Source: Akkermansia muciniphila
GTDB lineage: Bacteria; Verrucomicrobiota; Verrucomicrobiia; Limisphaerales; BJHT01
Length of the DNA stretch: 64,000 nt
NCBI GenBank assembly: GCA_945861535.1
Contig: CAMAUZ010000031.1
Span: 9,761-73,760 of the forward strand
Direction of reading: 5' to 3'
Position numbers and translations under genes: made by a program. Within the stretch, counting starts at the first letter, position 1, and each line of letters starts with the position of its first letter. This document shows, in pieces, positions 1 to 64,000 of the stretch. The notes below the pieces were generated by a model. That model was not told the DNA's origin and searched no databases. It saw only the letters and a list, made by a program, of their open reading frames with translations.

Positions 1-831
1 GAGCAGGTCCACCTGCATGCGGCTCAGGCGCGGGACATTGTCGTTTTGATCGGCGATGCCTTCCTCGAAGGTCGGCGGCGTGACGCGCAGCTTCTGGCGG
101 CTGGCGTCGGCGAGATCTTTTTCCATCTGGCGCACGAGCGTCTCGTGTTCTTCGAGCAGGCGACGGTCGTCGGCGCTGATGAGTTTGCCGACCTTCTGCA
201 AATCTCCGCGCACAGTGTCGAGGATGCTCTGGAGATTCGCGCGATCCTTCAACTGTCCGTAGAGCTTGTGGTACATCTGGTAGGGATCCGAGATGGGCGC
301 CACGGGCTTGTTCGCTCCGGCGTAAGACATGCGTGTCCAGGGATCGGCGCGGTCGGTGACGCCGACGCCAAATTCGAGGGAACCGAAACGCGTGCGAGTG
401 TCTTCGCGGCTCTGGAGAAAATTTTTCAACTCCTGGTCAATCGAGATGCCGCTCGCCCAGCCGGCCGGCGTGTGCGAGCCGCCCTGGATGTTGCCGGGGA
501 AAAGCTCGACGCCGGTGAGCAGACAGCTCATGCCGCGCATGTGGCTGTCGCCGTCGCCGCGGACTTTGTTGTTCAGACCGCGCAACACCAGCATGCGCTC
601 CTGAAACGGCGCGAGCGGCGACATGATTTCCTTCAGCTTGAAATCCTTGCCCTCCTCGTCCGGCCAGAAGGCGGACGGGATGGTGCCGTTCGGGCTGAAC
701 ATGATGACGAGGCGCTGGCGCGGCCGGGCGGGCGCGCCGAGACCGAGGCTCGGGAGGCCGACGAGAAACGGGAGCGACGCGGCGGACAGGCCGAGGCGGT
801 GGAGGAACTGGCGGCGGTACAAGGGGGTCAT
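1..831 (-). CDS. DUF1552 domain-containing protein (partial; C-terminus lies beyond the window start)
   Basis: I translated the minus strand from the ATG at 831: [30 protein letters not shown]...[21 protein letters not shown]...[11 protein letters not shown]. It has a Tat-like RRQFL leader and the DGDSH/MSCLLTG block I associate with DUF1552. An ATGA overlap (828-831) joins it to the upstream DUF1592-type gene, its usual partner. It is missing from the ORF track because no stop falls inside the window. Confidence 0.85.
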
Positions 832-3125
832 GGCTTTTTCTCCGTGGAGGTTTCGAGGCCGTGCAGGGCGGAAAGGGTGGCGATTTCAACCAGCAGTTTC
901 TGCATGTTGAAACCGGACGCGGCGAATGATTGATGCAAGCGGGCCATCGAGTCGGCACCGTAGGCTTGCATGGGCTGCTTTACAACCTGATTGAACAGTT
1001 GCTCGATGAAGCTCTGCTGCGCCGACTCGCTGCGGACGGCGAACTCGGCGACATCGCGCGGGCCGGTGAAGCGAACCTTCTCGCCGTCATCGGTGAGGTA
1101 GTCGCTGACCACGTCAATCGCGCGATCCTTCTCGCGCGTGCGGAAGCGGCCCACAGCGTCGAATTGCTCGAGGCTGAACCCGAGCGGATTGATGACGGCG
1201 TGACAGCCCTGACAGTCGCGCGAGCGGGTGAGTTTGGTGATTTTCTCGCGCATCGTCAGGTTGGGCGCGAAGTCGGCGTCCTTGAACACCACGGCCATCG
1301 GTGGCGGGCGCAGCGCGCGGCCAACGATGTTGCGCGCGAGAAACACGCCGCGATGAATCGGCGAGCTGGTCTTCGGATACGAGAAGGCCGCGAGCAGATA
1401 GGGATGGGTCACGACCCCGGCGCGTTGTTTGGGATCGAGCGCGATCTTCACGAAGTCATTCGTGGCGGTGGTTTCGACGCCGTAGAATTTCGCCAGGCGG
1501 CCGTTGAGATGCAGATGCTCGGCCAGCAGCAGCCGGCGATAATCCGAGGCTCCGCTCCATACCGCCTCTTCCAGGAACAAATCGAGCGACGTGCGCAGGT
1601 TGGCGATGAGTTCGGGTGTGAAACCGGGGAAGAGGGCCGCGTCTTTCGTCAACACTTCCGCGTGACTTAGTTGGAGCCAGTGATGGAAGAAATGGCGGAC
1701 CTTCGCGTGGGTCCGCACGTCGGCCAACATGCGGCGCGCCTGCGCAGTCACCTGCTCGCGGGTGTGCAGCGCGCCTTGCTCGGCGAGTTTCAGCAATTCC
1801 TTGTCCGGCCCGGAATCCCACAAGGCGAAGGAAAGCCGGCTGGCGACCGCGTAGTCGTCCGGCTTTGCGCCGTCGAGACCGAGGTAGAGAAAATGTGGTG
1901 ACTTGAGCGTGAGTAACACCACGCGGGTGACGGCGTCGGCTGACTTCGGCGCGCCTTTGAGCGGGGTGGTGACATAGAGACGTTTCTGGTCGTCAGTCAG
2001 TGGCCGGCGGAACGCAGCGGTCACGAATTCGAGGCAGAAGGCTTCGAGCTTCCTGGCGCGGTCGGGGTCACTAGGTTTGCTGCGGGACAGACGGTCGAGA
2101 TGCTTCACGACAAACACCGCGACCTCGATGGCCGCCTGCGTGGCCGCTTCGTCCCAGGCTTTGGAAACTGACACGCCGCGCTCATAGCCCACGCTGCTGT
2201 CATCCGGCGGGAACGGCGTGGTGACTACGAAGGTGCGGGTCGAGTTGGTGGGCGAGAGATTGCGCGCGGGGATGGTTTCCAACGGACCTTGCGGCGGCTT
2301 CCATTGCAATCCTACGGCGGCGGTTTTGTCTTTCGGTGCCCGGAAGAATTCGAGCCGCAGCGGATACGCGCGCCCACCGAGCAGGCGGAGCTTCGCCTTG
2401 TGTTCATCGAGCTGCCCCGAAGCCACGCCGGCATCAATCAGGGGTGTCTCGTCGTCATTGAGCCACAGCCGTGCGCCGTTGGGAGTCCGCAGAATGATCT
2501 CATGCTCACCGGTGTCATCGGCGAGGAGTGACCCGCGCCATTGCATGGCAAAACCATTGGTGGTCGTGATGACTCCGGCGGGTGCGTTGGTGCCGAACTC
2601 GAAGCGCAATTCGCGGTCAATGCGCTCGAAGACTTCCTTGTCCTTCCCGAAATTTCGCGAGTTGAAATACTTCGCGCGCAGCCCGCGCTCGGGGCCTACC
2701 GGTGGGTCCGCGTTGCCCAAGCGCTTGAAGAGGTCAGCGACCGTGAGGCCGTACTGGCGGTTGGTGAGGCGGACTAGCTCGACGCGGGCGGGGTGCAGCT
2801 TGGACCAAGCGGCGCGGGAATAGAAGGCGTCGTAGATGTAACTGGCCACCGCCCTGGCATCCTCGCCGACGCACTTTTCGGGTGCGCCCTCGGGCATGCT
2901 CTTGTCGATATAGCGGGTGAGCTTCTCGACCGACCAATCGCCGTGGAGTCCCTCCGGATACTTTCCCTTTACGCCCTCGCCGGTCGGGCCATGACACTCG
3001 GCGCAGATTCGACGGTAAATCTCACTCCCTGACTGACGGGCTGAAACGGCTGCTCGCGCTGGCTGGCTTTCCAGCCAGACCAGCGCGAGCAAACTGAGAA
3101 CACGAAAAATCACGGGCACCGGCAT
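828..3125 (-). CDS. DUF1592/DUF1588/DUF1585-type protein with N-terminal cytochrome c motif and a PA14-like insert
   Basis: Track ORF 828..3215. I chose the internal Met at 3125, which gives a signal peptide ([25 protein letters not shown]). The protein carries a CAECHG heme-binding motif and a PA14-like block ([11 protein letters not shown]...[15 protein letters not shown]). Its C-terminal part ([27 protein letters not shown]) is typical of the DUF1588/1585 family. It is paired with DUF1552. Confidence 0.9.
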
Positions 3126-3172
3126 GAAGCCAATCCTACCACGAACCTTGGTGCCCGCGATGCGGAGAAGCC

Positions 3173-3619
3173 TCAAGCGGCCTTGGCGGCCTGTTCGGCA
3201 TGGATCCGTGCCCAACGCGCCTTGGTGGCCGCCACAATGCGGGCGCGGCCTTCGGCACTCATCTTGCGCTTGGCCTTCTTGGGAGCCGCTGCCGCCGCCG
3301 GGGCCGCAGCTGTCTCACCCTTCGCCGCCTTCACTTTGGCCCACCGGGCGCGTGCCGCAGCGGCGATCCGCGCGCGGGCGGGGGCGCTCATGGTCCGTTT
3401 TCCTGCCGGTGCGGCGGGGGGAGCGGCCTTGACACCGCTGCCTTTAGGGCGGCCCGGTCCGCGACGAACTACCACGGGTGCCGGTGCGGCGGCTGCGGCC
3501 ACCGGCGCGGTTTGGTTGAGGGCCTGGGAAATTTCCACCAGCCGATTTTCGAGCCGACTCTTCTCTTGGAGAAGTGCAGATTGAGCTGAGAGATAGTTTG
3601 TAATAATGTCGTTAGCCAT
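3173..3619 (-). CDS. Small basic protein: N-terminal coiled coil, AT-hook (GRPKG) and two repeats of an R-A-R-I-x-A-A-x-x-A-R-W-A motif; putative DNA-binding protein
   Basis: 148-aa ORF. Its opposite-strand ORFs (3183..3584, 3200..3589) are Ala/Arg/Gly junk. Recognisable elements are MANDIITNYLSAQSALLQEKSRLENRLVEISQALNQ, then RRGPGRPKGSG, then RTMSAPARARIAAAARARWAKVKAAK and RKMSAEGRARIVAATKARWARIHAEQ. An AT-rich stretch lies upstream (3640-3700). Confidence 0.7.
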   Translation of the reverse strand: MANDIITNYLSAQSALLQEKSRLENRLVEISQALNQTAPVAAAAAPAPVVVRRGPGRPKGSGVKAAPPAAPAGKRTMSAPARARIAAAARARWAKVKAAKGETAAAPAAAAAPKKAKRKMSAEGRARIVAATKARWARIHAEQAAKAA

Positions 3620-3798
3620 ACCCGGACTGTTGCCTACTCGTGGAAAGGTAGCAAGAAAGTTTGTGCGAAATTTTAATTATTTCTACGGAGGCGGCAGACA
3701 CTCGGCGAAAATGAGACTGTCAGTCCGCCATTTGGCACCGCGTCCGGTAGGGGTGCGGAGAGACTTTCTCACCCAGATTTCCTAAGAGCGTGTTTGAA

Positions 3799-3975
3799 CC
3801 TAGAACCGGCAGTTGAGGCGAACCACGAAAAACACGAAAGGCTGGAAAACAAAGGCGGAAAACAGTCTGTTTCGGCACCGAAAACCTCGCCTGCTGGGTG
3901 AAACTACTTAGTTCTGCGTCGCCTTCCCATTTCGGGCCTTTCGTTTCTTTCGTGGTCTCAACGGCCTTTTCCTGG
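3799..3975. repeat. Hairpin element, family A copy 1 (177 bp; cacgaaag-type arms)
   Basis: The left arm (cctagaaccggcagttgaggcgaaccacgaaaaacacgaaaggc) is the inverted complement of the right arm (gcctttcgtttctttcgtggtctcaacggccttttcctgg). Confidence 0.85.
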
Positions 3976-4110
3976 TTGGAAAATTCCTTGAGACGCGAGG
4001 GCTTGGGTTGGGAGTTTCGCGTTTACGCGGCCCGCTGGTGGCACGCGCCTGAAGCGCGTAAACGCGGCACTCCCAACCGGGGGCTTAGAACAGGCTGTAA
4101 GTTCCAAAGG
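3971..4110. repeat. Hairpin element X (about 140 bp), with the same cctgg...ttccaaagg-type termini and a different core
   Basis: Core arms are ggttgggagtttcgcgtttacgcg and cgcgtaaacgcggcactcccaacc. The outer ends are cctggttggaaaa and ttccaaagg. Confidence 0.7.
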
Positions 4111-4278
4111 CCGTATTTTACCATGGATAACCAAGGAGAGACGCCGGTGGGAGCGGTTAGTTTCCAAAAACGATGTGCCACAGGTCAGCGCTCCAGCATT
4201 AGTCGGGTTTTATCAAAGTTAATGCCTCTTAATCCGTGGTTTCACCATTCCAACCGCTCAATCCGGCCACCCCGTTCA

Positions 4279-4457
4279 CCTTGGAAACGGTAGTCGAGAC
4301 AACCCACGAAAGACACGAAAGGCTTGTAAAAAAAGGGCCGAACAGTTCTGGGGAGATATCCGGTCGCCGCCCCCTCCCACTCACAACTCCCGATGGCCGT
4401 CGGGCTGCTTCTTTCGTGCTCTCCGTGTCTTTCGTGGTTCCAATTGCTTCTCTCAGG
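4279..4457. repeat. Hairpin element, family A copy 2 (179 bp)
   Basis: Arms are ccttggaaacggtagtcgagacaacccacgaaagacacgaaaggc and cttctttcgtgctctccgtgtctttcgtggttccaattgcttctctcagg. It has the same orientation as copy 1, 480 bp downstream. Confidence 0.85.
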
Positions 4458-4548
4458 TTCCCGTCCGTCAGTCCCAACCTCCGTCTGGCTTCCGCCGTGA
4501 TTTCACCTCTGACTTTGCTTTCGCACCTGTACCATGAACCTGGAAAAT

Positions 4549-4714
4549 GCGGTTGAAACTGAGAAGCCACGGATATCCACCGATAAACACGGATGGAAAC
4601 CCGTTTTCGCTGCCTCACTGACCGGGTGAATGGAAAGCGGCGGAGATTCCCGTTCCTATCCGTGTTTATCGGTGTCGATCCGTGGTTGAACTGCCGTCTT
4701 TGGGAACAATCGTC
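4549..4714. repeat. Hairpin element, family B (166 bp; cacggat-type arms)
   Basis: Arms are cctggaaaatgcggttgaaactgagaagccacggatatccaccgataaacacggatggaaac and ttcctatccgtgtttatcggtgtcgatccgtggttgaactgccgtctttggg. Related arm fragments occur at 4229-4260, 4939-4950 and 61161-61280. Confidence 0.8.
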
Positions 4715-4760
4715 CGGGATCTCCCGCCGATGCAAAGTGACCACAGATGCAAAATTTAAT

Positions 4761-4938
4761 CCTGGAAACGGCAGTTGCGATGAACCACGAAAGAAACGAA
4801 AGGCACGAAAACAAGGGGTCGAATTGTGGTTGGGCGCCCCCGCATTACCTCACCCAGATGCGGATAACTCCCCAATCTTGCTCGACTTTTTATTCTCGTG
4901 TCGTTCGTGCTTTTCGTGATTCCAACTGCTTTTTCCGG
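4761..4938. repeat. Hairpin element, family A copy 3 (178 bp)
   Basis: Arms are cctggaaacggcagttgcgatgaaccacgaaagaaacgaaaggcacgaaaac and ttctcgtgtcgttcgtgcttttcgtgattccaactgctttttccgg. It lies 482 bp after copy 2. Confidence 0.85.
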
Positions 4939-5122
4939 ATAATCCGTGGTCATCCTAAATCTGAGAGCCACAGCGAACGCGTTTTTCCTGCTACCCTCCT
5001 GCCCCCGCTCGCCGTCCCCCATTCAAGTAGAAAAAAAGGCGCGCAACCCCGCGGCTGCGCGCCCTGAATCTCCCAGCCTCACGCCCGGCGGTCACCCGCC
5101 AGCGTTGGCCGTAATACTCCGG

Positions 5123-6547
5123 TCAGTACTCGCGTTTGGTCTTCCGGCCGGGTTCCGGCACGGGATACTTGCCATCTTTGTCCGCCAGCACGGGCGCGGG
5201 GCTGTTCATCGTCATCTTATCCGCGTCCGGCGCGTATTCGTGCTCGTGGTTGAGCATGTCATCCAGCGTGACTTCCTGGGCGGTGTGCGCGGCGTAGCGG
5301 CCGAGCGAGGTCACGAGGCTGGCCATGACACCGCGCTCGACTTCGTTGTGCGGCTTGTCCGTGCGGATGGCCTCGGTGAGCAACTGCCATTCGTTGAAAT
5401 ACGGATCGTCCGGCCCCTTCGAGTCCGAAATCCACAACTGATTGTCGCGCGAGGGCAGTTGTCCTTTGTAGGTGCTCGAAGGACTGCCGCAGTCGCCCGC
5501 TTTGGAGGCAATCGCCATGCCCTTGGAACCGTGGACGGCACTGTGATACATCGGCACCGCGCCCAACATGCAGCGACCGTCCATGTACAGCTTCGTGCCG
5601 TCCTCAAAGGTGTACTCCACCGAGTAGGAATCGAAGTTCTGATCCACGTAGGGCTTGCCGTCCGTGTTGGTACGATACGTGCGGCCGCCGACGCCTTGGG
5701 CCTTGACCGGCCACATTTCTTTTCCCGGCGGACTCTTCATCCAGCAGAGGTGGTCGATGTGATGGATGTTGAAGTCGCTGTAGCCGCCGCCGCTGGCCCA
5801 GATGAAACTGTGGAAGCGCGAGATCTGCCAGAGCAGCTCGTTCGGCTTGCCCGGCAGGTTGTTGTCCGGGCCGGGATACTTTTCCGAAAAGGCCGAGCCC
5901 AGCAGGCCCTGCATCCGGTAGCCGCGCATGAACAAGACATCGCCAATCTGGCCGTCCTCATGGATGCGCTTGTGCAAATCCTGCAACGACCGCTTGTGCC
6001 GCGACATCAGGCCGACGCCAACCTTGAGATTCTTCTGCTTCGCGAGCTTGTTCAACTCCAGCATCCGGCGCGACGTCGGGCCGTCGGCGGTGACGGGCTT
6101 CTCCATGAAGACATTGATGCCCTTCTCGATGGCATACTTGAAATGGACCCAGCGAAACGCCAACGGCGTGGTGAAGATGGCGACATCGCCTTTCTTAAGA
6201 CTGTCGATCGCGCCCTTGTAGGCATCGAAGCCGATGTATTTGCGGTCGCTGGGCACATCCACCTGATCCTTGAATTTGTTCTTCAGCGAGTTGAAGGCGC
6301 CGTCGAGCTTGTGCTGGAAGACATCCGCCATCGCCACCAGCTTGGGCGGACCGCTCTGCGACATGGCGTTGGCCGCCGCGCCGCCGCCGCGCCCGCCGCA
6401 ACCGACGAGGGCGACCTGGAGTTGGTCACTCCCCGCCGCGTGAACGTGGGGAAGGATGACACCCGCCAGGGCCGACGCGGCGGTGAATTGGCCGGTAGTT
6501 TTGAGAAACTCACGGCGAGAAGTGGGATCAATGGAAACAGGATTCAT
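5123..6547 (-). CDS. Gfo/Idh/MocA family oxidoreductase, Tat-exported
   Basis: 474 aa. It has a twin-arginine leader (SRREFLKTTGQFTAASALAGVILPHVHA) followed by a Rossmann motif (LQVALVGCGGRGGGAA). The overall pattern matches periplasmic Gfo/Idh/MocA dehydrogenases. Confidence 0.9.
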   Translation of the reverse strand: MNPVSIDPTSRREFLKTTGQFTAASALAGVILPHVHAAGSDQLQVALVGCGGRGGGAAANAMSQSGPPKLVAMADVFQHKLDGAFNSLKNKFKDQVDVPSDRKYIGFDAYKGAIDSLKKGDVAIFTTPLAFRWVHFKYAIEKGINVFMEKPVTADGPTSRRMLELNKLAKQKNLKVGVGLMSRHKRSLQDLHKRIHEDGQIGDVLFMRGYRMQGLLGSAFSEKYPGPDNNLPGKPNELLWQISRFHSFIWASGGGYSDFNIHHIDHLCWMKSPPGKEMWPVKAQGVGGRTYRTNTDGKPYVDQNFDSYSVEYTFEDGTKLYMDGRCMLGAVPMYHSAVHGSKGMAIASKAGDCGSPSSTYKGQLPSRDNQLWISDSKGPDDPYFNEWQLLTEAIRTDKPHNEVERGVMASLVTSLGRYAAHTAQEVTLDDMLNHEHEYAPDADKMTMNSPAPVLADKDGKYPVPEPGRKTKREY

Positions 6548-6654
6548 AGTGGCGCGAAGCTTTTCGTTCGCCCTCCCCGTGTCAACTCAAGAGATGTGCG
6601 TTGACTGTGAAAACCGCGTCTCGAGAAATTGTCGGTGCAGCAAGAGAGTGGCGC

Positions 6655-6869
6655 GAAGCTCAAAGGATAAAGCTCAAAGCTCAAGGGAATGACCAAGCTC
6701 CAGTACGCTCGCGCTGCAGGGAGTGTTTTACGAACCAGTCAGCATCTCGACCAAAGGCCTCTCATCCTCCTCACTCCACCGCCTCAGTTTTCATCTCCCC
6801 CCTTGGTTCTTGAGCCTACTTGTTCCTTGGATTTTCCCTTGAGCTTTGAGCTTTGAACTTTGAGCTTCC
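6655..6869. repeat. Inverted pair of family I units (gctcaaagctcaaggg motif) with a loop of about 130 nt
   Basis: The left unit at 6655-6701 (gaagctcaaaggataaagctcaaagctcaagggaa) matches the reverse complement of the right unit at 6829-6869 (ttcccttgagctttgagctttgaactttgagcttc). The right arm encodes the last residues (SSKFKAQSSRENPRNK) of the upstream 1531-aa ORF. Further single units lie at 23425-23460 and 62131-62172. Confidence 0.8.
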
Positions 6870-9800
6870 GCCCCTCCACGCTCCCGGCGAGAACACTTCG
6901 TCCACCACCTCCCACCCGCTCACGATCGGCGCTGTCTCCGCCGTCACCGCCCCGCCGCGCGGCACCAACTCCAGCGTCATCTCCCCGCCCGCCTCGACGT
7001 GCTCGAACGTTTTCACCAACGCCCGCCGCACTCCGCCCGCCTCGCGCACCACGTCGAAATCCTTCAGCACCACGCGCCCCTGTAGTTCCACATCGAACAC
7101 CCGCTGCCCCGCCGCCACGTCGTCCGGCTCCGCGAAATGCAGCCGCACGCGGAACGCCCGCGCGACCTCCGCCCCGCGCTCGCCGACTGTCAGCGGTGCA
7201 AAATTCAGACACCGCTCGCGCCCCGTCACCCCGAGATACGCCAGCGCCTCGCCCGCCACGCGGCTGCGGTTCATTTGGAAATTGATCCCCAAGGTCTTCA
7301 CGTCCAAACCCGCCGCCCGCAACGTCGCCAGCGGCACCGCCACCTCCGCGGTGAAACCCGCCGCGTCCAACCGCGCCGCGCCCTGCCACGCGCCCGCCCA
7401 CGTCGCATCCTCCGCCTTCCCCTCGCCCGCGCCCAGCGCCTGCCACCGCTCGCCCGTCCCCGCCACTGCGAGATGCACCACCCGCCCTGACGCCGCATCG
7501 CTGAAAAATAGCTCCCACGAATCCTCCGCCAGCACATCCCGCTGCGGCACCGCCGTCTTGCTCGGCTTCGGCAGCAGCGACCGGTGATCCTTGATCGGTG
7601 GCCGCGCCACCGCGCAGTAAAACGTCTCCGCATCGTGCTCCAGCCACACCCGCGTCTTCGTCCCCGGCAACGTCACCGACGGCGTCTCCGCCCACTCGCC
7701 CACCGCCAGCACCGCGTCGAGCTTCGGCCCCGGCGCCCGCGCGCCCGCCCGCGCCACCGACCCGAGCCGTGGCAGAAAATCCAGCTTCAGCGTCGCCCGC
7801 CGCAACCCCCGATAACCCGACGCATAAATCCACGGCTCACCCGTCCCCGCAATCGCCACGCGGTCCGCATTCCACCGATACGGCCCCAGCCCCGCGCCCG
7901 CCGCGACCTCCACCGTCAGCGGCACCTGCATGGCCGCGGAGCTCGCCACCGGCCACACCCCCGGCCGTTGCGCGTCGTCGTAAGTCCCCGGCACTTTCGC
8001 GTATCCCAGCGCCTCGCCCGCCCCGAGCTGCCGCGGAAACCCCAGCCACAACGTCCCGCCCGCCGCGCGCCGGTCCCCGAACGCCCCCAGATTGATCGCC
8101 GCCTGCCGCACCACCGTGTCCGGCTGGCGATCGTGAAAAACCGCCCAGTCCTCGTGCAGCCGCGTCTCCGCCGGCGCGAGCGCCACCGTCGTGCGAAACG
8201 GGTAATTGCACACGCACCGCGACTTCGCCTCCGACACAATCATTAACCCCTGCGCCACCGTCGTGCTCGGCCCGCACGCCGCCGACACCCCCACAAAATT
8301 CCGCAGCCCGCTGTCATCCTCGAAATCGTAAATGCTCAACAACTTCGCCGCGCCCCCGCGCTTGATCACCGTCGTCGCGGAAAAATCCATCCCCCCGCAC
8401 AGCCCCGTCCCCGTCTGAAAAAACCGCGGCCCCGCCTCGCCCGTCAGCGGGTGCTCCCGCAGCAACGCGCTCACGCCGTCGTCCAGTTTCTTCGGCCACA
8501 ACGCCGCGCGTCCCTTCGGAATTACTGCCTTCATGTCCGCCACCAGCGTCGGCCGCGCCACCGTCTCACCCTCGCTCAATGCCAGATTCGCCCACCCGCC
8601 ATTGATCCCGTCCGCCACCGGATTGCTGAATAGAAAACTCTGCCGAATCCGTTCGCCCGCGCGCCCATCGTGCGAATTCAGCGTCGCCGCAAAACCAAAG
8701 CTTCCGCGCAACCCGCCGCCGATCTTTTCCAGTTCCGCCCACGGCACACGCACTACCGTCTCCGTTCCGCGCGCGTCCCGGGTCCCCGTCACCGCCACCG
8801 CCGGATGCTCCGCGCCCGTGCCCGTCCGGCTCGTCGCCGATGCGCGCCCGTCCCGCGCGGGCGCAATGCGCAGTTGAAAAACCCCGCGCTCATACAACCC
8901 CGCCCGCGCCTCCGCCGCCCGCAGGTCAAAAAACAAATCCCACTCGTCCAGCTCGCTCGCCACCGGATCGCGCGTGCGCAATGTCACCACCAGCGCCTCC
9001 GCCTCGCGCGCCACCGTCACCTCGCCCGCATGCTCCGCGTCCACCGGCAGCTTCCACGTCTGCGGCGCCGCGAGCGAAAAATTCGTCACCGCCGGCAGCG
9101 CGCCAAAAATCTTCCGCTGCTCCCCCGTCCGCGCATCCAGCTCGATCACGCTCTCCTTCCCGCCCAAAATGCTCTCGCCCAGCGTGAGAAAAACCTGCTC
9201 GCCCCGCACCGCCAGCACCCGCCGGTAATCGTGCGCCAGCTCGCGCGACCACACCAAATCCGTGTTGTGAACCAAATCTCCCGTCACCCGCGAATCCACC
9301 GACTGACGCGGGATCGGCCGGCTCCACAGAATCCGCCCGTTGTAAGCATCCAGCCCCGTCAGCGTGTTTTCCCCGACCACGAAATAGCGTCCGTTGGCCG
9401 CCGGCGCGCGCGGATTGTTGTTCTTCAAATCCGTCACCTGCGCCGTCGTCGGCCCGCCGAACCACAGCAGCCGCAGCGGCCATTTCGCCCGCTGATCCGC
9501 CTCGAACGCGCTGTCCCAGTCCAGCGCCCCCGGCAGTCTTCCCCGCACCAGATACGGCCCGGCCGCGCCCGCTCGCACCTCGTCCGCCGGCGCGCCCGTC
9601 GCGCGCAGAAACGCCTCCGCCTCCGTCCGCTCCGTCCCGCTGAACAACAACACCCCGCCCGCCGGTCGCACCATCCGATACAAATCCGCCGCCACCCACG
9701 CCCGCGGCGAACCCGTCACCACCACCGCGTTCGCAAAATACTGCGCGAACGGCAGCCGCCCTTCCTCCCCACCCGCGCCGCCTGCACGCGCATCCCCGCG

Positions 9801-11411
9801 CCCCGCCGCCTGCACCTGCACGCGCGAGCCATACACCCGCGTCGTCGCCAGCCACCGCTCGCGCAACGCCGCCGCCTTCGCCGCATCCGCCGCCACGCTC
9901 ACGCAGAACAACTCCGTGCGCGCCACCAACTGCCGCGCCAGCGCCCCATCATCATCACCCAACACCAGCGCATACCCGCGATCCATCCCGCTCTCGCGCA
10001 ACCGCGCCACCAGCGCCGTCTCCTCTGCGGACATCGGTGACATCGGTGACATCGGTGACATCGGTGACACCGCGGACGCCCCAGCCGCCGCCACGTCGCC
10101 CGCGGGCGCAAACGCATACACATCCCCGCGCGTCGTCGCCGCGATGATCCGTCCATTCGCCACCGCCAGCTCCCGCACGTCGCCCGCGACCGGTGCGCGC
10201 CACAGTTCCTTGTCCGTCGCCGCGTCCACCGCCACCACCGCATCCTCGACCCCCAGGACCAGCACGCCACCCGCCTTCACCAGGCTGAACGCATTGCGCC
10301 CGATCATTTTTCCCTGCTGGATCAGCACGCTCGTCTTCCCGCGCGCCTGCTGCGGCGCGGGCCGCCCCGGCGCGGGCGGACGCGGCGTCACCGTCGTCAA
10401 CTGCGGAATCTGCCCGCGCAAAAACGTGATCGATTTCCCCGTCGCGATCTCATGCACATAAAACCCCAGCGTCCCGCTGCGATGCGAATACGCGGAATAA
10501 AACTTCTCCCCTTCCACCAGCACCGCATGCCCGCCCATCCCCGCGCGCGGCTCCGTGAACAGCAGCTTCCCCGTGCGCCGGTCCAGCCCCGCCGGCTTCG
10601 CGTATCCATTCGGCACCAGCAACACGTCGCGCCCCGCCGCGAGTGCGCCCTGCGGCGTCAGCCCGTAAATCCCGAAGTCCCCGTCATGAACGCCATGCTC
10701 GAGATTCGCCGCGTTCGTCGCGTTCATCAGATGGTTGTACTCCACCCCGGCGAATCCGCTCGTGTCATTGCACCAGATCACCCGCCCCGTCGCCGCCTCC
10801 AGCGCCCACACGAAAATCCCCTCGCTCGCCCACATCCCCGCCACGCAAAACGCCACGCCGCCATCCACCAACAACCCCGTCCGCAGCGGCCAACGCGAGA
10901 TCATCCGGTGATTCCCGCTCACCTGCTCCGCCCGCGGCGCCCCGCGAAACGACCACACTAGCCTTCCCGTCGCCGCCTCCACGCAATACGCCAGCCCGTC
11001 ATCCGATCCGAAATAAACCCGCCCCTCCGCAATCTGCGGCGCCACCCGCACCGGCCCGCCCGTCGTGAAATGCCACCGCTCCACGCCCGTTCGCTCATCC
11101 AGCGCCCGCACCGTGTCATCTGTTGAAGAACCGAAACACACGATCCCCGCCCCCACCACCGGCTGCGGCGCATAATCAAAATCCAGCCGGTTCAACATGA
11201 TCACATGCGGCGGCGGCCACGCCGGCGACGGCGGCTGCGACGCAACAAAATGCCACGCCAGCTTGAGCGGCAACCCTGGTGCCTCCCCCGTGATCCCCGA
11301 CCGCCCGATGTCATGCCGATGCGTTGGCCAGTCCTCGGCGCGCACCGGCCCCACGCCCGCCACGCCACCCAACCCGAGCGCGCCCATCACCCAAAAAATC
11401 CACAGCTTCAT
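6816..11411 (-). CDS. Large secreted protein: PQQ/BamB-like beta-propeller repeats, an embedded methyltransferase-like module, a CBM9-like region and a C-terminal malectin-like domain
   Basis: Track ORF 6816..11603. I chose Met65 (nt 11411), which gives a signal peptide (MKLWIFWVMGALGLGGVAGVGPVRA). Repeated motifs of the type DG.VY.....G.L.ALDA.TG...W indicate a beta-propeller. The block GYALVLGDDDGALARQLV...VVVTG resembles a class I methyltransferase fold. The C-terminus (FRVRLHFAEPDDVAAGQRVFDVELQGRVVLKDFDVVREAGG) matches a malectin-like carbohydrate-binding pattern. Confidence 0.85.
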   Translation of the reverse strand: MKLWIFWVMGALGLGGVAGVGPVRAEDWPTHRHDIGRSGITGEAPGLPLKLAWHFVASQPPSPAWPPPHVIMLNRLDFDYAPQPVVGAGIVCFGSSTDDTVRALDERTGVERWHFTTGGPVRVAPQIAEGRVYFGSDDGLAYCVEAATGRLVWSFRGAPRAEQVSGNHRMISRWPLRTGLLVDGGVAFCVAGMWASEGIFVWALEAATGRVIWCNDTSGFAGVEYNHLMNATNAANLEHGVHDGDFGIYGLTPQGALAAGRDVLLVPNGYAKPAGLDRRTGKLLFTEPRAGMGGHAVLVEGEKFYSAYSHRSGTLGFYVHEIATGKSITFLRGQIPQLTTVTPRPPAPGRPAPQQARGKTSVLIQQGKMIGRNAFSLVKAGGVLVLGVEDAVVAVDAATDKELWRAPVAGDVRELAVANGRIIAATTRGDVYAFAPAGDVAAAGASAVSPMSPMSPMSPMSAEETALVARLRESGMDRGYALVLGDDDGALARQLVARTELFCVSVAADAAKAAALRERWLATTRVYGSRVQVQAAGRGDARAGGAGGEEGRLPFAQYFANAVVVTGSPRAWVAADLYRMVRPAGGVLLFSGTERTEAEAFLRATGAPADEVRAGAAGPYLVRGRLPGALDWDSAFEADQRAKWPLRLLWFGGPTTAQVTDLKNNNPRAPAANGRYFVVGENTLTGLDAYNGRILWSRPIPRQSVDSRVTGDLVHNTDLVWSRELAHDYRRVLAVRGEQVFLTLGESILGGKESVIELDARTGEQRKIFGALPAVTNFSLAAPQTWKLPVDAEHAGEVTVAREAEALVVTLRTRDPVASELDEWDLFFDLRAAEARAGLYERGVFQLRIAPARDGRASATSRTGTGAEHPAVAVTGTRDARGTETVVRVPWAELEKIGGGLRGSFGFAATLNSHDGRAGERIRQSFLFSNPVADGINGGWANLALSEGETVARPTLVADMKAVIPKGRAALWPKKLDDGVSALLREHPLTGEAGPRFFQTGTGLCGGMDFSATTVIKRGGAAKLLSIYDFEDDSGLRNFVGVSAACGPSTTVAQGLMIVSEAKSRCVCNYPFRTTVALAPAETRLHEDWAVFHDRQPDTVVRQAAINLGAFGDRRAAGGTLWLGFPRQLGAGEALGYAKVPGTYDDAQRPGVWPVASSAAMQVPLTVEVAAGAGLGPYRWNADRVAIAGTGEPWIYASGYRGLRRATLKLDFLPRLGSVARAGARAPGPKLDAVLAVGEWAETPSVTLPGTKTRVWLEHDAETFYCAVARPPIKDHRSLLPKPSKTAVPQRDVLAEDSWELFFSDAASGRVVHLAVAGTGERWQALGAGEGKAEDATWAGAWQGAARLDAAGFTAEVAVPLATLRAAGLDVKTLGINFQMNRSRVAGEALAYLGVTGRERCLNFAPLTVGERGAEVARAFRVRLHFAEPDDVAAGQRVFDVELQGRVVLKDFDVVREAGGVRRALVKTFEHVEAGGEMTLELVPRGGAVTAETAPIVSGWEVVDEVFSPGAWRGGSSKFKAQSSRENPRNK
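10031..10066. repeat. Perfect 9-bp tandem repeat x4 (acatcggtg) inside the CDS, encoding (SPM)n
   Basis: Read directly: acatcggtg repeats four times. On the coding strand this gives SPMSPMSPMSPMS, in the linker before the methyltransferase-like module. Confidence 0.95.
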
Positions 11412-11923
11412 GATCGCAAAAATTTCCAGCCAGACCGGGGTCGCGGCGAAGCTTTCAGAGCCGGCGCGAGCGTCAACGACTATTCCTGCGGAAGTCCGGC
11501 CGCCCTCCGGCGGAGCGCGGACCTCCCCAGCCGCAGCGCCTTCTGCCTCCGCTCCGTGCTGGAGGCACGCAAGAAAATAGCCGGTTGTGAAACGTCGCCG
11601 CATTCCGCGTACCTCCCACCGACGTGGTGCGGCCTCCGCGCCTTACCAACCCGCCCTCGCCGCAGCGCAGTGACGGGGTGAACTCAATGCCAAACCTTCA
11701 TCACCAAGAACTTTGGAAGTATCTCGACCCGGCCAGCGAACTCATCCCCATGCAGCAAACTGAAAAACGACAGCCAAACCCAAGGTATCAGTTCCACGCC
11801 CGCCCGCAGTCGCTGACGTGAGGCGGCGGAATCTGCGGACGGTCACGGGGATCCGCCGCCTGACGGCGTCGGCTACGGGGTTGGGCGCCGGATGGCGGAG
11901 ACTGTGTGAAAATGTTGCCGCGG

Positions 11924-11975
11924 ACGTGAGAAGAACCCGAGCGCCGAAACGGTGCAGCATGAGGCCAACGTTCTT
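11924..11975. repeat. Family G repeat copy (gacgtgagRagaacccgagcgccgaaaYggtgcagcatg)
   Basis: About 90% identical to 19613-19665. It generates the spurious peptide MLHRFGARVLLTSAAT in track ORF 11742..12539. It sits within nested palindromes spanning 11818-12180. Confidence 0.8.
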
Positions 11976-12258
11976 TTGTGGGACTCGGCGAGCGGACGGA
12001 CCCAGACCGGGGTACCGCAGGCGTCCTTGCCTGCGAGTTCGGGCGGTGTCTCGCCGCCCGTTTCGACTCGGGGCGAGACGCCCCGCGAACTCGCAGGCGT
12101 GACGCCTGCGGACCGTCCGTTGGCAGGCGGATGGAACCCGTACAAAATGTGGGGAAATCCGCCTCCTCACGTCGGCGGCTGCATCCCCTGCGCGGATTTT
12201 CCCACAGTCTGTGCGGTTCGGTGGCGCGCTGAGGAGGGGCGCGCCCATCCTCATTGAC

Positions 12259-13737
12259 TCAGGGCAGGTCGGTCGCGCCCATGAGGAAGCGGTCGCATTC
12301 GCGGGCGGCACCGCGGCCTTCGTTGAAGGCCCAGACGACGAGGCTCTGGCCGCGGCGGCAGTCGCCGGCGGCGAAGACTTTCGGAATGCTGGTGGCGTAT
12401 TTGCCATGCTCGGCCTTGATGTTGCTGCGCGGGTCGCGTTCCACGCCGAGGCCGTCGAGCAGCGGTTGTTCGGGTCCGAGGAAGCCCATCGCGAGGAGGA
12501 CGAGTTGCGCGGGGACGATGCGGTCGGTGCCGGGGACATCGACGGGGATGAACTGGCCTTTCTCGTTTTTGTCCCACTTGATTTGCACGAGGTGGACGGA
12601 GTGGAGATTGCCTTGCGCGTCAGCGATGAATTTCTTGGCGGTGGTGAGATAGACGCGGGGGTCCGCGCCGAATTTGGCGGCGGCTTCTTCCTGGCCGTAG
12701 TCGAGCTTGTAGGTCTTGGGCCATTCGGGCCAGGGATTGTCCTTGGCGCGTTCGAGCGGCGGCTGGGGGAGAATTTCGACTTGGATCAGGCTGCGGCAGC
12801 CGTGGCGCATCGAAGTGCCCACGCAGTCGGTGCCGGTGTCACCGCCGCCGATGATGATGACGTCCTTGTCCTGCGCGCTGATGGGCGGGGTGGATTTGTC
12901 GAGGAGTGCCTTGGTGTTGCCGTGGAGGAATTCCATGGCGAAATGCACGCCCTTCAAACTGCGGCCTTCGATGGGGAGATCGCGCGGCTTGGTCGCGCCG
13001 GTGCAGAGGACGACGGCGTCGTAGTCGGCGAGAAGCTGCTGGGCGGTGAGATCTCGGCCGACCTCGGTGTTGCAGGCAAATTTCACGCCTTCGCGTTCGA
13101 GCAACTCGATGCGGCGGAGCACGACTTCCTGCTTGTCGAGCTTCATGTTGGGGATGCCGTACATGAGCAGGCCGCCGGGGCGGTCGGCGCGCTCGAAGAC
13201 GGTGACGGTGTGGCCGGCCTTGTTGAGCTGTGCGGCGGCGCACAGGCCGGCGGGGCCGGAACCGATGACGGCGACTTTCTTGCCAGTGCGCTTCTTGGGC
13301 GGCTCGGGGTTGACCCAGCCTTTTTCCCAGCCGTGGTCGATGATGGCGGCCTCGATGTTCTTGATGGTGACGGGCGGGGCATTGATGCCGAGCACGCAGG
13401 AGCCTTCGCAGGGCGCGGGGCAGACGCGGCCGGTGAACTCGGGGAAATTGTTCGTCTTGTGCAGGCGGTCGAGGGCCTCGTGCCAGAGGCCGCGATAGAC
13501 GAGGTCGTTCCACTCGGGGATGAGGTTGTTGATGGGGCAGCCGCTGGCCATGCCGCTGATGAGCTGGCCGGTGTGGCAGAAGGGGATGCCGCAATCCATG
13601 CAGCGCGCACCCTGCTGGCGCAGCTTGGCGTCATCCATGTGCTCGTGGAATTCGTTCCAGTCGCGGATGCGTTGGAGCGCGCTGCGGTCGAGCGGAAGTT
13701 CGCGGACGTAGTCGAGGAATCCAGTGGGTTTGCCCAT
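12259..13737 (-). CDS. gltD: Glutamate synthase (NADPH) small subunit
   Basis: 492 aa. The sequence [15 protein letters not shown]...[11 protein letters not shown]...[14 protein letters not shown]...[17 protein letters not shown] is a canonical GltD pattern with its Fe-S and FAD/NAD motifs. Confidence 0.97.
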
Positions 13738-13748
13738 GTCAGTTCTGA

Positions 13749-14432
13749 TTAAATCCCGTCAAAAATTTTTACCAATGAAACGCGGAAGCCGGGTAGCACG
13801 GAATTGCCGGTCAACATCCGGTCGCCGCGCAACAGTTCAAAGCCCCGGCCCGGAAGGTACACACGCACGGTCTTGTTCTTGGGGTCAACCATCCAGGCGA
13901 GCCGCGCTCCGTAGGAAAGGTAGAGTTGCATCCTGCGTTCGGTCTTGGTGATCGAATCCGAAGGCGAGAGCACTTCCACCGCAAGGTCTGGCGCGGCGTG
14001 GAACATCGCGTCGAGTCCGCCGGCTGGGAGAATGAGGTCCATCCGCTCTTTGCTGACGTAGGAGATGTCCGGCTCGAAACAATGCTCCATGCTCAGGCGA
14101 AAACCCGTCTGGCCGTCGAACAGTTTCCCAAGTTTGTTTTCGTAAACATGCGCGCCCAAGTAATAGGAGAGTTGCATGATTACCGCGCCGTGTCTGGGTT
14201 TGGCAGGAGGCATGGCAATGATCTTTCCGTCGCAAAGTTCATATTTGACATCCGTGTCCGCGCCCAGCGCGAGCAACTCCTCGTCGGTCCAATAGCTGCC
14301 TTTTGGTTTCAACGAACGCGTGCCGCCCTCCCACACTCCCCGCACCTGCGGTGAGGTTGGCACCTTCGCTAGCCTTGCACTGCGTGCGCAACGCGAAGGT
14401 TTGGCCGGAGACAGATTCTTCACAAATGACAT
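13749..14432 (-). CDS. Uma2 (DUF820) family endonuclease
   Basis: Track ORF 13749..14489. I chose Met20 (nt 14432) so that it does not overlap the gltB stop at 14455. The sequence is typical of Uma2 PD-(D/E)xK proteins: [19 protein letters not shown]...EPDISYV...[13 protein letters not shown]...[18 protein letters not shown]. The start codon is uncertain because the conserved domain begins about 45 aa in. Confidence 0.8.
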
Positions 14433-14454
14433 TTTGCTGTGGGCGTCGCTGACA

Positions 14455-17400
14455 TCAACCACCACCCACCCGCGCCGCGTCCTTCGCATTCTCCTCGAAC
14501 GCCCGCGTCATCGCCTCATCGCCGGTGAGGCCGTCGGCTTGGGCTTTCTTGAGCGATTGCAGCACGCGCTTGTAGTCCTTGGGCATGACTTTCACGAACT
14601 GCGGCAGGCACTGGTCCCACGCGGCGAGAATCTTCGCGGCGCGGGTGCTCTTGGTGTTGCTGGCGTGGTTTTCGATCATGGCCTTGAGGTCGGCCACATC
14701 CTCGGGTTCGAGCTTTTCCAGGGCGACCATCTGTTTGTTGCACTTGGTGGCGAAGTCGCCGGCTTCATCCAGCACGTAGGCCACGCCGCCGGACATGCCT
14801 GCGGCGAAGTTGCGCCCGGTCGGCCCGAGCACGACAACCTTGCCGCCGGTCATGTACTCGCAGCCGTGGTCGCCCACCGCCTCGACGACCGCCGTCACGC
14901 CGGAGTTGCGGACGCCGAAGCGTTCGCCCGCCATGCCGCGGATGTACACCTCGCCGCTGGTCGCGCCGTAGAGCGCCACGTTGCCGGTGATGATGTTGTC
15001 CTCGGGCACGAAGGTGGAACCTGGGGGCGGATAGAGAATGATCTTCCCGCCGCTCAGGCCCTTGCCGAGATAGTCGTTCGCGTCGCCCTCGAGTGTGAAG
15101 GTCATGCCCGGAGGCATGAACGCGCCGAAGCTCTGGCCCGCGCTGCCGTTGAAGGTGATCTGCACCGTGTCTTCGGGCAGGCCCGCCGGTCCGTGGCGGC
15201 GCGTGATCTCGCTGCCGACGATGGTGCCGACGACGCGGTTGACATTGCGGATGGGCAGGGTGGAACGCACCGGCTCCCGCCGCTCGATGGCCGGCCGGCA
15301 GACCTTCATCAGCGTGGACATGTCGAGCGACTCGGCGATGCCGTGGTCCTGCGTCATCTGGCAGAAGCGACCCACTTCGGGACCGGCCTCGGGTTGGTAA
15401 AGAATCGAGCTGAAATCGAGGCCCTTGGCTTTCCAATGATCCACGGCCTTGCGGGCTTCGAGGCGGTCGGTGCGGCCGACCATCTCGGTGATCGTGCGGA
15501 AGCCGAGCTGCGCCATGATTTCACGCACTTCCTGCGCGATGAACTTCATGAAGTTCACCGCGTGCGCGGGATCGCCGGTGAAGCGCTTGCGCAGTTCCGG
15601 GTCCTGTGTGGCCACGCCAACGGGGCAGGTGTTGAGATGGCAGACGCGCATCATGATGCAGCCGAGCGACACAAGCGGCGCGGTGGCGAAGCCAAACTCC
15701 TCCGCCCCGAGCAGCGCGGCGATGACCACGTCGCGGCCGGTCTTCAACTGGCCGTCGGTCTCGACGGCGATGCGCGAGCGGAGGTTGTTCAACACGAGCG
15801 TCTGGTGCGTTTCGGCGAGGCCGAGTTCCCACGGGATGCCCGCGTGCTTGATCGAGGTCTGGGGCGACGCGCCCGTGCCGCCATCGAAACCGCTGATGAG
15901 CACCACGTCCGCGTGCGCCTTGGCGACACCCGCCGCGATGGTGCCCACGCCGACTTCGGCGACGAGCTTCACGCTGATGCGCGCGTGGATGTTCGAGTTC
16001 TTCAGGTCGTGGATCAGTTCCGCCAAATCCTCGATGGAATAAATGTCGTGATGCGGCGGCGGCGAGATGAGGCCGACGCCGGGCGTCGAGTGCCGCACCT
16101 TGGCGATCCACGGGTACACCTTGGCGCCGGGCAACTGGCCGCCTTCGCCGGGCTTGGCACCCTGGGCCATCTTGATCTGGAGTTCCTTCGCGTGAACGAG
16201 GTAGTTGCTCGTCACGCCGAAGCGGCCCGAGGCGACCTGTTTGATCGCGGAATTTTTCGAGTCGCCATTCGCCTCCAGCGTATAGCGCGCGGGGTCTTCG
16301 CCGCCTTCGCCGGTGTTGCTGCGGCCGCCGATGCGGTTCATCGCGATGGCGAGCGCCTCGTGGGCTTCGCTCGAGATGGATCCGTAGCTCATCGCGCCGG
16401 TCTTGAAACGCTTCACGATGGCTTCGACCGACTCAACTTCCTCGATGGGCACCGACGCGTTGGGCTTGAAGTCCAGCAGGCCGCGCAAGGTACACCACGC
16501 CTTGTTCTGGTCGTTTACCAGCGCGGAGTATTCCTTGAAAATCTTGTAGTTCGCCCCGCGCACGGCGCTCTGGAGCTTGTGAACGGTCTGCGGATTGAAG
16601 AGGTGATACTCGCCCTCGCTGCGCCATTGATACTGGCCGCCGACATCGAGCGTGTGGCCGTTGACCTGCCGTTCAGGGAACGCGTGGCGGTGGCGGTTTT
16701 CGACTTCCTTCGCGATCACCTCCAGGTCCACGCCTTCGACGCGGCTGGCGGTCCAGGTGAAATACTTGTCCACCACGGCGCTCGAGAGGCCGATGGCTTC
16801 GAAGATTTGCGCGCCACGATAGGATTGAATCGTGGAGATGCCCATCTTCGAGGCGACCTTCACCACGCCCTTCACGGCGGCCTTGGCAAAATTCTTGCAC
16901 GCGGTCTTGTGGTCCACGTTCACGAGCAGGCCCTGGCGGATCATGTCGTCGAGCGTCTCGAAGGCGAGATACGGATTGATCGCGCCGCAGCCGTAGCCGA
17001 TGAGCAGCGAGAAATGATGCACTTCGCGCGGTTCGCCCGATTCGAGCACGAGGCCGACGCGCGTGCGCGTGCCCTTGCGGATGAGATGATGATGCAGGCC
17101 GCTGACGGCGAGCAGCGAGGGGATCGCTGCGTTCTTCGCATCAATGCCGCGGTCGGAGAGGATGAGAATGTTGATGCCGTCGGCGATGGACTGGTTCGCC
17201 TTCTTAAACAGGTCGTTGAGCGATTTCTCCATTCCCTTCGCGCCTTTTCCCACCGGATAGAGAATTGAGAGCGTGACGGATTTGTAACCCGGCTGGTCGA
17301 GATGCTTGAGCTTGGCGAACTCCTCGTTCGTGAGGATCGGGGACTTGAGTTCGATGAGGTGACAGCTCTCGGGCACGGGATTGAGCAGGTTCTTCTCGGA

Positions 17401-19083
17401 ACCGATCGTTGTCTCCGCGCTCGTGACAATTTCCTCGCGGATACAGTCGATGGGCGGGTTCGTGACCTGCGCGAAGAGTTGCTTGAAATAGCCGAACAAC
17501 GACTGCGGCTTGTCCGACAGCACGGCCAGCGGTGTGTCCGTGCCCATCGAGCCGACGGCTTCCACGCCGTCGCGCGCCATCGGGACCATGAGCAGGCGCA
17601 AATCCTCGAAGGTGTACCCAAACGCCTGCTGCCGCTGGAGCACGGTATCGTGGTCGGGCAACGGCAGCTTGCCGGGGTCGGGCAGCGCGGCCAGCTCGAT
17701 CATGTTCTGGTTCAGCCATTGGCGATACGGATGCGCCTTGGCGATGGAATCTTTGATCTCCTCGTCGGCCACGATGCGCCCCTGTTCGGTGTCCACGAGG
17801 AACATCCGGCCGGGCTGGAGCCGCCCTTTTTGCAGCACATTTTCCGGTGCGATGTCGAGCACGCCCGCCTCGCTGGCCATGATGACGAGGTCGTCCTTGG
17901 TGACATAGTAGCGCGTCGGGCGCAGGCCGTTGCGGTCGAGGGTTGCGCCGATGATTTTGCCGTCGGTGAACGCGATGGAAGCGGGGCCATCCCACGGCTC
18001 CATCAGGCACGAATGGAATTCGTAAAAGGCCTTCTTCTCGTCGCTCATGGACTCGTGATTGGTCCACGGCTCGGGAATCATCATCATCAACGCGTGCGGC
18101 AGCGAACGGCCGGCGAGCACGAGCAGTTCGAGGCAGTTGTCGAACATCGCCGAGTCGCTGCCGTTCGGGTCGATGACCGGCAACGTGCGCTGGATGTCCT
18201 CGCCGAAAAGGTCGGACTCGAAGAGCGCCTGGCGGGCGTGCATCCAGTTGATGTTGCCGCGGAGCGTGTTGATCTCGCCGTTATGCGCGATGTAGCGGTA
18301 AGGATGCGACCGCGCCCAGCTCGGAAAGGTGTTCGTGCTGAAACGCGAGTGGACCAGCGCCAGCCCCGACTCCATCGACTCCTGCTTGAGATCGGGGAAA
18401 TACTTTCCGACCTGCGCGGTCAGGAGCATGCCTTTGTACACGATCGTCTTGTAGGACAGGCTGCACACGTACCAGTACGCCGCGCCATCCATCGTCGAGC
18501 AGCGGATTTCGTTATAGGCCCGTTTGCGGATGACGTACAGCTTGCGCTCGAAGGCGAGGTCGTCGGTGAGCGACGCGTCGCGGCCGATGATCGGCTGCCG
18601 GACGTGCGGCTCGGAAGCTTTCGCCGTCTCGCCGAGCGAGCGGTTCACTGTCGGGACCGTGCGCCAGCCGAGGAAATGCTGGCCTTCCGAGCGCACGATT
18701 TTCTCGAACTTCTGCTCGATTTTGCGGCGCTGCTGCGCGTCGTGCGGGAGGAAGATCAGGCCGGTGCCATATTGGCCGGCCTCGGGCAGCGAGAGTTTTT
18801 CTTTCGCGCACGCCTCGACGAGGAACTTGTGCGGCATCTGGAGGAGAATGCCCGCGCCGTCGCCGGTGTTCTCCTCGCAACCGCACGCGCCGCGGTGATC
18901 GAGGTTCTGGAGAATCTGGAGGCCCTGCGCGACGATCGCGTGCGACTTTTGCCCCTTGATGTGGGCGATGAACCCGACGCCACAGGCATCGTGTTCAAAG
19001 CGCGGATCGTACAGGCCCTGCTTCCGCGGCAGGTCCAGCAGTTGCACGGGTCGGTTTTTTTCCATCGGCGTGTCAATCGTCAT
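14455..19083 (-). CDS. gltB: Glutamate synthase large subunit
   Basis: 1542 aa. It has the N-terminal amidotransferase motif ([15 protein letters not shown]), the FMN/Fe-S central domain and the C-terminal GXGXG domain. This is unambiguous GltB. Confidence 0.98.
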
Positions 19084-19612
19084 GTCAGGTCGTCGTTAAA
19101 CCCGCGGAGTTTTTACGCGAAGCCGCGCCACACGCAATAGTCTAGGTAAGATTTTCACGCCGCTAACACACACGCCCACCATTGTGCCCGGAACTAATGC
19201 TGATTTTCCCCTGCTTTTCCGCCGGAACCTCGCGGGTAGCCGTCGAGGTGACGACGCGGCACGGGCGCACGGCGGGCCTCTCGCTCCGTCCGGTGGCCCG
19301 TCGGGCGGAACGGAAGAACTGGCCACGCCTGCCGTTGCCCGAAGCGCGCGAGGCGTTGCTGGCCTCCGCGGGTTGGGCCAGCAAGGCACCGCGTTGCTTG
19401 ACACGGAAACACCCGTCATCGGCGTGACCGCAGGAAAGGTACGTCTCGAGTTGGGGAAGCGTGCCGGGACCTCGCGACCGACGAACGAGACGGTGAACCT
19501 CTCCCACGCCGCCGGTTGGGGCCGCGCGGGGCAGGGCGGGGTGACCATGCGCGGTAAAGGCAAACTCGAAACGCGCGGCGATTCGGCGGAAGCGGCCGAG
19601 GCGCTGGCGGTG

Positions 19613-19665
19613 GTCGCCGCCGACGTGAGGAGAACCCGAGCGCCGAAATGGTGCAGCATGGGGCC
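19613..19665. repeat. Family G repeat copy
   Basis: The sequence gtcgccgccgacgtgaggagaacccgagcgccgaaatggtgcagcatggggcc matches 11924-11975. A more diverged copy lies at 19848-19890, and a hairpin version at 59405-59480. Confidence 0.8.
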
Positions 19666-20120
19666 GTCGTACCCGAAAACGGAGGGGGGGGTTGGCTGGT
19701 GCCGCCCGCGGTGCCCCGGCGGATTCCTCCCGCAGATTCAGGGAGGCCAACAGATGGGGGACTTTAATCTGTGGGCCTTCCTGAATCTGCGGGAGGCTTT
19801 TTGAACCGGGAGGGAAACTTATCACCGACGGTCCAGGTAGCCCCGTGGTGACGGGAACCCGAGCGCCCAGACGGCGCAGCCTGGAGCCAGCGCACCCGGA
19901 AACGGAGGGGGTACGTTGGCGGGCCGAGTGGGAGACGAGGCCCGCGAAGCCGTTCACCTGGCCTGCCGCGTCGCCGCGCTGCTTCTCCTGCTCCAGCCCG
20001 CCCTCGACGCCAATTATCAGCGCGTCAGCGCAGGCACCGAGACCGGGAAGCTGAGGCTGGCCCGGTGATTGCCCCCGCCTCGGCTGCGCTTCGGCGCGCT
20101 GGGCAAAAAAGCCACCTGGC

Positions 20121-20150
20121 CAACAAAAAGGGCCGCCAATCAGGCGGCCC
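20121..20150 (-). terminator. Rho-independent terminator downstream of the heme-binding dehydrogenase gene
   Basis: The minus strand reads GGGCCGCC-tgatt-GGCGGCCC followed by TTTTTGTTGG. It lies 55-80 nt after the stop at 20204. A (tgtgc)x5 pentanucleotide repeat at 20152-20177 sits between the stop and the stem. Confidence 0.75.
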
Positions 20151-20203
20151 TTGTGCTGTGCTGTGCTGTGCTGTGCAGGGCGGGAGCGGACGTTGCCGCC
20201 GCG

Positions 20204-23200
20204 CTATTTGCCGAAGGCCGGGTGGTTCTTGCGGCCGGCGGATTCGAGGAAGGCGAGGAGGTCGAGGAGGTCTTCCTGCGTGAGCGTGTTGATGAGGCCC
20301 TCGGGCATCGGCGAAATCTTCGAGAAGCCGCGGGATTTGATGTCCGCTTTTTTCACGGTGACGCGGTTGTTGGGTTCGAGCGGGTTGGGGACGAGGACCA
20401 GCTTGTCCTTTTGTTCGTCCACCATCCGGCCGGTGACGTCGTCGCCGTTTTTCAGGACGACGGTGGTGTTCTGGAATTGCTCGGAGACGACCTTCGAGGG
20501 TTCGGTGATGGATTCGAGGATGTCGCGGCGGCTGAAGCGCGAGGCGACCGCGGTGAGGTCGGGGCCGCTGCCGCCGCCTTCATTGCCGAAGCGATGACAG
20601 GCGAGACATTGCGCATCGGCGAAGGCCTGGCGGCCTTTCTCGAAGCTGCGGCCCTTGCCGGCCTGGTCGAGCAGCGGCAGCAAATCGGCGGTCTTCCATT
20701 CCTTCAGGAACGGGCGCGCGCGGGGCTTCGGGAATTCGCTGACGGCGCGTTTCGGATTCGCGGGCGCCGCGGCGTTGGCGGCGAGGATGATGGGCGCGAG
20801 TTCGGCGCGCTCGGCGTCGGTCAGATTTTCCACGGCTTCCTTGCGGAAATTTTTGAGGAAGTTGTTGAAGCTTGAGCCGTCGCCGTAGGGCCGGCCGGCT
20901 TCCGCGAACCAGCGGGTGACGTAGTCGGGATGCGTGAGGCCGGAGCGGTCCATCGTGAAGGAGGCGAAGTAGGTCTTGCGCTGCTCGATGCTCCAGCCCT
21001 TGGCCGTGCGAAGATGGAAGACGTAGTGAAACAAGTCTTCCTGGGTTTTCAGCGTGCCCATGTGGGCGAGGGTTTTGGCGACGATGTCGGGCGCGCCGAG
21101 GGCGATGAGGATTTGCACGAGCTCGCGGTTCATCGCCTCGCTCTTGCCGGGGAATTGCGGGCTGAGTTTCGCAATGCCCATCTGCGCCAGCTCGGTCGCG
21201 GGTTTGCCCTGGCGGATGATGCTGAGCTGGATGACGCGCAGTTTGGTGAGCGCCTCCTCCTCGGTGAGCGCGGCAAGCGGGAAGTTCGCGAGCGTTTTGA
21301 AAATGTCCGCCTGGGTTTCAGGTCCGCCGGTGCGGGCGAGGGCGAGGAGCGCGGTGAGCGCGGCCTTCGGGCGTTTCTCGGCGAGCGCGCGGTCTTTCCA
21401 CGAGGCGACGGGCTGCCATTCGAGGGCAATGCGCGCGGCGTAGCGCAGATAGCGGTCGGGGCTGTCGAGGTGCGCCCACGCGGCCTCGACGGCCTTGGCG
21501 TCTTCGCGGCCGTGGAAGGCTTCGAGTTCGTGGCGGGTCTGGCGCGCTGCGGCACCGGCGGTTTCTGCGGGCGCCGGCGCGGTGCTTTCCGATCCGGTGT
21601 AGGTGACGCGATAGAGACCGGACTGCACGCCGCGGCCGCCGATGGTGAAATACATCGCGCCATCATTGCCGATGACGAGGTCGGTGACATTCAGCGGGCG
21701 TTTGGATTCGCCGGGTTTGGCGAGGCCGAGCGGGCAGACGAAGTTTTCGTATTTGCCGGTGTAGCTCGAGCCATCGGCGGTCAGGTGGACGGCCATGATG
21801 CGGCCGTAGGTCCAGTCGAGGATGTAGAGGGCGCGCTGGTATTTGGCGGGAAATTTCGCGCCGGTGCCGAACTCGATGCCGGTCGGGCAGCCGAGGCCAA
21901 TCTCAGTCGAGGGCAGGCTGTCCGCGTAGTACATCGGCCATTTGCCGGTGCCGGAGCGCCAGCCGGATTCGCCGCCGCTGACGCAGTGGTCCACGCGCGT
22001 CGGGCGATACCACGGCATGCCCCAGTCCCATTCCATGTCGGCGTCGTAGGTGAAGAGTTCGCCCTCGGGATTGAACGCGATGTCGTAGGGATTGCGGAAA
22101 CCGGCGCAGAAGGTCTCCCATTTCTGGCCGTCCAGATCGGTGCGCGCGACATAGCCGCCGGGCGCGAGGATGCCGGTGGCGTGGCCGTTGCCATCCCACT
22201 GGCGCGGGAGCACGTGGTCTTCGCGGAAGTTCTTGTGGGGCGAGAGCAGGGCGCCCTCGGGCAGCTTGGTGTGGTTGCCGCAGAGCACGTAAAGGCTCTT
22301 TTTATCAGGGCCGAGAATGACGGCGTGCGGACCGTGCTCGCCGCCGCCGGGGATTTTCTTCAGCAACTCCGGCGCGCCGAACGAGCCGTCGGTCTGCTCC
22401 TTCAGGCGGTAGAGGCCGCTGTCCCATTTGGTGCTGTATTTGTTCACCACGGCGTAGAGCGCGCCGTTGATGTAGAGGAGGCCCTGGCAGTCGTAGAAGG
22501 TTTTCGCGAGCACTTCGCGCTTCGCCACCTTGCCGTCCGCGCCGAGCGTCACGCGCAGGAGACCACCCTCCGCACCGCGCCCGAACTGCGGGCTGACGAT
22601 GAGCCGGCCCTGCGAATCTTTGCACATCGCGACCCAGGTGCCTTCTTCGGCGGTCTCGGAGGAATGGATCAATTCGACTTTGAAATCGGGCAGCGTGTAG
22701 ATCGCCTCGGCGGGCGTGGCCTCGCGTTTGGCGGTCGCACCGGGCTTGGTCGGCGCGCCGGCCTTGCCGATCTTCGCGCCGCCCCCGCTGAGAACATCAC
22801 CCCACGGAGCCGCGCCGAGGCGGGCGACGGAGGCGGGCTTGGTCCAGCCCTCGGTTTTGAAGGCGAGCTGCTGCCAGCCGACGACGTCCTCATTGTGCGC
22901 GAGCCACGACGTGTCGGTGCCGACCGAGGCCTTCTTGCCATCGGCATAGGTGATGTCGAGCCGCGCCACGGCCCCGGCAGCGGAGCCGTGATTAAGGCCG
23001 CGGATGCCGAGGACGTTGTCGCCGGCGACGAGTTCCGCAGTGACATCAATGCTCACCGGCTGATCCCACGAGACGATGGTGCCGACGGACTTGGCGTTGA
23101 CGAAGACCGTGCCCTCGTCGTCCACGGACGCGCCGAGCGTGGCCTTCTGGACCTTGCCATCCACCTTGAAAACTTTGCGGAAAAAGCGGCGTTCGTTGGT

Positions 23201-23311
23201 GCCGGGGGCTTTGCCGTTGTTCTGATGCCAGATCCATTCCGGAGTCTGGGCGAGGGCTTGTGTGGCCAGCGTGGCGAACGCGAGGAAGCCGAGGAGGAGG
23301 TTTCGTTTCAT
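20204..23311 (-). CDS. PVC-type heme-binding (CxxCH) protein with membrane-bound-dehydrogenase-like beta-propeller and HEAT-like repeats
   Basis: Track ORF 20204..23434. I chose Met42 (nt 23311), which gives a signal peptide (MKRNLLLGFLAFATLATQALA). The C-terminal sequence FADAQCLACHRFGNEGGGSGPDLT matches the Pirellula/Verrucomicrobium-type heme-binding domain as I recall it. The middle region is propeller-like and precedes an Ala/Leu-rich helical repeat region. Confidence 0.88.
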   Translation of the reverse strand: MKRNLLLGFLAFATLATQALAQTPEWIWHQNNGKAPGTNERRFFRKVFKVDGKVQKATLGASVDDEGTVFVNAKSVGTIVSWDQPVSIDVTAELVAGDNVLGIRGLNHGSAAGAVARLDITYADGKKASVGTDTSWLAHNEDVVGWQQLAFKTEGWTKPASVARLGAAPWGDVLSGGGAKIGKAGAPTKPGATAKREATPAEAIYTLPDFKVELIHSSETAEEGTWVAMCKDSQGRLIVSPQFGRGAEGGLLRVTLGADGKVAKREVLAKTFYDCQGLLYINGALYAVVNKYSTKWDSGLYRLKEQTDGSFGAPELLKKIPGGGEHGPHAVILGPDKKSLYVLCGNHTKLPEGALLSPHKNFREDHVLPRQWDGNGHATGILAPGGYVARTDLDGQKWETFCAGFRNPYDIAFNPEGELFTYDADMEWDWGMPWYRPTRVDHCVSGGESGWRSGTGKWPMYYADSLPSTEIGLGCPTGIEFGTGAKFPAKYQRALYILDWTYGRIMAVHLTADGSSYTGKYENFVCPLGLAKPGESKRPLNVTDLVIGNDGAMYFTIGGRGVQSGLYRVTYTGSESTAPAPAETAGAAARQTRHELEAFHGREDAKAVEAAWAHLDSPDRYLRYAARIALEWQPVASWKDRALAEKRPKAALTALLALARTGGPETQADIFKTLANFPLAALTEEEALTKLRVIQLSIIRQGKPATELAQMGIAKLSPQFPGKSEAMNRELVQILIALGAPDIVAKTLAHMGTLKTQEDLFHYVFHLRTAKGWSIEQRKTYFASFTMDRSGLTHPDYVTRWFAEAGRPYGDGSSFNNFLKNFRKEAVENLTDAERAELAPIILAANAAAPANPKRAVSEFPKPRARPFLKEWKTADLLPLLDQAGKGRSFEKGRQAFADAQCLACHRFGNEGGGSGPDLTAVASRFSRRDILESITEPSKVVSEQFQNTTVVLKNGDDVTGRMVDEQKDKLVLVPNPLEPNNRVTVKKADIKSRGFSKISPMPEGLINTLTQEDLLDLLAFLESAGRKNHPAFGK

Positions 23312-23476
23312 AAAGTGTGTTGGCGTGGTGACGCCCGATGGTTGAACAGGTTTGAACAAGGCGCGGAAGCTAGTTTTTTCGCGGCGGAGGCGGCAAGCGG
23401 AAAGCTGGGCGGCGAAGAGAAAACGGAAGCTCAAAACTCAAAGCTCAAAGCGCAAGGGAAGACCCCAGCCCCGAAA

Positions 23477-23523
23477 CCCCAGACCCCAGACCCCAGACCC
23501 AAGACCCAAGACCCAAGACCCCA
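23477..23523. repeat. Heptanucleotide microsatellite (ccccaga x3 then cccaaga x3)
   Basis: Read directly. It starts 13 nt downstream of the esterase stop and is preceded by a family I unit at 23425-23460. Confidence 0.9.
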
Positions 23524-23535
23524 CCGTCCGCCCCC

Positions 23536-24756
23536 TCATTTCGCCGCGCCCTCGCCCAGCACCGCGTGCGGCGTGCTCACGGTCGCGCCGCGCTTGTCGG
23601 TGACGGTGAGGAAGTACACCAATGGTCGTGGGGCGGCGGGAAGGTGGGCCGAGATTTCCGCACCCTTGATCATCGCGTCCACGCTGGTCCACAAACGCTT
23701 CTGCCATGCGCCTTCCGCTTTTGCGAAATGAAGCTGGGCCTTCGTGACCGGCAACTTCGACTCGAAGCTCGCGCTCGCGGTGTCAGCCGTCGTCTGCATC
23801 GCGCCGAGGCGGGGCAGGGGAGCGCCGTCGCGCAGGACGCTGTCGGCGAACAACCCGATCTCGACCGGCGCCCAGCCCGCGGGATGCGAATGACGCAGCG
23901 TCGGCGTGATGCCAAGCGTCACCGGCGCGGTCACGAGCCGGTAGCATTTCTGATAGCTGTCGAGCGGATAGGCGAAGTCCGTCGTGCCGTTGAGAAACAG
24001 GATCGGGCAGCTCACGCCAGGCAGATAAACCGAGGGATCGAAAAACTTCACCCACCGCGCCGACGGCTCGGGGCCGAGCTTCGCGAACTGCCCGAGCCAC
24101 GCGCTGTTCTCGCTTAGAAAACCGCAGCCGTAAACCGGCACCGACACCTTCAAGCGATCATCCAGTCCGCTCACGATGCAGGTGAGATAGCCGCCCCAAC
24201 TGATGCCCGTGATGCCGACGCGCCCCGCGTCCACCTCGGGCCGGCTCGCCAGCAGCGAGTGCCCGCGAATCACCGCTGCCACCGCGTGATAGGTCCACAT
24301 CTCCTTCGCCCCGGCGTCCGTGAACACGCGGAATTTCTCCGTGTCGCCCTGGCCCGGCCCGCCGTCCGCCAGGCGCTTGCCATCGGGGCCGACGCCCGCG
24401 AGATCCATCGCGATGGCCGCGTAGCCGCGCTTCGCCCAGAGCGTCGCCCATTCCGCGAACGCCTTCCCGCCGCCGCCGTGAACGCAGACCATCGCGGGCA
24501 GTTTGCCGTCGATTTTCTCCGGCCGGGCGTAGTAGGCGAAAACGCGCGTCGGTTTGCCGCCGAATGGCTCGCCTTCGTAAAACACCTCCTGCACCAAGCT
24601 CTTGCGATCGCCCCACGTCGCCGTGGGCGTCTGCTTGAGTTTCGCCAAATCCCACGGCCCGGTGACGCGCTCGGCGGCGCGGAGGGACAATGGAGACACG
24701 AGCGAAACCGCCAACGCAGCGAGCGAGAGAACGATGGATTTTTTTAGCATCGGCAT
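23536..24756 (-). CDS. Secreted alpha/beta hydrolase (acetyl-xylan-esterase / dienelactone-hydrolase-like)
   Basis: 406 aa with a signal peptide (MPMLKKSIVLSLAALAVSLVSPLSLRA). It has the nucleophile elbow GISWGG, and the block VCVHGGGGKAFAEW is typical of this fold. Confidence 0.8.
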   Translation of the reverse strand: MPMLKKSIVLSLAALAVSLVSPLSLRAAERVTGPWDLAKLKQTPTATWGDRKSLVQEVFYEGEPFGGKPTRVFAYYARPEKIDGKLPAMVCVHGGGGKAFAEWATLWAKRGYAAIAMDLAGVGPDGKRLADGGPGQGDTEKFRVFTDAGAKEMWTYHAVAAVIRGHSLLASRPEVDAGRVGITGISWGGYLTCIVSGLDDRLKVSVPVYGCGFLSENSAWLGQFAKLGPEPSARWVKFFDPSVYLPGVSCPILFLNGTTDFAYPLDSYQKCYRLVTAPVTLGITPTLRHSHPAGWAPVEIGLFADSVLRDGAPLPRLGAMQTTADTASASFESKLPVTKAQLHFAKAEGAWQKRLWTSVDAMIKGAEISAHLPAAPRPLVYFLTVTDKRGATVSTPHAVLGEGAAK

Positions 24757-24803
24757 CGGACCCCGTGGACGCGGATGCGATTCAGGCGGAACGCAGCGCT
24801 TGT

Positions 24804-24988
24804 GGAGTCCGGGGACTTGTCACCGCTTTTGCGCAGGCGACTTGTCGCCGTCGAACTTCGGAGCGGTTCCGGTCACGCGGGCGCGCTGGCGCTGGCGCGA
24901 GCCGTGAATCCCCCTCTCATCTTCACGCCTCGTGCAGTTCGACGGCGACAAGTCGGCTTAAGAAAGCGGTGCCCAGTCACCGCACTCC
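24804..24988. repeat. Family H palindromic element (ggagtSCgg...ccaccgcactcc type), arms of about 55 nt
   Basis: The left arm (ggagtccggggacttgtcaccgcttttgcgcaggcgacttgtcgccgtcgaac) matches the reverse complement of the right arm (gttcgacggcgacaagtcggcttaagaaagcggtgcccagtcaccgcactcc). A solitary half-element lies at 55977-56032. Confidence 0.8.
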
Positions 24989-25059
24989 AAATCGGCCCGC
25001 CATCGGCTCCGGCTGCCACCACGCCGGGTTCAGCCTTGGTCCAGTTCCGCAGTTCAAGT

Positions 25060-25722
25060 TCACCCACCGCACAGCGCCGCGAGCGTCACGTCGCGAAGAC
25101 ACGGCCGCACCAAGTCGGCCTGCCGCAACTTCTCCGCCGGAAACGTCTGCGCCACCGCCACGCACCGCATCCCCGCCGCCTTGGCCGCCTGCACGCCATT
25201 GACGGCATCCTCGATCACCACGCACGCCGCGGGCGGCACGCCGAGCTTGGCCGCGGCCGCGAGGAAAATGTCCGGCGCCGGCTTTTTGTTCACCACGTCC
25301 TCGCCGGTCACGATGGCGTCCCACGAGGCGGGATCGAGTTCGATCTGCCGCAGGTTGGCCTCGATCTTCACGAGGTCCGCGCTCGAAGCGACCGCGACCT
25401 TGAGGTCGGCCAGGCGGCAGTTTTTCACCAGCACATGCGCGCCCGGAAACCCCTTCAGCTCCCGCGGCACGAGGTCGAGATAGATCTCATACGTGCGCTT
25501 CTTTGCCGCCGGACCGTCGAGCGCGAACCCGTATTTCTCCGCCACACCGCCGATGTACCGATCCTCGCCGGTGCCGACGAACGGCAGAAAATCCTCCGGC
25601 TGCACCGGCAACCCCAGCTCGCGAAACATCGCCACCGCCGCCTGGTTGATCAGCGGCTCCGAGTCCGTGAGCACCCCGTCCATGTCAAAAATCACCGCGC
25701 GAATCGGCAGCATCGAATTCAT
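25060..25722 (-). CDS. HAD family hydrolase (beta-phosphoglucomutase-like phosphatase)
   Basis: 220 aa. Motif I is AVIFDMDGVLTDSEP. It also carries the later HAD motifs (ASSA..., IEDAVNGVQAAKAAGM). Confidence 0.9.
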   Translation of the reverse strand: MNSMLPIRAVIFDMDGVLTDSEPLINQAAVAMFRELGLPVQPEDFLPFVGTGEDRYIGGVAEKYGFALDGPAAKKRTYEIYLDLVPRELKGFPGAHVLVKNCRLADLKVAVASSADLVKIEANLRQIELDPASWDAIVTGEDVVNKKPAPDIFLAAAAKLGVPPAACVVIEDAVNGVQAAKAAGMRCVAVAQTFPAEKLRQADLVRPCLRDVTLAALCGG

Positions 25723-25891
25723 GCGCGCAGTATTTCAACCGACCGGCGTGAGTTCAATGCCGGAGCGCCCGAGCGCGGACATCCCCGCCGCAGCGACGTC
25801 CGTCCGCGGGCGGCGAGCGGCCCCATCTCCGCCGGCTCCTCCACTTGCTCGCGCTGGCGCAGGCCGGATTGGCGGTAGAGAACAGGTTTAC

Positions 25892-26164
25892 CCCCCTGTA
25901 AATGTCATGCGTGCCGACATCCACCGTCCAGACCGTGTCTCCATCAACGAAGAAGACCACGCGTAAGTCCGCCTCCACCACGATCGCGTAGAGGGTCCGC
26001 CGCTAGAGCGCCGTCAGCTTGTGGCTTTTGTGCGTCCGCAGGCGTGGGTCGAACGGGTTGGCCTTGAAGATTTGCCACGCCGCACGAACGGACTCCTTTT
26101 GCGATGGGGACAGGGCGTAGAAGTTTTTCCAAAAGTCCTCGGTGGCCCGGAAGCGGAGGCTCAT
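25892..26164 (-). pseudogene. RelE/ParE-superfamily toxin, disrupted by an in-frame TAG
   Basis: My translation from the ATG at 26164 gives MSLRFRATEDFWKNFYALSPSQKESVRAAWQIFKANPFDPRLRTHKSHKLTAL, then a stop (TAG at 26003-26005). In the same frame it continues RRTLYAIVVEADLRVVFFVDGDTVWTVDVGTHDIYRG. The ATG overlaps the antitoxin stop (ATGA). A C6 run at 25891-25896 removes what would otherwise be a TAA directly after YRG. Confidence 0.75.
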
Positions 26165-26355
26165 GGGCGCGAGGGCGGAACGTCATTCAATGCCGTTTCC
26201 ATGTCCACGCCACGGCCCGCCAGCGCGTCGGCCATGCCACGGCGGAAAGACTCCGGCACCTCCGCCAGCATCTCGCGGTGGAGATGTTCCCAAACCCGCT
26301 CCTTCTCGGCCCTCGGCAACGTGTCGATCTCGGCGATGACTTCAATAGCACTCAT
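26161..26355 (-). CDS. Putative antitoxin (small acidic addiction-module component)
   Basis: Track ORF 26161..26448. I chose Met32 (nt 26355): MSAIEVIAEIDTLPRAEKERVWEHLHREMLAEVPESFRRGMADALAGRGVDMETALNDVPPSRP. It is 64 aa and overlaps the toxin start by 4 nt. Confidence 0.65.
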   Translation of the reverse strand: MSAIEVIAEIDTLPRAEKERVWEHLHREMLAEVPESFRRGMADALAGRGVDMETALNDVPPSRP

Positions 26356-26922
26356 GGCGGCAACGTAGGGAGTCCGGTGGTTTGCGGCAAGCGCGGTGGG
26401 TTGCCGCCGCACCGCATCGGTACATTCCGAAGTTGTGGTGAAGGGCAAGGCCGGGCCGGGGGGGCAGCGGCACGCAAGGAGCGCGGCATTTATGCCGCTT
26501 CAGCGTGCGGCGCGCCGGGCGGGGCCGAACGCGCGGCGACGTTCGGACGGTGAAGCGGCCTGAACAGGCTGTGTGAAAACCCCCGCGCGCAAGCTCGCCG
26601 CCGAGGGGCGGAAAATCCTGGCTCCGCAACAGCGCACCGTGAGGCCGAAGTGCCGGAAAGCGGCGGCGGGGGCGGGCGCTGATTGCCTCCAACGTGATCT
26701 TTTCAGCGGACCTCTCTGCGCTCTTCCCATCTCTGCGGTGTTCTGTTTTCGCGCCGTTCACCACACGCGTCCCCCCGGTCAACCACCCGCGCCCGGCAGG
26801 CGCAGCGCGAGCACCGAACACCGCAGAGATGGGAAGAGCGCAGAGACGGAACAAAAAGGCCCAGCCGCGCCCAACGCGGCCTGACTCGCCTGAAACTGCA
26901 CCCCGATCGTCGGACCGGATTT

Positions 26923-26997
26923 GGCAAAGGAATGGAGGCAAAGGAATGAAGACAAAAAAATTCCCCGTCTCCATTCCTTTGCCTCCATTCCTTTGCC
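26923..26997. repeat. Perfect 26-bp inverted repeat (ggcaaaggaatggaggcaaaggaatg) with a 23-nt loop
   Basis: Read directly. It is nested inside the larger palindromes spanning 26551-27062. Confidence 0.9.
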
Positions 26998-27278
26998 CAA
27001 AACTCCCCTGTCCCACGCCCGTGCGCGCTGCGGGAGTTTTCACACAGTCTGTGAAGGCCGCGCTCCGCCTGCATCGCTACGGCTGATTGCGGTTTGCTTG
27101 AAACTCGGCGGTGCCACGCGCCACCCCCCCCCGGACGCACCAAGGAATGTCCCGCATTGGGCAAGTTTTGGTTGGTACCGATTCGCCGGGGAGTTCAGTT
27201 TCACTACGTGGACGCGGGGCGCGGCAGCGCACGCCACGCTTCCAAATTGCAACGCAACTCAGCCCATAGAAAAAGCCC

Positions 27279-27587
27279 ATGAGCAAAAAATCCTCCCCGC
27301 CCAAGCCCGCCCCGCGCGCCCGCACCACCGCCGTCGTGCGGGTCGGGTTTCAGCACCCGACTGCCCGCGAGGTCTGCCTCGCCGCCAACTTCAACGACTG
27401 GCATCCCACCGCGTCGCCGATGGTGGCGAAGCCCGACGGACGCTGGCTCAAGGAATTGGCCCTGCCGCCGGGTAGGTATGAATACCGCTTCGTCGTGGAC
27501 GGCGTCTGGACGGACGATCCCGCCGCCGCTGAACTGGTGGACAACGGTTTTGGCGGACGCAACGCCATCTTGAATGTGACCCTTTAG
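27279..27587 (+). CDS. CBM48 / AMPK-beta glycogen-binding-domain protein (isoamylase N-terminal-like)
   Basis: 102 aa. The sequence VRVGFQHPTAREVCLAANFNDWHPTASPMVAKPDGRWLKELALPPGRYEYRFVVDGVWTDDP is a classic CBM48 pattern. Confidence 0.85.
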   Translation: MSKKSSPPKPAPRARTTAVVRVGFQHPTAREVCLAANFNDWHPTASPMVAKPDGRWLKELALPPGRYEYRFVVDGVWTDDPAAAELVDNGFGGRNAILNVTL

Positions 27588-27625
27588 CCGCCCCCCCTGG
27601 CTGCGGCCTCGGGAGTCTGTGATGC

Positions 27626-27800
27626 CATGAACCCGAACTCCGAAACTCGTCGGGGAGCGCACGCGGCCCGCGTGCCGGTTTGGGCGGCCCGCCCAAACCA
27701 TCGTTCCCCAGTCTGCCTTTCCTCCTGCGGGGAAAAGTTGGTGCGACGAGGTTTTCGGCGGGCCGCCGAAAACTGCACGCCAGCGGCGTGCGCTCCCCGG
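27626..27800 (+). repeat. Family F 175-bp structured repeat, copy 1 (upstream edge of the efflux operon)
   Basis: About 90% identical and co-oriented with 35533-35707. Internal palindromes include cggtttgggcggcccgcccaaaccg, ttttcggcgggccgccgaaaa, and ggggagcgcacgc paired with gcgtgcgctcccc. Confidence 0.9.
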
Positions 27801-29231
27801 AACGTCGGGCATCGCCCGAAATCGACCGCGGCCTTCGCACTGAAACCAACCTCCCAAACCCTACCTCGCTTAAAGTCCCTCGCAGCCGCGCTGGCATTGT
27901 GCGTGGCGACCGTCGGCTGCGTCGGCACGCGCACACCCGACGAGCAGGCCGCGCGGCGCGATGTCCAGCAGGTCGCCGCCGCGTATCGCCCGAACGACCA
28001 ACGCCCGACCCTCCCCACGCTCACGACCAATTCCCCGCTCGCCGACTTCCTCGCCTTCGCGATCCTCAATGATCCCAAGGTCGAGGCCGCCTATTACGAC
28101 TGGGTCGCCGCCGTCGAGCGCATCACGCCCGCGCGCAGCCTGCCCAATCCGCGCGTTACGTTTCAGATGGACATCATGAGCATCGTGACCTCGCTCATGC
28201 CCGGCTTGATGATGGACCTCCCCGGCCCCGGCAAACTCGGCGCGCGCGCGGCCGTGGCTTCCGCCGAGAGCACGGCCAAATATTTCGCGTTCGAGACCAG
28301 CGTCGTGCAGGCCGCGTTCAATCTGAAAAAGGCCTACTACCAGCTCTTTTTCCTCGCCGATAAAATCCGCGTCAGCCGCCAGATTCTGGAACTCCTCAGC
28401 GACCTCGAGCGCCTCGCCCACGCTCAGAACTCCGTGGGCAAAGTCACGCTCCAGGACGTCCTCCGCGCCCAGATCGAGCAGGACCGCCTGAACACCGAGA
28501 TCGCCGGCCTGACCGACTCGCGGCGGTTGCTGACCACCCAGTTCAAGGCGGCACTCGGACTCGGCCCCGACCGCCCCGAGCCGCCGCTGCCCGCGCGGTT
28601 TGAATCCACGCCCCTCAACCTCTCCGCCGATCAACTCTGGCAGACTGCGCTGGCACGCAATCCGCGCCTGCAAGGTATGGCCGCCGAGGTCGCGGGCGCC
28701 GAGGCCGCGATCCGTCTGGCGCGCCGCGAGCGCATCCCGGATTTCTCCGTGGGCCTCGAGGCCGACGTGAAAGCCGCGCCCACGATGTATCGCCCGCAAC
28801 TCGGCTTCACGCTGCCGATCTGGCGGGACAAGATCGCCGCCGAGATCGCCGCCGCCCAGGCCGGCAAACGCGCCGCCGAAGCACGCCTCAGCGCCGAGCA
28901 AATCACCCTCGCCGTCGAGCTTGCCGACAAGCTCTTCAACTACCGCGAAAGCTCCCGGAACCTCGCGTTGCTGGAAGACAAACTCCTCGCCAAAGGCCGC
29001 CAGTCCGTCGCCGTCGCGCAGTCGGGCTACCTCTCCGGCAAGATCGATTTCTTCAACCTGATCGACGCCCAACGCACGCTCCTCGGCTTCCTGCTTTCCG
29101 AGGTCGAAGCCCGCATCCAGCGCGAGCTGGCCCTCGCCGAGATTTCCCATCTGCTGCTCGGCACCGCGCCACCGAACGCCCCCGTCCTGTCCGAGCCGCC
29201 CGGCGCGTCGAAGTCGAGAACCCTCCGCTGA
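27627..29231 (+). CDS. TolC-family outer membrane efflux protein (CusC/CzcC-like); true start probably near 27870
   Basis: 534-aa ORF with two OEP-type repeats and the sequence SLPNPRVTFQMD... Repeat F1 encodes the first 80 aa or so. A lipoprotein-like signal (LKSLAAALALCVATVGC) begins at codon 82 (nt 27870), where I see no canonical ATG. Confidence 0.85.
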   Translation: MNPNSETRRGAHAARVPVWAARPNHRSPVCLSSCGEKLVRRGFRRAAENCTPAACAPRNVGHRPKSTAAFALKPTSQTLPRLKSLAAALALCVATVGCVGTRTPDEQAARRDVQQVAAAYRPNDQRPTLPTLTTNSPLADFLAFAILNDPKVEAAYYDWVAAVERITPARSLPNPRVTFQMDIMSIVTSLMPGLMMDLPGPGKLGARAAVASAESTAKYFAFETSVVQAAFNLKKAYYQLFFLADKIRVSRQILELLSDLERLAHAQNSVGKVTLQDVLRAQIEQDRLNTEIAGLTDSRRLLTTQFKAALGLGPDRPEPPLPARFESTPLNLSADQLWQTALARNPRLQGMAAEVAGAEAAIRLARRERIPDFSVGLEADVKAAPTMYRPQLGFTLPIWRDKIAAEIAAAQAGKRAAEARLSAEQITLAVELADKLFNYRESSRNLALLEDKLLAKGRQSVAVAQSGYLSGKIDFFNLIDAQRTLLGFLLSEVEARIQRELALAEISHLLLGTAPPNAPVLSEPPGASKSRTLR

Positions 29232-29238
29232 AACTCCC

Positions 29239-30963
29239 ATGAAACTTTCCCCCGTCAAAATCATCGGGCTGGTCGTGGCGGCCCTCGTCGTGATCGCGAT
29301 TGGCGTCGCGGTCTTGCGGACAGCCCCCGGCGATTCCTCCACCAAGACCGCCGCCACGGGCACGGTGTACACCTGCTCGATGCACCCGCAGGTCCGCCTC
29401 CCGCGTCCCGGCAAATGCCCGATCTGCTCGATGCCCTTGATCCCGACCAAAACCGCCGCCCCCGCGCCGACGGCCGCGGCGGCGAAAGGCCCGGACGTTT
29501 TCACCTGCTCGATGCACCCGCAAATCCGGCTGCCGAATGCGGGCAAATGCCCCTTGTGCTCGATGGCGCTCACGCCCACGCGCGGACACTCCGGCTCCGG
29601 GACCAACGCCACCGCGCGCCTCGAATTATCCGAGGCCGCCCTCGCCATGGCCGCGGTCGAGACCGCGCCGATCACGCGCCGCCAGCTCACGCACGAAATC
29701 CGCGCCGTCGGCAAGGTGCAGTACAACGAGACCGGCCTCGCGATCATCAACACCCGCGTCGATGGCTACGTCGAGCGGCTCTACGTGGACTTCACCGGCG
29801 TCGAAGTCCGCGCGGGCGATCATCTGGTGGACATCTACAGTCCGGACCTCGTGGTCGCGCAGCAGGAGTTGCTCATCGCCCTCGAGAACCGCGCCAACAC
29901 CAACCTCATCGCCAGCGTGCGCAAAAAACTCGAACTCTGGGGCCTGACCACCGCGCAGATCGACGACCTGGTGAAGGAGAAAAAAGTCAGCGACCGCGTC
30001 ACGCTCTACTCGCCGATCAAGGGCACCGTCACCGAGAAGATGATCTTCAAACGGAGCGCCGTGAAAGCCGGCGACATGCTCTACCGCCTCGCCAACCTCG
30101 ACTCCGTCTGGGTCTATCTCGACATCTACGAAAGCGAACTCGCCTGGGTGCAATACGGGCAGACCGTCGAGGTCGTGGCCGAGGCGTATCCGAACGAGGC
30201 CTTCGCCGGCCGCATCTGGTTCATCAATCCCGTGCTCAACGAGGAGACCCGCACGGTCAAAGTCGTCATCAACATCAGCAACCTCGAGCAGAAGCTGAAG
30301 CCCGGCATGTTTGTAAGCTCGGTCGTGCGGGTCCAGGTGCTCGCCGATGGACGCCCCGCGCCGACGGGCGTTGCGGGCAAGTTCTCCTGCCCGATGCACC
30401 CGCTCGTTCTCCAACCGCTCGGCGGCGCGTGCCCGGTTTGCCAGATGGACCTCGTGCGGATTCCCAGCCCGGCCAGCGCCTTCGCGTGCCCGATGCACCC
30501 GGCGGTCGCGCAGCCGACCGCGGGCAAATGCCCGCTGTGCAAGATGGCATTGAAGCAGCCCGACCCCGCCGTGGCCGCGAAGCCCGGCGAGACAAACTTT
30601 CTCGTCCTCGCCGTGCCCGTGTCGGCGGTGCTCGACAGCGGGCTGCGCAAGCTGGCCTTCATCGAGCGCGCGCGCGGCGAATACGAACCGGTCGAGTTGC
30701 GCGTTGGCCCGCGCACCGGCGGCTATTACCCGGTGCTGGGCGGTTTGCAGGAAGGCGACCGCGTGGCCGTGCGCGGCAATTTCCTCCTCGACAGCCAGCT
30801 CCAAATTCAAGGCCTGCCCAGCCTGCTCTACGCCGAGGGACAAACCGGCTCCATGGGCCACCAACACGGCGGTGCCGCTGCGCCAGCCCCCAAAACCGCT
30901 GCGCGAGCCACCGGCCACGAAGGCCATGCCGCCCCGCCGCCCGCGAAGGAGGCCAAGCACTGA
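29239..30963 (+). CDS. RND efflux periplasmic adaptor (CusB-like) with four C-x-M-H-P...C-P-x-C metal-binding modules
   Basis: 574 aa. The modules are YTCSMHPQVRLPRPGKCPICSMPL, FTCSMHPQIRLPNAGKCPLCSMAL, FSCPMHPLVLQPLGGACPVCQMDL and FACPMHPAVAQPTAGKCPLCKMAL. The core has adaptor (HlyD-like) barrel/lipoyl regions. It starts 7 nt after the OMP gene. Confidence 0.9.
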   Translation: MKLSPVKIIGLVVAALVVIAIGVAVLRTAPGDSSTKTAATGTVYTCSMHPQVRLPRPGKCPICSMPLIPTKTAAPAPTAAAAKGPDVFTCSMHPQIRLPNAGKCPLCSMALTPTRGHSGSGTNATARLELSEAALAMAAVETAPITRRQLTHEIRAVGKVQYNETGLAIINTRVDGYVERLYVDFTGVEVRAGDHLVDIYSPDLVVAQQELLIALENRANTNLIASVRKKLELWGLTTAQIDDLVKEKKVSDRVTLYSPIKGTVTEKMIFKRSAVKAGDMLYRLANLDSVWVYLDIYESELAWVQYGQTVEVVAEAYPNEAFAGRIWFINPVLNEETRTVKVVINISNLEQKLKPGMFVSSVVRVQVLADGRPAPTGVAGKFSCPMHPLVLQPLGGACPVCQMDLVRIPSPASAFACPMHPAVAQPTAGKCPLCKMALKQPDPAVAAKPGETNFLVLAVPVSAVLDSGLRKLAFIERARGEYEPVELRVGPRTGGYYPVLGGLQEGDRVAVRGNFLLDSQLQIQGLPSLLYAEGQTGSMGHQHGGAAAPAPKTAARATGHEGHAAPPPAKEAKH

Positions 30964-31483
30964 AATGAAATCGGGAATTTCAGCGATGGATGGAACACCG
31001 ATGAAAAACGGAAGGGACAACGGGAGCGAGTCGCAGCCGGGGCGGGGACAGCGTGTCCCCGCAACCTTAGCCGTCTCTATACAGTGGAAACCGTCAAGAG
31101 GACCACAGAGATACGATGAACACAGAGGAAAACGAGGGCCGGCCTCTGCTCCAAGCAGTCCCCAATCGGTGAACCAATATCCGCCAGTGAATTCTTGGTT
31201 TTCTCCGTACTGCAACTCTTCAGAGTCCTCGCGCGTCGCGAGGATTTTTCCGCTGTGCCGACAGCCACCAGCTCCCCCCCGGAGAATTGCGGCCGCTGCC
31301 TGGCTCCTCGTCCCGGAGGGACACCGCAGGAAATTAGCCGGGGGCAAGCCCGCGCCAGCGGGCGCGGCCCCCGGTTGCCGCATCAAACAAGACATGCCCC
31401 AGCGGGGCATCGGAGAATTTTTTTGGGCCGTCCGTCGCCGTGGGCAGGTCAGGCCGGCGGCGATGGTCCGGCATCCCAGCCCA

Positions 31484-31655
31484 TTTCTTCGATGCCCCGC
31501 TGGGGCACGGAGCCACTCGTCACCGCTTCCGGGGGCGGCGTCCGCTGCGGACTTGCCCCCGGCTAATCTCCTCCGGCGTCCCTCCGGGTCGGCCAACGTG
31601 CGGGCACGCGCTGAAACCGGAAACCGCCGACATGGGAGTGGCGTTCCAAACTTGT
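31484..31655. repeat. Family D repeat, intact copy (paralogous empty site for MITE family C)
   Basis: The sequence tttcttcgatgccccgctggggcacgg...cttgcccccggCTAAtctcctccggcgtccctccggg...ggcgttcc aligns with 44056-44164 plus 44382-44462. An inverted partial copy lies at 31325-31425. Confidence 0.8.
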
Positions 31656-31850
31656 TCGGTTGCGGCTCCGCCGCGCTGTGTTCCTGGTGTCTCGGTGGTC
31701 CATCAGAATCGGCTCGACTGCATCGTTGCGGCTTAGTGGGGACGGGCCGTCCCCACCCCGAGGATGATGGAACTTATTGTGGCGCATCACGGTCCTGTGG
31801 CACTCGCAGGCGGGCCGCCCGCGCTCCTGTCCGACATCCCCTCCTGACCC

Positions 31851-34800
31851 ATGACTAGCGCCCTCATCCGCTGGTGCCTGAGGAACGCGTTCCTCGTGAT
31901 CATTGCGGTCGTGGCGCTCATCGCCGGCGGCTACTACGCGCTCGTCAACACGCCCGTCGATGCCATCCCCGACATCGGCGAGAAGCAGGTGATCGTCTTC
32001 GCCGATTGGCCCGGACGCTCGCCCCAGGATGTCGATGACCAGGTCACCTATCCGCTGACCACGAGCCTCACGGGCACGCCGGGCGTGAAGACCATCCGTT
32101 CCATGTCCGGCTTCGGCTTCGCGATGGTCTTCGTGATCTTCAAGGACAACGTCGATTACTACTGGGCGCGCTCGCGCGTGCTCGAACGTATCAATGTCGC
32201 CCGGCAACGCCTGCCCGTGGGCGTCACGCCCGTGCTCGGTCCTGACGCCACGGCGCTCGGGCAGGTCTATTGGTACACGGTCGAGGGCGAGGGCTTCGAT
32301 CTCGCGGAGCTGCGTTCCATCCAGGACTGGTATGTCCGCTACCAGCTCAACTCCGTCGAGGGCGTCTCCGAAGTCGCCAGCATCGGCGGGCATGTGAAGC
32401 AGTATCAGATCGACGTTCACCCCGACAAAATGCGGGCGCAGCGCGTGACGCTGATGGACATCTACGAGGCCGTCCGCAAATCCAACATCGATGTCGGCGC
32501 CAAGGTGATCGAGAAAAACGGCGTCGAGTTTTTCATCCGCGGCGTCGGCTTCATCAAGTCCGTCGAGGACCTCGAGAAAATCGTCGTCCGCCAGGAGAAG
32601 GGCACGCCCATCCAGATTCGCCACGTCGCCAGCGTGACCATCGGCCCCGACTTCCGCCGCGGCGCGCTCGACAAAGCCGGCGTCGAGGCCGTGGGCGGCG
32701 TGGTGGTGATGCGCTACGGCGAAAACCCGCTCGAAGTCGTCCGCCGTCTCAAGGCGAAAATCCAGCAGCTCGAGCCCGGCCTGCCGCAGAAAACCCTGCG
32801 CGACGGTCGGGTGTCGAAGGTGAAGCTCGTCCCGTTCTATGACCGCACCGACATCGTCAACGAGACCGTCGATACGTTGAAGCAGGCGCTGCTTGAAGAG
32901 GCCATTCTCGCCAGTCTCATCATCATCATTTTCCTGCTCCATCTGCGCAGCACGGTCTCGGTGCTGGTCACCTTTCCCCTCAGCTTCGCGCTCTGTTTTA
33001 TCCTCATGTACGTGTGCGGCGTGGACTCGAACATCATGTCGCTTGCGGGCCTCGCCATCGCGATTGGCGACGTGGGCGACATGGGGATCATCATGACGGA
33101 GAACATCTACCGGCACGTCGCCACCGAGGACAAAACCAAGAGCCATTTCGACAAGATTTACGAGGGCGCGTCCGAGGTCGGCGGCGCGATTGTCACCGCG
33201 GTGTCCAACACGTTGGTGTCGTTCATTCCTGTGTTTTTCCTGACCGACCAAGAGGGCAAGCTCTTCCGCCCGCTGGCATTCACCAAGACCTTCGCCATCG
33301 GCGCGTCGGTGGTGCTGGCGCTCACCGTCGTGCCGTTGACGTGCTACTTCCTGTTCTATCCGCTCAAGTGGACCCGCCGCGGTCTGTGGGGATTGGCGGC
33401 GGTGGTCGGCGGCCTGGGCACGGTCGGCACGCACGTCGTGCTGATGTGGGCGCTCGCGGGCAGCCATTACAGCGGCTGGCCGGTGTCGATTTCCGTCGGG
33501 GTCATCCTCGCGCTCGCCGTTGTGCGCATGGCGCGCGAACGCTTTTTGCCGCTCGAGCAAAACAGGGTTTCGCGCGGCATCGCCTCGGTGTATGCGCCAA
33601 CGCTGCGGTGGGTTCTCGCTCACAAGAAAACCTTCCTCGTCGCGCCGGTGACGATCCTGCTGGCGGGCCTGACGGTCTGGCTCGGGGCCGGGACGATGCT
33701 CGCGCCCCTCGGCGCGGCGATCAATGCGTTCGCCCGCGAGCCGGCCTCACCGGAATTGAAACAGGCGATGTATGCCAAGCCCGACGCCGATCTCACGCGG
33801 CCGCTTGTCGAGTTCGATCAGGTGCGCTGGCAGCACCTGCGCCGCGCCGATGGCTCGCACACGCGGCGTATTCTCTGGCGACGGCAGGATCCGCGCGCGG
33901 CCGCGGCCGAGACGGCGGCGGGCGTCGAGTTGGTGAAGGAACGCCGCATCCTCGCGGGCCTCGGCCGCGAGTTCATGCCGCCGCTGGACGAAGGCTCGTT
34001 CCTTTACATGCCGTCGCTGCTGCCGCAGGCGGGACTCGGCCCTGCGCTCGCCGTGAACAGCCTGCAAGACCGCGCCATCGCGAGCGTTCCCGAGGTCGAG
34101 TCCGTGGTCGGCAAGCTCGGCCGCGCCGAGTCCGCGCTCGATCCCGCGCCCATCGGCATGATGGAAACGATCGTCATCCTCAAGCCTGAGTCCGAGTGGC
34201 GGCTCGTCCCGGTGAAGCGCTGGTTCGCGAACTGGCCTGCCTGGCTCAAGCGCCCGCTAACGTGGCTCTGGCCCGAGGATCGGGTCATCACCAAGAACGA
34301 AATCCTCACCGAGTTGCAGGAAAAGACCGCCATCCCGGGCGTGTTGCCAACGTGGTTGCAACCGATCCAGACGCGCCTGGTCATGTTGCAGACCGGCTTC
34401 CGCGCGATGATGGGCGTGAAGATTTACGGCAGCGATTTGCGCGAGATCGAGCGACTCGGATTGGCCATCGAGCAGCATCTCAAGCATGTGCCCGGCGCGA
34501 CGGACGTCGTCGCCGACCGCATCGTCGGCAAGCCTTACCTTCAGTTCGAGATCGATCGCGACAAGATCGCGCGCTACGGCGTGAAGATTCGCGACGTGCA
34601 GGACGTGATCGAAGTGGCCATCGGCGGCATGAACCTCATGGAGACCGTCGAGGGCCGGGAGCGCTACCCGGTGCGCGTGCGCTACCTGCGCGAGTTCCGC
34701 GAGGACATTCCCGAGCTGGAGAAAATCCTCGTCCCCAGCAGCACCGGCGCGCAAATCCCGCTCGCCCAGGTTGTCAACATCCGCAGCGTCCTCGGCCCGC

Positions 34801-35537
34801 AGGAGATCAAGGGCGAGCGCGGCTTGCTCGTCGGCTACGTCACCATGAACACCCGCGACCGCGACGAAGTGAGCGTGGTCGAGGACGCCGAGGCGGTGCT
34901 GCAAGCGGCCCTGCGCGACGGCCATCTGAAACTGCCGCCGGGCTATTACTGGGAGTGGTCCGGTCAGTTCGAGAACCAGCGCCGCGCCACGGCCCGCATG
35001 AAAATCCTCGTGCCCGTGTGCCTCTTCATCATGTTCGTAATGCTCTACCTCGGCTTCCGGCGCTGGTGGATCGCGCTGATCATTTACTTCGGCGTCATGG
35101 TCTCCGCGTCGGGTGGTTTCCTGATGCTCGCGTGGTGGGGCGCCAATCTCTCGGTCGCGGTCTGGGTCGGTTTCCTCGTGCTCTTCGGCGTGGTGGACGA
35201 CGACGGCGTGGTCATCTCAACCTATCTCGAAAACATCTTCGACCGCGCCACCTTCCACTCGATCGAGGAGATTCGCGCCGCCGTTCTGGAGGCGGGTCTC
35301 AAGCGCATCCGCCCGTGTCTCATGACCATCTCGACCACGATCTTCGGACTGCTCCCGATCTTCTGGTCGCACGGCCGCGGCTCCGACGTGATGCAACCGA
35401 TGGCGATCCCAAGCGTCGGCGGCATGACCGTGAGCCTGATCACGCTCTTCATCGTCCCGTGCCTCTTCTGCGCGGTGGAGGAGTGGAAATGGAAACGGGC
35501 GCAGCGGGCGGCGGACATTCAATCGCCCGCGTCATGA
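31851..35537 (+). CDS. CusA/CzcA-family heavy-metal efflux RND permease
   Basis: 1228 aa. The N-terminus (MTSALIRWCLRNAFLVIIAVVALIAGGYYALVNTPVDAIPDIGEKQVIVFADWPGRSPQDVDDQVTYPL) is canonical for the HME-RND family. Confidence 0.95.
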   Translation: MTSALIRWCLRNAFLVIIAVVALIAGGYYALVNTPVDAIPDIGEKQVIVFADWPGRSPQDVDDQVTYPLTTSLTGTPGVKTIRSMSGFGFAMVFVIFKDNVDYYWARSRVLERINVARQRLPVGVTPVLGPDATALGQVYWYTVEGEGFDLAELRSIQDWYVRYQLNSVEGVSEVASIGGHVKQYQIDVHPDKMRAQRVTLMDIYEAVRKSNIDVGAKVIEKNGVEFFIRGVGFIKSVEDLEKIVVRQEKGTPIQIRHVASVTIGPDFRRGALDKAGVEAVGGVVVMRYGENPLEVVRRLKAKIQQLEPGLPQKTLRDGRVSKVKLVPFYDRTDIVNETVDTLKQALLEEAILASLIIIIFLLHLRSTVSVLVTFPLSFALCFILMYVCGVDSNIMSLAGLAIAIGDVGDMGIIMTENIYRHVATEDKTKSHFDKIYEGASEVGGAIVTAVSNTLVSFIPVFFLTDQEGKLFRPLAFTKTFAIGASVVLALTVVPLTCYFLFYPLKWTRRGLWGLAAVVGGLGTVGTHVVLMWALAGSHYSGWPVSISVGVILALAVVRMARERFLPLEQNRVSRGIASVYAPTLRWVLAHKKTFLVAPVTILLAGLTVWLGAGTMLAPLGAAINAFAREPASPELKQAMYAKPDADLTRPLVEFDQVRWQHLRRADGSHTRRILWRRQDPRAAAAETAAGVELVKERRILAGLGREFMPPLDEGSFLYMPSLLPQAGLGPALAVNSLQDRAIASVPEVESVVGKLGRAESALDPAPIGMMETIVILKPESEWRLVPVKRWFANWPAWLKRPLTWLWPEDRVITKNEILTELQEKTAIPGVLPTWLQPIQTRLVMLQTGFRAMMGVKIYGSDLREIERLGLAIEQHLKHVPGATDVVADRIVGKPYLQFEIDRDKIARYGVKIRDVQDVIEVAIGGMNLMETVEGRERYPVRVRYLREFREDIPELEKILVPSSTGAQIPLAQVVNIRSVLGPQEIKGERGLLVGYVTMNTRDRDEVSVVEDAEAVLQAALRDGHLKLPPGYYWEWSGQFENQRRATARMKILVPVCLFIMFVMLYLGFRRWWIALIIYFGVMVSASGGFLMLAWWGANLSVAVWVGFLVLFGVVDDDGVVISTYLENIFDRATFHSIEEIRAAVLEAGLKRIRPCLMTISTTIFGLLPIFWSHGRGSDVMQPMAIPSVGGMTVSLITLFIVPCLFCAVEEWKWKRAQRAADIQSPAS

Positions 35538-35707
35538 ATTGGATTTCCGAAACCGGACGGGGAGCGCACGCGGCCCGCGTGCCGGTTTGGGCGGCCCGCC
35601 CAAACCGTCGTTCCCCAGTCTGCCTTCTCGGGCGCGGGGGAAAGTTAGTGCGACGAGGTTTTCGGCGGGCCGCCGAAAACGGCACGCCAGCGGCGTGCGC
35701 TCCCCGG
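35533..35707 (+). repeat. Family F 175-bp structured repeat, copy 2 (overlaps the RND permease stop codon)
   Basis: See copy 1. The alignment runs from catgaa... to ...gcgtgcgctccccgg. Confidence 0.9.
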
Positions 35708-35810
35708 GGCGTTGCGCGCGCCAGCAAATCCGCTGGTGCCACCGCCGCCCGGCGCAGTCGCGGCACGTCGGCGGGTGTGATTGAAAGTGGGTGAGGCGGG
35801 CGGAAATTTT

Positions 35811-35900
35811 GGAGTGCGGTGGCAAGTCGGATGCGACACCGCTTTCGGACGCGACAGGCGGTGAGAAAGCGGTGTCGCGTCCGACTTGCCACCGCACTCC
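35811..35900. repeat. Family H hairpin: 36-nt arms with 1 mismatch and an 18-nt loop
   Basis: The arm ggagtgcggtggcaagtcggatgcgacaccgctttc pairs with gaaagcggtgtcgcgtccgacttgccaccgcactcc. Confidence 0.9.
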
Positions 35901-36029
35901 ACATCGCCCTCGTCGGTGTTCGGCCCCCAGCCGTCGCGACCCTCACCCGCATTTAATCACACCCCGCGCCGGCAAGGTACGCACGAAACCAGTGACGGAA
36001 CGGCCCGGCGGGGCAACCTTTCCGACCTT

Positions 36030-37364
36030 ATGAGCGTTATCGCTGCGGAAATCATCGTCATCTTTCTCCTGCTGCTGACCAATGGCTTCTTCGCCATGAC
36101 GGAGATCGCCGTCGTCTCGGTCCGCAAGGCGCGGCTCAAACGGCTCGCTGACGCGGGCGACGAGCGCGCCCGGGCCGCGCTCGAGCTGGCCGAATCGCCC
36201 AACCGCTTTCTTTCCACCGTGCAGATCGGGATCACGTTGATCGGCATCTTTGCGGGCGCGTTCGGCGGCGCGACCATGGCGAATGAGATTCGCGTCGGCT
36301 TGCAGCCGTTCCCCTGGCTGGCGCCCTACGGCGAGTCCATCGGGCTGGGCATCGTCGTGATCACCATCACCTATTTCTCCCTCGTGCTGGGCGAACTCGT
36401 GCCCAAGCGCATCGGCCTGAACAACCCCGAGGGGATCGCCATGGCCGTCGCCCGGCCCATGCTCCAGCTCGCGCGCGTGGCCCGGCCGGTGGTGAGTTTC
36501 CTCGGGGCCTCGACCGACGCCCTGCTGCGCATGTTTGCTTTCAAGCCCGTCAAGGACGCCACGGTCACGGAGGAGGAGGTCAAAATCCTCGTGCAGGAGG
36601 GGCTGCGCACCGGCGTGTTTCAAAAGGCCGAGACCGAGATGGTGGAGAGCGTCCTCATGCTCGACACGTTGGCCGTGCGCGACATCATGACGCCGCGCCC
36701 GAAGATCATCTTCCTCAACCGGAGCGACCCCCACGAGTTGATCTGGCACAAGATCGTCGTCAGCGCCCATTCCTACTTTCCCGTGTACGAAGGCAACCGG
36801 GACAACGTCGTGGGCATCGTTTCGGTCAAGGCCGTGTATGCGAACGTCGCCGCCGGCACGAAGGCTTCGACGGCCGCGCTGATGACCAAGCCGCTGGTCG
36901 TCGCCGCCACGCAGACGGTCATTCAACTGCTGGAATCCTTCAAACAGACCGGGAAACACATCGCGCTGGTCACCGACGAATTCGGCGGGATCGTCGGCCT
37001 GGTCACGCTGCACGATGTGATGGAAGCCATCGTGGGCGATTTTCCGTCGCCGGAGGAACGACTGAAGCCCAAGGCGGTGCGGCGCGACGACGGCTCGTGG
37101 CTCATGGACGCGATGATCGAGATTGAGCAGGTGGAAAAGGTGTTGCCCGGCCTCACCTTCGGCGATGTGGAGAGCAAGGACTACCAGACCCTCGCGGGGT
37201 TCATCGTGAAACATTTCGGTCGCGTGCCGAAGGAGGGCGAGACGTTCGAGTCGCAAGGCTATGTCTTCGAAATTCTCGACATGGACCGGCACCGCGTGGA
37301 CAAAGTGCTGGTGCTGCCGGTCAAGGCGGGCGGAGCCGGGATCAAAGCAGCCTCGGCTTCCTGA
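36030..37364 (+). CDS. CNNM/HlyC-CorC family protein (DUF21 membrane domain + CBS pair + CorC_HlyC)
   Basis: Track ORF 35886..37364. I chose Met49 (nt 36030): MSVIAAEIIVIFLLLLTNGFFAMTEIAVVSVRKARL, the typical DUF21 start. The upstream residues are encoded by repeats. Confidence 0.9.
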   Translation: MSVIAAEIIVIFLLLLTNGFFAMTEIAVVSVRKARLKRLADAGDERARAALELAESPNRFLSTVQIGITLIGIFAGAFGGATMANEIRVGLQPFPWLAPYGESIGLGIVVITITYFSLVLGELVPKRIGLNNPEGIAMAVARPMLQLARVARPVVSFLGASTDALLRMFAFKPVKDATVTEEEVKILVQEGLRTGVFQKAETEMVESVLMLDTLAVRDIMTPRPKIIFLNRSDPHELIWHKIVVSAHSYFPVYEGNRDNVVGIVSVKAVYANVAAGTKASTAALMTKPLVVAATQTVIQLLESFKQTGKHIALVTDEFGGIVGLVTLHDVMEAIVGDFPSPEERLKPKAVRRDDGSWLMDAMIEIEQVEKVLPGLTFGDVESKDYQTLAGFIVKHFGRVPKEGETFESQGYVFEILDMDRHRVDKVLVLPVKAGGAGIKAASAS

Positions 37365-37440
37365 TGGCAAAAGAGAATGACCGTCAGTCATTGCCGGTTG
37401 GCCCTGACGCGCAGCGAACCAGTCCCTATCCTTTCCGCCT

Positions 37441-38439
37441 ATGAACAATGTCGCCTTCTACGATACCAAACCCTACGACCGCGTTTACATGGAACGCGCG
37501 GAGCGGAGCAACGAGCTGCGCTGGCAGTTCCATGAGTTCCGGCTGACTCGCGAGACGGCGGGCACCGCCGGCGGCGCGCAGTCCGTCTGTGTCTTCGTCA
37601 ACGACCGGCTCGACCGGCCGTGTCTGGAAGCCCTGCATGCCGGTGGCGTGCGCCACATCGCCCTGCGGTGCGCCGGCTTCAACAACGTGGACCTGGACGC
37701 CGCGCGCGCCGTGGGGCTGGCCGTCACGCGGGTGCCGGCTTATTCGCCCCACGCCGTCGCCGAGCATGCCGTCGGCCTGTTGCTGACCCTCAATCGCAAA
37801 ATCCACCGGGCCTACAACCGGGTGCGGGAACACAACTTTTCCCTGGCGGGCCTGGTGGGATTCGACCTCTGCGGCAAGACGGTGGGCGTGGTGGGCACGG
37901 GCAAAATCGGACGCATCGCCGCGCAGATTTTTCGCGGCTTCGGGACCACGGTGCTGGCGTACGACCCGTTCCCCGCGCCCGAATGGGCCACGGTCCAGCA
38001 GGTGACCTACGTGGATTTTCCCGATGTGCTGGCCCGCAGCGACATCCTCACTCTGCATCTGCCGCTGACACCCGAGACGCACCAACTCTTGAACGAACGC
38101 ACGCTGGCCATGCTCAAGCCCGGCGCGTTTGTCATCAACACCAGCCGCGGGAAACTCATCGACAGCACCGCGCTCATTCAGCATCTCAAAAGCGGCCATC
38201 TCGGCGGGGTCGCGCTCGATGTGTACGAAGAGGAGGAGGGCATCTTCTTCGAGGACCATTCCAGCACTGTGCTGCAAGACGACGAGCTCACCCTGCTGCT
38301 GTCCTTCCCCAATGTCCTCATCACTTCCCATCAGGCGTTCCTCACCCAGGAGGCGTTGGGCGAAATCGCCCGCGTCACGACGGCGAACCTGCTGGCGCTG
38401 GGGCGGGGCGATTTTCTCCCGGGCAGCCGGCTGGCCTGA
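37441..38439 (+). CDS. ldhA: D-lactate dehydrogenase (D-isomer-specific 2-hydroxyacid dehydrogenase), paralogue 1
   Basis: 332 aa. It is collinear with E. coli LdhA as I recall it: ...ALRCAGFNNVDL...VPAYSPHAVAEH...LNRKIHRAYNRVREHNFSL...GTGKIG...NTSRG...GHQAFLT-type motifs. Confidence 0.9.
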   Translation: MNNVAFYDTKPYDRVYMERAERSNELRWQFHEFRLTRETAGTAGGAQSVCVFVNDRLDRPCLEALHAGGVRHIALRCAGFNNVDLDAARAVGLAVTRVPAYSPHAVAEHAVGLLLTLNRKIHRAYNRVREHNFSLAGLVGFDLCGKTVGVVGTGKIGRIAAQIFRGFGTTVLAYDPFPAPEWATVQQVTYVDFPDVLARSDILTLHLPLTPETHQLLNERTLAMLKPGAFVINTSRGKLIDSTALIQHLKSGHLGGVALDVYEEEEGIFFEDHSSTVLQDDELTLLLSFPNVLITSHQAFLTQEALGEIARVTTANLLALGRGDFLPGSRLA

Positions 38440-38980
38440 GTCGTAACGATGCCATGACGGGAGCGCGGGTGTCCGCGCCCGCCCCCGGCGCGCACTGAGC
38501 CGCAACCCAAGGAGCGCGGCTGTGTCCGCCGAGGACCAGCCGCAGCAGCCCCGAAACGTCGTGGGCGCCCGTAGAAAACAGACGCTTCCCGTGCGGTCAA
38601 CCTGCTGCGGCTGGTGCTCCGCGCACACAGCCGCGCTCCGGGAAAAATCCACGCGGCCCGCGAGGATTTGGCAGGGTTGTAGTACAGGGCGGCGGAGCCG
38701 CAACCCCAGCGGAGCGCGGCGTTCACGCCGCTTCACCGTTTGAACCTCGTCGCGGGTCCGACCCTGTCCGCACCGCTCACGCTGAAGCGGCGTAAATGCC
38801 GCGCTCCGGGAAAAATCCTCGCGTGGCGCGAGGCTTTCGGCGCGCGGGCGGTCCCCGCCTGCGCGGCACCGCACCGGCGACAACGGCAGATATTCCTCAC
38901 ACCCCGGCTCCGAAGTTGCCGCTGCGACCGGGGACCGTTCGCGCTCGGCTTGGGTTGCGGCTGCGCCTTCAGGGCAATCA

Positions 38981-39880
38981 TCAGCCAGCCAGGGCGGCTT
39001 GCGCGTTGGCGGTGACGGCGACCACGGCCGGGTGGGTCAGCTTGCGTTCGGCGGTGATGGCGTAGAACGGCTGCCGGCAATCCTCGGTGCGCCCGATGGC
39101 TTGGAAGTCGTAGCTGCCGACGGCCTCCGCCACCACCAGGGTCGGGAGGGCGAAAAAGCCCAGGCCGTCCGCCGCCGCCACTTTCATCAGGGCCGGGTCG
39201 TCGAACTCCGCCACCAGGCGCGGACGAAGCTGCCGGGCTTGAAACCATTTCTCGAGCGAGCGGCGCAGGGCGATGTTGCCCGCCGGCAGCAGCACCGGTG
39301 CGTCGTTTAGTGACCGGGGAAATTTGCGCTTGAGGGTGGCGGCCAGCGTGCGCTCGGCGCAGAAGGTCACGCCGCAGTCGCCGAGGAAGTGGTTGAAGAC
39401 CTTGAGGGGCATCGAACTGGGCGCGGGTTCGTCCGCCAGCACAATATCCAGCCGGTAGCCGGCCAGTTGCCCGAGCAGGTCGGCCACCTTTCCCTCGCGG
39501 CAGACGGCCTGGATGGGCTGCGCCAGGTTGAAAATAGGTTTGATGATTTGGTAGCTCACCAGCTTGGGCAGCGAGTCGGCGATGCCGATGTGGACGCGCA
39601 ATGGCCGCGCCGTGGGCACTTGCCGGGCGGCGTCGAGGAGTTCCTGACCCAGCGAAAAAATCTCCTCGGCGTAACCCAGCACGCGATGCCCCGCCTCCGT
39701 AAGCGTCAGGGCGCGTCCGCCACGACGGAAGAGCTTTTCGCCCAGCACGCTCTCCAGTGCGGCAAGCTGCGCGCTGATGGTGGGCTGGGAGACGTGCAGT
39801 TTGTCGGCCGCCTTGCGCAAGCCGCCCTCTTTGGCGACCACCCAGAAGTAACGCAGGTGGTGATAGTTCAGGAATTCCAT
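38981..39880 (-). CDS. LysR-family transcriptional regulator (NhaR-like N-terminus)
   Basis: 299 aa. The sequence is MEFLNYHHLRYFWVVAKEGGLRKAADKLHVSQPTISAQLAALE. It is transcribed divergently from the 40254 operon. Confidence 0.9.
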   Translation of the reverse strand: MEFLNYHHLRYFWVVAKEGGLRKAADKLHVSQPTISAQLAALESVLGEKLFRRGGRALTLTEAGHRVLGYAEEIFSLGQELLDAARQVPTARPLRVHIGIADSLPKLVSYQIIKPIFNLAQPIQAVCREGKVADLLGQLAGYRLDIVLADEPAPSSMPLKVFNHFLGDCGVTFCAERTLAATLKRKFPRSLNDAPVLLPAGNIALRRSLEKWFQARQLRPRLVAEFDDPALMKVAAADGLGFFALPTLVVAEAVGSYDFQAIGRTEDCRQPFYAITAERKLTHPAVVAVTANAQAALAG

Positions 39881-40253
39881 GGCGGCATGGTTATTCGGTT
39901 TAACCTAAGCGTCTATTCCAAAAGTCGTAATTTTCTAAGGGTGCTGACGACCCCATTTTGACCCCATGAAAACGGCAGATCCGGTTCCAGCGCGCGCCGC
40001 CACCGAACCAGCCTGCGAGGTCTCGCTGCGGCAGCCAACCAGCAGCATTGTCCCACCCGTGGATATTGCTCCGGCGGAAAGCCCCGAAAGCCTTGGCGAG
40101 GGACAGTGGCGGAGTGGCCTCCCGTTGTTCGTCCGCGAGCCGGCCATCCGGCACTGGGGAATTAACGAATGATTCGCCGCCAAAGCGGTCAGGCCTTTTG
40201 CCGGGTGACCACAACCGGAGAGCGAAAAACCAACCACCAAACCACCTCCCACC
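39881..40253. promoter_or_regulatory. Divergent LysR / membrane-protein-operon control region
   Basis: This is an inference from the divergent arrangement. It has an AT-rich stretch at 39885-39945 and a direct repeat (gaccccat at 39949-39956 and 39960-39967, 11-bp phasing). I could not assign -10 or -35 elements with confidence. Confidence 0.3.
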
Positions 40254-40646
40254 ATGAACACCAAGACCGCCGGCTACCTGATTCTTTACGGGGCATTCCT
40301 CATTGTCATGGGGTTGCTCGGCTTTCTCTCGAACCCGGAAAAGGCGAAGACCGCCCTGCTGTCCGGCGGCACTTTCGGCGCGCTTTCGATCTTCTGGGGC
40401 GTGCTCGGGGCGCGCGGCATCCGGTGGAGCCTGCCGGGCGCCATGGTGACCACCGGTCTGCTGACGCTGGTCTTCGCGTGGCGGGCGAGCGTGGGCTGGC
40501 TGGCGGTGTTCGAGGGCAAGGCGGAGAAACTTTTCGCGGCGGTTTTGATCACGGTCATGCTGACGGGTTCCGTGCTGATGCTGCTGAATTTGGTGAGCGC
40601 TCGCAAACCCGCCGCGGCCGGGAAGCCGGCTGCCCCCCGGGCCTGA
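40254..40646 (+). CDS. Small four-helix integral membrane protein (TMEM14-like)
   Basis: 130 aa with four hydrophobic segments. The sequence is MNTKTAGYLILYGAFLIVMGLLGFLSNPEKAKTALLSGGTFGALS... Confidence 0.65.
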   Translation: MNTKTAGYLILYGAFLIVMGLLGFLSNPEKAKTALLSGGTFGALSIFWGVLGARGIRWSLPGAMVTTGLLTLVFAWRASVGWLAVFEGKAEKLFAAVLITVMLTGSVLMLLNLVSARKPAAAGKPAAPRA

Positions 40647-40662
40647 TTCACGCGCCCATCCG

Positions 40663-40995
40663 ATGACCACGCGGCCGCTCCCACTGACTCGCATGAAACG
40701 AAGCAAGCGCATCCTCGTGGCGGTGGTGGGCGGGACGGTGCTGGCCGTGGGGGTCGCCTTAACGGTGCTGCCCGGTCCGGCCTTCATTGTGATCCCCGCC
40801 GGCCTGGCGATTCTGGCGGTGGAATTTGCCTGGGCGAGACGCTGGCTGCGTTCGGCGCGCGTGCTTTTGCCACGGGGTTCCAAAGACGATGTTCCATCGC
40901 AGAAGCGGCCAACCCTGAAATCCCTGCGGCGGAGTGCTGGCTACCTGCTTCGGCAGGTAAGCCGGACGCTGCTGCCAAACAAAAAACACGTATGA
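40663..40995 (+). CDS. PGPGW domain-containing membrane protein
   Basis: 110 aa. The sequence VALTVLPGPAFIVIPAGLAILAVEFAWARRWL matches the PGPGW family pattern. An ATGA overlap joins it to the next gene. Confidence 0.75.
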   Translation: MTTRPLPLTRMKRSKRILVAVVGGTVLAVGVALTVLPGPAFIVIPAGLAILAVEFAWARRWLRSARVLLPRGSKDDVPSQKRPTLKSLRRSAGYLLRQVSRTLLPNKKHV

Positions 40996-41681
40996 TAATC
41001 GCACTCTTCCTGGTCACCCTAGCCATCGGCCTCCTGGCCCAATGGCACGTCAAACGAACCTACTCCCGCCACCTCCGTACCCCGACAGTGGGCGGCTACA
41101 CGGGGGCGGAGGCGGCGCAGGCCATCCTGCAGCAAGCCGGCATCACCAATGTGTCCATCTACGAACACGAAGAGTTGCTCGGCGACCACTACGATCCCAA
41201 GCACCGACGGTTGGTGCTTTCCTCGGCCAACTACCACGGCACTTCGGCGGCGGCGCTGGGCGTGGCGGCGCACGAATGCGGCCACGCCATCCAGCACAAG
41301 CAGGCGTACGGCCCGCTGGAATTGCGCATGGCGGCGGTGGGCGTCACCGGCATCGCCAGCCAGCTCGTGATGTGGATTCCGCTGCTGGGCATGTTCACCG
41401 GAGTGCTGTCGGGCAAGACCAGCCTGCTGATCATGGCCGTGGCGTGGGGTGTTCTCATGGCCTTCAACCTCGTCACGCTACCGGTGGAGTTCGACGCCTC
41501 GCGCCGCGCCAAACTGGTGCTGGCGAACCTGGGCTTCATCCAGCGCGGCCCCGAAGCCGCCGCCGTGAACCAGGTGTTGAACGCCGCCGCCTGGACGTAC
41601 GTGGCCGCATTCATCTCGTCGCTGCTTTATTTCCTCTGGCATCTGCTGCCCCTGCTGGGGGGCGAGCGGCGGCGGGACTGA
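40992..41681 (+). CDS. Putative neutral zinc metallopeptidase (YugP-like, membrane-anchored)
   Basis: 229 aa. It is collinear with YugP-type proteins (GYTGAEAAQAILQQAGI...DHYDPKHRRLVLS...AAHECGHAIQH) and has C-terminal TM helices. Confidence 0.88.
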   Translation: MIIALFLVTLAIGLLAQWHVKRTYSRHLRTPTVGGYTGAEAAQAILQQAGITNVSIYEHEELLGDHYDPKHRRLVLSSANYHGTSAAALGVAAHECGHAIQHKQAYGPLELRMAAVGVTGIASQLVMWIPLLGMFTGVLSGKTSLLIMAVAWGVLMAFNLVTLPVEFDASRRAKLVLANLGFIQRGPEAAAVNQVLNAAAWTYVAAFISSLLYFLWHLLPLLGGERRRD

Positions 41682-41720
41682 CTGCTCCAGCGCATCCGCA
41701 ACCTCCCCCCTGACTCGCCC

Positions 41721-41819
41721 ATGAAAATCCAGTTCCGATTTCGCGGTCTCAACGCCAACGCCAGCCTGCGGGGCTGGCTGGAACAGCGACCCGACCGGGG
41801 CAAAGGCTCCTGCCGGTGA
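41721..41819 (+). pseudogene. Possible remnant of an HPF/RaiA-family (ribosome hibernation) gene
   Basis: MKIQFRFRGLNANASLRGWLEQR resembles the N-terminus of short HPF/RaiA proteins and then terminates after 32 codons. A further piece (SVAAAVPEQQRDCAPA) lies in another frame at 41816 onward. Confidence 0.4.
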
Positions 41820-41901
41820 GCGTCGCCGCAGCGGTGCCGGAACAGCAGCGCGACTGTGCCCCCGCCAAAAGAAATCAAAGCCGTCGTGCCCAACCCGTCC
41901 C

Positions 41902-42375
41902 ATGCAACGGCTCACTGAAGGTGTCCACCGCTTTCAGCGCGAGCAGTCCGGTCGATACCGGGCGCGCTGCAAGAAGCTGCCCCGGCAGGGCCAGAATCCG
42001 GAAACCCTTTTCCTCACCTGCTCGGACACGCGCGGGCTCGCCGAGTTGATCACCCAGAGCCAGCCCGGCGATTTGTTCGTGGTGAAAAAACGTCGGCAAC
42101 ATCGTGCCCCCGGCCACCGTCAGCGGCGACACCGACTCCACGGCTGCCGCCGCCATCGAGTTTGCCATGCAGGTGCTCAAGGTGAGCGACATCGTCCGGT
42201 GCGGACATTCGCAATGCGGCGCGGTGGCGGCGCGGTGGCGGCGCTGCTGGCCGGCGGGGTGGACCGCCAGGCTCGGCCGCACCTTTCCCGCTGGCTGGAC
42301 CTGGCCGTGCCGGTGCGGCGTGCCATCGCCAAGGAATACGCCCATCTGCCCGGCGGTGCCGAACGGCTGCGCACC
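41902..42375 (+). pseudogene. Beta-class carbonic anhydrase, frameshifted twice and C-terminally truncated
   Basis: Frame 1 reads MQRLTEGVHRFQRE...[33 protein letters not shown]. Frame 2 after the A6 run (42085-42090) reads [48 protein letters not shown]. The sequence returns to frame 1 after an 11-bp tandem duplication (42218-42239): [32 protein letters not shown]... Confidence 0.8.
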
Positions 42376-42800
42376 ACCGCCCCGTTCATTGTCTATACCT
42401 CGAACGTCTGCGCCACCCTCGGGCTGCGCTCGATGTTCTTCGCCGTGGCCGGCATCATGAAACGGTTCCACTACCTGCACTACGGGCTGGCGGCGGTGCT
42501 CGTGTTCGTCGGCACTAACCCGTAACCATGCAGTGAGGGCGACCGGAGCGCGGCCTTCAGGCCGCAGAAATGTCCACCCGCAGCGACCGTTCCAAACCAC
42601 TCGAACCCGTACCTCCACGCACCATTGAGTGAGTCAAAAAAGGCGTCTGGAAATTTGCTCGCCCCACACAGTATCCACACTTCTGCGGCCGGAAGGCCGC
42701 GCTCCTGCTGCATCGTCACGGCTAAGATGCTGGTGGCGGACTGCTACAAAATCCCGACGTTGGCTTCGCTGCTCCACGCTCTGCGCGCCAGCCAAAAGAA
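42376..42800 (+). pseudogene. TerC-family membrane protein, C-terminal fragment split by a MITE
   Basis: [45 protein letters not shown] is fused in frame to the carbonic anhydrase remnant and is interrupted at 42519-42721. It continues KMLVADCYKIPTLASLL after the insertion. Removing the element and one CTAA restores ...VFVGTKMLVAD... Confidence 0.75.
42519..42721. mobile_element. MITE family C, copy 1 (203 bp) with perfect CTAA target-site duplication
   Basis: CTAA flanks it at 42515-42518 and 42722-42725. The terminal inverted repeats are cccgtaaccatgcag...ggagcgcggccttcaggccgcagaa and ttctgcggccggaaggccgcgctcc...ctgcatcgtcacgg. Confidence 0.85.
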
Positions 42801-43108
42801 ACCAACGCAGCCGCTGCCGCCGCAAACAACCATGTTCCTGCAACCGCAGATTGACACCCACTCACCCTCCCGATGTCATCGCGGCCGGGCTGGCTGCCGC
42901 GGTCGGATGACCGCAATGTGTCCCCGCAAAACAATCTCCCGGATCAGTTCCGGATCAGTTCCGGATCGTGAAACCACCAGACTACAGCACAACCAAACAA
43001 CCCCGGCCTGACCATGTAAACAGTCCGCCTGCTCAACAGCGGCGGCGGTCAGGCCTACCAACCGCACCCTGACCGCCACCGGTTGCGGCCCACCGGCCCC
43101 TTCAGACC

Positions 43109-43849
43109 ATGAAAATCCTCCATGCCATTCTGCTCCTCACCCTCCTCGCCGGCACCCCCATCCATGCCGCTGACCGGCAGGATCACAACATCCATCTCTG
43201 GCTCAACTACGTCGGCGATCATCCCCTCGGCGCCGGCCCGTGGGGCGTGCATCTCGAAACTCAGATACGCCGCGCCGACTTCGGCCGGAACTGGCAACAA
43301 TTCCTGCTCCGCCCCGGCGTCAACTACGCCTTCAGCCCCGCCCTGAACGCCACGCTTGGCTACGCGTTTGTCGATACCTACCGGTACGGCGATTATCCCG
43401 CCCTCGACACCTTTCCTGAGCACCGGGTCTGGGAGCAACTCTCCTACACGCACAAAGCCTTCGACTTGGAATGGCAGCATCGCTTCCGGCTCGAGCAACG
43501 CCACCTCGGCGAACTGGGCGCCAACGGCAGCGGCGGTTTCAACGTGGTGAACTTCCGCTACGAAAACCGCTTCCGCTACCAACTGCGCACCACGGTCCCG
43601 CTGGCCGCGGACCAGAAGACCTATCTCGCCTTGTGGAATGAACTGTTCTTCAACTTTGGTCGCAACGTGTCCGGCAACGACTTCGATCAAAACCGCGCCT
43701 TCATCGGCCTCGGGCGCAAGCTCACCGACACCACCCGGCTGGAAGTGGGCTTCTTGGAGCAAACGCTGCAACGCCGCGGCGGGACGATCTGGGAAAACAA
43801 TCACACCGTCGCCGTGTGGCTCACCTCCAAGCTGCCGTTCGGAAAGTAG
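43109..43849 (+). CDS. DUF2490 domain-containing outer-membrane beta-barrel-like protein
   Basis: 246 aa with a signal peptide (MKILHAILLLTLLAGTPIHA). The sequence WLNYVGDHPL...LRPGVNYAF...LGYAFV...EHRVWEQL...RFRLEQR matches my recollection of DUF2490. Confidence 0.8.
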   Translation: MKILHAILLLTLLAGTPIHAADRQDHNIHLWLNYVGDHPLGAGPWGVHLETQIRRADFGRNWQQFLLRPGVNYAFSPALNATLGYAFVDTYRYGDYPALDTFPEHRVWEQLSYTHKAFDLEWQHRFRLEQRHLGELGANGSGGFNVVNFRYENRFRYQLRTTVPLAADQKTYLALWNELFFNFGRNVSGNDFDQNRAFIGLGRKLTDTTRLEVGFLEQTLQRRGGTIWENNHTVAVWLTSKLPFGK

Positions 43850-44055
43850 GCGTACGGACGTCCGCAACTCGATGCCCCGGTCATCCGCCGGAACAGCCGG
43901 TGACCGCAGTTCCTGGCCACGCCACTGGTCATCCGATCCCTGAAGCCCCAACCATTCGTCGCGCCGAATCAACGGGACCGGCCGACCCCGGGGCGTCGCC
44001 CGTCCCGCAGCAGCACCGTCACCACTCGTCGCCTCGGGCCGATCGGGCCGCCAGC

Positions 44056-44465
44056 GACCAGCCAACCTCCCGGGCCGTTTCTTCGATGCCCCGCCTGGGG
44101 AACGGAGCCATTGGGCACGGGTTCCGGGGGCGGCGTCCGCTGGCGCGGGCTTGCCCCCGGCTAACCCGTGACTATTCAGTGAGGGCAACAGGAGCGCGGC
44201 CTTCAGGCCGCAGAAACGTGCGTCGTGTCTGGGGTGAGCGAATTTTCAGACAATCTCTTCCGCATCACCAAATAGTGAGTGGCGGTACGCGTTCGGGTGG
44301 TTTGGAACGGTCCGTGCCAAGGGACGCTTCTGCGGCCTGAAGGCCGCGCTCCCATCGCGCTGACTGCATGGACACGGCGAAGCTCCTCTGGCGTCCCTCC
44401 GGGACCGGAACCAGGGGGCCACGCACTGACCAAGTGAAACCACCGGCACCGGAATGGCGTTCCTT
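44056..44465. repeat. Family D repeat, copy interrupted by MITE C2 (filled site)
   Basis: Segments 44056-44164 and 44382-44462 align with the two halves of 31484-31655. The break falls exactly at the CTAA of cttgcccccggCTAA. Confidence 0.8.
44165..44377. mobile_element. MITE family C, copy 2 (213 bp)
   Basis: The left flank is CTAA (44161-44164) and the right flank is CGAA (44378-44381), one mismatch. The ends are cccgtgactattcagtgagggcaacaggagcgcggccttcaggccgcagaa and ttctgcggcctgaaggccgcgctcc...ctgcatggacacgg. Confidence 0.8.
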
Positions 44466-44481
44466 ATCAGTTTTTGCGGAA

Positions 44482-44694
44482 GTTCGTGCCGTCCGCACCG
44501 GGGCCTCCGTATCCCTCGCCTCCGTTCGGAACGGGGCAGAGGGGAGGGGAGAGGAGGCGCTCCGCAAGGTTGGGCCGCTCGCCATGGTGAAGCCCCCCTT
44601 TCCCCAGCCCTCGCCCCGTTCGTGTCTCACGGGGCGAGGGAGACGGACGCGCTGCTGGTTACAGCAGTCCCGGCGGGAACGTTCGCAACGATTG
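44482..44694. repeat. Family E repeat copy 1 (about 213 bp; ...ccgttcgtgYctcacggggcgagggagacggacgcg...)
   Basis: It aligns along its whole length with 62468-62680. It contains the internal hairpins ctccgttcggaacgg and gagggga/tcccc-type arms. It generates spurious peptides of the type HERGEGRGEG. Confidence 0.85.
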
Positions 44695-44842
44695 CCAGTC
44701 ATTTGGTTGCGGCGCCGCGGCTCGGTGTTCATCGTGTATCGGCGGTGCATTGGCATCGGCTCGACTGCCGCGTTGCGGCTGAGTCGTCCCGGGCCGGTGG
44801 CAGCATCACCCAGCGCATGAAAACGGTTTCGTCGGCAAATTT

Positions 44843-47569
44843 ATGAAGACCCTGACCGACAAAGTCTGGCACCACATGCCGGCCGAAGCGGTCGTGCAGT
44901 TCCTCGGCGTGAATCTGGCCACCGGCCTGTCGGCGGATGAAGTTGGCAGGCGCCAGCAAGAATTCGGGCCGAACCGCGTCACCGCGCGGCGGGGCAAACC
45001 GGCGTGGGTCAAGTTTCTCCAGCAGTTCAACCAGCCGCTCGTTTACATCCTGCTCCTGGCGGTCGGCGTGACGGCTTTCCTCGGCGAATGGGTGGATTCA
45101 GCCGTCATCTTCGGCGTCGTGTTCGTCAACGCCATCGTCGGTTTCCTTCAGGAGGCCAAGGCCGAGAAGGCCATCGCGGCGCTAGCTAAAATGGTCGCCA
45201 CCGAAACCACCGTACGCCGCGACAGTCGCAAACTCCGCGTCCACTCCGAGGAACTCGTCCCGGGCGATGTGGTGCTCCTCCAATCCGGCGACCGCGTGCC
45301 CGCCGACCTGCGGCTGTTCCACGTTCGCAATCTGCAGGTGGATGAATCCGCCCTCACCGGCGAGTCGCTCCCCGTGTCCAAGCATCCCGACCCGCTGGCG
45401 CACGATACGATTCTCGCGGAACGGAAAAATCTCGCCTACGCGGGCACGCTCATCAGCAGCGGGCAGGCCGAAGCCGTCGTGTGGGGCATTGGCGATAAGA
45501 CGGAGACGGGCCGCATCGGCCAGCTCATTTCCAGCGCGGTCGAGTTGTCCACGCCGCTGACGAAGAAAATCGCGCAGTTCAGCCAACTGGCGCTCTGGAT
45601 CATTCTCGCGCTGGCCGCCGCGACGTTTGCCGTGGGCGTCGCGCGCGGCGAAAAGCCGGCGGCCATGTTCCTGGCCGCGGTGGCGCTGGCGGTCGGCGCG
45701 ATTCCCGAGGGCCTGCCCGCCGCCGTCACCATCGTGCTCGCCATCGGGGTGTCCCGGATGGCGAAGCGGCAGGCCATCATCCGCAAGCTGCCCGCGGTCG
45801 AGACGCTCGGCAGCACGACGGTGATTTGCTCGGACAAGACCGGCACGCTCACCGAGAACCAGATGACCGTGCAGGAGATTCTCGCGGGCGGAAAACTCTA
45901 CGAGGTCACCGGCGCGGGCTACGAACCCAAGGGTGAGATCCGCCATGGGGGAGCGGCCGTCCATGCACCGGAACATCCCGCGCTCGCCGAGTGCCTGCGC
46001 GCCGGGGTGCTGTGCAACGATTCGCAACTCGTGCGCGAAGCCGGCCGGCTCAAGGTGCAGGGCGACCCCACCGAGGCCGCGCTGCTGGTCGCCGCCGGGA
46101 AGGGCGGGCTGATTCACGCGGACACGCATCGCGATTCGCCGCGCGTGGACACCATTCCCTTCGAGTCCGAGCACATGTTCCGCGCCACGCTGCACGAGGC
46201 GCACCCCGCTCGCGTCATCTACAAAGTCGGCGCTCTCGAACGCCTGCTCGAACGCTGCACCGACGCGCTCGGCGAGCGCAACACCCTGGTCCCGCTCGAC
46301 AAGGTCGCCGTGCATCGCGCCGCCGAGACGATGGCCGGGCGCGGACTGCGCGTGCTGGCCCTGGCCCGCCGCCATGTGGCCGGGCACCACGCCAAACTCG
46401 AGCACGCCCACGTCTCCGGAGGTCTCACCTTCCTCGGGCTGCAGGCGATGATGGACCCGCCGCGACCTGAGGCTATCGCGTCCGTGCGCGAGTGCCAGCG
46501 CGCCGGCATCGCCGTGAAGATGATTACCGGCGACCACCTTGTCACCGCCCGCGCCGTCGCCGGTCTGATTGGGTTGAAGGGGCGCGAGGAACACGGGCAA
46601 CTGGTCGCCCTCTCCGGCCGCGAACTGGAGAAAATTTCCGACGAAGAACTGCCCGCAGTCGCCGAACGCACCGCCGTCTTCGCCCGCGTCGCCCCCGAAC
46701 AAAAGCTCCGGCTCGTCAAGGCGCTGCAAGCACGCGGCCACGTCGTCGCCATGACCGGCGACGGCGTGAACGACGCCCCCGCCCTCAAGCAGGCGGACAT
46801 CGGCGTGGCGATGGGCATCACCGGGACGGACGTGGCCAAGGGCGCCGCCGCGATGATTCTCACCGACGACAACTTTGCCTCCATCGGGGCCGCCGTGGAG
46901 GAAGGTCGCGGCGTGTTCGACAACCTGACCAAGTTCATCGTCTGGACGCTGCCAACCAACGTGGGTGGGGCCATGGTGCTGCTCACGGCCATCCTGTTCG
47001 GCACCGTGCTGCCCGCGTTGCCGGTGCAATTGCTCTGGGTCAACATGATGACGGCCCTCCTGCTGGGCCTGATGCTGGTGTTTGAGCCGAAGGAGCCGGA
47101 TCTCATGGGCCGTCCGCCGCGCGATCCGCGGCGCCCGTTGCTGACCTTTCCGCTGCTGATGCGCACCGGGTTGGTCTCGCTCATCATCCTGGCCGGGGCG
47201 TTCTGGGTGTTCTTTTGGGAATTGCGGGCGGCAGGCGCGACCGAGTCCGCCGCGCGCACCGCCGTCACCAATGTCATAGTGGCGGTCGAAATCGCCTACC
47301 TCTTCAGTTGCCGTTCCCTTCACCACTCCGTCTTCGCCATCGGGCTGTTCACCAACCGCTGGGCCGTCGCCGGCTCGCTGGCGATGCTCGGGGCGCAACT
47401 CCTCTTCACCTACGCGCCGGTGATGCACCAACTTTTCCACACCGCCCCGATTGACGCCGCGTCCTGGCTGCGCATCGCCGGCGTGGCCGGCGCGGCCTTG
47501 GTGGCGGTGGAACTGGAAAAGTGGTTGCGCTTCGGCGGGCGTCGCAGCCGGCCCGCGTTGCCAGAATGA
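44843..47569 (+). CDS. Cation-translocating P-type ATPase (P2/SERCA-like), paralogue 1
   Basis: 908 aa. It has TGESLPV, PEGLPAAVTI, the phosphorylation motif CSDKTGTLTENQMTV and the hinge MTGDGVNDAPALKQADIGVAMG. Confidence 0.95.
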   Translation: MKTLTDKVWHHMPAEAVVQFLGVNLATGLSADEVGRRQQEFGPNRVTARRGKPAWVKFLQQFNQPLVYILLLAVGVTAFLGEWVDSAVIFGVVFVNAIVGFLQEAKAEKAIAALAKMVATETTVRRDSRKLRVHSEELVPGDVVLLQSGDRVPADLRLFHVRNLQVDESALTGESLPVSKHPDPLAHDTILAERKNLAYAGTLISSGQAEAVVWGIGDKTETGRIGQLISSAVELSTPLTKKIAQFSQLALWIILALAAATFAVGVARGEKPAAMFLAAVALAVGAIPEGLPAAVTIVLAIGVSRMAKRQAIIRKLPAVETLGSTTVICSDKTGTLTENQMTVQEILAGGKLYEVTGAGYEPKGEIRHGGAAVHAPEHPALAECLRAGVLCNDSQLVREAGRLKVQGDPTEAALLVAAGKGGLIHADTHRDSPRVDTIPFESEHMFRATLHEAHPARVIYKVGALERLLERCTDALGERNTLVPLDKVAVHRAAETMAGRGLRVLALARRHVAGHHAKLEHAHVSGGLTFLGLQAMMDPPRPEAIASVRECQRAGIAVKMITGDHLVTARAVAGLIGLKGREEHGQLVALSGRELEKISDEELPAVAERTAVFARVAPEQKLRLVKALQARGHVVAMTGDGVNDAPALKQADIGVAMGITGTDVAKGAAAMILTDDNFASIGAAVEEGRGVFDNLTKFIVWTLPTNVGGAMVLLTAILFGTVLPALPVQLLWVNMMTALLLGLMLVFEPKEPDLMGRPPRDPRRPLLTFPLLMRTGLVSLIILAGAFWVFFWELRAAGATESAARTAVTNVIVAVEIAYLFSCRSLHHSVFAIGLFTNRWAVAGSLAMLGAQLLFTYAPVMHQLFHTAPIDAASWLRIAGVAGAALVAVELEKWLRFGGRRSRPALPE

Positions 47570-47582
47570 CCAACGATTTACC

Positions 47583-48581
47583 ATGACCACCATCGCCTTC
47601 TACGACACCAAAGTTTACGACCGGCAATACTTCGAGCGCGCCGCCGACGCCGGGCGCTTGCGCTGGCGGTTTCATGACTTCCGCCTCACCAGCGAGACCG
47701 CCGCCAGCGTGGCCGGCGCGCAGGCCGTCTGCGTGTTTGTCAACGACCGGCTCGACGCTTTGTGTTTGCAGCAACTGCACCAGGCCGGCGTGCGGCTCGT
47801 GGCGCTGCGCTGCGCGGGCTTCAACAACGTGGACCTCACCGCCGCGCAGGCGCTCGGCCTGACCGTCACGCGCGTGCCCGCCTACTCCCCGCACGCCGTC
47901 GCTGAACACACCGTCGGGCTGCTGCTCACGCTCAACCGCAAGATTCACCGCGCCTACAATCGCGTCCGCGAACACAATTTTTCCTTGAGCGGCCTGGTCG
48001 GCTTCGATCTCTACGGCAAGACCGTCGGCGTCGTGGGCACCGGGAAAATTGGCCGCGTCGCCGCGCAGATTTTTCGCGGCTTCAACACCACGGTGCTCGC
48101 CTACGACCCCGCGCCCGCGCCGGACTGGGCGGGGCAGCACGGCATCCGCTACACCGACCTCGACGCGCTGCTGGCTGCCAGTGATGTCGTGTCCCTGCAC
48201 CTGCCGCTCACGCCGCAATCCCGTTACCTGCTCAACGCGGAAACCTTCGGGCGGATGAAACCCGGCGCGTACCTCATCAACACCAGCCGCGGCAAACTGG
48301 TGGACACCACCGCGCTCATCGCGGCGCTCAAGTGCGGCCGGCTCGGCGGCGTCGCGCTCGATGTTTACGAGGAGGAGGAAGGGCTTTTCTTCGAGGACCA
48401 CTCCGGCGAAGTGCTGCAAGACGACGAACTGTCGCGGTTGCTGACGTTTCCCAACGTGCTCATCACCGCGCACCAGGCCTTTCTCACGCGCGAGGCGCTG
48501 ACCGAGATCGCGCGCGTGACGACGGAAAACCTGTTGCGCGCGGCCACCGGAGACTTTCTGACCGGCACCCGCCTGGCCTGA
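47583..48581 (+). CDS. ldhA: D-lactate dehydrogenase, paralogue 2
   Basis: Track ORF 47451..48581. I chose Met45 (nt 47583), giving MTTIAFYDTKVYDRQYFERA.... It is 332 aa, the same length as the 37441 copy, and by eye roughly three-quarters identical to it. It starts 13 nt after the ATPase stop. Confidence 0.9.
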   Translation: MTTIAFYDTKVYDRQYFERAADAGRLRWRFHDFRLTSETAASVAGAQAVCVFVNDRLDALCLQQLHQAGVRLVALRCAGFNNVDLTAAQALGLTVTRVPAYSPHAVAEHTVGLLLTLNRKIHRAYNRVREHNFSLSGLVGFDLYGKTVGVVGTGKIGRVAAQIFRGFNTTVLAYDPAPAPDWAGQHGIRYTDLDALLAASDVVSLHLPLTPQSRYLLNAETFGRMKPGAYLINTSRGKLVDTTALIAALKCGRLGGVALDVYEEEEGLFFEDHSGEVLQDDELSRLLTFPNVLITAHQAFLTREALTEIARVTTENLLRAATGDFLTGTRLA

Positions 48582-48764
48582 GTTGCCTCCGCGCTGCACC
48601 GCCAGATCGTCCACCTCGCGCCGATGAACCGCATTTGCCACACCGTGCCAATGCCGCTCGCGGATGCTTTCCTCATCGGCCATGTTGCCAGCGTGGTGTT
48701 GTGGGCGGAGGAGATTCCGCAAGTTCGTTGCCCGTCGCCAAGCTCGCCGGGAAGGCACCTTTGA

Positions 48765-51221
48765 ATGAAAACGCCTATGAAACTAACTCCCAAACTGAAA
48801 CGAAACCGGCCGCCCTCGAACGCGCGTCCTGCCCCATCGCAAGCGGCACCCGCGCCGGCGACCGCTGACGATGCTCTCGACCGCTACCTGCGCGCCGTGA
48901 ACTACCTCGCCGCCGCCCAGGTTTATTTGCAGGGCAATGCGCTGCTGGAAAAACCGCTCCGTCCGGAACACATCCGCGAGCGGTTGCTGGGGCATTGGGG
49001 CACTTGTCCGGGCATCAATTTCATTTACACGCACCTGAACCGGCTCATCCGCACGACCGACGCGAGTGTGTTGCTGCTGACCGGTCCGGGGCACGGCGCG
49101 GCGGCTAATCTGGCCAACGCTTATCTCGAAGGCTCGCTTCAGGAAGTGTATCCCGACCTCACGCGCGACCGCGCCGGATTGGAACGGTTCGTCAAACGGT
49201 TCTCCTGGCCGGGCGGTTTTGCGAGCCATCTCAATCCCGAATTGCCCGGCGTCATTCACGAGGGCGGCGAGTTGGGTTACGCGCTGGCGACGGCGTTCGG
49301 CGCGGTGTTCGACAATCCCGACCTGATCGCCGCGTGCATCGTCGGTGATGGCGAGGCGGAGACCGGCCCCACCGCCGGAGCGTGGCACAGCGGGAAATTT
49401 TTGAACCCGGCCACGGATGGCGCGGTGCTGCCCATTCTTCTGCTGAACGGATTCAAAATCGCCAACCCCACGCTGTTCGCTTCGATGACTGATGACGAAT
49501 TGTTCGCGTTGTTCACCGGCAACGGCTGGCAGGCGCGCATCGTCGCGACGGAGGCCCACGCGCATCGCGACATGGCGGCGGCGCTCGACTGGGCTTACGG
49601 CGAGATTCGTTCCCTGCAACACGCGGCCCGCTCCGGCCGCGGGGCGGAGCGTCCTCGCTGGCCCATGATTATTCTGCGCACGCCCAAGGGTTGGACCGGT
49701 CCCGTCACGGTGGATGGCAAGGCGGTGGAAGGTTCCTACCGCGCGCATCAAGTGCCGGCCAAGGAATGCAAAACCAACCCCGCCCATCGCAAGATCATCG
49801 AACGCTGGCTGCGCTCGTATCGGCCCGAAGAACTCTGGGATGAACAAGGCCGCCCGCATGCGGACCTCCTCGCGCTTTGTCCCCAAGGCGACCGGCGCAT
49901 GGCGATGAACCCGCACACCAACGGTGGGAAACTGCGCCGGCCGCTCGACCTGCCGCCGTTGGAAACTTTCGCCGTGGACGCCCGCGGTCGCGGCGAGGTG
50001 CGCGTGAGCGGCATGGAGATGCTCGGCAAATACCTCGCGGAAGTCATCCGCCGGAGCGAACCGCAGCGGCACTTCCGCATCGTGTGCCCGGACGAATTGG
50101 AATCGAACAAGCTCGGCGCGGTGCTCGCGGTGACGCAGCGCCAGTTCGCGTGGCCTGTGCCGCTTCACTCCGAGAACATCGCGCCGTCCGGGGCGGTGCT
50201 CGAAGTGTTGAGCGAGCACAATTGCCAGGGCTGGCTGCAAGGCTACCTCCTCACGGGCCGGCACGGATTGTTTCCCTGCTACGAGGCGTTCATCTCCATC
50301 GTGGACGGCATGATGAACCAGTATGCGAAGTTCATTAAAGCCTCCGGCGAAGTGCCGTGGCGCGCGCCCGTTTCCTCGCTCAATTATCTGCTCACCTCCG
50401 AGACGTGGCGGCAGGAGCACAACGGTTACTCCCATCAAGGGCCGGGCTTCATCAACAATCTGCTCACCAAAAAAGGGCACACCTACCGCATCTACCTGCC
50501 GCCCGACGCGAACACGCTGCTCAGCACCGTCCAGCACTGCCTGCGCTCGACGGGCTACATCAACCTCATCATCGCCGCCAAGCATCCGCTGCCCCAATGG
50601 CTGAGTCCCGCCGAGGCGGACGAACACTGCCGCGTCGGCGCGTCGGTGTGGCGCTGGGCCAGCACGCATGGCGACGAAGAGCCGGAAGTCGTGCTCGCCG
50701 GTTGCGGCGACAATCTCACCGTGGAAGTGATGGCGGCGGCGCAGATTCTCGGCGAAGAAGCGCCTGCCTGGCGCGTGCGCGTCGTCAACGTGACCGACCT
50801 TCATGTGATTGGAATTCCGCAGAAATATCCGCACGGCCTGGAGGAAGACCGCTTCCAACGCCTGTTTCCGCTGGGCTGTCCCGTGGTGTTCAACTTCCAC
50901 GGCTACACCGCCGCCATCAAACAACTGCTGTGGGAGCGGCCCGAGAACGAACGCTTCGACGTGAACGGTTACCGCGAGGAAGGCACGACCACCACGCCGT
51001 TCGACATGCAGGTGCGCAACAAAACGAGCCGCTGGCATCTGGTCATTCTCGCCGCGCAAAAGCTCGCCGCGCGCAACCCGCGCATGGCGGCGCTCGCCGA
51101 GGAACTGATTCGCCGCTACGAACTCAAACTCACCGAGCACCACGCCTACGTGCGGGCCACGAGCATTGACCCGCCGGAAATCCTGAACTGGCGCTGGCAG
51201 GCGCGCCCGGCTGGTAAATGA
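48765..51221 (+). CDS. xfp: Phosphoketolase (xylulose-5-P / fructose-6-P)
   Basis: 818 aa. The sequences LDRYLRAVNYLAAAQVYLQGNALLEKPLRPEHIRERLLGHWGTCPGINFIYTHLNR and EGGELGYALATAFGAVFDNPDLIAACIVGDGEAETG are hallmark phosphoketolase blocks. The alternative start at 48777 cannot be excluded. Confidence 0.95.
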   Translation: MKTPMKLTPKLKRNRPPSNARPAPSQAAPAPATADDALDRYLRAVNYLAAAQVYLQGNALLEKPLRPEHIRERLLGHWGTCPGINFIYTHLNRLIRTTDASVLLLTGPGHGAAANLANAYLEGSLQEVYPDLTRDRAGLERFVKRFSWPGGFASHLNPELPGVIHEGGELGYALATAFGAVFDNPDLIAACIVGDGEAETGPTAGAWHSGKFLNPATDGAVLPILLLNGFKIANPTLFASMTDDELFALFTGNGWQARIVATEAHAHRDMAAALDWAYGEIRSLQHAARSGRGAERPRWPMIILRTPKGWTGPVTVDGKAVEGSYRAHQVPAKECKTNPAHRKIIERWLRSYRPEELWDEQGRPHADLLALCPQGDRRMAMNPHTNGGKLRRPLDLPPLETFAVDARGRGEVRVSGMEMLGKYLAEVIRRSEPQRHFRIVCPDELESNKLGAVLAVTQRQFAWPVPLHSENIAPSGAVLEVLSEHNCQGWLQGYLLTGRHGLFPCYEAFISIVDGMMNQYAKFIKASGEVPWRAPVSSLNYLLTSETWRQEHNGYSHQGPGFINNLLTKKGHTYRIYLPPDANTLLSTVQHCLRSTGYINLIIAAKHPLPQWLSPAEADEHCRVGASVWRWASTHGDEEPEVVLAGCGDNLTVEVMAAAQILGEEAPAWRVRVVNVTDLHVIGIPQKYPHGLEEDRFQRLFPLGCPVVFNFHGYTAAIKQLLWERPENERFDVNGYREEGTTTTPFDMQVRNKTSRWHLVILAAQKLAARNPRMAALAEELIRRYELKLTEHHAYVRATSIDPPEILNWRWQARPAGK

Positions 51222-52429
51222 ACATTCTCGCCGTCAACAGTGGCAGCACCTCGCTCAAGCTCGATTTGATGCAGGTCGAATCGTCCGGCGCCGCGCCGCG
51301 CCGCCTGGTGCGTGGCCGGGTGGAACGCTTCGGGCCGGAGGCGGCGACGGACTTCCAACTCGGTGACGGCGAGCGTTTCCGCAGCTCGAAAAACGTAGCC
51401 GACCATCGAGCGGGCGTGAGTTGGTTCCTCGACAACCTGGCCGCCGCCTCCGGGGGTACGCTGCTGCCCATCGCGGCGGCGGTTCATCGCGTCGTGCATG
51501 GCGGCGCGCGTTTCACCGCGCCGGCGCTGCTGGACGAAGGAGTGCTCGCCGAGTTGGAAGCACTGAGCGAACTGGCCCCGCTGCACAATCCGCCCGCGTT
51601 GACCGCCATCCGCGCCGTGCAGTCCGCGCTCGGAGCGGACGTGCCGATGGTGGCCGTTTTCGACACCGCCTTTCACCGCGCCCTGCCACCGCGCGCCGCA
51701 AACTATCCCTTGCCGCACGAACTCACCGCGCGCCACGGCCTGCGCCGCTTCGGGTTTCACGGCATCGCCCACGACTGCATGCTCCGCCGCTACGCGCAAC
51801 TGGCCGGGGTGCCCATCGAGGAGGCGGTGCTCATCACGTTGCAACTCGGGGGAGGATGTTCCGCGGCGGCGATTCGTGGCGGGCATTCCGTGGACACTTC
51901 GATGGGTTTCACGCCGCTCGAAGGTTTGATGATGGGCACGCGCACGGGCGACCTCGACCCCGGTCTGCTGCTTTATCTCGCGCGCAAAGAGGGCCTGGGC
52001 GTCGCCGATTTGGAGAACCTGCTGAACCAACGTTCTGGTCTGCTCGGCGTTTCCGGCCGGTCAGCGGACCTGCGCGAGGTGTTGGCCGCTGCACCCCATG
52101 ATGCGCGAGCCGCACTCGCCGTGGACATGTTTTGCTACCGGGCGCGGAAGTATATCGGCGCCTATCTCGCCGCGCTCGGTGGCGCGCAAGCCGTCGTGTT
52201 CGGCGGCGGCGTCGGCGAAAATCAGCCGCTCATCCGGCTGCGGATCTGTGAAGGCTTGGACTGGTTCGGACTGGTGCTCGACCCGGCGCGCAATGCGGCG
52301 GCCGCGGGTGTCGAAGGTCGGATCAGTCGTGACGATGCCCGCGTTCAGGCGTGGGTCGTGTCCGTGGATGAAGCCGCGCTCATGGCGGAAGGCGCCGCCG
52401 AATGTCTGCGCGGTAACCATGCAGTCTGA
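51218..52429 (+). CDS. ackA: Acetate kinase
   Basis: 403 aa. The sequences are MNILAVNSGSTSLKLDL...HRVVHGG...FDTAFH...GFHGIAH. An ATGA overlap joins it to xfp. Confidence 0.95.
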   Translation: MNILAVNSGSTSLKLDLMQVESSGAAPRRLVRGRVERFGPEAATDFQLGDGERFRSSKNVADHRAGVSWFLDNLAAASGGTLLPIAAAVHRVVHGGARFTAPALLDEGVLAELEALSELAPLHNPPALTAIRAVQSALGADVPMVAVFDTAFHRALPPRAANYPLPHELTARHGLRRFGFHGIAHDCMLRRYAQLAGVPIEEAVLITLQLGGGCSAAAIRGGHSVDTSMGFTPLEGLMMGTRTGDLDPGLLLYLARKEGLGVADLENLLNQRSGLLGVSGRSADLREVLAAAPHDARAALAVDMFCYRARKYIGAYLAALGGAQAVVFGGGVGENQPLIRLRICEGLDWFGLVLDPARNAAAAGVEGRISRDDARVQAWVVSVDEAALMAEGAAECLRGNHAV

Positions 52430-52672
52430 GCGCGGCGCGTGGGCGTCTCGCCCGCTCAGCGCGGTCAAACCACGGGTGGGAGCACTTTTCCCGACGCGCA
52501 CAAAGGGCACCGAACGGTGAGCCGAAAGCGGCGATTGCGGCCAGCGTTTCCGGCCCGATCCCGCGGTGAGCGGGCGCGACGCCCGCGGTCCAATCACTGC
52601 ATGGTTACGGCTAGGGTTTGACCCCATTGGGATCGCGGGCCTTCCGGTTATCCTCGCTCCAACTGAAATGAC

Positions 52673-52978
52673 ATGACCAACGAATCCATCGCCTGCTTCT
52701 TGATCGCGATCGCCTTGGAGCCGGGGATGCCGCGCGGTCGCGGTTGCCGCGGCGGCTTGGGCGTGCTCGCGGGCGACACGATTCGCTCCGCTGCCGGACC
52801 GCCCGCGCGGTTGAAGGCAATCGCGTCCCGCGCCAGCCGCCGGTCGATCGTCTCGGGCGGCACGGCGCATCCGCGGTCCGACGCGGGCCGGCGCGTCCGC
52901 CAGCACCTCGCGCGCAACGCCTCGCACAGCAACCCCCGGCGGCTGGTTCAGGAATACGTCGCGCAAGCCTGGTCCTGA
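52673..52978 (+). pseudogene. Alpha-glucan (glycogen) phosphorylase remnant: N- and C-terminal ends retained, core deleted
   Basis: IACFLIAIALEPGMP..GGLGVLAGDTIRSAA resembles the conserved N-terminal block (IAYFSMEI.LEPGMPTYSGGLGVLAGDT.RSAAD). The tail SNPRRLVQEYVAQAW resembles the C-terminal F.s.RMv.eYv block. Only 101 codons remain, against roughly 700-850 aa in intact homologues. Confidence 0.5.
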
Positions 52979-53016
52979 CCGTCTCTGCGCCGCAGCCCCC
53001 CAACCCCACCCAACCG

Positions 53017-55965
53017 ATGCCCCAACTCGATCCTCCTCCCAAAAATCCTCCGGCAAAAAAACCGGCGGGCGACGATGTCGCGAAGCGGGCCTACGCCATC
53101 TATGAGAAGGAAGGCCGGCCGCAAGGCCGTGACGTGCAGAATTGGTTGGAAGCCGAAGCCACCGCGCCGCTCGCCGCTGCTGCGCCGTCCGCCGCCACTG
53201 CGCCGCCCGCCGCCACTGCGCCGCCCGCGGGCGAGGCCGCGCCGACCACGGCCACCGAGCAGGCGTGGCATCACTTACCGGCCGATGAATTCGTGAAACT
53301 TCTCGGCGTAGCTCTGTCCGCCGGCTTGTCGGCGGATGAAGTTGCGCGTCGCCAGAAAGAGTCCGGCCCGAACCGCGTCACCGCGCGGCGGGGCACGCCG
53401 GCGTGGAAGAAATTTCTCCAGCAGTTCAACCAGCCGCTCGTTTACATCCTGCTTGTCGCGGTCGCGGTCACGGCAGCCCTCGGCGAGTGGGTGGATGCGT
53501 CGGTCATCTTCGGCATCGTGCTGTTCAATGCCGTCGCCGGCTTCCTCCAGGAATCCAAGGCCGAGACCGCCATCGCGGCGCTCGCCAAGATGGTCGTCAC
53601 CGAGGCGACGGTGCGTCGCGATGGGAAAAAGCTGCGCGCCCCTTCCGAGTCGCTCGTCCCTGGCGATGTCGTGTTGCTGCAATCCGGCGACCGCGTGCCC
53701 GCCGACCTGCGGCTCCTCGACATCCGCAATTTGCAGGTGGACGAATCCGCGCTCACCGGCGAGTCGCTCCCCGTGGCGAAGCAGCCCGACGCGCTGCCGC
53801 CGGAGACCGTCCTCGCCGACCGCAAGAACCTCGCCTTCGCCGGCACCTTCGTCACCAGCGGCCAGGCCGAGGGCGTCGTGTGCGCCATCGGCAACCAGAC
53901 CGAGACCGGCCGCATCGCCGGGCTAATCGCGGGCGCGGTCGAGTTGTCCACGCCGCTCACGAAACAAATCGCGCAGTTCAGCAAGCTTGTGCTCTGGATC
54001 ATTCTGGGACTGGCGGCGGCGACCTTCGCGCTCGGCGTCGCGCGCGGCGAGAAACCGGCCGAGATGTTCATGGCCGCCGTGGCGCTCGCGGTCGGCGCGA
54101 TTCCCGAGGGACTGCCCGCCGCCGTCACCATCGTGCTCGCCATCGGCGTGTCCCGCATGGCGAAGCGGCAGGCCATCATCCGCAAGCTGCCCGCCGTCGA
54201 GACACTCGGCAGCACCACCGTCATCTGCTCGGACAAAACCGGCACGCTCACCGAGAACCAGATGACGGTGCGGGAAATTTTCGCGGGCGGAAAACGCTAC
54301 GAACTCACCGGCGCGGGCTACGAACCGAAGGGCGAACTCCAGCTCGAGGGCGCGGTCGTGAAGTTGCCCGAGCATCCCGCACTCGCCGAGTGCCTGCGGG
54401 CCGGCGTGCTCTGCAACGATTCAAAACTCGGACAGGAGGACGGGCGGCCCAAGGTGCAGGGGGATCCCACCGAGGCCGCGTTGATCGTCGCCGCCGAAAA
54501 GGGCGGGCTGAAACACGACGACCTCGTTCGCGAAGCGCCGCGCGTGGACATGATCCCCTTCGAGTCCGAGCACATGTTCCGCGCCACGCTGCACGAGGCG
54601 GGCGAGGGCCGCGTCATCTATCAGGTCGGCGCGCTCGAAGCGCTGCTCGACCGCTGCACCGACGCTCTTGGCGACAACAACGCGGTCGGCGAACTCGACA
54701 AGGACGCCGTGCATCGCGCCGCCGAGACGATGGCCACGCGCGGCCTCCGCGTGCTGGCCCTCACGCGTCGGCAAGTGGACAAACAGCACGCCAAGCTCGA
54801 GCACGCCCACGTCGCCGAGGCGCTCACGTTTCTCGGCTTGCAAGGCATGATCGATCCGCCGCGCGCCGCCGCCATTGCTGCCATCGGCCAGTTCGCCCGC
54901 GCTGGCATCACCGTGAAAATGATCACGGGCGACCACCTCGTGACCGCCCGCGCCATCGCCGAGCAGATTGGACTGAAGGGCAAAGACGAGCACACGCCGC
55001 TCGTCGCGCTCGCCGGCGGTGAACTGGAGAAAGTTTCCGACGCCGATCTGCCCGACGTGGCCGAGCGCACCGCCGTCTTCGCCCGCGTCGCGCCCGAGCA
55101 GAAACTTCGCCTCGTGCAGGCGCTTCAGTCGCGCGGCCACGTCGTCGCCATGACCGGCGACGGCGTGAACGACGCCCCCGCGCTCAAGCAGGCCGACATC
55201 GGGGTGGCGATGGGCATCAGCGGCACGGACGTGGCGAAAGGCGCGGCCGCGATGATTCTCACCGACGACAACTTCGCCAGCATCGAGGCCGCCGTGGAGG
55301 AAGGCCGCGGCGTGTTCGACAACCTCACCAAGTTCATCGTCTGGATCATCCCGACCAACCTCGGCGAGTCGTTGATGCTGCTGACCGCCATCGTGCTCGG
55401 CCTGCCGCTGCCGTTGCTGCCGCTGCAACTCCTCTGGATCAATCTCACCGACACGCTGCTCGGGCTTTCCCTGGCGTTCGAGCCGAAGGAGGGCGACGTG
55501 ATGAGCCGCCCGCCACGCCCGCCGAAGCAGTCCTTGCTACCGCTGCCGCTCATCCGGCGTGCCGGACTCGTGTCGTTCATCATGGTGGCCGGCGGGTTGG
55601 GCCTGTTCTGGTGGGAAATGCGCGTGGCGCAGACCGGGGAGGCCGTGGCCCGCACGGTGGCCGTGAACGTCATCGTGCTGATCCAGCTCTTTTACCTCTT
55701 CAATTGCCGCTCGCTGCAGCGCACGGCCTTCGCCATCGGGCTGTTCACCAACCGCTGGGTCATTGCCGGTTCGCTGGGCATGGTGGGCGCGCAACTTCTC
55801 TTCACCTACGTGCCGGTGATGAACCGGCTCTTCCACAGCGCGCCGATCTCGGGTTGGGCGTGGCTGCGCATCCTGGGCGTCGCGGCGGTGGTGTATGTCG
55901 CCGTCGAAGTTGAAAAATGGCTTCGCTTCCGGCGGGGTCGCGCCAGCGCCGGCGTGCCCGCGTGA
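53017..55965 (+). CDS. Cation-translocating P-type ATPase (P2/SERCA-like), paralogue 2, with N-terminal DUF2934-like extension
   Basis: Track ORF 52744..55965. I chose Met92 (nt 53017). The N-terminus (DVAKRAYAIYEKEGRPQGRDVQNWLEAEA) matches the DUF2934 pattern. An Ala/Pro linker follows, containing an 18-bp x2 repeat (about 53190-53226). The remainder is an ATPase core collinear with paralogue 1 (CSDKTGTLTENQMTV, MTGDGVNDAPALKQADIGVAMG). Confidence 0.92.
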   Translation: MPQLDPPPKNPPAKKPAGDDVAKRAYAIYEKEGRPQGRDVQNWLEAEATAPLAAAAPSAATAPPAATAPPAGEAAPTTATEQAWHHLPADEFVKLLGVALSAGLSADEVARRQKESGPNRVTARRGTPAWKKFLQQFNQPLVYILLVAVAVTAALGEWVDASVIFGIVLFNAVAGFLQESKAETAIAALAKMVVTEATVRRDGKKLRAPSESLVPGDVVLLQSGDRVPADLRLLDIRNLQVDESALTGESLPVAKQPDALPPETVLADRKNLAFAGTFVTSGQAEGVVCAIGNQTETGRIAGLIAGAVELSTPLTKQIAQFSKLVLWIILGLAAATFALGVARGEKPAEMFMAAVALAVGAIPEGLPAAVTIVLAIGVSRMAKRQAIIRKLPAVETLGSTTVICSDKTGTLTENQMTVREIFAGGKRYELTGAGYEPKGELQLEGAVVKLPEHPALAECLRAGVLCNDSKLGQEDGRPKVQGDPTEAALIVAAEKGGLKHDDLVREAPRVDMIPFESEHMFRATLHEAGEGRVIYQVGALEALLDRCTDALGDNNAVGELDKDAVHRAAETMATRGLRVLALTRRQVDKQHAKLEHAHVAEALTFLGLQGMIDPPRAAAIAAIGQFARAGITVKMITGDHLVTARAIAEQIGLKGKDEHTPLVALAGGELEKVSDADLPDVAERTAVFARVAPEQKLRLVQALQSRGHVVAMTGDGVNDAPALKQADIGVAMGISGTDVAKGAAAMILTDDNFASIEAAVEEGRGVFDNLTKFIVWIIPTNLGESLMLLTAIVLGLPLPLLPLQLLWINLTDTLLGLSLAFEPKEGDVMSRPPRPPKQSLLPLPLIRRAGLVSFIMVAGGLGLFWWEMRVAQTGEAVARTVAVNVIVLIQLFYLFNCRSLQRTAFAIGLFTNRWVIAGSLGMVGAQLLFTYVPVMNRLFHSAPISGWAWLRILGVAAVVYVAVEVEKWLRFRRGRASAGVPA

Positions 55966-56112
55966 CCGGAGCCGCACGGAAGTTCGACGGCGACCAGTCG
56001 CCTGCGCAAAAGCGGTGACGAGGCACCGCACTCCAAAATTGCGCGCCTGCGGCAACCGGCGACCAAGATATGCGCTCGCGCCACGGCGGGGTTTTGGAAT
56101 AGAAGAATCGCC

Positions 56113-57102
56113 ATGCAAGCAACGCCTGCCAAAAAGCCCGGCCACGCCCGGCCCAAAACCGCCGCGCCCGCCGCCGCCGCGGACATTCACTTCCAAAAAC
56201 TGTTCGTCACCACGGACTTTTCGGACGCGGCGCTGGCGGGGGTGCGGTGCGCCGTGGCGCTGGCGAAGCAGCTCGGGCTGGACGCAACGTTGCTCCATGT
56301 CGTCGAGCCGCCGACGCGGCTGGGCGGGATGGAAGCGGTCGCGCTGGCCCGCACGGAGGCCGAGGTCGCGGCGCTGGCGCGGAAGCAACTGGCGGCGCTC
56401 GCCGGGCAGGAGAGCGTCAGCGGCGTGCGGTTGACCGCGAGCGTGCGCACCGGCAAGCCGGTCCACGAAATCACCACGGCGGCCGGCGAAGGCGGGGCGG
56501 ATTTGCTGGTGATGGCGACGCACGGACGCACCGGCTGGCAGCGGGCGTTGCTGGGCAGCACGGCGGAGCGCGTCGTCCGCCACGCGCCTTGTCCGGTGCT
56601 CACGGTGCCGAGCGGGGCCGGGGACACGGGGGCGGGCAAGGTCCGCCCGTTCCAGCTTCAGAAGCTGGTTGTGCCGGTGGATTTCTCGCGGCTCGCGCAG
56701 GCCGCCCTGCCGTGGGCCACGTTTCTCGCGGCGCAGTTCGGTGCCGAACTTGTCCTGCTCAACGTCGTGGAAAAGTTTCCCATCGACTATCTGCTCGGGC
56801 AGGAGCTGACCGCCGACACGCTGGCGCGCCTGCGGACGCAGGCCGCCGCCGAGTTGGAACCGCTGGCCGCGGACCTCGTCAAGGCCACCGGATTGAAGGT
56901 GTCGGTGGTCGTTCGCGACGGCACACCGTACACGGAAATCTGTCAGGCGGCGGAAACGCTGGGCGCGGACCTGATCGTCCTGACCACGCACGGGTACACG
57001 GGCCTGCAACAGGTCTGGCTCGGCAGCACCGCCGAGCGCGTCGTCCGCCACGCATCGTGTCCCGTGCTGACCGTGCGGGAACTGAACCAAAAAAACGTAT
57101 GA
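56113..57102 (+). CDS. Universal stress protein, tandem two-domain
   Basis: 329 aa with two USP units. Each ends in GSTAERVVRHA.CPVLTV, and each contains an ATP-type motif (ATHGRTG / TTHGYTG). Confidence 0.9.
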   Translation: MQATPAKKPGHARPKTAAPAAAADIHFQKLFVTTDFSDAALAGVRCAVALAKQLGLDATLLHVVEPPTRLGGMEAVALARTEAEVAALARKQLAALAGQESVSGVRLTASVRTGKPVHEITTAAGEGGADLLVMATHGRTGWQRALLGSTAERVVRHAPCPVLTVPSGAGDTGAGKVRPFQLQKLVVPVDFSRLAQAALPWATFLAAQFGAELVLLNVVEKFPIDYLLGQELTADTLARLRTQAAAELEPLAADLVKATGLKVSVVVRDGTPYTEICQAAETLGADLIVLTTHGYTGLQQVWLGSTAERVVRHASCPVLTVRELNQKNV

Positions 57103-58466
57103 GAATCATTTGCGGGACCGACTTTTCCAAACCGGCGGCGCAGGCGGCCACTGCGGCCGCGGCGTTCGCCGCGCAGTTCGAGGACAGCCTGCAGCTCGTC
57201 CACGTCCGCGAGGGCACCGGACTGGCGGCCCTCGATCCGGGCGTGCTGGCGACGCTGGCCGCGGGCGTCGCCGGGCGGCTCGGTACGGAGGCGGACCGGC
57301 TGCGCCGGCTCGGGGCCGTCGTGAAGGAGCAGGTGGTCACGGGCGTGCCGGACGAAGAACTGGTGGCCCTCTCCCGCCGCCGCGGCGCGCGCCTGCTCGT
57401 GCTCTCCTCGTTGGGCCGCCGCGCGCCCGGACGCTGGCTGATCGGCAGCGTTTCCGAGCGCGCGGCGGAGGGCGCCGCCTTGCCCACGCTGGTGGTGCGC
57501 GACGCGGCCCCGTTCACGGCGTGGGCCGCGGGCAAGCGGGCGTTGAAGGTTTTGGTGGCGGTTGATTTCACCATTCCCGCTGCGGCCGCGCTGCGCTGGG
57601 TCAAAGAACTGCAGCGCGTCGGGCCGTGCGACATCATCGTGGCGCACGTCGCCTGGCCGCCGGCGGAGCAGGCGCGACTGGGCCTCGACGGCCCGCTGTC
57701 GCTCACGGAGCTTCCGCCGGCGGCGCAGCAGGGCCGCGAACGCGAGCTCATGGACACGGTGCGGGAAATCCTCGGTGCTGACGCCGCGCGGGTGCGGGTG
57801 GTGCCCGGATGGGGTCGCGCCGACGCCGCCCTCCTCGAGCTGGCGGGGCAGGAGTCGGCTGATCTCGTCGTCACCGGCACCCGCCAGCAGCACGGGCTGG
57901 AACGGCTCGCCGGCTCATCGGTGTCGCGCGGTCTGTTGCGGTACGCGCCGATGAGCGTGGTTTGCGTGCCCGCGCCGGAGGCCGTGGCGCACGGAGTCGG
58001 CGCGCTCCCGCGGCTGCAGCGCGTGCTGGCCACGACCGACTTCTCGGTGCTCGGCGACCGCGCCATTCCCTACGCCTACGCCGCGCTGGTCCACGGAGGC
58101 GTGGTCAAACTCATCCACGTCCTGCCGCCGTGGGAACTGCCCGGCCCGCTGGTGCCGCATTACCAACCCGGGCGGCTGACCCGGGCGCAGCACCAGCAAC
58201 TGGCCGCCGATTCCCTGGTGAAATTACAGGCGCTCATCCCGCCCCAGGCCGCCGCGTGTGGCATCGTCACCGAGGTGGAAATCATTTTCGGAACCAATCC
58301 GGCCACCGCCATCTGCCAGACGGCGGAGCAGTTCGGGGCGGACCTCATCTGCCTGGGCACGCATGGCCGGGCGGGGCTTTCCGCCGCCGTCCTCGGCTCG
58401 GTGGCGAACGCCGTGATGGCCCGCAGCAAACGGCCGCTGCTGGCCGTGCCGCCGACGAAGGCGTGA
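57099..58466 (+). CDS. Universal-stress-protein-like, three USP-type domains
   Basis: I chose the ATG at 57099, which forms an ATGA overlap with the upstream usp gene. The protein (MRIICGTDFSKPAAQ...) is 455 aa. It contains three units: ...GSVSERAAEGAALPTLVV, ...GSSVSRGLLRYAPMSVVCV and ...GSVANAVMARSKRPLLAV. The 739-aa track ORF 56247..58466 has the same frame and stop, so its extra 284 aa are an upstream extension; across 56247-57098 it runs out of frame over the first usp gene. Confidence 0.85.
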   Translation: MRIICGTDFSKPAAQAATAAAAFAAQFEDSLQLVHVREGTGLAALDPGVLATLAAGVAGRLGTEADRLRRLGAVVKEQVVTGVPDEELVALSRRRGARLLVLSSLGRRAPGRWLIGSVSERAAEGAALPTLVVRDAAPFTAWAAGKRALKVLVAVDFTIPAAAALRWVKELQRVGPCDIIVAHVAWPPAEQARLGLDGPLSLTELPPAAQQGRERELMDTVREILGADAARVRVVPGWGRADAALLELAGQESADLVVTGTRQQHGLERLAGSSVSRGLLRYAPMSVVCVPAPEAVAHGVGALPRLQRVLATTDFSVLGDRAIPYAYAALVHGGVVKLIHVLPPWELPGPLVPHYQPGRLTRAQHQQLAADSLVKLQALIPPQAAACGIVTEVEIIFGTNPATAICQTAEQFGADLICLGTHGRAGLSAAVLGSVANAVMARSKRPLLAVPPTKA

Positions 58467-58478
58467 AGACGTTTGGCG

Positions 58479-59291
58479 TTACCGGTTCTGCTCTGCGTAG
58501 GTGCTGCTGGCGGTGGCTTGTTTGACCCATTGCCGCGAGCCGTCGCGGCCGACCAATTCCACGGCGTCGATTTCGTTCCAGCCGGCGACGCGTCGGGTGT
58601 CGAGATAGACCTTCACCACGTTGGCCTGGGCGGCGAAGGGCACGGCGAAAATCCGCGCAACCGGGGCGGCGGCTTCGGATTCGGTGCCTTCCCAGATGGT
58701 GACTTCGCGGCCGTCGGCGAGGAACGTGGTGAGCCTGCTGATGGCGCCGGGATTGTAGGATTCATAGACATGCACTTCGGCGAGGGAGACGGGGGTGTCA
58801 AATTCCAGCAGCAGCCATTCGTCGCCGCCGTCGGGTTCGCGCGGTGCCCACGCGGTGGGGAGATCGCCGGCGGTGAGCGTGTCGGCCGGGCCGGTGACTT
58901 GCTCCGGTCCCCACGAGCGGCGTTGCGGGCCGGGCGGCTTGCCGTCGCCGGGGATGGGCAGGCGGCCGGACTGGCGGAGGGCGGCGACGGTTTGTGACAC
59001 GGAAGCCAGGTGCTGTTCGAGGGCGCGAATCTGGCTGTTGAGGTTGGTGAACTGCTGCTCGGCGGCGGCGAGTTGCACGCGGGCGCGCTGCAAATCCAGC
59101 GTTGCGGCGCGTAACTCCGACGCTTCCGGGAGCGGGGTGGCGACCGCCGGGTCGCCGCTCACGGCGGGCGGACGCTCGGGAAGTTCGCGCAGCGCGGCGG
59201 CGATTTTCCGGTTCACGCGCGTCTCGTCAAAGAGCAGCAGCGCGAGGGCGGTGAGCAATGCGAGCGCGCTGAGCAGGGTGGAGTTTTTCAT
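58479..59291 (-). CDS. Hypothetical membrane-anchored protein: N-terminal TM helix, coiled coil, C-terminal beta-rich domain
   Basis: Track ORF 58479..59342. I chose Met18 (nt 59291): MKNSTLLSALALLTALALLLF. The coiled-coil region reads LDLQRARVQLAAAEQQFTNLNSQIRALEQHL. The C-terminal block (WGPEQVTGPADT...DEWLLLEFDTPVSLAEVHVYESYNPGAI...GWNEIDAVELVG) recurs in PVC proteins as far as I remember. Confidence 0.7.
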   Translation of the reverse strand: MKNSTLLSALALLTALALLLFDETRVNRKIAAALRELPERPPAVSGDPAVATPLPEASELRAATLDLQRARVQLAAAEQQFTNLNSQIRALEQHLASVSQTVAALRQSGRLPIPGDGKPPGPQRRSWGPEQVTGPADTLTAGDLPTAWAPREPDGGDEWLLLEFDTPVSLAEVHVYESYNPGAISRLTTFLADGREVTIWEGTESEAAAPVARIFAVPFAAQANVVKVYLDTRRVAGWNEIDAVELVGRDGSRQWVKQATASSTYAEQNR

Positions 59292-59724
59292 AACGGTGTC
59301 GGAGGGGTTGGACGCCGCTACGCGGGAATTGCTCCGCGGCACGCGGGCTTTTTGGCGGGCGGGCGGGGGACGTGAGCTGGGAAGGGCAGGGGACCACGTC
59401 CGCCGTGTAGCCGCCGACGTGAGGAGGCGGATGCTCCCACCACCCCACGCGCCTCGTTTGCTGGGCGATCCGCCTCCTCACGGCGGCGGCTACGGGGAGG
59501 CCACGGAAGATTTTCAACCGCTTTTGGACGCACATTGAACCCTTACCCGCGGTGGGAGCGCGCGGCCAATCATTGGAGAAGACGACGCGCGGAGTCTCTG
59601 ACCTTTTCAGCGGGAGCGGTGGGGTTGGGGAAAAGGAGGTTAGAGTCTCCTCACGTCGTCTCCCACAAGGGACAGGCCCGCGTGAATGCTGCCCCGGCGA
59701 CGGCAAGTCTAGCGTCGCAATCTT

Positions 59725-61099
59725 ATGCTCCAGATTCAAAACGGATCACCTGCTCTTAACTGCCGGGGTGCGTCGCGGCGTTCGGCGCTCAAGGCGGGCT
59801 TCCTTGGCGTGCTCGGGTTGACGACGGCGGACTGGCTGCGCTTGCAGGCGGCGGGGGGCCGCGCGGCGCAGCAAAAAGTCGGTCATCCTCCTGTGGCTCG
59901 ATGGCGGGCCGAGTCATCTGGAGACGTATGATCCGAAACCGGAGGCGCCGTCGGAATACCGCGGGCCGTGGGGCGCAATCGAGACAAACGTGTCGGGCAT
60001 CCGCATTTCCAAGCAACTGCCGTTGCACGCGAAGCTCGCGGACAAAATGATTTTTCTCCGCTCGATGCACCACAAGAACGGCGATCATTTCGCCGCCGCG
60101 CACTGGATGCTGACGGGGCGCTTCGGTTCGACCTCGACCAGTCAGGCGCAGAAATATCCGTCGGTCGGTTCGGTGGTCGCGCGCACGCGCGGGGCGAACG
60201 CGCCGGGCGTGCCCGCGTATGTGGGGCTGCCGGCGGCGCAGAGCGTTTATCTGTTTCCCGGTTATCAGGGCGCGGCCTATCTCGGCCCGGCGTATCAGCC
60301 GTTCGATGTGAACACGGCGCAGAAATATCTTTCCGCCGCGGACACGTCCGCCGTCCAGCCGCCGCAGTGTCTGGAGAATTTCACCGGCGACGTGCGCCGC
60401 ACCGGGGAGCGCGTGAGTTTGCTGGGCCAGCTTGACCATTTTCGCCGCGATCTCGACGGCTCGGGGACGATGGCGGCGATGGATCAATATCAGCAGCAGG
60501 CCGTGGACATGGTGCTCGGCAACGCGGCGCGCGAGGCGTTCAACATGGAGCGGGAGAATGCCAAGACGCGGGACCGCTATGGGCGCGGGCCGTGGGGGCA
60601 TTACACGCTGATGGCGCGGCGGTTGGTCGAGGCGGGAGTGGGTTTTGTGACGGTGGACATGCCGCACTGGGACGATCATTCGGGTATCGAGAAGGGGCAC
60701 GGCTACAAGCTGCCGGTGCTCGACGCGGCGGTGTCGGCGCTGGTGCAGGACCTCGCTGATCGAGCGTTGCTGAACGATGTGCTGGTGATTGTGATGGGTG
60801 AATTCAGCCGTACGCCGCGGTTGAATCAGGGCCAGCCCGGCATACCGATTCCGGGCCGCGATCATTGGGGCGATGCGATGTCGGTGCTGCTGGCGGGCGG
60901 CGGGTTGCGCACCGGGCAGGTGATCGGCGCGACGAATGCGAAAGGCGAACATCCGGTCGAGCGCCCGCTCACGCCGGCCGATCTGCTCGCGACGGTGTAT
61001 CACTTTCTCGGGATCGATCCGGACCAGACTTTCAACGATCACACCGGCCGGCCCGTGCCGCTGCTGGATCACGGTGCGCCGATTGCGGAGATCATTTGA
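59725..61099 (+). pseudogene. DUF1501 domain-containing protein (sulfatase-like), +1 frameshift near codon 45-50
   Basis: Frame 1 reads MLQIQNGSPALNCRGASRRSALKAGFLGVLGLTTADWLRLQAAGG (a Tat leader). Frame 2 continues KSVILLWLDGGPSHLETYDPKPEAPSEYRGPW... into track ORF 59990..61099. The shift lies in the G6 run (59853-59858) or the A5 run (59873-59877). It could be a sequencing error. Confidence 0.8.
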
Positions 61100-61432
61100 G
61101 CGGGAGTGGTGGTGGTGACGAGCGGGGCAGGGGAGGACGGAGCAAGCACGATTTTAGTTACCCGCGGATGGACACGGATGGACACGGGTGGGGAAGGGTG
61201 GGTGGTGACGGCGAGGCCGGAGCGCGGTGGGCAACGGGAACGTCGCCAGTTTCGATCCGTGTTGTTCAGTGGATGCTCCGGTGCGACTGCCGGTTGTGAA
61301 GCTGTCACTGCTGGGGGGCACCCTCCGTTTGCGGCCGCCGAATTACGGGCCGCTGCGTTCGACAGCGGTCAGCGCCCGGAGCGGTCTCGCGGTTTGGCTC
61401 GTGGTTTCGGGGTGGATCGGTACCGTGCCGTC

Positions 61433-62131
61433 ATGCAATCTTTGAACCGGGTTTTGGCGGCGTTGCGGCAGGAAATCGACGCGGGGTTAACGGCGGGCGC
61501 GCTGTCGCCATCGCCGTGGAGCGCGGGGAAGGTGGTGGTGGAATTGGAACTGGTCGGGCGCGAGGAGGCGGGGCGGATTTCCTTTGCGGTGGCCGAGGTC
61601 GCGGGTGTCGCCGCGCTGGCAGGTGCGGGCCCGGATGCGGAGGCCGGGCGGTCGCAATTCACGCTGCATTTGCGCCTTGAGCTGCTGCGCGCGGGAGCGT
61701 TGGAAGCCACGCTGGCAAAGGCTGCGGACGTCAGTCGTGACCGCGCGACGGAAGCAACGCGGCCCGCGCCGGCACCGGCGGCGGCGACGACGACGGAGCC
61801 GGTGTTTCAGGCGTTGTGCGGATTGTTCGGCGCGCCGGGTTTTGATAGCTCGGCGCGGGCGTGTGTGTTTCGCGAGGCGCTGGAGGGATTGTCGGACGCG
61901 GACGTGGCGGCGGTGATCGCGCGCCTGGCGGGACCGCGTGAGGGCGAGGTCGCGGCGGAGCTCGAGCGGGCGCGGGAGCTGCTCAGCCGTGTGGTGCGCA
62001 GCGGCCCGGCGCAATCGTTCCGGCGGGGGGCGGAGATTTTGACGGCGCTGTTTGCGCTGGCACCGGTTGCGGCGGTGTTGCGGCTGGTCGAGGAACGGTG
62101 GGAGACGCAGCGGGATTGGATGAATCGCTGA
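61433..62131 (+). CDS. Hypothetical protein with trypco2-like N-terminal domain and an uncharacterised helical C-terminal domain
   Basis: Track ORF 61106..62131. I chose the ATG at 61433: MQSLNRVLAALRQEIDAGL...KVVVELELVGREEAGRISFAVAEV...SQFTLHLRLEL. Upstream residues are encoded by repeats (TRGWTRMDTGG). The family call is made from memory of the trypco2 sequence pattern only. Confidence 0.6.
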   Translation: MQSLNRVLAALRQEIDAGLTAGALSPSPWSAGKVVVELELVGREEAGRISFAVAEVAGVAALAGAGPDAEAGRSQFTLHLRLELLRAGALEATLAKAADVSRDRATEATRPAPAPAAATTTEPVFQALCGLFGAPGFDSSARACVFREALEGLSDADVAAVIARLAGPREGEVAAELERARELLSRVVRSGPAQSFRRGAEILTALFALAPVAAVLRLVEERWETQRDWMNR

Positions 62132-62247
62132 AAAAGCTCCAAGCTCAAAGTTCAAAGCTCAAGGGAAGCACCATATTTCAAGGGCCAAGGACCGGAGCTG
62201 GGAGAAAAATTGAGCGCAGAAAACGGGGAGGCTTCAGTCTTCGCTAA

Positions 62248-62461
62248 ACCGTAACTATGCAGTCGGCGCGGCAGGAGCGCGGCCTTCAGGCCGCAGAAGC
62301 ACCCGCCCGCCGCGACGGCTCGAAACTTTCCGAACGCGCACCTCAACTCACCATTTGGTGAATCAAAAAAAGCAGTCGTGAAAATTCGATCACCCCATGC
62401 AAGCCGCACGTTTCTGCGGCCTGAAGGCCGCGCTCCGGTTGTCCTCGCTGCATGGGTACGG
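62248..62461. mobile_element. MITE family C, copy 3 (214 bp) with perfect CTAA target-site duplication
   Basis: CTAA flanks it at 62244-62247 and 62462-62465. The ends are accgtaactatgcagtcgg...ggagcgcggccttcaggccgcagaa and ttctgcggcctgaaggccgcgctcc...ctgcatgggtacgg. Confidence 0.85.
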
Positions 62462-62467
62462 CTAAAG

Positions 62468-62680
62468 ATCGTGCCGTCCGCACCGGAGCCTCAGGCTCCC
62501 TCTCCTCCGTTCGGAACGGAGGAGAGGGTTGGGGAGAGGAGGCGCTCCGAAAAGTTGGGCCGCTCGGAATTGTGAAGCACCCCTCTCCCCGACCCTCTCC
62601 CCGTTCGTGCCTCACGGGGCGAGGGAGACGGACGCGTGACTTGTTAGAACGGTCCCGCCACGAACTTTCGCAACGATTGA
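62468..62680. repeat. Family E repeat copy 2
   Basis: It aligns with 44482-44694. Its left terminus appears to be split by MITE C3. Confidence 0.85.
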
Positions 62681-62790
62681 CCGGAGGAGTTTATCTCTCA
62701 CGCTGCTCGTGGGAGTTCGCAGTGGAGTTTTTTTGCGGCCGACTGGCGTGGGTCTTCTGGCGCGCCGCCGCGATCCGCAGCCGCCGCCGT

Positions 62791-63504
62791 TCACGCGCTG
62801 GGGTGCAGCCGGCGCGGCGTGTCCCACGTTGCGTGGTGGTGGCGGGGCAGGGGAATCATCCGTTCCTTGATCGCGTAGCGGGTCAGGTCGGCGGCCTTGC
62901 GGATGCCCGTCTTGGCCATCAAACGCTCGCGATAGGTGTTGACCGTGCGCACGGTCACGCCGAGTTCGCCGGCAATGTCCCGGCTGGTTTTGCCGTCCGC
63001 GATCCGCACCAAGACCAGCCGCTCGCGGTCGGACAAACAGGGTTTCACGATCGGCCCTTTTTTACCCCTCGCCACCGTCTGCAGGACGAATGCGGCCACT
63101 GCGGGGCTGAAGTAGTTGTCGCCCGCGTAAACCGCCCGGATCGCCGCCACCATCTCCGCCGGCTTGGCTTCCTTGAGCAGATAACCGCTGGCTCCGGAGC
63201 GCACGATCTCCACCGCGTATTCGCGGCTCTCGTGCATCGTGACGATCAGGACCCGCACGTCCGGCAGTTCCCGCCGGAGCTTTTCCGTGACCACGAACCC
63301 GCTGACATCGGGCAGGTTGATGTCCATCAGCACCACGTCCGGTCGCAGCGCCCGCACTTGCCGCATGGCCTCGGCGCCGGTGGCCGCCTCGCCCACGATC
63401 TCCGCGACGCCCCGCGACGACAGATACGACCGGATGCCCTCGCGCACGACGGGATGGTCATCCACCAAGACCAGCCGCGGCTTCCGACTGGAGATTCGTT
63501 TCAT
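62791..63504 (-). CDS. NarL/LuxR-family response regulator
   Basis: Track ORF 62791..63624. I chose Met41 (nt 63504), which forms an ATGA overlap with the kinase stop. The receiver domain reads RLVLVDDHPVVREG...DVVLMDINLPDVSG. The C-terminal HTH reads LSDRERLVLVRIADGKTSRDIAGELGVTVRTVNTYRERLMAK. Confidence 0.92.
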   Translation of the reverse strand: MKRISSRKPRLVLVDDHPVVREGIRSYLSSRGVAEIVGEAATGAEAMRQVRALRPDVVLMDINLPDVSGFVVTEKLRRELPDVRVLIVTMHESREYAVEIVRSGASGYLLKEAKPAEMVAAIRAVYAGDNYFSPAVAAFVLQTVARGKKGPIVKPCLSDRERLVLVRIADGKTSRDIAGELGVTVRTVNTYRERLMAKTGIRKAADLTRYAIKERMIPLPRHHHATWDTPRRLHPSA

Positions 63505-64000
63505 AAGGCTCCCTTCGTCCCAACGTTGGCGCCCTTTGGTCCCGTCGCCACGGGCCACGGCACCCGCACCCGAATCGCGAGGCCGGTCCCTGGCTCCGTC
63601 GTGAGTTCGCAGCCGCCGCCGCACGCCGCCGCGCGCTCCCGCAGGTTCAGTAATCCAATCCCGGGTTTGCGTCCGGCCGCCGCTGCTTGCGCGCGCGCCG
63701 CCGGCAGGCCGCGGCCGTCGTCCTGAATGTCGAGCCGCACCCCGTCCCGCCCGCCGGCGAGGTTGATGCTCACCGCGGTCGCGGCGGCGTGGCGCTCCAC
63801 ATTGCTCAGCGCCTCCTGCACGATGCGATAGAGGTGCAGCTCCAGCGACGCGGGCAGGCGGTCGGGGAGACCGTCCGTTTTGAAATCCACCCGCAGGCGG
63901 GTGCGCAACGCGAATTCCTCGATCGCCCCGCGGAGGGCCGGGACCAGGCCCAGGTCGTCCAGTTCGCCGGGGCGCAGGTTGCGCGAAATCCGCCGCACCT
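63501..64000 (-). CDS. Sensor histidine kinase (HisKA_3/HATPase_c type), partial; N-terminus beyond the window end
   Basis: The sequence is LRPGELDDLGLVPALRGAIEEF...LHLYRIVQEALSNVERHAAA...DDGRGL...GIGLLNLRERA. This is NarX/DegS-class kinase architecture. Confidence 0.9.
   Translation of the reverse strand, partial: VRRISRNLRPGELDDLGLVPALRGAIEEFALRTRLRVDFKTDGLPDRLPASLELHLYRIVQEALSNVERHAAATAVSINLAGGRDGVRLDIQDDGRGLPAARAQAAAAGRKPGIGLLNLRERAAACGGGCELTTEPGTGLAIRVRVPWPVATGPKGANVGTKGAL

Follow-up and report, generated by a model that had tools for sequence, protein, structure and literature searches.

Two adjoining, partly decayed gene modules of a verrucomicrobial genome with a plausible role in surviving energy limitation

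The window analysed here is the whole 64,000-nucleotide stretch taken from contig CAMAUZ010000031.1. The region of interest within it runs from 36030 to 58466 and, together with a two-component gene pair further downstream, carries the following features.

36030–37364, + strand: CNNM/CorC-family transporter (DUF21-CBS-CorC_HlyC; Pfam; best NCBIfam match PaeA-like, below cut-off)
37441–38439, + strand: LdhA1, fermentative-type D-lactate dehydrogenase (Pfam)
38981–39880, − strand: NhaR-like LysR-family regulator (Pfam; NCBIfam NhaR, 207.6 bits against a cut-off of 219)
39886–39941, − strand: conserved AT-rich element immediately before the start codon of LysR, with the LTTR box ATT-N11-AAT at 39915–39931
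40254–40646, + strand: TMEM14-like small membrane protein (weak Pfam match), opening the module A operon
40663–40995, + strand: PGPGW-domain membrane protein (Pfam, E=2e-16)
40992–41681, + strand: Zn_peptidase_2 family metallopeptidase (Pfam, E=5e-68)
41721–41816, + strand: hpf relic, 32 codons and then a stop
41902–42232, + strand: beta-carbonic anhydrase relic, N-terminal half (Pfam Pro_CA in two frames, E=1e-7 and 8.5e-13)
42382–42525, + strand: TerC relic, C-terminal 47 residues (Pfam TerC, E=4e-8)
43109–43849, + strand: DUF2490 gene (Pfam)
44843–47569, + strand: ATPase1, CtpF-type P2 ATPase (Pfam, PDB, transmembrane motifs)
47583–48581, + strand: LdhA2 (Pfam, PDB), starting 13 nt downstream of ATPase1
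48765–51221, + strand: Xfp phosphoketolase (Pfam; NCBIfam 1136.5 bits against a cut-off of 962)
51218–52429, + strand: AckA acetate kinase (Pfam; NCBIfam 372.7 bits against a cut-off of 293.4)
52673–52978, + strand: glgP (alpha-glucan phosphorylase) relic, reduced by large internal deletions to an ORF of 101 codons that is still in frame (tblastn)
53017–55965, + strand: ATPase2, second P2-ATPase subtype (Pfam), with a DUF2934-containing N-terminal extension
56113–57102, + strand: tandem two-domain USP (Pfam, two stretches)
57099–58466, + strand: three-domain USP (Pfam, three stretches)
62791–64000, − strand: NarL-type response regulator (62791–63504) and REC-PAS-HisKA_3 kinase, the latter cut by the window end (Pfam)

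Compared with related sequences, the region is made up of two adjoining and evolutionarily conserved verrucomicrobial gene modules. Module A (38981–42525, plus the CNNM gene at 36030) comprises the NhaR-like LysR gene, a putative operator and a divergent operon. Module B (44843–58466) comprises two CtpF-type ATPases, LdhA, Xfp-AckA, the glgP relic and five USP domains. All of the genes and the four relics listed in an earlier note on this DNA were recovered, in Pfam, NCBIfam and PDB comparisons and, for the relics, by Pfam, BLASTP/tblastn and synteny. The best solved relatives of both LdhA proteins are fermentative D-lactate dehydrogenases (E=1e-110), and the nearest solved structures of the two P2-type ATPases are SPCA1, LMCA1 and SERCA. 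The ATPases differ in their membrane signatures. ATPase1 has VGAIPEGL in TM4 and WVNMMTA in TM6, lacks the canonical TM6 Asp, and unusually has a Gly at the position of SERCA E771; it shares the diagnostic substitutions A305G and D800A with the DosR-regulated CtpF of Mycobacterium tuberculosis (PMC6879984). The TM6 of ATPase2 reads WIN-LTDT, with one residue deleted and the Asp shifted, a subtype also present in L009, L010, L013, L017 and other loci. The xfp stop overlaps the ackA start (ATGA), and the two USP genes overlap in the same way.

The cluster is eroding in this genome and is partly decayed relative to its relatives. The hpf relic has no match in Pfam or PDB searches; it is recognised by its position after the Zn-peptidase gene and by its similarity to the HPF of L092 (BLASTP E=2e-6). 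Intact HPF genes directly follow the Zn-peptidase gene in L090, L092, L178 and L184. The beta-carbonic anhydrase relic is frameshifted near 42087. Its intact counterpart lies in the LysR-divergent operon of relatives, and carbonic anhydrase genes also adjoin the ATPase in Nitrospira loci. Intact TerC genes are likewise found in the LysR-divergent operon of relatives and in Rhodococcus pR1CP1. Stretches from the N terminus, the middle and the C terminus of intact PF00343 phosphorylases, whose genes adjoin xfp/ackA in L101, L105, L124 and L126, all find a match in the glgP relic. The annotation of this metagenome-assembled genome (MAG) counts this relic as a gene. Since the hpf and glgP copies are dead, the region no longer encodes ribosome hibernation or glycogen mobilisation, both of which the earlier note had counted in the programme it described.

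The same note had taken the coexistence of duplicates and pseudogenes as a sign of remodelling. Remodelling is real: besides the pseudogenes, MITE-like repeats fill gaps in the cluster, those at 42508–42734 and 44161–44381 flanking the DUF2490 gene, and a 97%-identical strain (L181/L182) has a different arrangement of the region, in which the CNNM-LdhA pair is kept. The duplicates, however, are not recent ones. LdhA1 and LdhA2 are 74% identical and the two ATPases 75%. The ATPase copies are old paralogues, because each type has closer orthologues (79–85% identical, including 85% between ATPase1 and L007) in other genomes than its partner in the window. A recent duplication of the LdhA and ATPase pairs, ancient paralogues at about 75% identity, is ruled out. 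The DUF2490 gene is missing from all related loci compared and probably lies outside both modules.

Such a landscape might suggest that functionally unrelated genes merely came to lie side by side as a genome full of repeats was rearranged. The abundance of MITE-like repeats and pseudogenes, the different arrangement in the closely related strain and the resemblance of the DUF2490 gene to an unrelated insert are in keeping with this. However, it is largely refuted by synteny that many independent loci from different phyla share. Metagenomic relatives carry compact same-strand arrays of the type Zn-peptidase-HPF-REC-REC-USPs-P-type ATPase-Xfp-AckA-LdhA, as in L090/L096 (ZnPep-HPF-REC-REC-USPx2-USPx3(x3)-ATPase-Xfp-AckA-LdhA) and, similarly, L134 and L092. 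Shorter or variant versions include USPx2-USPx3-ATPase-USP-LdhA (L007), USPx3-ATPase-LdhA (L038), glgP-ATPase-AckA-Xfp (L101), ATPase-USP-Mrp antiporter-Xfp-AckA-MarC-GpsA (L089) and Kef-USP-Na/Pi-ATPase-Xfp (L088). USP-ATPase-LdhA operons recur in other Verrucomicrobiota, and Opitutaceae and Pedosphaera-type MAGs are the source of several related loci. Homologues of the two-domain USP adjoin the ATPase in L007, L008, L012, L015, L090 and others; homologues of the three-domain USP lie directly upstream of it in L007, L008, L035 and L037 (43–51% identical) and in L038 (35%). In L093 a gap separates the upstream homologue from the ATPase. Further recurrent ATPase neighbours are a PPDK/PEP-synthase-type enzyme, Na+/H+ exchangers and a protein with an ADP-forming acyl-CoA synthetase domain.

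Gene densities (genes per 10 kb within 3 kb of an anchor gene versus beyond 3 kb) point the same way. Around the ATPase, values were 0.49 versus 0.05 for USP and 0.26 versus 0.04 for LdhA; around Xfp, they were 0.47 versus 0.06 for the ATPase and 1.16 versus 0.06 for AckA. With near/far ratios of 7–20 fold, the grouping of these genes is more than chance, and a fortuitous juxtaposition is exceedingly improbable. In other genomes the families thus do keep to common neighbourhoods, as had been anticipated; glgP, beta-carbonic anhydrase, TerC, CNNM and HPF genes too are found in the same kind of setting. Among 80 ATPase-anchored genome loci, LdhA adjoins the ATPase in 12, and Xfp/AckA in none, so that the full gene set is lineage-restricted.

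The intact order of the module A operon is TMEM14-PGPGW-Zn-peptidase-HPF-CNNM-TerC-beta-carbonic anhydrase. CNNM belongs to the module A families, but in the window it lies across the LysR gene from the operon; L180, L183 and L184 have it inside the operon divergent from LysR, and it also occurs in the Rhodococcus USP/ATPase cluster. Homologues of the TMEM14-like protein are 76–77% identical in L092 and L134, and others adjoin LysR in further loci. In L014, L018, L020, L030 and L068 the PGPGW gene immediately precedes the ATPase gene; in L178 the protein is joined to a glycogen-binding CBM. The two modules are separated in several genomes (L178, L180, L183, L184). A similar grouping recurs in another phylum: on Rhodococcus pR1CP1, TerC, a CBS protein, four USPs and CNNM occur together with an ATPase that is 53% identical and shares the transmembrane signature.

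The LysR-divergent operon is kept in six loci, and this conserved synteny marks the NhaR-like LysR protein as the candidate for regulating module A. Its homologues carry the name NhaR at NCBI and JGI. The AT-rich element upstream of its gene emerged from an alignment of six loci whose LysR proteins are 70–100% identical to that of the window; it occurs once in the window (0 expected by chance) and probably serves as both operator and divergent promoter. The NhaR-like identity of this sole conserved regulator points to Na+ or alkaline stress, not to oxygen. The region may, then, be a cation and alkaline-pH homeostasis island under the LysR protein, responding to Na+, pH or ionic stress. Its core would be the ATPases, CNNM, TerC and carbonic anhydrase, with Mrp, Kef, SbtA and Na/Pi in relatives, and the fermentation genes would just supply ATP. 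The conserved LTTR-box element, the proximity of LysR to CNNM, TerC, carbonic anhydrase and SbtA operons, and the Mrp, Kef, Na/Pi and Na+/H+ exchangers of relatives all fit, as does the lower Na+ tolerance of a M. tuberculosis ctpF mutant. Moreover, the ATPase has a LysR homologue as its neighbour in Desulfobulbaceae, Planctomycetales and a gammaproteobacterial MAG, divergent in L040, L073 and L075 and co-directional upstream of it in L086. Nevertheless, HPF, the many USPs, Xfp-AckA, LdhA and glgP are other than ion-homeostasis genes, and the ATPase, xfp, ackA and usp homologues of three model bacteria are induced by low oxygen. In addition, the single occurrence of the element leaves no copy ahead of the module B genes in the window, and the NCBIfam NhaR score falls just under the cut-off. 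We regard this explanation as possible but rather unlikely.

The earlier note had instead likened the region to a dormancy regulon, with the NarL-type pair 4 kb downstream as the analogue of DosR. The presence of a NarL-family response regulator and a REC-PAS-HisKA_3 kinase, the richness in USPs and the CtpF-type ATPase do recall the DosR regulon. Related clusters, too, contain parts of two-component systems: a pair of REC-only genes in L090 and L134 and, in L110, a PAS hybrid kinase next to ATPase-Xfp-AckA. However, three unrelated genes lie between the pair and the USPs, and the best NCBIfam match of the response regulator, which stays below the cut-off, is to an MctR-like regulator of monocarboxylate transport. 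Orthologous pairs (60–83% identical) keep the kinase partner, yet in four other contexts they adjoin MadLM/acyl-CoA synthetase, DUF1501 or unrelated genes and never a USP, ATPase or Xfp gene. These contexts do not support the pair as a member of the cluster or as its regulator; the syntenic regulator is the NhaR-like LysR. The shared promoter motif that the note had looked to did not materialise: motif discovery on the upstream regions it named, and on 75 pooled orthologous upstream regions, gave nothing exceeding the shuffled null. Candidate promoter regions hold neither an FNR-like nor a DosR-like box, and the window contains no oxygen sensor gene. Control by a DosR-like system of this kind is very improbable. 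The likeness to dormancy regulons survives in the low-oxygen response of homologues in three model organisms.

On balance we favour the reading that both modules together would keep the cell alive when respiration fails to supply energy. Module B appears to combine stress proteins and cation pumps with fermentation by way of phosphoketolase, acetate and lactate. Xfp would split sugar phosphates to yield acetyl phosphate, from which AckA would form ATP by substrate-level phosphorylation, while D-lactate dehydrogenase would re-oxidise NADH. This ATP could be spent on the CtpF-type pumps, predicted to move cations, so that ion gradients are kept; the multi-domain USPs encoded beside them may act as nucleotide-binding stress modulators. 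Module A, in turn, seems directed to ion and pH homeostasis and ribosome hibernation. Its operon, presumably transcribed divergently from the LysR gene, would in intact form provide small membrane proteins, the Zn-peptidase, HPF and glycogen-binding CBM proteins, with CNNM, TerC and beta-carbonic anhydrase serving ion and pH homeostasis. Module genes would be co-expressed, and the inducing signal may be energy or oxygen limitation, possibly ionic stress. Points against this reading are the separation of the two modules in several genomes, the lineage-restricted occurrence of the full gene set, the NhaR-like character of the conserved regulator, and candidate promoter regions free of a shared motif and of FNR-like or DosR-like boxes.

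A role in survival of energy limitation is plausible because low oxygen triggers expression of homologous families in Burkholderia cenocepacia, M. tuberculosis and Pseudomonas aeruginosa. The low-oxygen-induced lxa locus of B. cenocepacia includes USPs, ackA and the cation ATPase BCAM0318, listed beside USP BCAM0319; M. tuberculosis CtpF is under DosR regulation; and in the low-oxygen stimulon of P. aeruginosa, expression rises at low O2 for PA1429 (48.6% identical) as well as for PA3613 xfp, ackA and usp genes. The region resembles low-oxygen survival loci of these genera, although here it is partly decayed and the conserved regulator is an NhaR-like LysR.

Xfp, AckA and LdhA are also the core of heterolactic fermentation. 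Module B could equally serve ordinary fermentative growth, as a heterofermentative phosphoketolase operon for sugar catabolism in a facultatively fermentative verrucomicrobium, with the USPs and ATPases as bystanders. The Opitutaceae and Pedosphaera-type origin of several loci agrees with this. Against it speak the close linkage to multi-domain USPs, HPF and ion pumps, with the genes on one strand and often overlapping, a cluster free of sugar transporter and kinase genes, and the response of homologues to low oxygen in strict aerobes; we consider such a growth-phase role improbable. Methylacidiphilum SolV, a methanotroph of the Verrucomicrobiota, favours the growth-phase role and tells against induction by oxygen limitation: its xfp and ackA genes, which lie on separate contigs, were not induced in an O2-limited chemostat and are constitutively expressed.

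The genes considered here form two modules, each with a conserved neighbourhood of its own in related loci. Module A (38981-42525) consists of a LysR gene and a divergent operon, and the nearby CNNM gene belongs to the same family set; module B (44843-58466) holds the cation pumps, the fermentation genes and the USP genes. All intact genes that the earlier note had listed were found at their positions by Pfam, and its four relics (hpf, beta-CA, TerC and glgP) were likewise confirmed:

36030-37364, CNNM/CBS/CorC transporter
37441-38439, D-2-hydroxyacid dehydrogenase (LdhA1), 74% identical to LdhA2
38981-39880, minus strand, LysR-type regulator
41721-41816, hpf relic, 32 codons
41902-42232, beta-CA relic, in two frames
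42382-42525, TerC relic, C-terminal fragment
44843-47569, P2-type ATPase (ATPase1), 75% identical to ATPase2
47583-48581, D-2-hydroxyacid dehydrogenase (LdhA2)
48765-51221, phosphoketolase (Xfp)
51218-52429, acetate kinase (AckA)
52673-52978, glgP relic, an in-frame 101-codon ORF
53017-55965, P2-type ATPase (ATPase2)
56113-58466, two USP genes, of two and three domains
62791-63504, NarL-type response regulator, with a REC-PAS-HisKA_3 kinase downstream

Both Xfp (1136.5 against an NCBIfam cut-off of 962) and AckA (372.7 against 293.4) are full-length, and their genes share an ATGA overlap, as do the two USP genes, which carry five USP domains in total. The top PDB matches of the LdhA proteins are fermentative D-lactate dehydrogenases (E=1e-110 to 1e-97); every NCBIfam D-LDH model scores under its cut-off. 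The structures nearest to the two ATPases are SPCA1, LMCA1 and SERCA. Pfam recognised the beta-CA and TerC relics directly. The hpf and glgP relics gave no direct match in Pfam or PDB sequence searches, the former because it is too short, and were identified via synteny and tblastn against the intact neighbours of related loci. The hpf relic lies where relatives have an intact HPF gene after the Zn-peptidase gene and aligns with one of them at E=2e-6, and the glgP relic can be aligned with parts of intact PF00343 phosphorylases from the N-terminus, the centre and the C-terminus. Both genes being eroded, the region itself has therefore lost its coding for hibernation and glycogen phosphorolysis.

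The window has a G+C content of 65%, and the flanking genes carry domains typical of Planctomycetes and Verrucomicrobia (DUF1501, DUF1552 and the PSD/PSCyt families). The nearest relatives of the ATPase come from Pedosphaera, Limisphaerales and Opitutaceae MAGs, and an identical two-domain USP protein is encoded on contig CANEZI010000015.1 (MAG GCA_947444175.1) and in several ENA metagenome assemblies.

The neighbourhood of module B was surveyed from two anchors. Around ATPase1, with one genome per species (80 loci), the pump is flanked by LdhA in 12 loci and by USP genes in 14; Xfp or AckA lies next to the pump in 0 of these 80 genome loci. Around Xfp, in metagenome contigs, the closest group (about 90-93% identical) shows compact co-directional arrays.

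Gene order in loci related to module B (L numbers denote loci in other genomes or metagenome contigs)
L007, same strand: USPx2-USPx3-ATPase-USP-LdhA
L038, same strand: USPx3-ATPase-LdhA
L009, L017, L032 and L043, same strand: ATPase-LdhA
L090/L096: Zn-peptidase-HPF-REC-REC-USPx2-USPx3(x3)-ATPase-Xfp-AckA-LdhA
L134: HPF-REC-REC-USPx2-USPx3-TMEM14-ATPase-Xfp
L092: TMEM14-CBM-PGPGW-Zn-peptidase-HPF ... USPs-Xfp-AckA-MarC ... LdhA
L089: variant with an ion-homeostasis insert (Mrp antiporter); also GpsA
L088: variant with an ion-homeostasis insert (Kef-type exchanger and Na/Pi cotransporter)
L101, more distant: glgP-ATPase-AckA-Xfp

The more distant loci retain AckA-Xfp together with a P-type ATPase and/or glgP, which adjoins xfp/ackA in related loci; Xfp and AckA are adjacent in 37 of 77. 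As an internal control, matches per 10 kb were counted separately up to 3 kb from the anchor and farther out. The densities are 0.49 against 0.05 for USP near ATPase, 0.26 against 0.04 for LdhA near ATPase, 0.47 against 0.06 for ATPase near Xfp and 1.16 against 0.06 for AckA near Xfp. Unbiased clustering of neighbours added, next to the pump, a PPDK/PEP-synthase-type enzyme (7 loci), Na+/H+ exchangers (5) and an ADP-forming acyl-CoA-synthetase-domain protein (4). The earlier note had proposed a DosR-like stress/hypoxia fermentation island and had let the proposal depend on a conserved gene neighbourhood. Such a neighbourhood is present, both as synteny and as near/far enrichment, and because the neighbours recur and pass the density control the proposal stands in this respect; the full gene set is lineage-restricted. 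In the compact relatives most genes overlap or lie <100 nt apart, and co-transcription, not a common operator, would therefore give co-regulation there.

The members of module B are unequally conserved. In L087-L096, L110 and L134, Xfp is 90-93% identical to that of the window, whereas the neighbouring AckA reaches only about 60-63% and the ATPase 61-80% (window 48765-52429). Either unusually strong constraint on Xfp or separate exchange of xfp would account for this gap.

Both ATPases have the full Pfam P-type domain set, with DKTGTLT and GDGVNDA in alignment to SPCA1, and the TM4 motif AIPEGLP. ATPase1 reads VGAIPEGL in TM4 and WVNMMTA in TM6; with most homologues, in which TM6 is W(I/V)NM(M/T)TA, it has Gly at the position of SERCA A305 and lacks the canonical Asp at D800. 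The CtpF pump of Mycobacterium tuberculosis carries the same two changes (A305 to Gly, D800 to Ala); it is DosR-regulated and exports Ca2+, and the ctpF mutant is also less Na+-tolerant (PMC6879984). The motifs thus place ATPase1 as a predicted CtpF-type P2A ATPase. The TM6 without Asp is common to PA1429 of Pseudomonas aeruginosa (48.6% identical to ATPase1) and a Rhodococcus plasmid homologue (53%). At the SERCA E771 position ATPase1 has Gly (window 46960-47090, TM5/TM6), whereas most orthologues keep Glu and CtpF also differs from ATPase1. ATPase2 shows the A305G change and a TM6 reading WIN-LTDT, with a one-residue deletion and a shifted Asp, and represents a second, sister subtype. Orthologues of this subtype in particular occur in a dozen further loci, so that the two copies are old paralogues. 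Recent tandem duplication of ATPase and ldhA is rejected, the paralogues being 74-75% identical and each ATPase subtype having closer orthologues elsewhere. The N-terminus of ATPase2 (53017-53265) is an 83-residue extension with a DUF2934 domain, not seen among the retrieved orthologues.

As to regulation, the common upstream motif that the earlier note had envisaged did not emerge. No shared k-mer (10-16 nt, 1-4 mismatches) rose above shuffled controls in six upstream regions of the window or in 75 pooled upstream regions of related clusters. A scan for FNR-like boxes (TTGAT-N4-ATCAA) returned 17 matches against about 8 expected, all of them in coding or relic sequence and 0 in candidate promoters; DosR-like boxes (GGGAC-N4-GTCCC type) are rarer in the window than chance. 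The consensus promoter and terminator scan gave matches at chance level, and the Rfam search found no RNA families. A palindrome spotted by eye in some upstream regions, GCAAAWTTTGC, is not enriched in the window. The intergenic DNA is largely MITE-like repeat, as is the greater part of the 1 kb preceding ATPase1, and would therefore give spurious common motifs. A 17-mer common to the regions upstream of the CNNM gene and a USP gene, CACCGCACTCCAAAATT, is rejected as an operator, being a member of a repeat family also found at 24800-24994.

The NarL-type pair had been put forward as the DosR-like regulator of the cluster, a role that synteny does not support. The response regulator has orthologues of 83, 63 and 60% identity, which are still paired with the same REC-PAS-HisKA_3 kinase, and at none of the orthologous loci (L172-L177) does a USP, ATPase or Xfp gene lie beside the pair. 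Next to the orthologues stand MadL/MadM with an acyl-CoA synthetase, or DUF1501, or genes of no related kind; in the window itself, the pair and the USP genes have three unrelated genes between them. However, other two-component parts occur in related clusters, namely two REC-only genes (L090, L134) and, in L110, a PAS hybrid kinase read divergently from ATPase-Xfp-AckA. A two-component input to module B is therefore possible through such parts and, on present evidence, not through the NarL-type pair. In L172-L174 the orthologues of the pair adjoin malonate-transporter genes (MadL/MadM) and the acyl-CoA synthetase gene, and the best NCBIfam match is MctR-like; this context hints at control of organic-acid uptake.

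The syntenic regulator is found instead in module A. The best model for the LysR protein is NhaR (207.6 bits against a curated NCBIfam cut-off of 219, the next family scoring 81.6). Its homologues number hundreds at 70-98% identity, several of them called NhaR by NCBI or JGI, and they face a strongly conserved divergent operon.

Operons divergent from LysR homologues in related loci
L184: Band7-Band7-(TMEM14-like)-CBM-Zn-peptidase-HPF-CBM-CNNM-TerC-beta-CA
L183: almost the same array as L184, plus PGPGW and a PHO4 transporter
P0136 locus: TMEM14-Zn-peptidase-ABC2-TerC-UPF0114-CA
L178: CBM::PGPGW-Zn-peptidase-HPF ... TerC-SbtA
L180: HPF-CBM-CNNM-CA

In view of this conserved operon, the TMEM14-PGPGW-Zn-peptidase genes of the window and the hpf, CA and TerC relics after them are the partly decayed remainder of module A. 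Immediately upstream of the LysR start codon, an AT-rich block of ~55 nt (39886-39941) is kept in 6 of 6 loci examined and occurs once in the window. Within it, in the intergenic region shared with the divergent operon, lies an LTTR box of the T-N11-A type (ATT-N11-AAT), ATTACGACTTTTGGAAT, at 39915-39931. The block is thus a candidate operator of LysR for the left module. In MAGs of Planctomycetales and Desulfobulbaceae, LysR homologues of 33-46% identity also stand divergent next to a CtpF-type ATPase, and in a gammaproteobacterial MAG such a homologue lies upstream of the ATPase and co-directional with it. That the upstream regions of these ATPase-linked homologues have some words in common with the LysR block is suggestive only. 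The resemblance to NhaR of Escherichia coli, the Na+-responsive LysR-type activator of nhaA, extends to the best model, the names of homologues, the divergent position to ion-homeostasis genes and the LTTR box. However, the score is just below the cut-off and the predicted target is an operon of 6-12 genes (HPF, Zn-peptidase, CNNM, TerC, CA), not nhaA. A small ORF of the glycogen-binding AMPK1_CBM type, at 27270-27587 (plus strand), is 51% identical to the CBM gene within the L092 cluster. CBM proteins recur in the LysR-divergent HPF operon and are in one case (L178) fused to PGPGW.

Several characterised systems share part of this gene content. Low oxygen co-induces the lxa locus of Burkholderia cenocepacia 2- to 240-fold, and the locus is needed for anoxic persistence (Sass et al. 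2013, PMC3721108). Its 50 genes include six USPs, Hsp20, class II RNR, PHA synthesis, alcohol dehydrogenases and phosphate acetyl/butyryl transferase, and its authors already point to a parallel with DosR-regulon genes, the ATPase included (PMC3721108). Like the genes described here it forms one chromosomal cluster, with one- and two-domain USPs, an acetate kinase (BCAM0293) between USPs BCAM0290-92 and BCAM0294, a cation-transporting ATPase (BCAM0318) listed beside USP BCAM0319, and two-component and other regulators; clustered USPs, acetate kinase and cation ATPase are all found in the window. In contrast, phosphoketolase and lactate dehydrogenase have 0 mentions each in the text of that paper (PMC3721108). 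Moreover, many intergenic points of lxa carry an FNR/Anr-like TGA-N6-TCA motif, of which the candidate promoters here have none. What lxa supports in the absence of oxygen is survival, not growth, and its low-oxygen induction was measured, whereas the window cluster is known from its genes and sequence.

The M. tuberculosis DosR regulon is likewise USP-rich, and its CtpF (Rv1997) carries the A305G and D800A changes of ATPase1 and most homologues. The USP gene Rv1996 adjoins the pump gene Rv1997, and the regulon includes a hibernation-factor-like protein and CBS proteins. Content of this type is represented in the window by the five USP domains, the two CtpF-type or sister pumps and the hpf relic, with HPF intact in relatives. 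However, the DosR regulon is dispersed and answers to DosR, a NarL-family regulator that acts at a palindromic box; in the window there is no such box, and the nearby NarL-type pair has no syntenic link to the cluster. The Xfp-AckA-LdhA route is not known to belong to the DosR regulon.

A set that resembles module B in content is reported to go up in P. aeruginosa when oxygen is low or absent: PA1429 (also without the TM6 Asp), the phosphoketolase PA3613, ackA and four usp genes. These genes are scattered and depend on Anr, of the FNR type, whereas no FNR-type regulator was found in the window and no such box in its candidate promoters. Plasmid pR1CP1 of Rhodococcus opacus brings together TerC, a CBS protein, four USPs, CNNM ("hemolysin family") and a CtpF-type ATPase. 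Among plasmid-borne homologues this USP/CNNM/TerC context is confined to pR1CP1, with none in the Paracoccus, Methylocystis and P. aeruginosa records; in Marinobacter there is no more than a small USP fragment, about 2.3 kb downstream. In cyanobacteria in the dark without oxygen, phosphoketolase and acetate kinase serve energy maintenance, Xfp and AckA yielding ATP from stored glycogen without respiration. The adjacency of glgP to xfp/ackA in related loci recalls this route, but glgP is a relic here and there is no link to photosynthetic metabolism.

By analogy, the parallels with lxa, P. aeruginosa and pR1CP1 support a role of the cluster in energy or oxygen limitation. Against such a role stand the unclustered xfp and ackA of Methylacidiphilum SolV, which were not induced in an O2-limited chemostat, and the Na+-responsive type of the only conserved regulator here. 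The broad functional reading of the earlier note is reasonable and backed by synteny, whereas its regulatory part is not supported, the syntenic regulator being the NhaR-like LysR of the left module. Judged by gene content, the cluster would be a new, phosphoketolase-based and HPF-linked version within a known class of low-oxygen/dormancy survival loci.

A wider reading, to which we give little credence, would make USP, CtpF-type pump and Xfp-AckA (often with glgP/LdhA) a cross-phylum 'anoxic maintenance' unit. Glycogen-derived ATP would drive a pump that sustains membrane potential and ion gradients, with USPs gating it, and in Verrucomicrobiota the unit would be coupled to the NhaR-like-regulated hibernation/pH operon (HPF, CBM, CNNM, TerC, CA). 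Were this so, a single ionic or energetic signal would tie together ribosome hibernation, glycogen and ion homeostasis. Soils and waters of fluctuating oxygen are rich in Verrucomicrobiota, whose means of surviving anoxia or starvation are poorly known. The cluster and its compact intact versions in relatives offer a concrete gene set for culture tests and metatranscriptome tracking. The pairing of CtpF-type pump and USP, known from mycobacterial dormancy and Burkholderia lxa, recurs across Verrucomicrobiota, Nitrospirota, Desulfobulbaceae and Actinomycetota, which makes the role of the Asp-less pump subfamily a general question. An NhaR-like regulator with a candidate operator next to an HPF-containing operon likewise gives a testable entry to hibernation control in Verrucomicrobiota.

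That the region is being remodelled, as had been suggested, is borne out by the four relics, several MITE-like repeat families and a recent strain rearrangement; the duplicates, offered as a further sign, are the old paralogues. On two contigs of a 97%-identical strain (L181, L182), an extra 914-aa canonical Ca2+-ATPase (VAAVPEGL / WINLVTDGLPA) lies between the RND pump gene AcrB and CNNM, an interval of just 268 nt in the window (35712-35980), and homology to the window ends at 40761, within the PGPGW gene. The island is therefore undergoing recent, continuing rearrangement at strain level.

Intergenic repeat families in the window
42508-42734, 44161-44381 and 62237-62465: MITE-like family, ~220 nt, with ~54-nt terminal inverted repeats (…GGAGCGCGGCCTTCAGGCCGCAGAA…) and a spacer of ~105 nt
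44480-44694 and 62465-62679: further repeat family
38500-38810 and 26478-26565: further repeat family
31300-31750 and 44027-44796: further repeat family

Three other matches were noted. Direct repeats of 185 nt (27626-27810 and 35533-35717), 88% identical and each internally palindromic, bracket a heavy-metal-type RND efflux operon (OEP-HlyD/HMBD-AcrB, about 27588-35537) that sits between the CBM gene and CNNM and may have been inserted as a cassette. A stretch of 95 nt shortly before ATPase1 (44702-44796) is 79% identical to 31655-31749, ~100 nt upstream of the RND pump gene, and may be a repeat-borne promoter. Finally, 24800-24903, upstream of an alpha/beta-hydrolase gene, and 55935-56038 form a 104-nt inverted match (88%) that takes in the 3'-terminal 30 nt of the ATPase2 coding sequence and its downstream flank; it resembles a trace left by another ATPase 3' end or by a mobile terminator region.

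Follow-up and report, generated by a model that had tools for sequence, protein, structure and literature searches.

Insertion sequences (ISs) of the IS1380 family are known mainly for gene capture of the ISEcp1 type, and their ends typically start with CC (ISfinder). The direct repeats made by the family are 4–5 bp in length (PMC12116815), and those of IS1247, one of its members, are 5 bp (PMC3281130, Table 2). The IS1380 transposases have also been placed as the prokaryotic outgroup of piggyBac (PMC10813416). Similarity of ends has been used to connect non-autonomous elements with terminal inverted repeats (MITEs) to an IS, as for MITEPye1 and IS1182 (PMC11578231). In the literature searched, which comprised one library only, no MITE has been assigned to the IS1380 family, and no MITEs have been described in Verrucomicrobiota.

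Here, a 64-kb stretch of DNA (hereafter, the window) was analysed, in which three related non-coding elements of 202–213 bp are present. These elements are very probably MITEs that have a 5-bp target-site duplication (TSD) at CTNAG and the ends of IS1380-family ISs and that are mobilised in trans, and they belong to a large superfamily in Verrucomicrobiota that is apparently undescribed.

Copy 1 lies at 42520–42721 on the plus strand (202 bp; nhmmer E = 2.5e-57), copy 2 at 44166–44377 on the minus strand (212 bp; E = 2.9e-65 on that strand), and copy 3 at 62249–62461 on the plus strand (213 bp; E = 5e-65). The pairwise identity among the three copies is 77–80%. All three terminate in CCGT...ACGG, and the terminal inverted repeats (TIRs), with the 14-bp sequence CCGTRACNATKCAG, fit CCGTRACYATKCAG at six of the six termini with 0–1 mismatch; those of copy 1 are at 42520–42533 and 42708–42721. 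The left and right arms of the elements are complementary over 50–54 nt at 80–91% of the positions. The interior of copy 2 aligns with those of copies 1 and 3 as the reverse complement, the direct alignment being good at the ends only, which shows that copy 2 is inserted in the orientation opposite to the other two. The centre of copy 3 is the palindrome TCACCATTTGGTGA, and a single long hairpin is predicted for this copy as single-stranded DNA (−63.7 kcal/mol, z = −6.5).

Each arm also contains an inner module, GGAGC-GCGGCC-TTCA-GGCCGC-AGAA. The corresponding 25-mer GGAGCGCGGCCTTCAGGCCGCAGAA occurs six times in the window, once per arm, compared with an expectation of 0.00 from 100 shuffles, and includes a small hairpin, GCGGCC-TTCA-GGCCGC. 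The modules are found at 42545–42569 and 42681–42705 in copy 1, at 44191–44215 and 44328–44352 in copy 2, and at 62274–62298 and 62412–62436 in copy 3. Terminal motif and module are separated by 11 nt in five of the six arms; the exception is the right arm of copy 1, where a deletion of 9 nt has left a spacer of 2 nt. The three copies with shared terminal modules that the original prediction described from the sequence are thereby confirmed, with the 14-nt motif at all six ends. The near adjacency of the modules that it assigned to the right arm is seen in copy 1 and does not extend to copies 2 and 3, both arms of which have 11-nt spacers, and the starts that it placed at 42519, 44165 and 62248 lie one base outside the true left boundaries.

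The surroundings of copy 1 are a gene graveyard. The open reading frame (ORF) at 41902–42525 consists of beta-carbonic-anhydrase fragments in two frames, followed by a C-terminal part of the TerC family. The portion of this TerC remnant that lies 5' of the insertion occupies 42373–42519 on the plus strand (Pfam TerC, residues 158–205 of the ORF), and the remnant near copy 1 is also predicted as a 103-aa gene called TerC; the portion past the insertion (K-M-L-V-A-D...) occupies 42722–42760 on the same strand. When 207 nt, corresponding to copy 1 and one copy of the flank, were cut out, the TerC frame was restored (...VFVGT-KMLVAD...), as had been anticipated. The rejoined protein matches the Pfam TerC profile without a gap over the junction (profile positions 128–176 of 178), and the score is 39.1 bits, compared with 33.6 bits before the excision.

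Copy 2 occupies the intergenic region that separates a DUF2490 gene from a P-type ATPase gene and is upstream of the latter, and copy 3 has a hypothetical gene on one side and a gene for a LuxR-type response regulator on the other. No empty-site paralogue was found for copy 3, since the repeat shared by 62465–62679 and 44480–44694 begins only past the duplication. Presence/absence variation, proposed as a check in related strains, was not observed for the MITEs of the window among ten contigs of the same strain from other samples, which were defined by an identical DUF2490 gene and are 99.8–100% identical; all ten keep the MITEs. The window forms part of contig CANEZI010000015.1 in the metagenome-assembled genome GCA_947444175.1. 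Its repeat families recur in metagenome-assembled genomes labelled Limisphaerales, Pedosphaera or Verrucomicrobiota, which suggests this lineage for the window.

Numerous contigs of this strain terminate within the MITEs. One contig from another sample (L218), read leftwards from position 64000 of the window, agrees with it as far as 62249 and enters different genes after that. The MITE of this contig is a hybrid in which the initial ~160 nt are those of copy 3, whereas the last arm and the flank (CTAAA) differ, which reflects either recombination between two MITE copies or an assembly chimera at k=141. In another contig (L007), a different left flank is joined to a MITE resembling copy 1.

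Further members of the superfamily are present in the window. A related 200-bp element at 52411–52610 has 14-nt ends (CGGTAACCATGCAG and CCGTAACCATGCAG) as in the three copies, a different, hairpin-rich interior, and the flanks CTGCG/CTAGG, and its left end provides the final five codons and the stop codon of an acetate kinase (ackA) ORF. A solitary or decayed arm lies at 27051–27082 on the minus strand (CCGTAGCGATGCAG and GGAGCGCGGCC, separated by a 2-nt spacer), a solitary end at 31710–31731 on the minus strand (CCGCAACGATGCAG, preceded on its own strand by CTAAG), and a decayed arm at 38442–38468 on the plus strand (TCGTAACGATGCC..., preceded by CTGAG). Doublets of the hairpin module are seen at 38511–38639, 38710–38808 and ~26478–26565.

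For copy 1, the left TSD is CTAAC (42515–42519) and the right TSD is CTAAG (42722–42726), so that four of the five bases are identical and the fifth differs. For copy 2, the left flank is CTAAC (44161–44165) and the right flank is CGAAG (44378–44382), a decayed duplication in which three of the five bases are identical. For copy 3, CTAAA is present on the left (62244–62248) and on the right (62462–62466) as a perfect 5-bp repeat. The literal flanks CTAA/CTAA, CTAA/CGAA and CTAA/CTAA that were initially reported are all present, and the original prediction took them for a 4-bp duplication. However, a 4-bp CTAA model leaves one surplus base at the left end, which is C, C and A in copies 1, 2 and 3, respectively, and in copy 2 this base falls at the opposite end when it is read in the element's own orientation. 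The surplus base tracks the strand of the target and not the orientation of the element, and is therefore part of the target.

The same flanks were examined in relatives. A scan of metagenome sequences for arms (ATGCAG, 1–14 nt and GGAGCGCGGCNTTNANGCCGC) yielded 105 loci, in which the five bases flanking each end, read on the arm's own strand, are CTNAG. A scan of genome contigs with the 25-mer contributed, among the matches listed, a single locus (L071) with a close relative, whose flanks are CTAAG/CTAAG. The statistics of the duplication were obtained from 52 non-redundant complete relatives of 150–260 bp. Perfect flank repeats of 5 bp were found in 19 of these, compared with one each for 4 bp and 6 bp and none for 3 bp. 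The counts at the five flank positions were 39–45 for C, 43–46 for T, about equal for the four bases at N, 41–42 for A and 37–43 for G, and in 37 of the 52 the left and right flanks agree at the central base. In a control in which the flank pairs were shuffled 5000 times, the number of perfect 5-bp repeats had a mean of 3.6 and a maximum of 11, and the number of central-base matches had a mean of 13.0 and a maximum of 26. A 3-bp TAA duplication with the ends NCCGT...ACGGC was also considered and was rejected, as no perfect repeat of this length was found in the 52 relatives. These results indicate that the TSD is a true 5-bp duplication at a palindromic CTNAG-like site.

ISs with matching ends, the search for which had been suggested at the outset, were found in related metagenome contigs. 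All fetched loci (~1.3 Mb) were searched for matching ends 0.4–5 kb apart. Most of the long-element candidates were rejected as two separate MITEs around a gene (L026/L139) or as chance pairs, and the only real IS from this search was a 1497-bp element (positions 641–2137 of L138) with the ends CCGGAACGATTCAG, which shares a 2.2-kb soil contig with two 193-bp MITEs. Its ORF of 475 aa scores 223.2 bits on the NCBIfam model NF033539 ("IS1380 family transposase"; cut-off 180) and 3.2e-37 on Pfam PF13701.

A protein search with this transposase returned 1943 relatives at E <= 1e-20, mostly on contigs of 1.5–2 kb, as expected for a repeat. One of these (P0003), which is 81% identical to the L138 transposase, is encoded in a 1496-bp IS with the ends CCGTAACGATTCAG (L207–L211); the end CCGTAACGATTCAG in L211 matches CCGTGACGATGCAG (copy 1, right) and CCGTGACTATTCAG (copy 2, left) at 12 of 14 positions. 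The ends CCGGAACGATTCAG are carried by the ISs in L138, L206, L212 and L216. The partner ISs from related metagenome contigs are 1.49–1.50 kb in length and contain one transposase ORF of 464–475 aa. The transposase is 33–36% identical to annotated IS1380-family transposases on Aliarcobacter plasmids and ~26% identical to ISSsu5/ISEcp1-like ones, and is, as judged from its sequence, a distant member of the IS1380 family.

The IS copies on longer contigs have perfect 5-bp duplications (CTTAG/CTTAG in L212/L213 and CTTAG/CTTAG in L216). On short contigs, CATGG/CATGG (L223) and CCCGG/CACGG (L222) were found, and no clean duplication was seen for the copies in L206 (CCCGA/CCGAG, within a prophage-like gene set), L214 and L221; repeats can give rise to chimeras in short metagenome contigs. 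CC-initial ends are common to the MITEs and the partner ISs, and 5-bp repeats flank both. Only ~14–18 nt at each end are shared by the IS and the MITE, and the proposed connection between them rests on the ends, the length of the duplication and the target, not on extended homology.

No homologue of the IS1380 transposase was found in the 64-kb window (tblastn), as had been stated from the sequence, nor in the ~190 other loci or in the 9.5 kb past the end of the window. Three transposase relatives sourced from NCBI (P0030, P0040 and P0054) were rejected as the strain's own partner; they come from other assemblies.

The hairpin of the inner module (GGAGCGCGGC) is absent from the ends of the partner ISs. 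As the GGAGCGCGGCCTTCAGGCCGCAGAA hairpins are missing from the IS, the MITE did not arise from it by simple deletion. The module is also found in a far more widespread family of ~176 bp, which has the ends CCCGAACTCCGAAG and a 5-bp TTNAA duplication, and the scan of genome contigs with the 25-mer detected at least 89 loci, most of which belong to other families with the same module. Among the matches listed for the genome loci, 88 of the 99 modules form inverted doublets, mostly ~97 bp across, and 29 clean ~97-bp doublets are bounded exactly by GGAGCGC...GCGCTCC. These 29 have no outer TIR and no flank consensus, and a flank repeat of k >= 4 was found in none of them. Such TIR-less ~97-bp doublets are found in many Limisphaerales genomes. 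Of 110 non-redundant arms, 103 have a Watson-Crick pair closing the stem (A-T in 61, G-C in 33, C-G in 8 and T-A in 1), where ~45% would be expected if the positions were independent, although common ancestry within the subfamilies inflates the count of 103.

The MITE looks modular, with IS1380-type ends around a REPIN-like hairpin core. A more far-reaching interpretation, which we offer tentatively and consider rather doubtful, is that the GGAGCGCGGC-N-TT-N-A-N-GCCGC doublet is an independent, clade-wide REPIN-like element of Limisphaerales, ~97 bp in length and devoid of TIRs and duplications, which different IS1380-type transposons would have taken up between their ends on repeated occasions. 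These events would have given rise to at least two chimeric MITE families (CCGK...CTNAG and CCCGAAC...TTNAA), the copies of the window belonging to one of them, and the maintained stem with its four closing pairs would reflect a function of its own, namely that of being recognised by a host factor or by a second enzyme.

Other explanations were weighed against these data. IS5-group elements duplicate 4 bp at YTAR sites, and the original prediction looked to this group for the partner. The CTAA that brackets copies 1 and 3 fits YTAR, and mobilisation by an IS5-group (IS5 family) transposase would produce a 4-bp duplication there. However, the TSD is 5 bp and not 4 bp, and this inference therefore falls: the 4-bp model needs an unexplained surplus base that follows the target strand in copy 2, a perfect 4-bp repeat flanks a single relative out of 52 as against 19 for 5 bp, and the ends begin with CC and match those of IS1380-family ISs, which themselves make 5-bp duplications. 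An IS5-group origin is exceedingly improbable on these grounds. The likelihood is next to nil for an IS200/IS605-type palindrome-associated element located 3' of a fixed CTAA, the second CTAA being in its own right end with no true duplication. Such an element would explain the subterminal hairpins at both ends and the presence of the same tetranucleotide on either side, but copy 2 is inverted and its CTAA stays on the same strand, true TIRs are present, and the central flank base varies freely among the relatives yet is copied on both sides. The duplication of this variable base also answers the objection, raised in advance, that the CTAA might be part of the element itself.

The properties of the inner module raise the question of REP/REPIN-like hairpin doublets spread by a RAYT-type (HUH tyrosine) transposase, for which the outer repeats and the CTAA would be incidental. 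The hairpin nature of the module, its predominance in inverted doublets, the 29 doublets without outer TIR, duplication or flank consensus among the matches listed, and the Watson-Crick closure of the stem by four types of pair are all in line with such a spread. The elements of the window, in contrast, possess outer TIRs and a genuine duplication of 5 bp, and the RAYT/REP systems, to our knowledge, make no TSD. REP hairpins are recognised by a GTAG or CGTC tag (criterion of PMC3733652), neither of which lies beside the hairpin on either strand, and a tblastn search with E. coli RayT of 1.39 Mb of module-centred loci gave a best E value of 0.53, a weak test given that the genomes are partial. 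A RAYT-type spread of the whole element is thus very unlikely; it may explain where the inner module came from, but not how the element as a whole moves. It is similarly improbable that the repeats serve mainly the host, for example as genes for structured RNAs, as terminators or as regulatory sites. The strong fold (z = −6.5), the hairpin stem conserved with compensatory changes and the intergenic locations are compatible with a host function, but the whole window contains no match to Rfam at the gathering score, a scan of 42300–44900 for promoters and terminators found no such site within copies 1 and 2, and one copy lies inside the remnant of a coding sequence. In addition, TIRs, duplications and near-identical dispersed copies in relatives are signs of mobility. 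A secondary host role of the repeats is possible.

The explanation that we prefer is that of MITEs mobilised in trans by an IS1380-family partner. An IS1380-family DDE transposase, supplied by an IS copy elsewhere in the genome or by one that is now lost, would act in trans and would bind both 14-bp ends of the MITE. Integration at a palindromic CTNAG-like site would follow, with a presumed stagger of 5 bp between the cuts, and repair would then leave the 5-bp TSD. With a palindromic target and symmetric ends, insertion occurs in both orientations, copy 2 being the inverted one. The partner expected in this lineage would be an IS1380-family IS ending in CCGTAACNATKCAG.

The properties by which MITEs are recognised, namely small size without transposase coding, TIRs, a TSD, dispersed copies and ends in common with an autonomous IS, are all found here, which supports the original assignment of these sequences to non-autonomous TIR elements with a true TSD. 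More than 50 complete relatives are located at different loci. In a groundwater metagenome, copies of 204 bp that occupy different loci reach 97.5% identity and are flanked by perfect duplications, which indicates that the relatives moved there recently. The copies in the window, on the other hand, look like old insertions, because they are only 77–80% identical, two of the three duplications are decayed, and no presence/absence variation is observed.

These MITEs interrupt or extend genes, as seen for the TerC remnant and the 3' end of ackA, and break metagenome assemblies. Masking of the elements and reconstruction of their empty sites become possible now that their ends are precisely defined and that both the 5-bp duplication at CTNAG and the IS1380 partner are known. 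If the assignment is true, a large MITE superfamily would be added to the IS1380 family, which would also gain a defined palindromic target (CTNAG/TTNAA), reminiscent of the TTAA used by the related piggyBac elements of eukaryotes. The modular hairpin core, which is common to several families and absent from the IS, offers a tractable case of MITE assembly.

Compared with the IS1380 family as described (IS1247, ISEcp1/ISEc9 and ISPme1), the partner ISs agree in their length of ~1.5 kb, their single ORF, their short CC-initial TIRs and their 5-bp direct repeats. They differ in the preference for a palindromic CTNAG (or TTNAA) target, which was not found described in the papers searched, and the window itself contains only non-autonomous derivatives.

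The elements of the window share with other bacterial MITEs (Correia/NEMIS, RUP, ERIC, Nezha and MITEPye1) a small size, the lack of coding capacity, TIRs, duplications, multiple copies in mostly intergenic locations, a fold into a long hairpin, and ends that resemble those of an IS able to act in trans. They differ from these in that their partner family is IS1380 and in that their interior is not derived from the IS, the hairpin module being common to other repeat families of the clade. The kind of element, a bacterial MITE, is ordinary, and it is the superfamily described above that is apparently new to the literature.

Compared with REP sequences and REPINs, the inner modules are likewise short GC-rich hairpins in inverted doublets, and the TIR-less ~97-bp doublets of the clade resemble REPINs in lacking duplications, whereas the elements of the window have no GTAG/CGTC tag and possess outer TIRs and 5-bp duplications. 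With regard to piggyBac, we infer by analogy a likeness in the target, which in both cases is a short palindromic site centred on T/A, TTAA in piggyBac and CTNAG or TTNAA here; the duplication of piggyBac, however, is 4 bp, whereas the one described here is 5 bp with a free central base.

In metagenome-assembled genomes of the Limisphaerales, a second MITE family of ~176 bp, with ends of CCCGAACTCCGAAG, is far more widespread than the MITE family of the window. Its members (L016 3240-3415, L028 2462-2637, L060 1815-1989, L088 7566-7724, L093 4191-4366, and L131 1782-1966) are flanked by a 5-bp duplication of the TTNAA type. The GGAGCGCGGC hairpin modules, the 25-nt inner units of the MITE arms, are common to this family and the MITEs of the window, and in the ~176-bp family an element usually carries one GGCC-type and one GGCG-type hairpin.

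Two contigs join MITEs to flanks that differ from those in the window. L218, from another sample, tracks the window until MITE copy 3 ends on its far side, beyond which it carries unrelated genes (LysR and Oxidored_FMN). Its MITE (L218 9601-9813, corresponding to window 62249-62461) is a hybrid, made up of copy 3 and a different copy. This junction reflects either a MITE-mediated rearrangement or an assembly chimera. In L007 1-80, a copy-1-like MITE with 4 mismatches lies behind a different left flank (...ccgttggggCTAAA), which hints either that the population contains a further MITE copy or that the assembly is chimeric.

A repeat of another type, with abundant CCCTCTCC/GGAGAGGG palindromes, directly adjoins MITE copies 2 and 3 (window 44480-44694 and 62465-62679, respectively), and also occurs at L138 271-359 and 553-640. 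The same repeat is found next to many copies of the related IS1380-family IS in metagenome contigs, as seen on the right side of the IS in L205, L206, L210, and L221. Such repeats may serve as a favoured site of insertion or represent another small element of ~90 bp. In L206 1-7395, an IS1380 copy that belongs to the partner clade is inserted amid phage-type genes (terminase, DUF4055 portal, scaffold, and Gp13-like) on a 129-kb contig, and its flanks, CCCGA/CCGAG, form no clean 5-bp repeat.

Within the window, the acetate kinase ORF (51218-52429) takes its last five codons (G-N-H-A-V) and its stop codon from the left end (52411-52429) of the MITE-related element at 52411-52610. Immediately upstream of the TerC remnant, pieces of a beta-carbonic anhydrase (Pro_CA) lie in two different frames at 41902-42460, and this region is a mosaic of pseudogene pieces.

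Two paralogous pairs, 44843-47569 versus 52744-55965 (two P-type ATPase ORFs) and 37517-38394 versus 47659-48536 (repeats D2/D3), each with a DNA identity of about 77-80%, together suggest an old segmental duplication of ~8-10 kb inside the window. Three units of ~481 bp form a tandem array at 3793-4941 (repeat families D11 and D18). At 29365-30546, a 69-nt coding motif is repeated fourfold (...ACCTGCTCGATGCACCCGCAG...GGCAAATGCCCG...TGCTCGATG), and its product, a Cys/His-rich motif, is probably a repeated metal-binding domain.

Hairpin doublets of ~97 bp, with the exact boundaries GGAGCGC...GCGCTCC, were observed in the window at 38511-38639, 38710-38808, and about 26478-26565, and at 29 loci among the matches listed (L011-L099; for example, L011 6353-6450 and L014 753-848). 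When a REP-type mobiliser was sought, tblastn with E. coli RayT as the query gave no match in the 1.39 Mb of module-centred loci, which is a weak test. The outer TIR, the target duplication, and the flank consensus are all absent from these doublets, which are similar to REPINs in this respect.

Follow-up and report, generated by a model that had tools for sequence, protein, structure and literature searches.

A pile of nested miniature elements and its uninterrupted counterpart in a 64-kb window of an uncultured Verrucomicrobiota genome

At 44 kb in the window (the whole stretch of 64,000 nucleotides that was analysed), the gap of 993 bp in front of a P-type cation ATPase gene is a pile of nested mobile repeats, and a locus at 31.5 kb carries part of the same material without two of the insertions. 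The history that we consider very probable is one of nested MITEs: an old segment of a MITE called M, with the structured inverted doublet D inside it, existed in two places, and two further elements, C2 and E1, then hit the 44-kb copy. The nesting itself can be read directly. D lies inside M at both loci; at 44 kb alone, C2 sits in D and E1 in M; and in a third place, at 62 kb, C3 sits in E2. An earlier note on this DNA had suggested that families C and E transposed after the shared segment existed twice. This is supported, since both families have terminal inverted repeats (TIRs) and flank duplications of their own and have copies in unrelated contexts. The data are drawn entirely from MAGs and metagenome contigs. 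The window itself lies on contig CANEZI010000015.1 of the MAG GCA_947444175.1, and it has repeats in common with MAGs that carry the labels Limisphaerales, Pedosphaera or Verrucomicrobiota.

The 31.5-kb locus is an 887-bp gap. On one side of it is a CusB-like gene (ORF 29239-30963), in which a heavy-metal-binding motif is repeated four times, and on the other the gene of an RND pump (31851-35537, ACR_tran). The locus at 44 kb lies between a DUF2490 gene (43109-43849) and the ATPase gene (44843-47569). The genes around the two loci are unrelated, and a gene-scale duplication is thereby ruled out. Within the CusB-like gene (29365-30546) a 69-nt coding repeat with the motif C-x-MHP...CP-x-C occurs four times and makes up a tandem array of heavy-metal-binding domains.

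A BLASTN comparison of the window with itself gave three collinear blocks between the two loci (Table 1). C2 with one 5-mer (44166-44382) and E1 with one dinucleotide (44467-44697) were excised in silico, and the emptied 44027-44796 (322 nt) was aligned globally with 31433-31749 (317 nt). Of the 313 ungapped columns, 252 (80.5%) are identical, and the C2 and E1 junctions are both free of gaps; the 31.5-kb copy is uninterrupted at both insertion points. The earlier note had proposed that 31484-31740 is homologous end to end with 44056-44795, a claim which would fall if a pairwise alignment found the flanks too weak or too patchy. The alignment has now been made, and the three blocks, the identity after excision and the gap-free junctions confirm the homology. 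The limits had to be changed, in that the collinear homology starts about 50 nt earlier, at 31433 and 44027 instead of 31484 and 44056.

Since the source is a MAG, it has to be considered that repeats were collapsed or mis-joined in the assembly, and one metagenome contig used below (L100) did prove to be an artefact of this sort, a palindrome. An independent assembly from ENA (L002) agrees with the window over 9165 bp with one mismatch. This stretch includes the whole 44-kb intergenic region, and the arrangement at 44 kb is thus not an assembly artefact of the MAG. Several other contigs carry the same neighbourhood, and we give an assembly artefact practically no weight.

Table 1. Coordinates in the window of the elements, their flanks and the homologous blocks at the two loci
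Feature	Position	Strand	Remarks
Block 1	31433-31566 vs 44027-44164		79.7% identity, E=1e-28; self-BLASTN
Block 2	31560-31647 vs 44375-44463		74%, E=4e-9; self-BLASTN
Block 3	31655-31749 vs 44702-44796		79%, E=9e-18; self-BLASTN
CTTAG, left flank repeat of M	31066-31070	+	same 5-mer on the other side
M, 661-bp MITE (377 bp without D)	31071-31731	+	termini CCGTCTCTATACAGT...ACTGCATCGTTGCGG, C-type; search for terminal-repeat pairs
Left arm of M	31071-31130	+	similar to reverse-complemented L of either locus (alignment)
D inverted doublet in M, 284-bp near-palindrome	31308-31591	.	self-inverted BLAST 31309-31591
D left arm	31308-31417	-	nhmmer, profile built from 21 arms; E=1.5e-20 and 2.9e-17 for the arms
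D right arm	31485-31590	+	nhmmer with the 21-arm profile
S, internal segment of M	31592-31654	+	contains the empty E site
L, right arm of M	31655-31731	+	79% vs 44702-44796; C-type terminus ACTGCATCGTTGCGG at its end
CTTAG, right flank repeat of M	31732-31736	+	identical to the left one
C1, family C	42520-42721	+	flanks CTAAC (left) and CTAAG (right)
D central spacer paralogue and 5' part of solo D right arm	44027-44165	+	ends in CTAAC, 44161-44165
C2, family C MITE, 212 bp	44166-44377	-	copy alignment, termini and flanks; nhmmer E=5.5e-70
3' part of D right arm	44383-44407	+	terminal hairpin GTCCCTCCGGGAC
S paralogue	44408-44466	+	ends in TA, 44465-44466
TA, left target duplication of E1	44465-44466	+	flank comparison, junction alignment
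E1, family E MITE, 229 bp	44467-44695	+	termini TCAGTTTTTGCGGAAGTTCGTG...CGAACGTTCGCAACGATTGC; 7-copy alignment, flanks
CA, decayed right TA copy of E1	44696-44697	+	flanks, junction alignment
L paralogue	44698-44778	+	ends in ACTGCCGCGTTGCGG, then CTGAG (44779-44783)
E2, interrupted by C3	62234-62680	+	85% identical to E1; between convergent genes
C3, family C, nested in E2	62249-62461	+	CTAAA on both sides (62244-62248, 62462-62466)

Family C has three copies in the window, and C2 is in the opposite orientation to C1 and C3. The termini, CCGTRAC...GTYACGG (CCGTAAC..GTTACGG), are inverted repeats, and the insertion sites read CTNAN. Relatives in another MAG (CAZUUP01), one of them full-length (L079) and one right-truncated (L081), were aligned with the three window copies. 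The left terminus CCGTAACNATGCAGT is found in all aligned copies and its inverse at the right end of all except the truncated L081; the hairpin core GGAGCGCGGCCTTCAGGCCGCAGAA is present in both arms. L079 is flanked by CTTAG on the left and CTTAG on the right, and C and M in general have C-TNA-N on either side. The target CTNAG being palindrome-like, duplications of 3 bp (TNA) and of 5 bp fit C and M equally well.

The precise insertion of C2 at a CTAA, claimed from the first reading of this DNA, is confirmed: it lies exactly after the CTAA(C) of cttgcccccggCTAA. The left flank is CTAAC and the right flank a decayed CGAAG (44378-44382). The empty counterpart is the CTAAT at 31563-31567 on the plus strand. 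All 20 D arms outside the 44-kb locus, which come from two genomes and nine metagenome contigs, read through ...CCCCCGGCTAAT/G.TCC... and have the same CTAAT, contiguous at CCCCCGGCTAAT and without insert. The empty site of C2 is therefore robust, as it can be seen in 20 further uninterrupted arms.

C3 in E2 makes a second filled and empty pair. Here E2 reads TCTTCG-CTAAA[C3]CTAAA-GATCG, to be compared with the uninterrupted ...TTGCGAAAGTTCG... elsewhere; the site is uninterrupted in the six other E copies, which have CGAAA or CGGAA in this position. It should be noted that the C copies are 77-79% identical to each other. This is about the divergence found between the two M paralogues, and C can therefore not be dated by divergence alone.

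Parts of C also occur outside the family. The 22-nt hairpin core GAGCGCGGCCTTCAGGCCGCAG is found at 42538-42562, 44184-44208 and 62267-62291 and in the inverse arm of each C copy, and further in at least 95 stretches (L003-L097) from many Limisphaerales, Pedosphaera and Verrucomicrobiota MAGs. In most of the matches among those listed the similarity is limited to about 35-45 nt and does not extend over the whole of C, and the core looks like a widespread REP-like module which has been reused by several repeat families. Variants of the core, GGAGCGCGGC-loop-GCCGC, lie at 26478, 38511 and 38778, and a solo C-type terminus at 27068-27082. A 200-bp element at 52411-52610, upstream of the second P-type ATPase gene of the window, has the C-type termini CGGTAACCATGCAGT...ACTGCATGGTTACGG, the flanks CTGCG and CTAGG, and a different interior.

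For family E, a DNA scan of JGI metagenomes with the core CACGGGGCGAGGGAGACGGACG gave no match. External copies were found by translating the frame that is open in both E1 and E2 and searching it against predicted proteins; 12 domain-less ORFs matched, and five contigs (L118-L122) were used. There are then seven full copies in unrelated contexts, two in the window and five elsewhere. No Pfam domain was found in the ORFs called over E copies, and the domain-less "hypothetical proteins" in the public gene calls (P0121-P0132, e.g. LBMAG56_40380) are translated E copies. Spurious ORFs over repeats can in this way be used to retrieve copies when DNA scans fail.

The seven copies give the family termini as TCAGTC...GACTGA, those of E1 being TCAGT...ATTGA. 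Four of the five external copies (L119, L120, L121 and L122) are flanked by TA on both sides, and the fifth (L118) has TA plus one extra T. The left end of E2 could be extended to 62234 by comparison with the sequence left of C3; its flanks, CT and CC, do not fit TA and are presumably decayed. E is roughly palindromic over its full length, with two internal GC-rich hairpins, and E1 and E2 each match their own reverse. The earlier note put E1 at about 44474-44694, between the D and L parts, and found neither its boundaries nor its target duplication clean. The insertion is real, with the limits now at 44467-44695 and inside M, and the doubt about the ends has been removed by the five further copies. 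A genome-wide analysis of the E termini had also been suggested; ends and the TA target are now defined from the seven copies.

When E1 and one dinucleotide are removed, the 26 nt across the junction can be compared with 31640-31665: 20 of 26 are identical, without any indel, in line with the 80% identity overall. The empty E site is at 31649-31650, which corresponds to the TA left of E1. It rests on one comparator, the 31.5-kb locus, because a search of 82.7 kb of the contig and of about 0.9 Mb of related loci found no third copy of M. Neither the flanks of E2 nor those of an E-like copy in the genome stretch L051 resemble S or L, which indicates that E is independent of M. In L051 an E-like end follows 55 nt after a D doublet, as it follows after 59 nt at 44 kb; a conserved D-S-E unit was rejected, as the spacer is unlike S and its score equals the mean of shuffles. 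A dispersed repeat of AAGCTCAAAG units is found at 6655-6701, 6826-6870, 23424-23472 and 62133-62179, one of these copies lying directly upstream of E2.

The polarity of the two comparisons might be reversed: an ancestor which held both C2 and E1 could have lost them in the 31.5-kb copy, either through exact excision or because the short flank repeats recombined in a deletion. A comparison of two loci cannot formally separate insertion with target-site duplication from deletion between direct repeats, and for the E site there is the single M paralogue. Against this, two independent precise losses would be needed in one copy, none of the 20 other D arms has an insert at CTAAT, and C and E, each having termini and flank repeats of its own, are found in many contexts that are unrelated to one another. 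We find the reversed order very unlikely and continue with C2 and E1 as insertions.

The segment shared by the two loci is part of M. Over the first approximately 60 nt its arms (about 58 nt each) align in register with a score of 32, compared with 13.8±2.4 for shuffled sequences, a value reached by 0 of 2000 shuffles (z about 7.6). The left arm is likewise similar to the L of the 44-kb locus. S at 31 kb and S at 44 kb align with a score of 34, compared with 13.1±2.4 after shuffling. The "D-L composite" of the earlier note, with family D followed by an adjoining family L, has therefore been abandoned: L is the right arm of M, and D is nested within M. What stands at 44 kb is confined to the right approximately 320 nt of M with D, from the central spacer of D (44027) onward, and neither a degenerate D left arm nor an M left arm was detected upstream of 44027. 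We thus have one full and one partial copy of M. No further S or L was found in the 82.7 kb of the contig or in the approximately 0.9 Mb of related loci, and the 18.7-kb contig extension holds no additional copy of C, D, E or M.

Both copies of S-L are on the same strand and just upstream of transporter genes, that of the RND pump (start at 31851) and that of the P-type ATPase (44843). They could for this reason be taken not for remains of a transposon but for a leader which regulates two cation-transporter operons in cis (promoter, riboswitch or 5' UTR), which selection has conserved and in which insertions are tolerated. This is at variance with the end of L, which is a C-type terminus followed by a CTTAG that matches the far left end of M, and with the unequal distances to the start codon, about 115 and 60 nt. 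Furthermore, no Rfam family was found at threshold, no sigma-70-like promoter was found, and S-L is found neither in front of the closest homologues of the ATPase gene nor at any other locus searched. The Rfam search at the gathering score covered the 64-kb window without a match, and at E<=10 only chance-level hits were obtained in 30950-31860. When the two gaps were searched for promoters and terminators, the first hairpin of D with its T-rich run was alone in exceeding shuffled sequences. A regulatory leader is in our opinion highly improbable, and S-L is treated here as part of M.

The closest ATPase homologues that were found (86-89% amino-acid identity) have the gene 17 bp after ackA or overlapping the upstream gene, and no repeats upstream of it. 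Because they lack such repeats, it appears that the gap of 1 kb at the 44-kb locus consists for the most part of mobile DNA that has accumulated there. We considered the homologous loci as true empty sites and rejected them for this use, since synteny is rearranged and they hold no repeats; they serve as context only. In related MAGs the genes for ATPase, dehydrogenase, phosphoketolase and acetate kinase are arranged differently. The window itself holds two paralogous gene pairs with DNA identity of about 77-80%, the P-type cation ATPase genes 44843-47569 and 53017-55965 and the 2-hydroxyacid dehydrogenase genes 37441-38439 and 47583-48581.

Some other repeats of the window were noted. An element of 185 bp, palindromic internally, occurs in two direct copies (88%), at 27626-27810 and 35533-35717, one on each side of the RND efflux operon with its three genes (27.6-35.5 kb). 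The copy at 27626 overlaps with the place where the first ORF is listed to begin, and that at 35533 with the end of the pump gene at its stop codon. They may be MITEs, terminators or the ends of a mobilisable unit. A conserved block of about 62 nt occurs three times at a spacing of exactly 481 bp in a stretch of lower GC content (3794-4817, 53.6%). An inverted repeat pair of 104 nt (24800-24903 and 55935-56038), 88% complementary, is separated by 31 kb.

How the right part of M came to be present twice is the step for which two routes have to be weighed. M with D might have transposed to the CTGAG site at 44 kb and then lost its left half, or the segment might have arrived by partial segmental copying of about 335 bp (template switch, illegitimate recombination or gene conversion). 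The copying route has in its favour that the 44-kb homology begins within the central spacer of D, where there is no end of an element, and that the 13-18 nt past the right terminus of M seem similar at the two loci (12 of 18 identical). It should be noted that 4 of these 12 matches are the CTNAG target consensus and that the remaining 9 of 13 are weak evidence; moreover, MITEs are commonly truncated by later deletion. We consider segmental copying quite possible, though less likely than not.

We infer the order of events, the families of the transposases and the way in which the composite reached two places. The same D/S junction is found at both loci, which indicates that D entered M before the segment was doubled. 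The first step would then be the insertion of D into the older M (661 bp with D), and the second the appearance of the right approximately 320 nt of M with D at both loci, by either of the two routes. In a third step C2 (212 bp) would have entered the CTAAT of the D arm and duplicated TAA or the 5-mer, and E1 (229 bp) would have entered a TA inside M and duplicated this TA. E1 and E2 are 85% identical and the M paralogues about 80%; E1 and E2 being the less diverged, a later spread of E fits. As C, E and M have no coding capacity they would have been moved in trans, and C and E would be non-autonomous elements mobilised by transposases encoded elsewhere. No transposase gene was found between C- or E-type termini 0.7-3 kb apart in about 0.9 Mb of loci, and no candidate DDE/DDD transposase for E within the window.

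Family D is of a different kind. Its arms were collected by a metagenome scan with GCGGRCTTGCCCCCGGCTAA and from genome loci, giving L051 and L083 from genomes and nine JGI contigs. They are nearly always arranged as [-][+] doublets, and the 10 doublets have spacers of 14-67 nt. No flank duplication was found around the doublets. An arm is about 105 nt long with three helices, and 95.8% of the cells are paired (RNAalifold and pair counting). Double-sided changes number 27, compared with 7.0±2.3 in shuffled alignments, and 0 of 500 shuffles reach this number; slid controls are at most 61% paired. In the terminal hairpin, compensatory changes are seen in 5 of 6 pairs. A strand asymmetry of G-U versus A-C in the hairpins did not discriminate between RNA and DNA structure. 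CCGGGGG...CCCCCGGCTAAT is invariant in D arms from Verrucomicrobiota genomes and from soil and freshwater metagenomes.

D thus behaves like a large REPIN-like element. One may go further and propose that the arm is not simply left over from a transposon. It would be either a REPIN-like unit of large size that is moved by an enzyme of its own, or a structured module that has been domesticated (bidirectional terminator or small RNA), and the CTAAT in its loop region would be a preferred landing pad for C-type elements; this proposal we regard as rather doubtful. The first hairpin is often followed by a T-rich run (e.g. GCCGCCCCATCCGGGGCGG GATTTGTTTT), at 31394-31410 and in L103, L104, L107, L099 and L101, and judged from this pattern a doublet could act as a two-way intrinsic terminator. 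In the JGI contig L100 two D arms stand 2.6 kb apart and were considered as an autonomous element. The contig (1-4509) is a near-perfect palindrome over its full length, and it was put aside as an assembly artefact and counted as one arm.

No new mechanism is implied by these findings, which belong to ordinary transposon biology. The window alone proves the movement of at least two miniature transposon families in an uncultured Verrucomicrobiota lineage, and a relative order is gained: M, D into M, the copy, then C2 and E1, and separately C3 into E2. An intergenic region upstream of a transporter gene appears to have grown from almost nothing to about 1 kb. The consensus ends and targets should aid the annotation of repeat-rich MAGs, in which the proteins that gene callers place over the repeats are spurious.

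That bacteria have MITEs is well established (PMC2229807, PMC3733652), and C, E and M have the features by which they are recognised: TIRs, target duplications, lengths of 212, 229 and 377 bp, and no coding capacity. The duplications are CTAAA/CTAAA for C3, CTTAG/CTTAG for L079 and M, and TA/TA for E, with one decayed copy each at C2 and E1. Elements of the IS630 family insert almost exclusively into TA, which is duplicated (PMC2170065), and RUP of Streptococcus pneumoniae is an IS630-related MITE (PMC3733652). With its short TIRs, its length of about 230 bp, its lack of coding sequence and its TA/TA flanks, E is like the IS630/Tc1-mariner MITEs (RUP; the ISY100/IS630 mechanism), and from the signature of the TA duplication we infer that its integration would be cut-and-paste of the IS630/Tc1-mariner type. 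E is unlike these MITEs in being palindromic throughout with two GC-rich hairpins; no cognate transposase gene with TCAGTC termini was found, and the sequence matches nothing described.

The target of PIF is extended to CTTAG, and to our knowledge the termini CCGTAAC...ATGCAGT resemble no known IS5 terminus. C and M are like the IS5/PIF-Harbinger group and Tourist-like MITEs in having C-TNA-G/N flanks on both sides. PIF/Harbinger elements make a 3-bp target duplication (PMC2213677). In the comparison of C and M with IS5/PIF-Harbinger (TNA/TWA), the 3-bp TNA and the 5-bp CTNAN are not separable here, and no transposase was found.

REP dimers and RAYTs have been described (PMC3733652). D resembles REP doublets and REPINs in its head-to-head inverted doublets, its compensated hairpins and the lack of a target duplication. 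It differs in size and structure, with about 105 nt and three hairpins, from REPs of 20-40 nt with a single stem-loop and a GTAG or CGTC tag (PMC3733652).

Nested MITEs and related empty sites are a standard means in plant genomics of proving that MITEs move (PMC2213677, PMC3695323), and we reason in the same way, taking as the empty site a paralogue of the host repeat that lacks the insert. What is new is three undescribed families with resolved ends and targets in an uncultured Verrucomicrobiota, and in addition the structured doublet family D with covariation. Unlike the plant cases, this nest was found in a bacterial MAG, and it is three levels deep.
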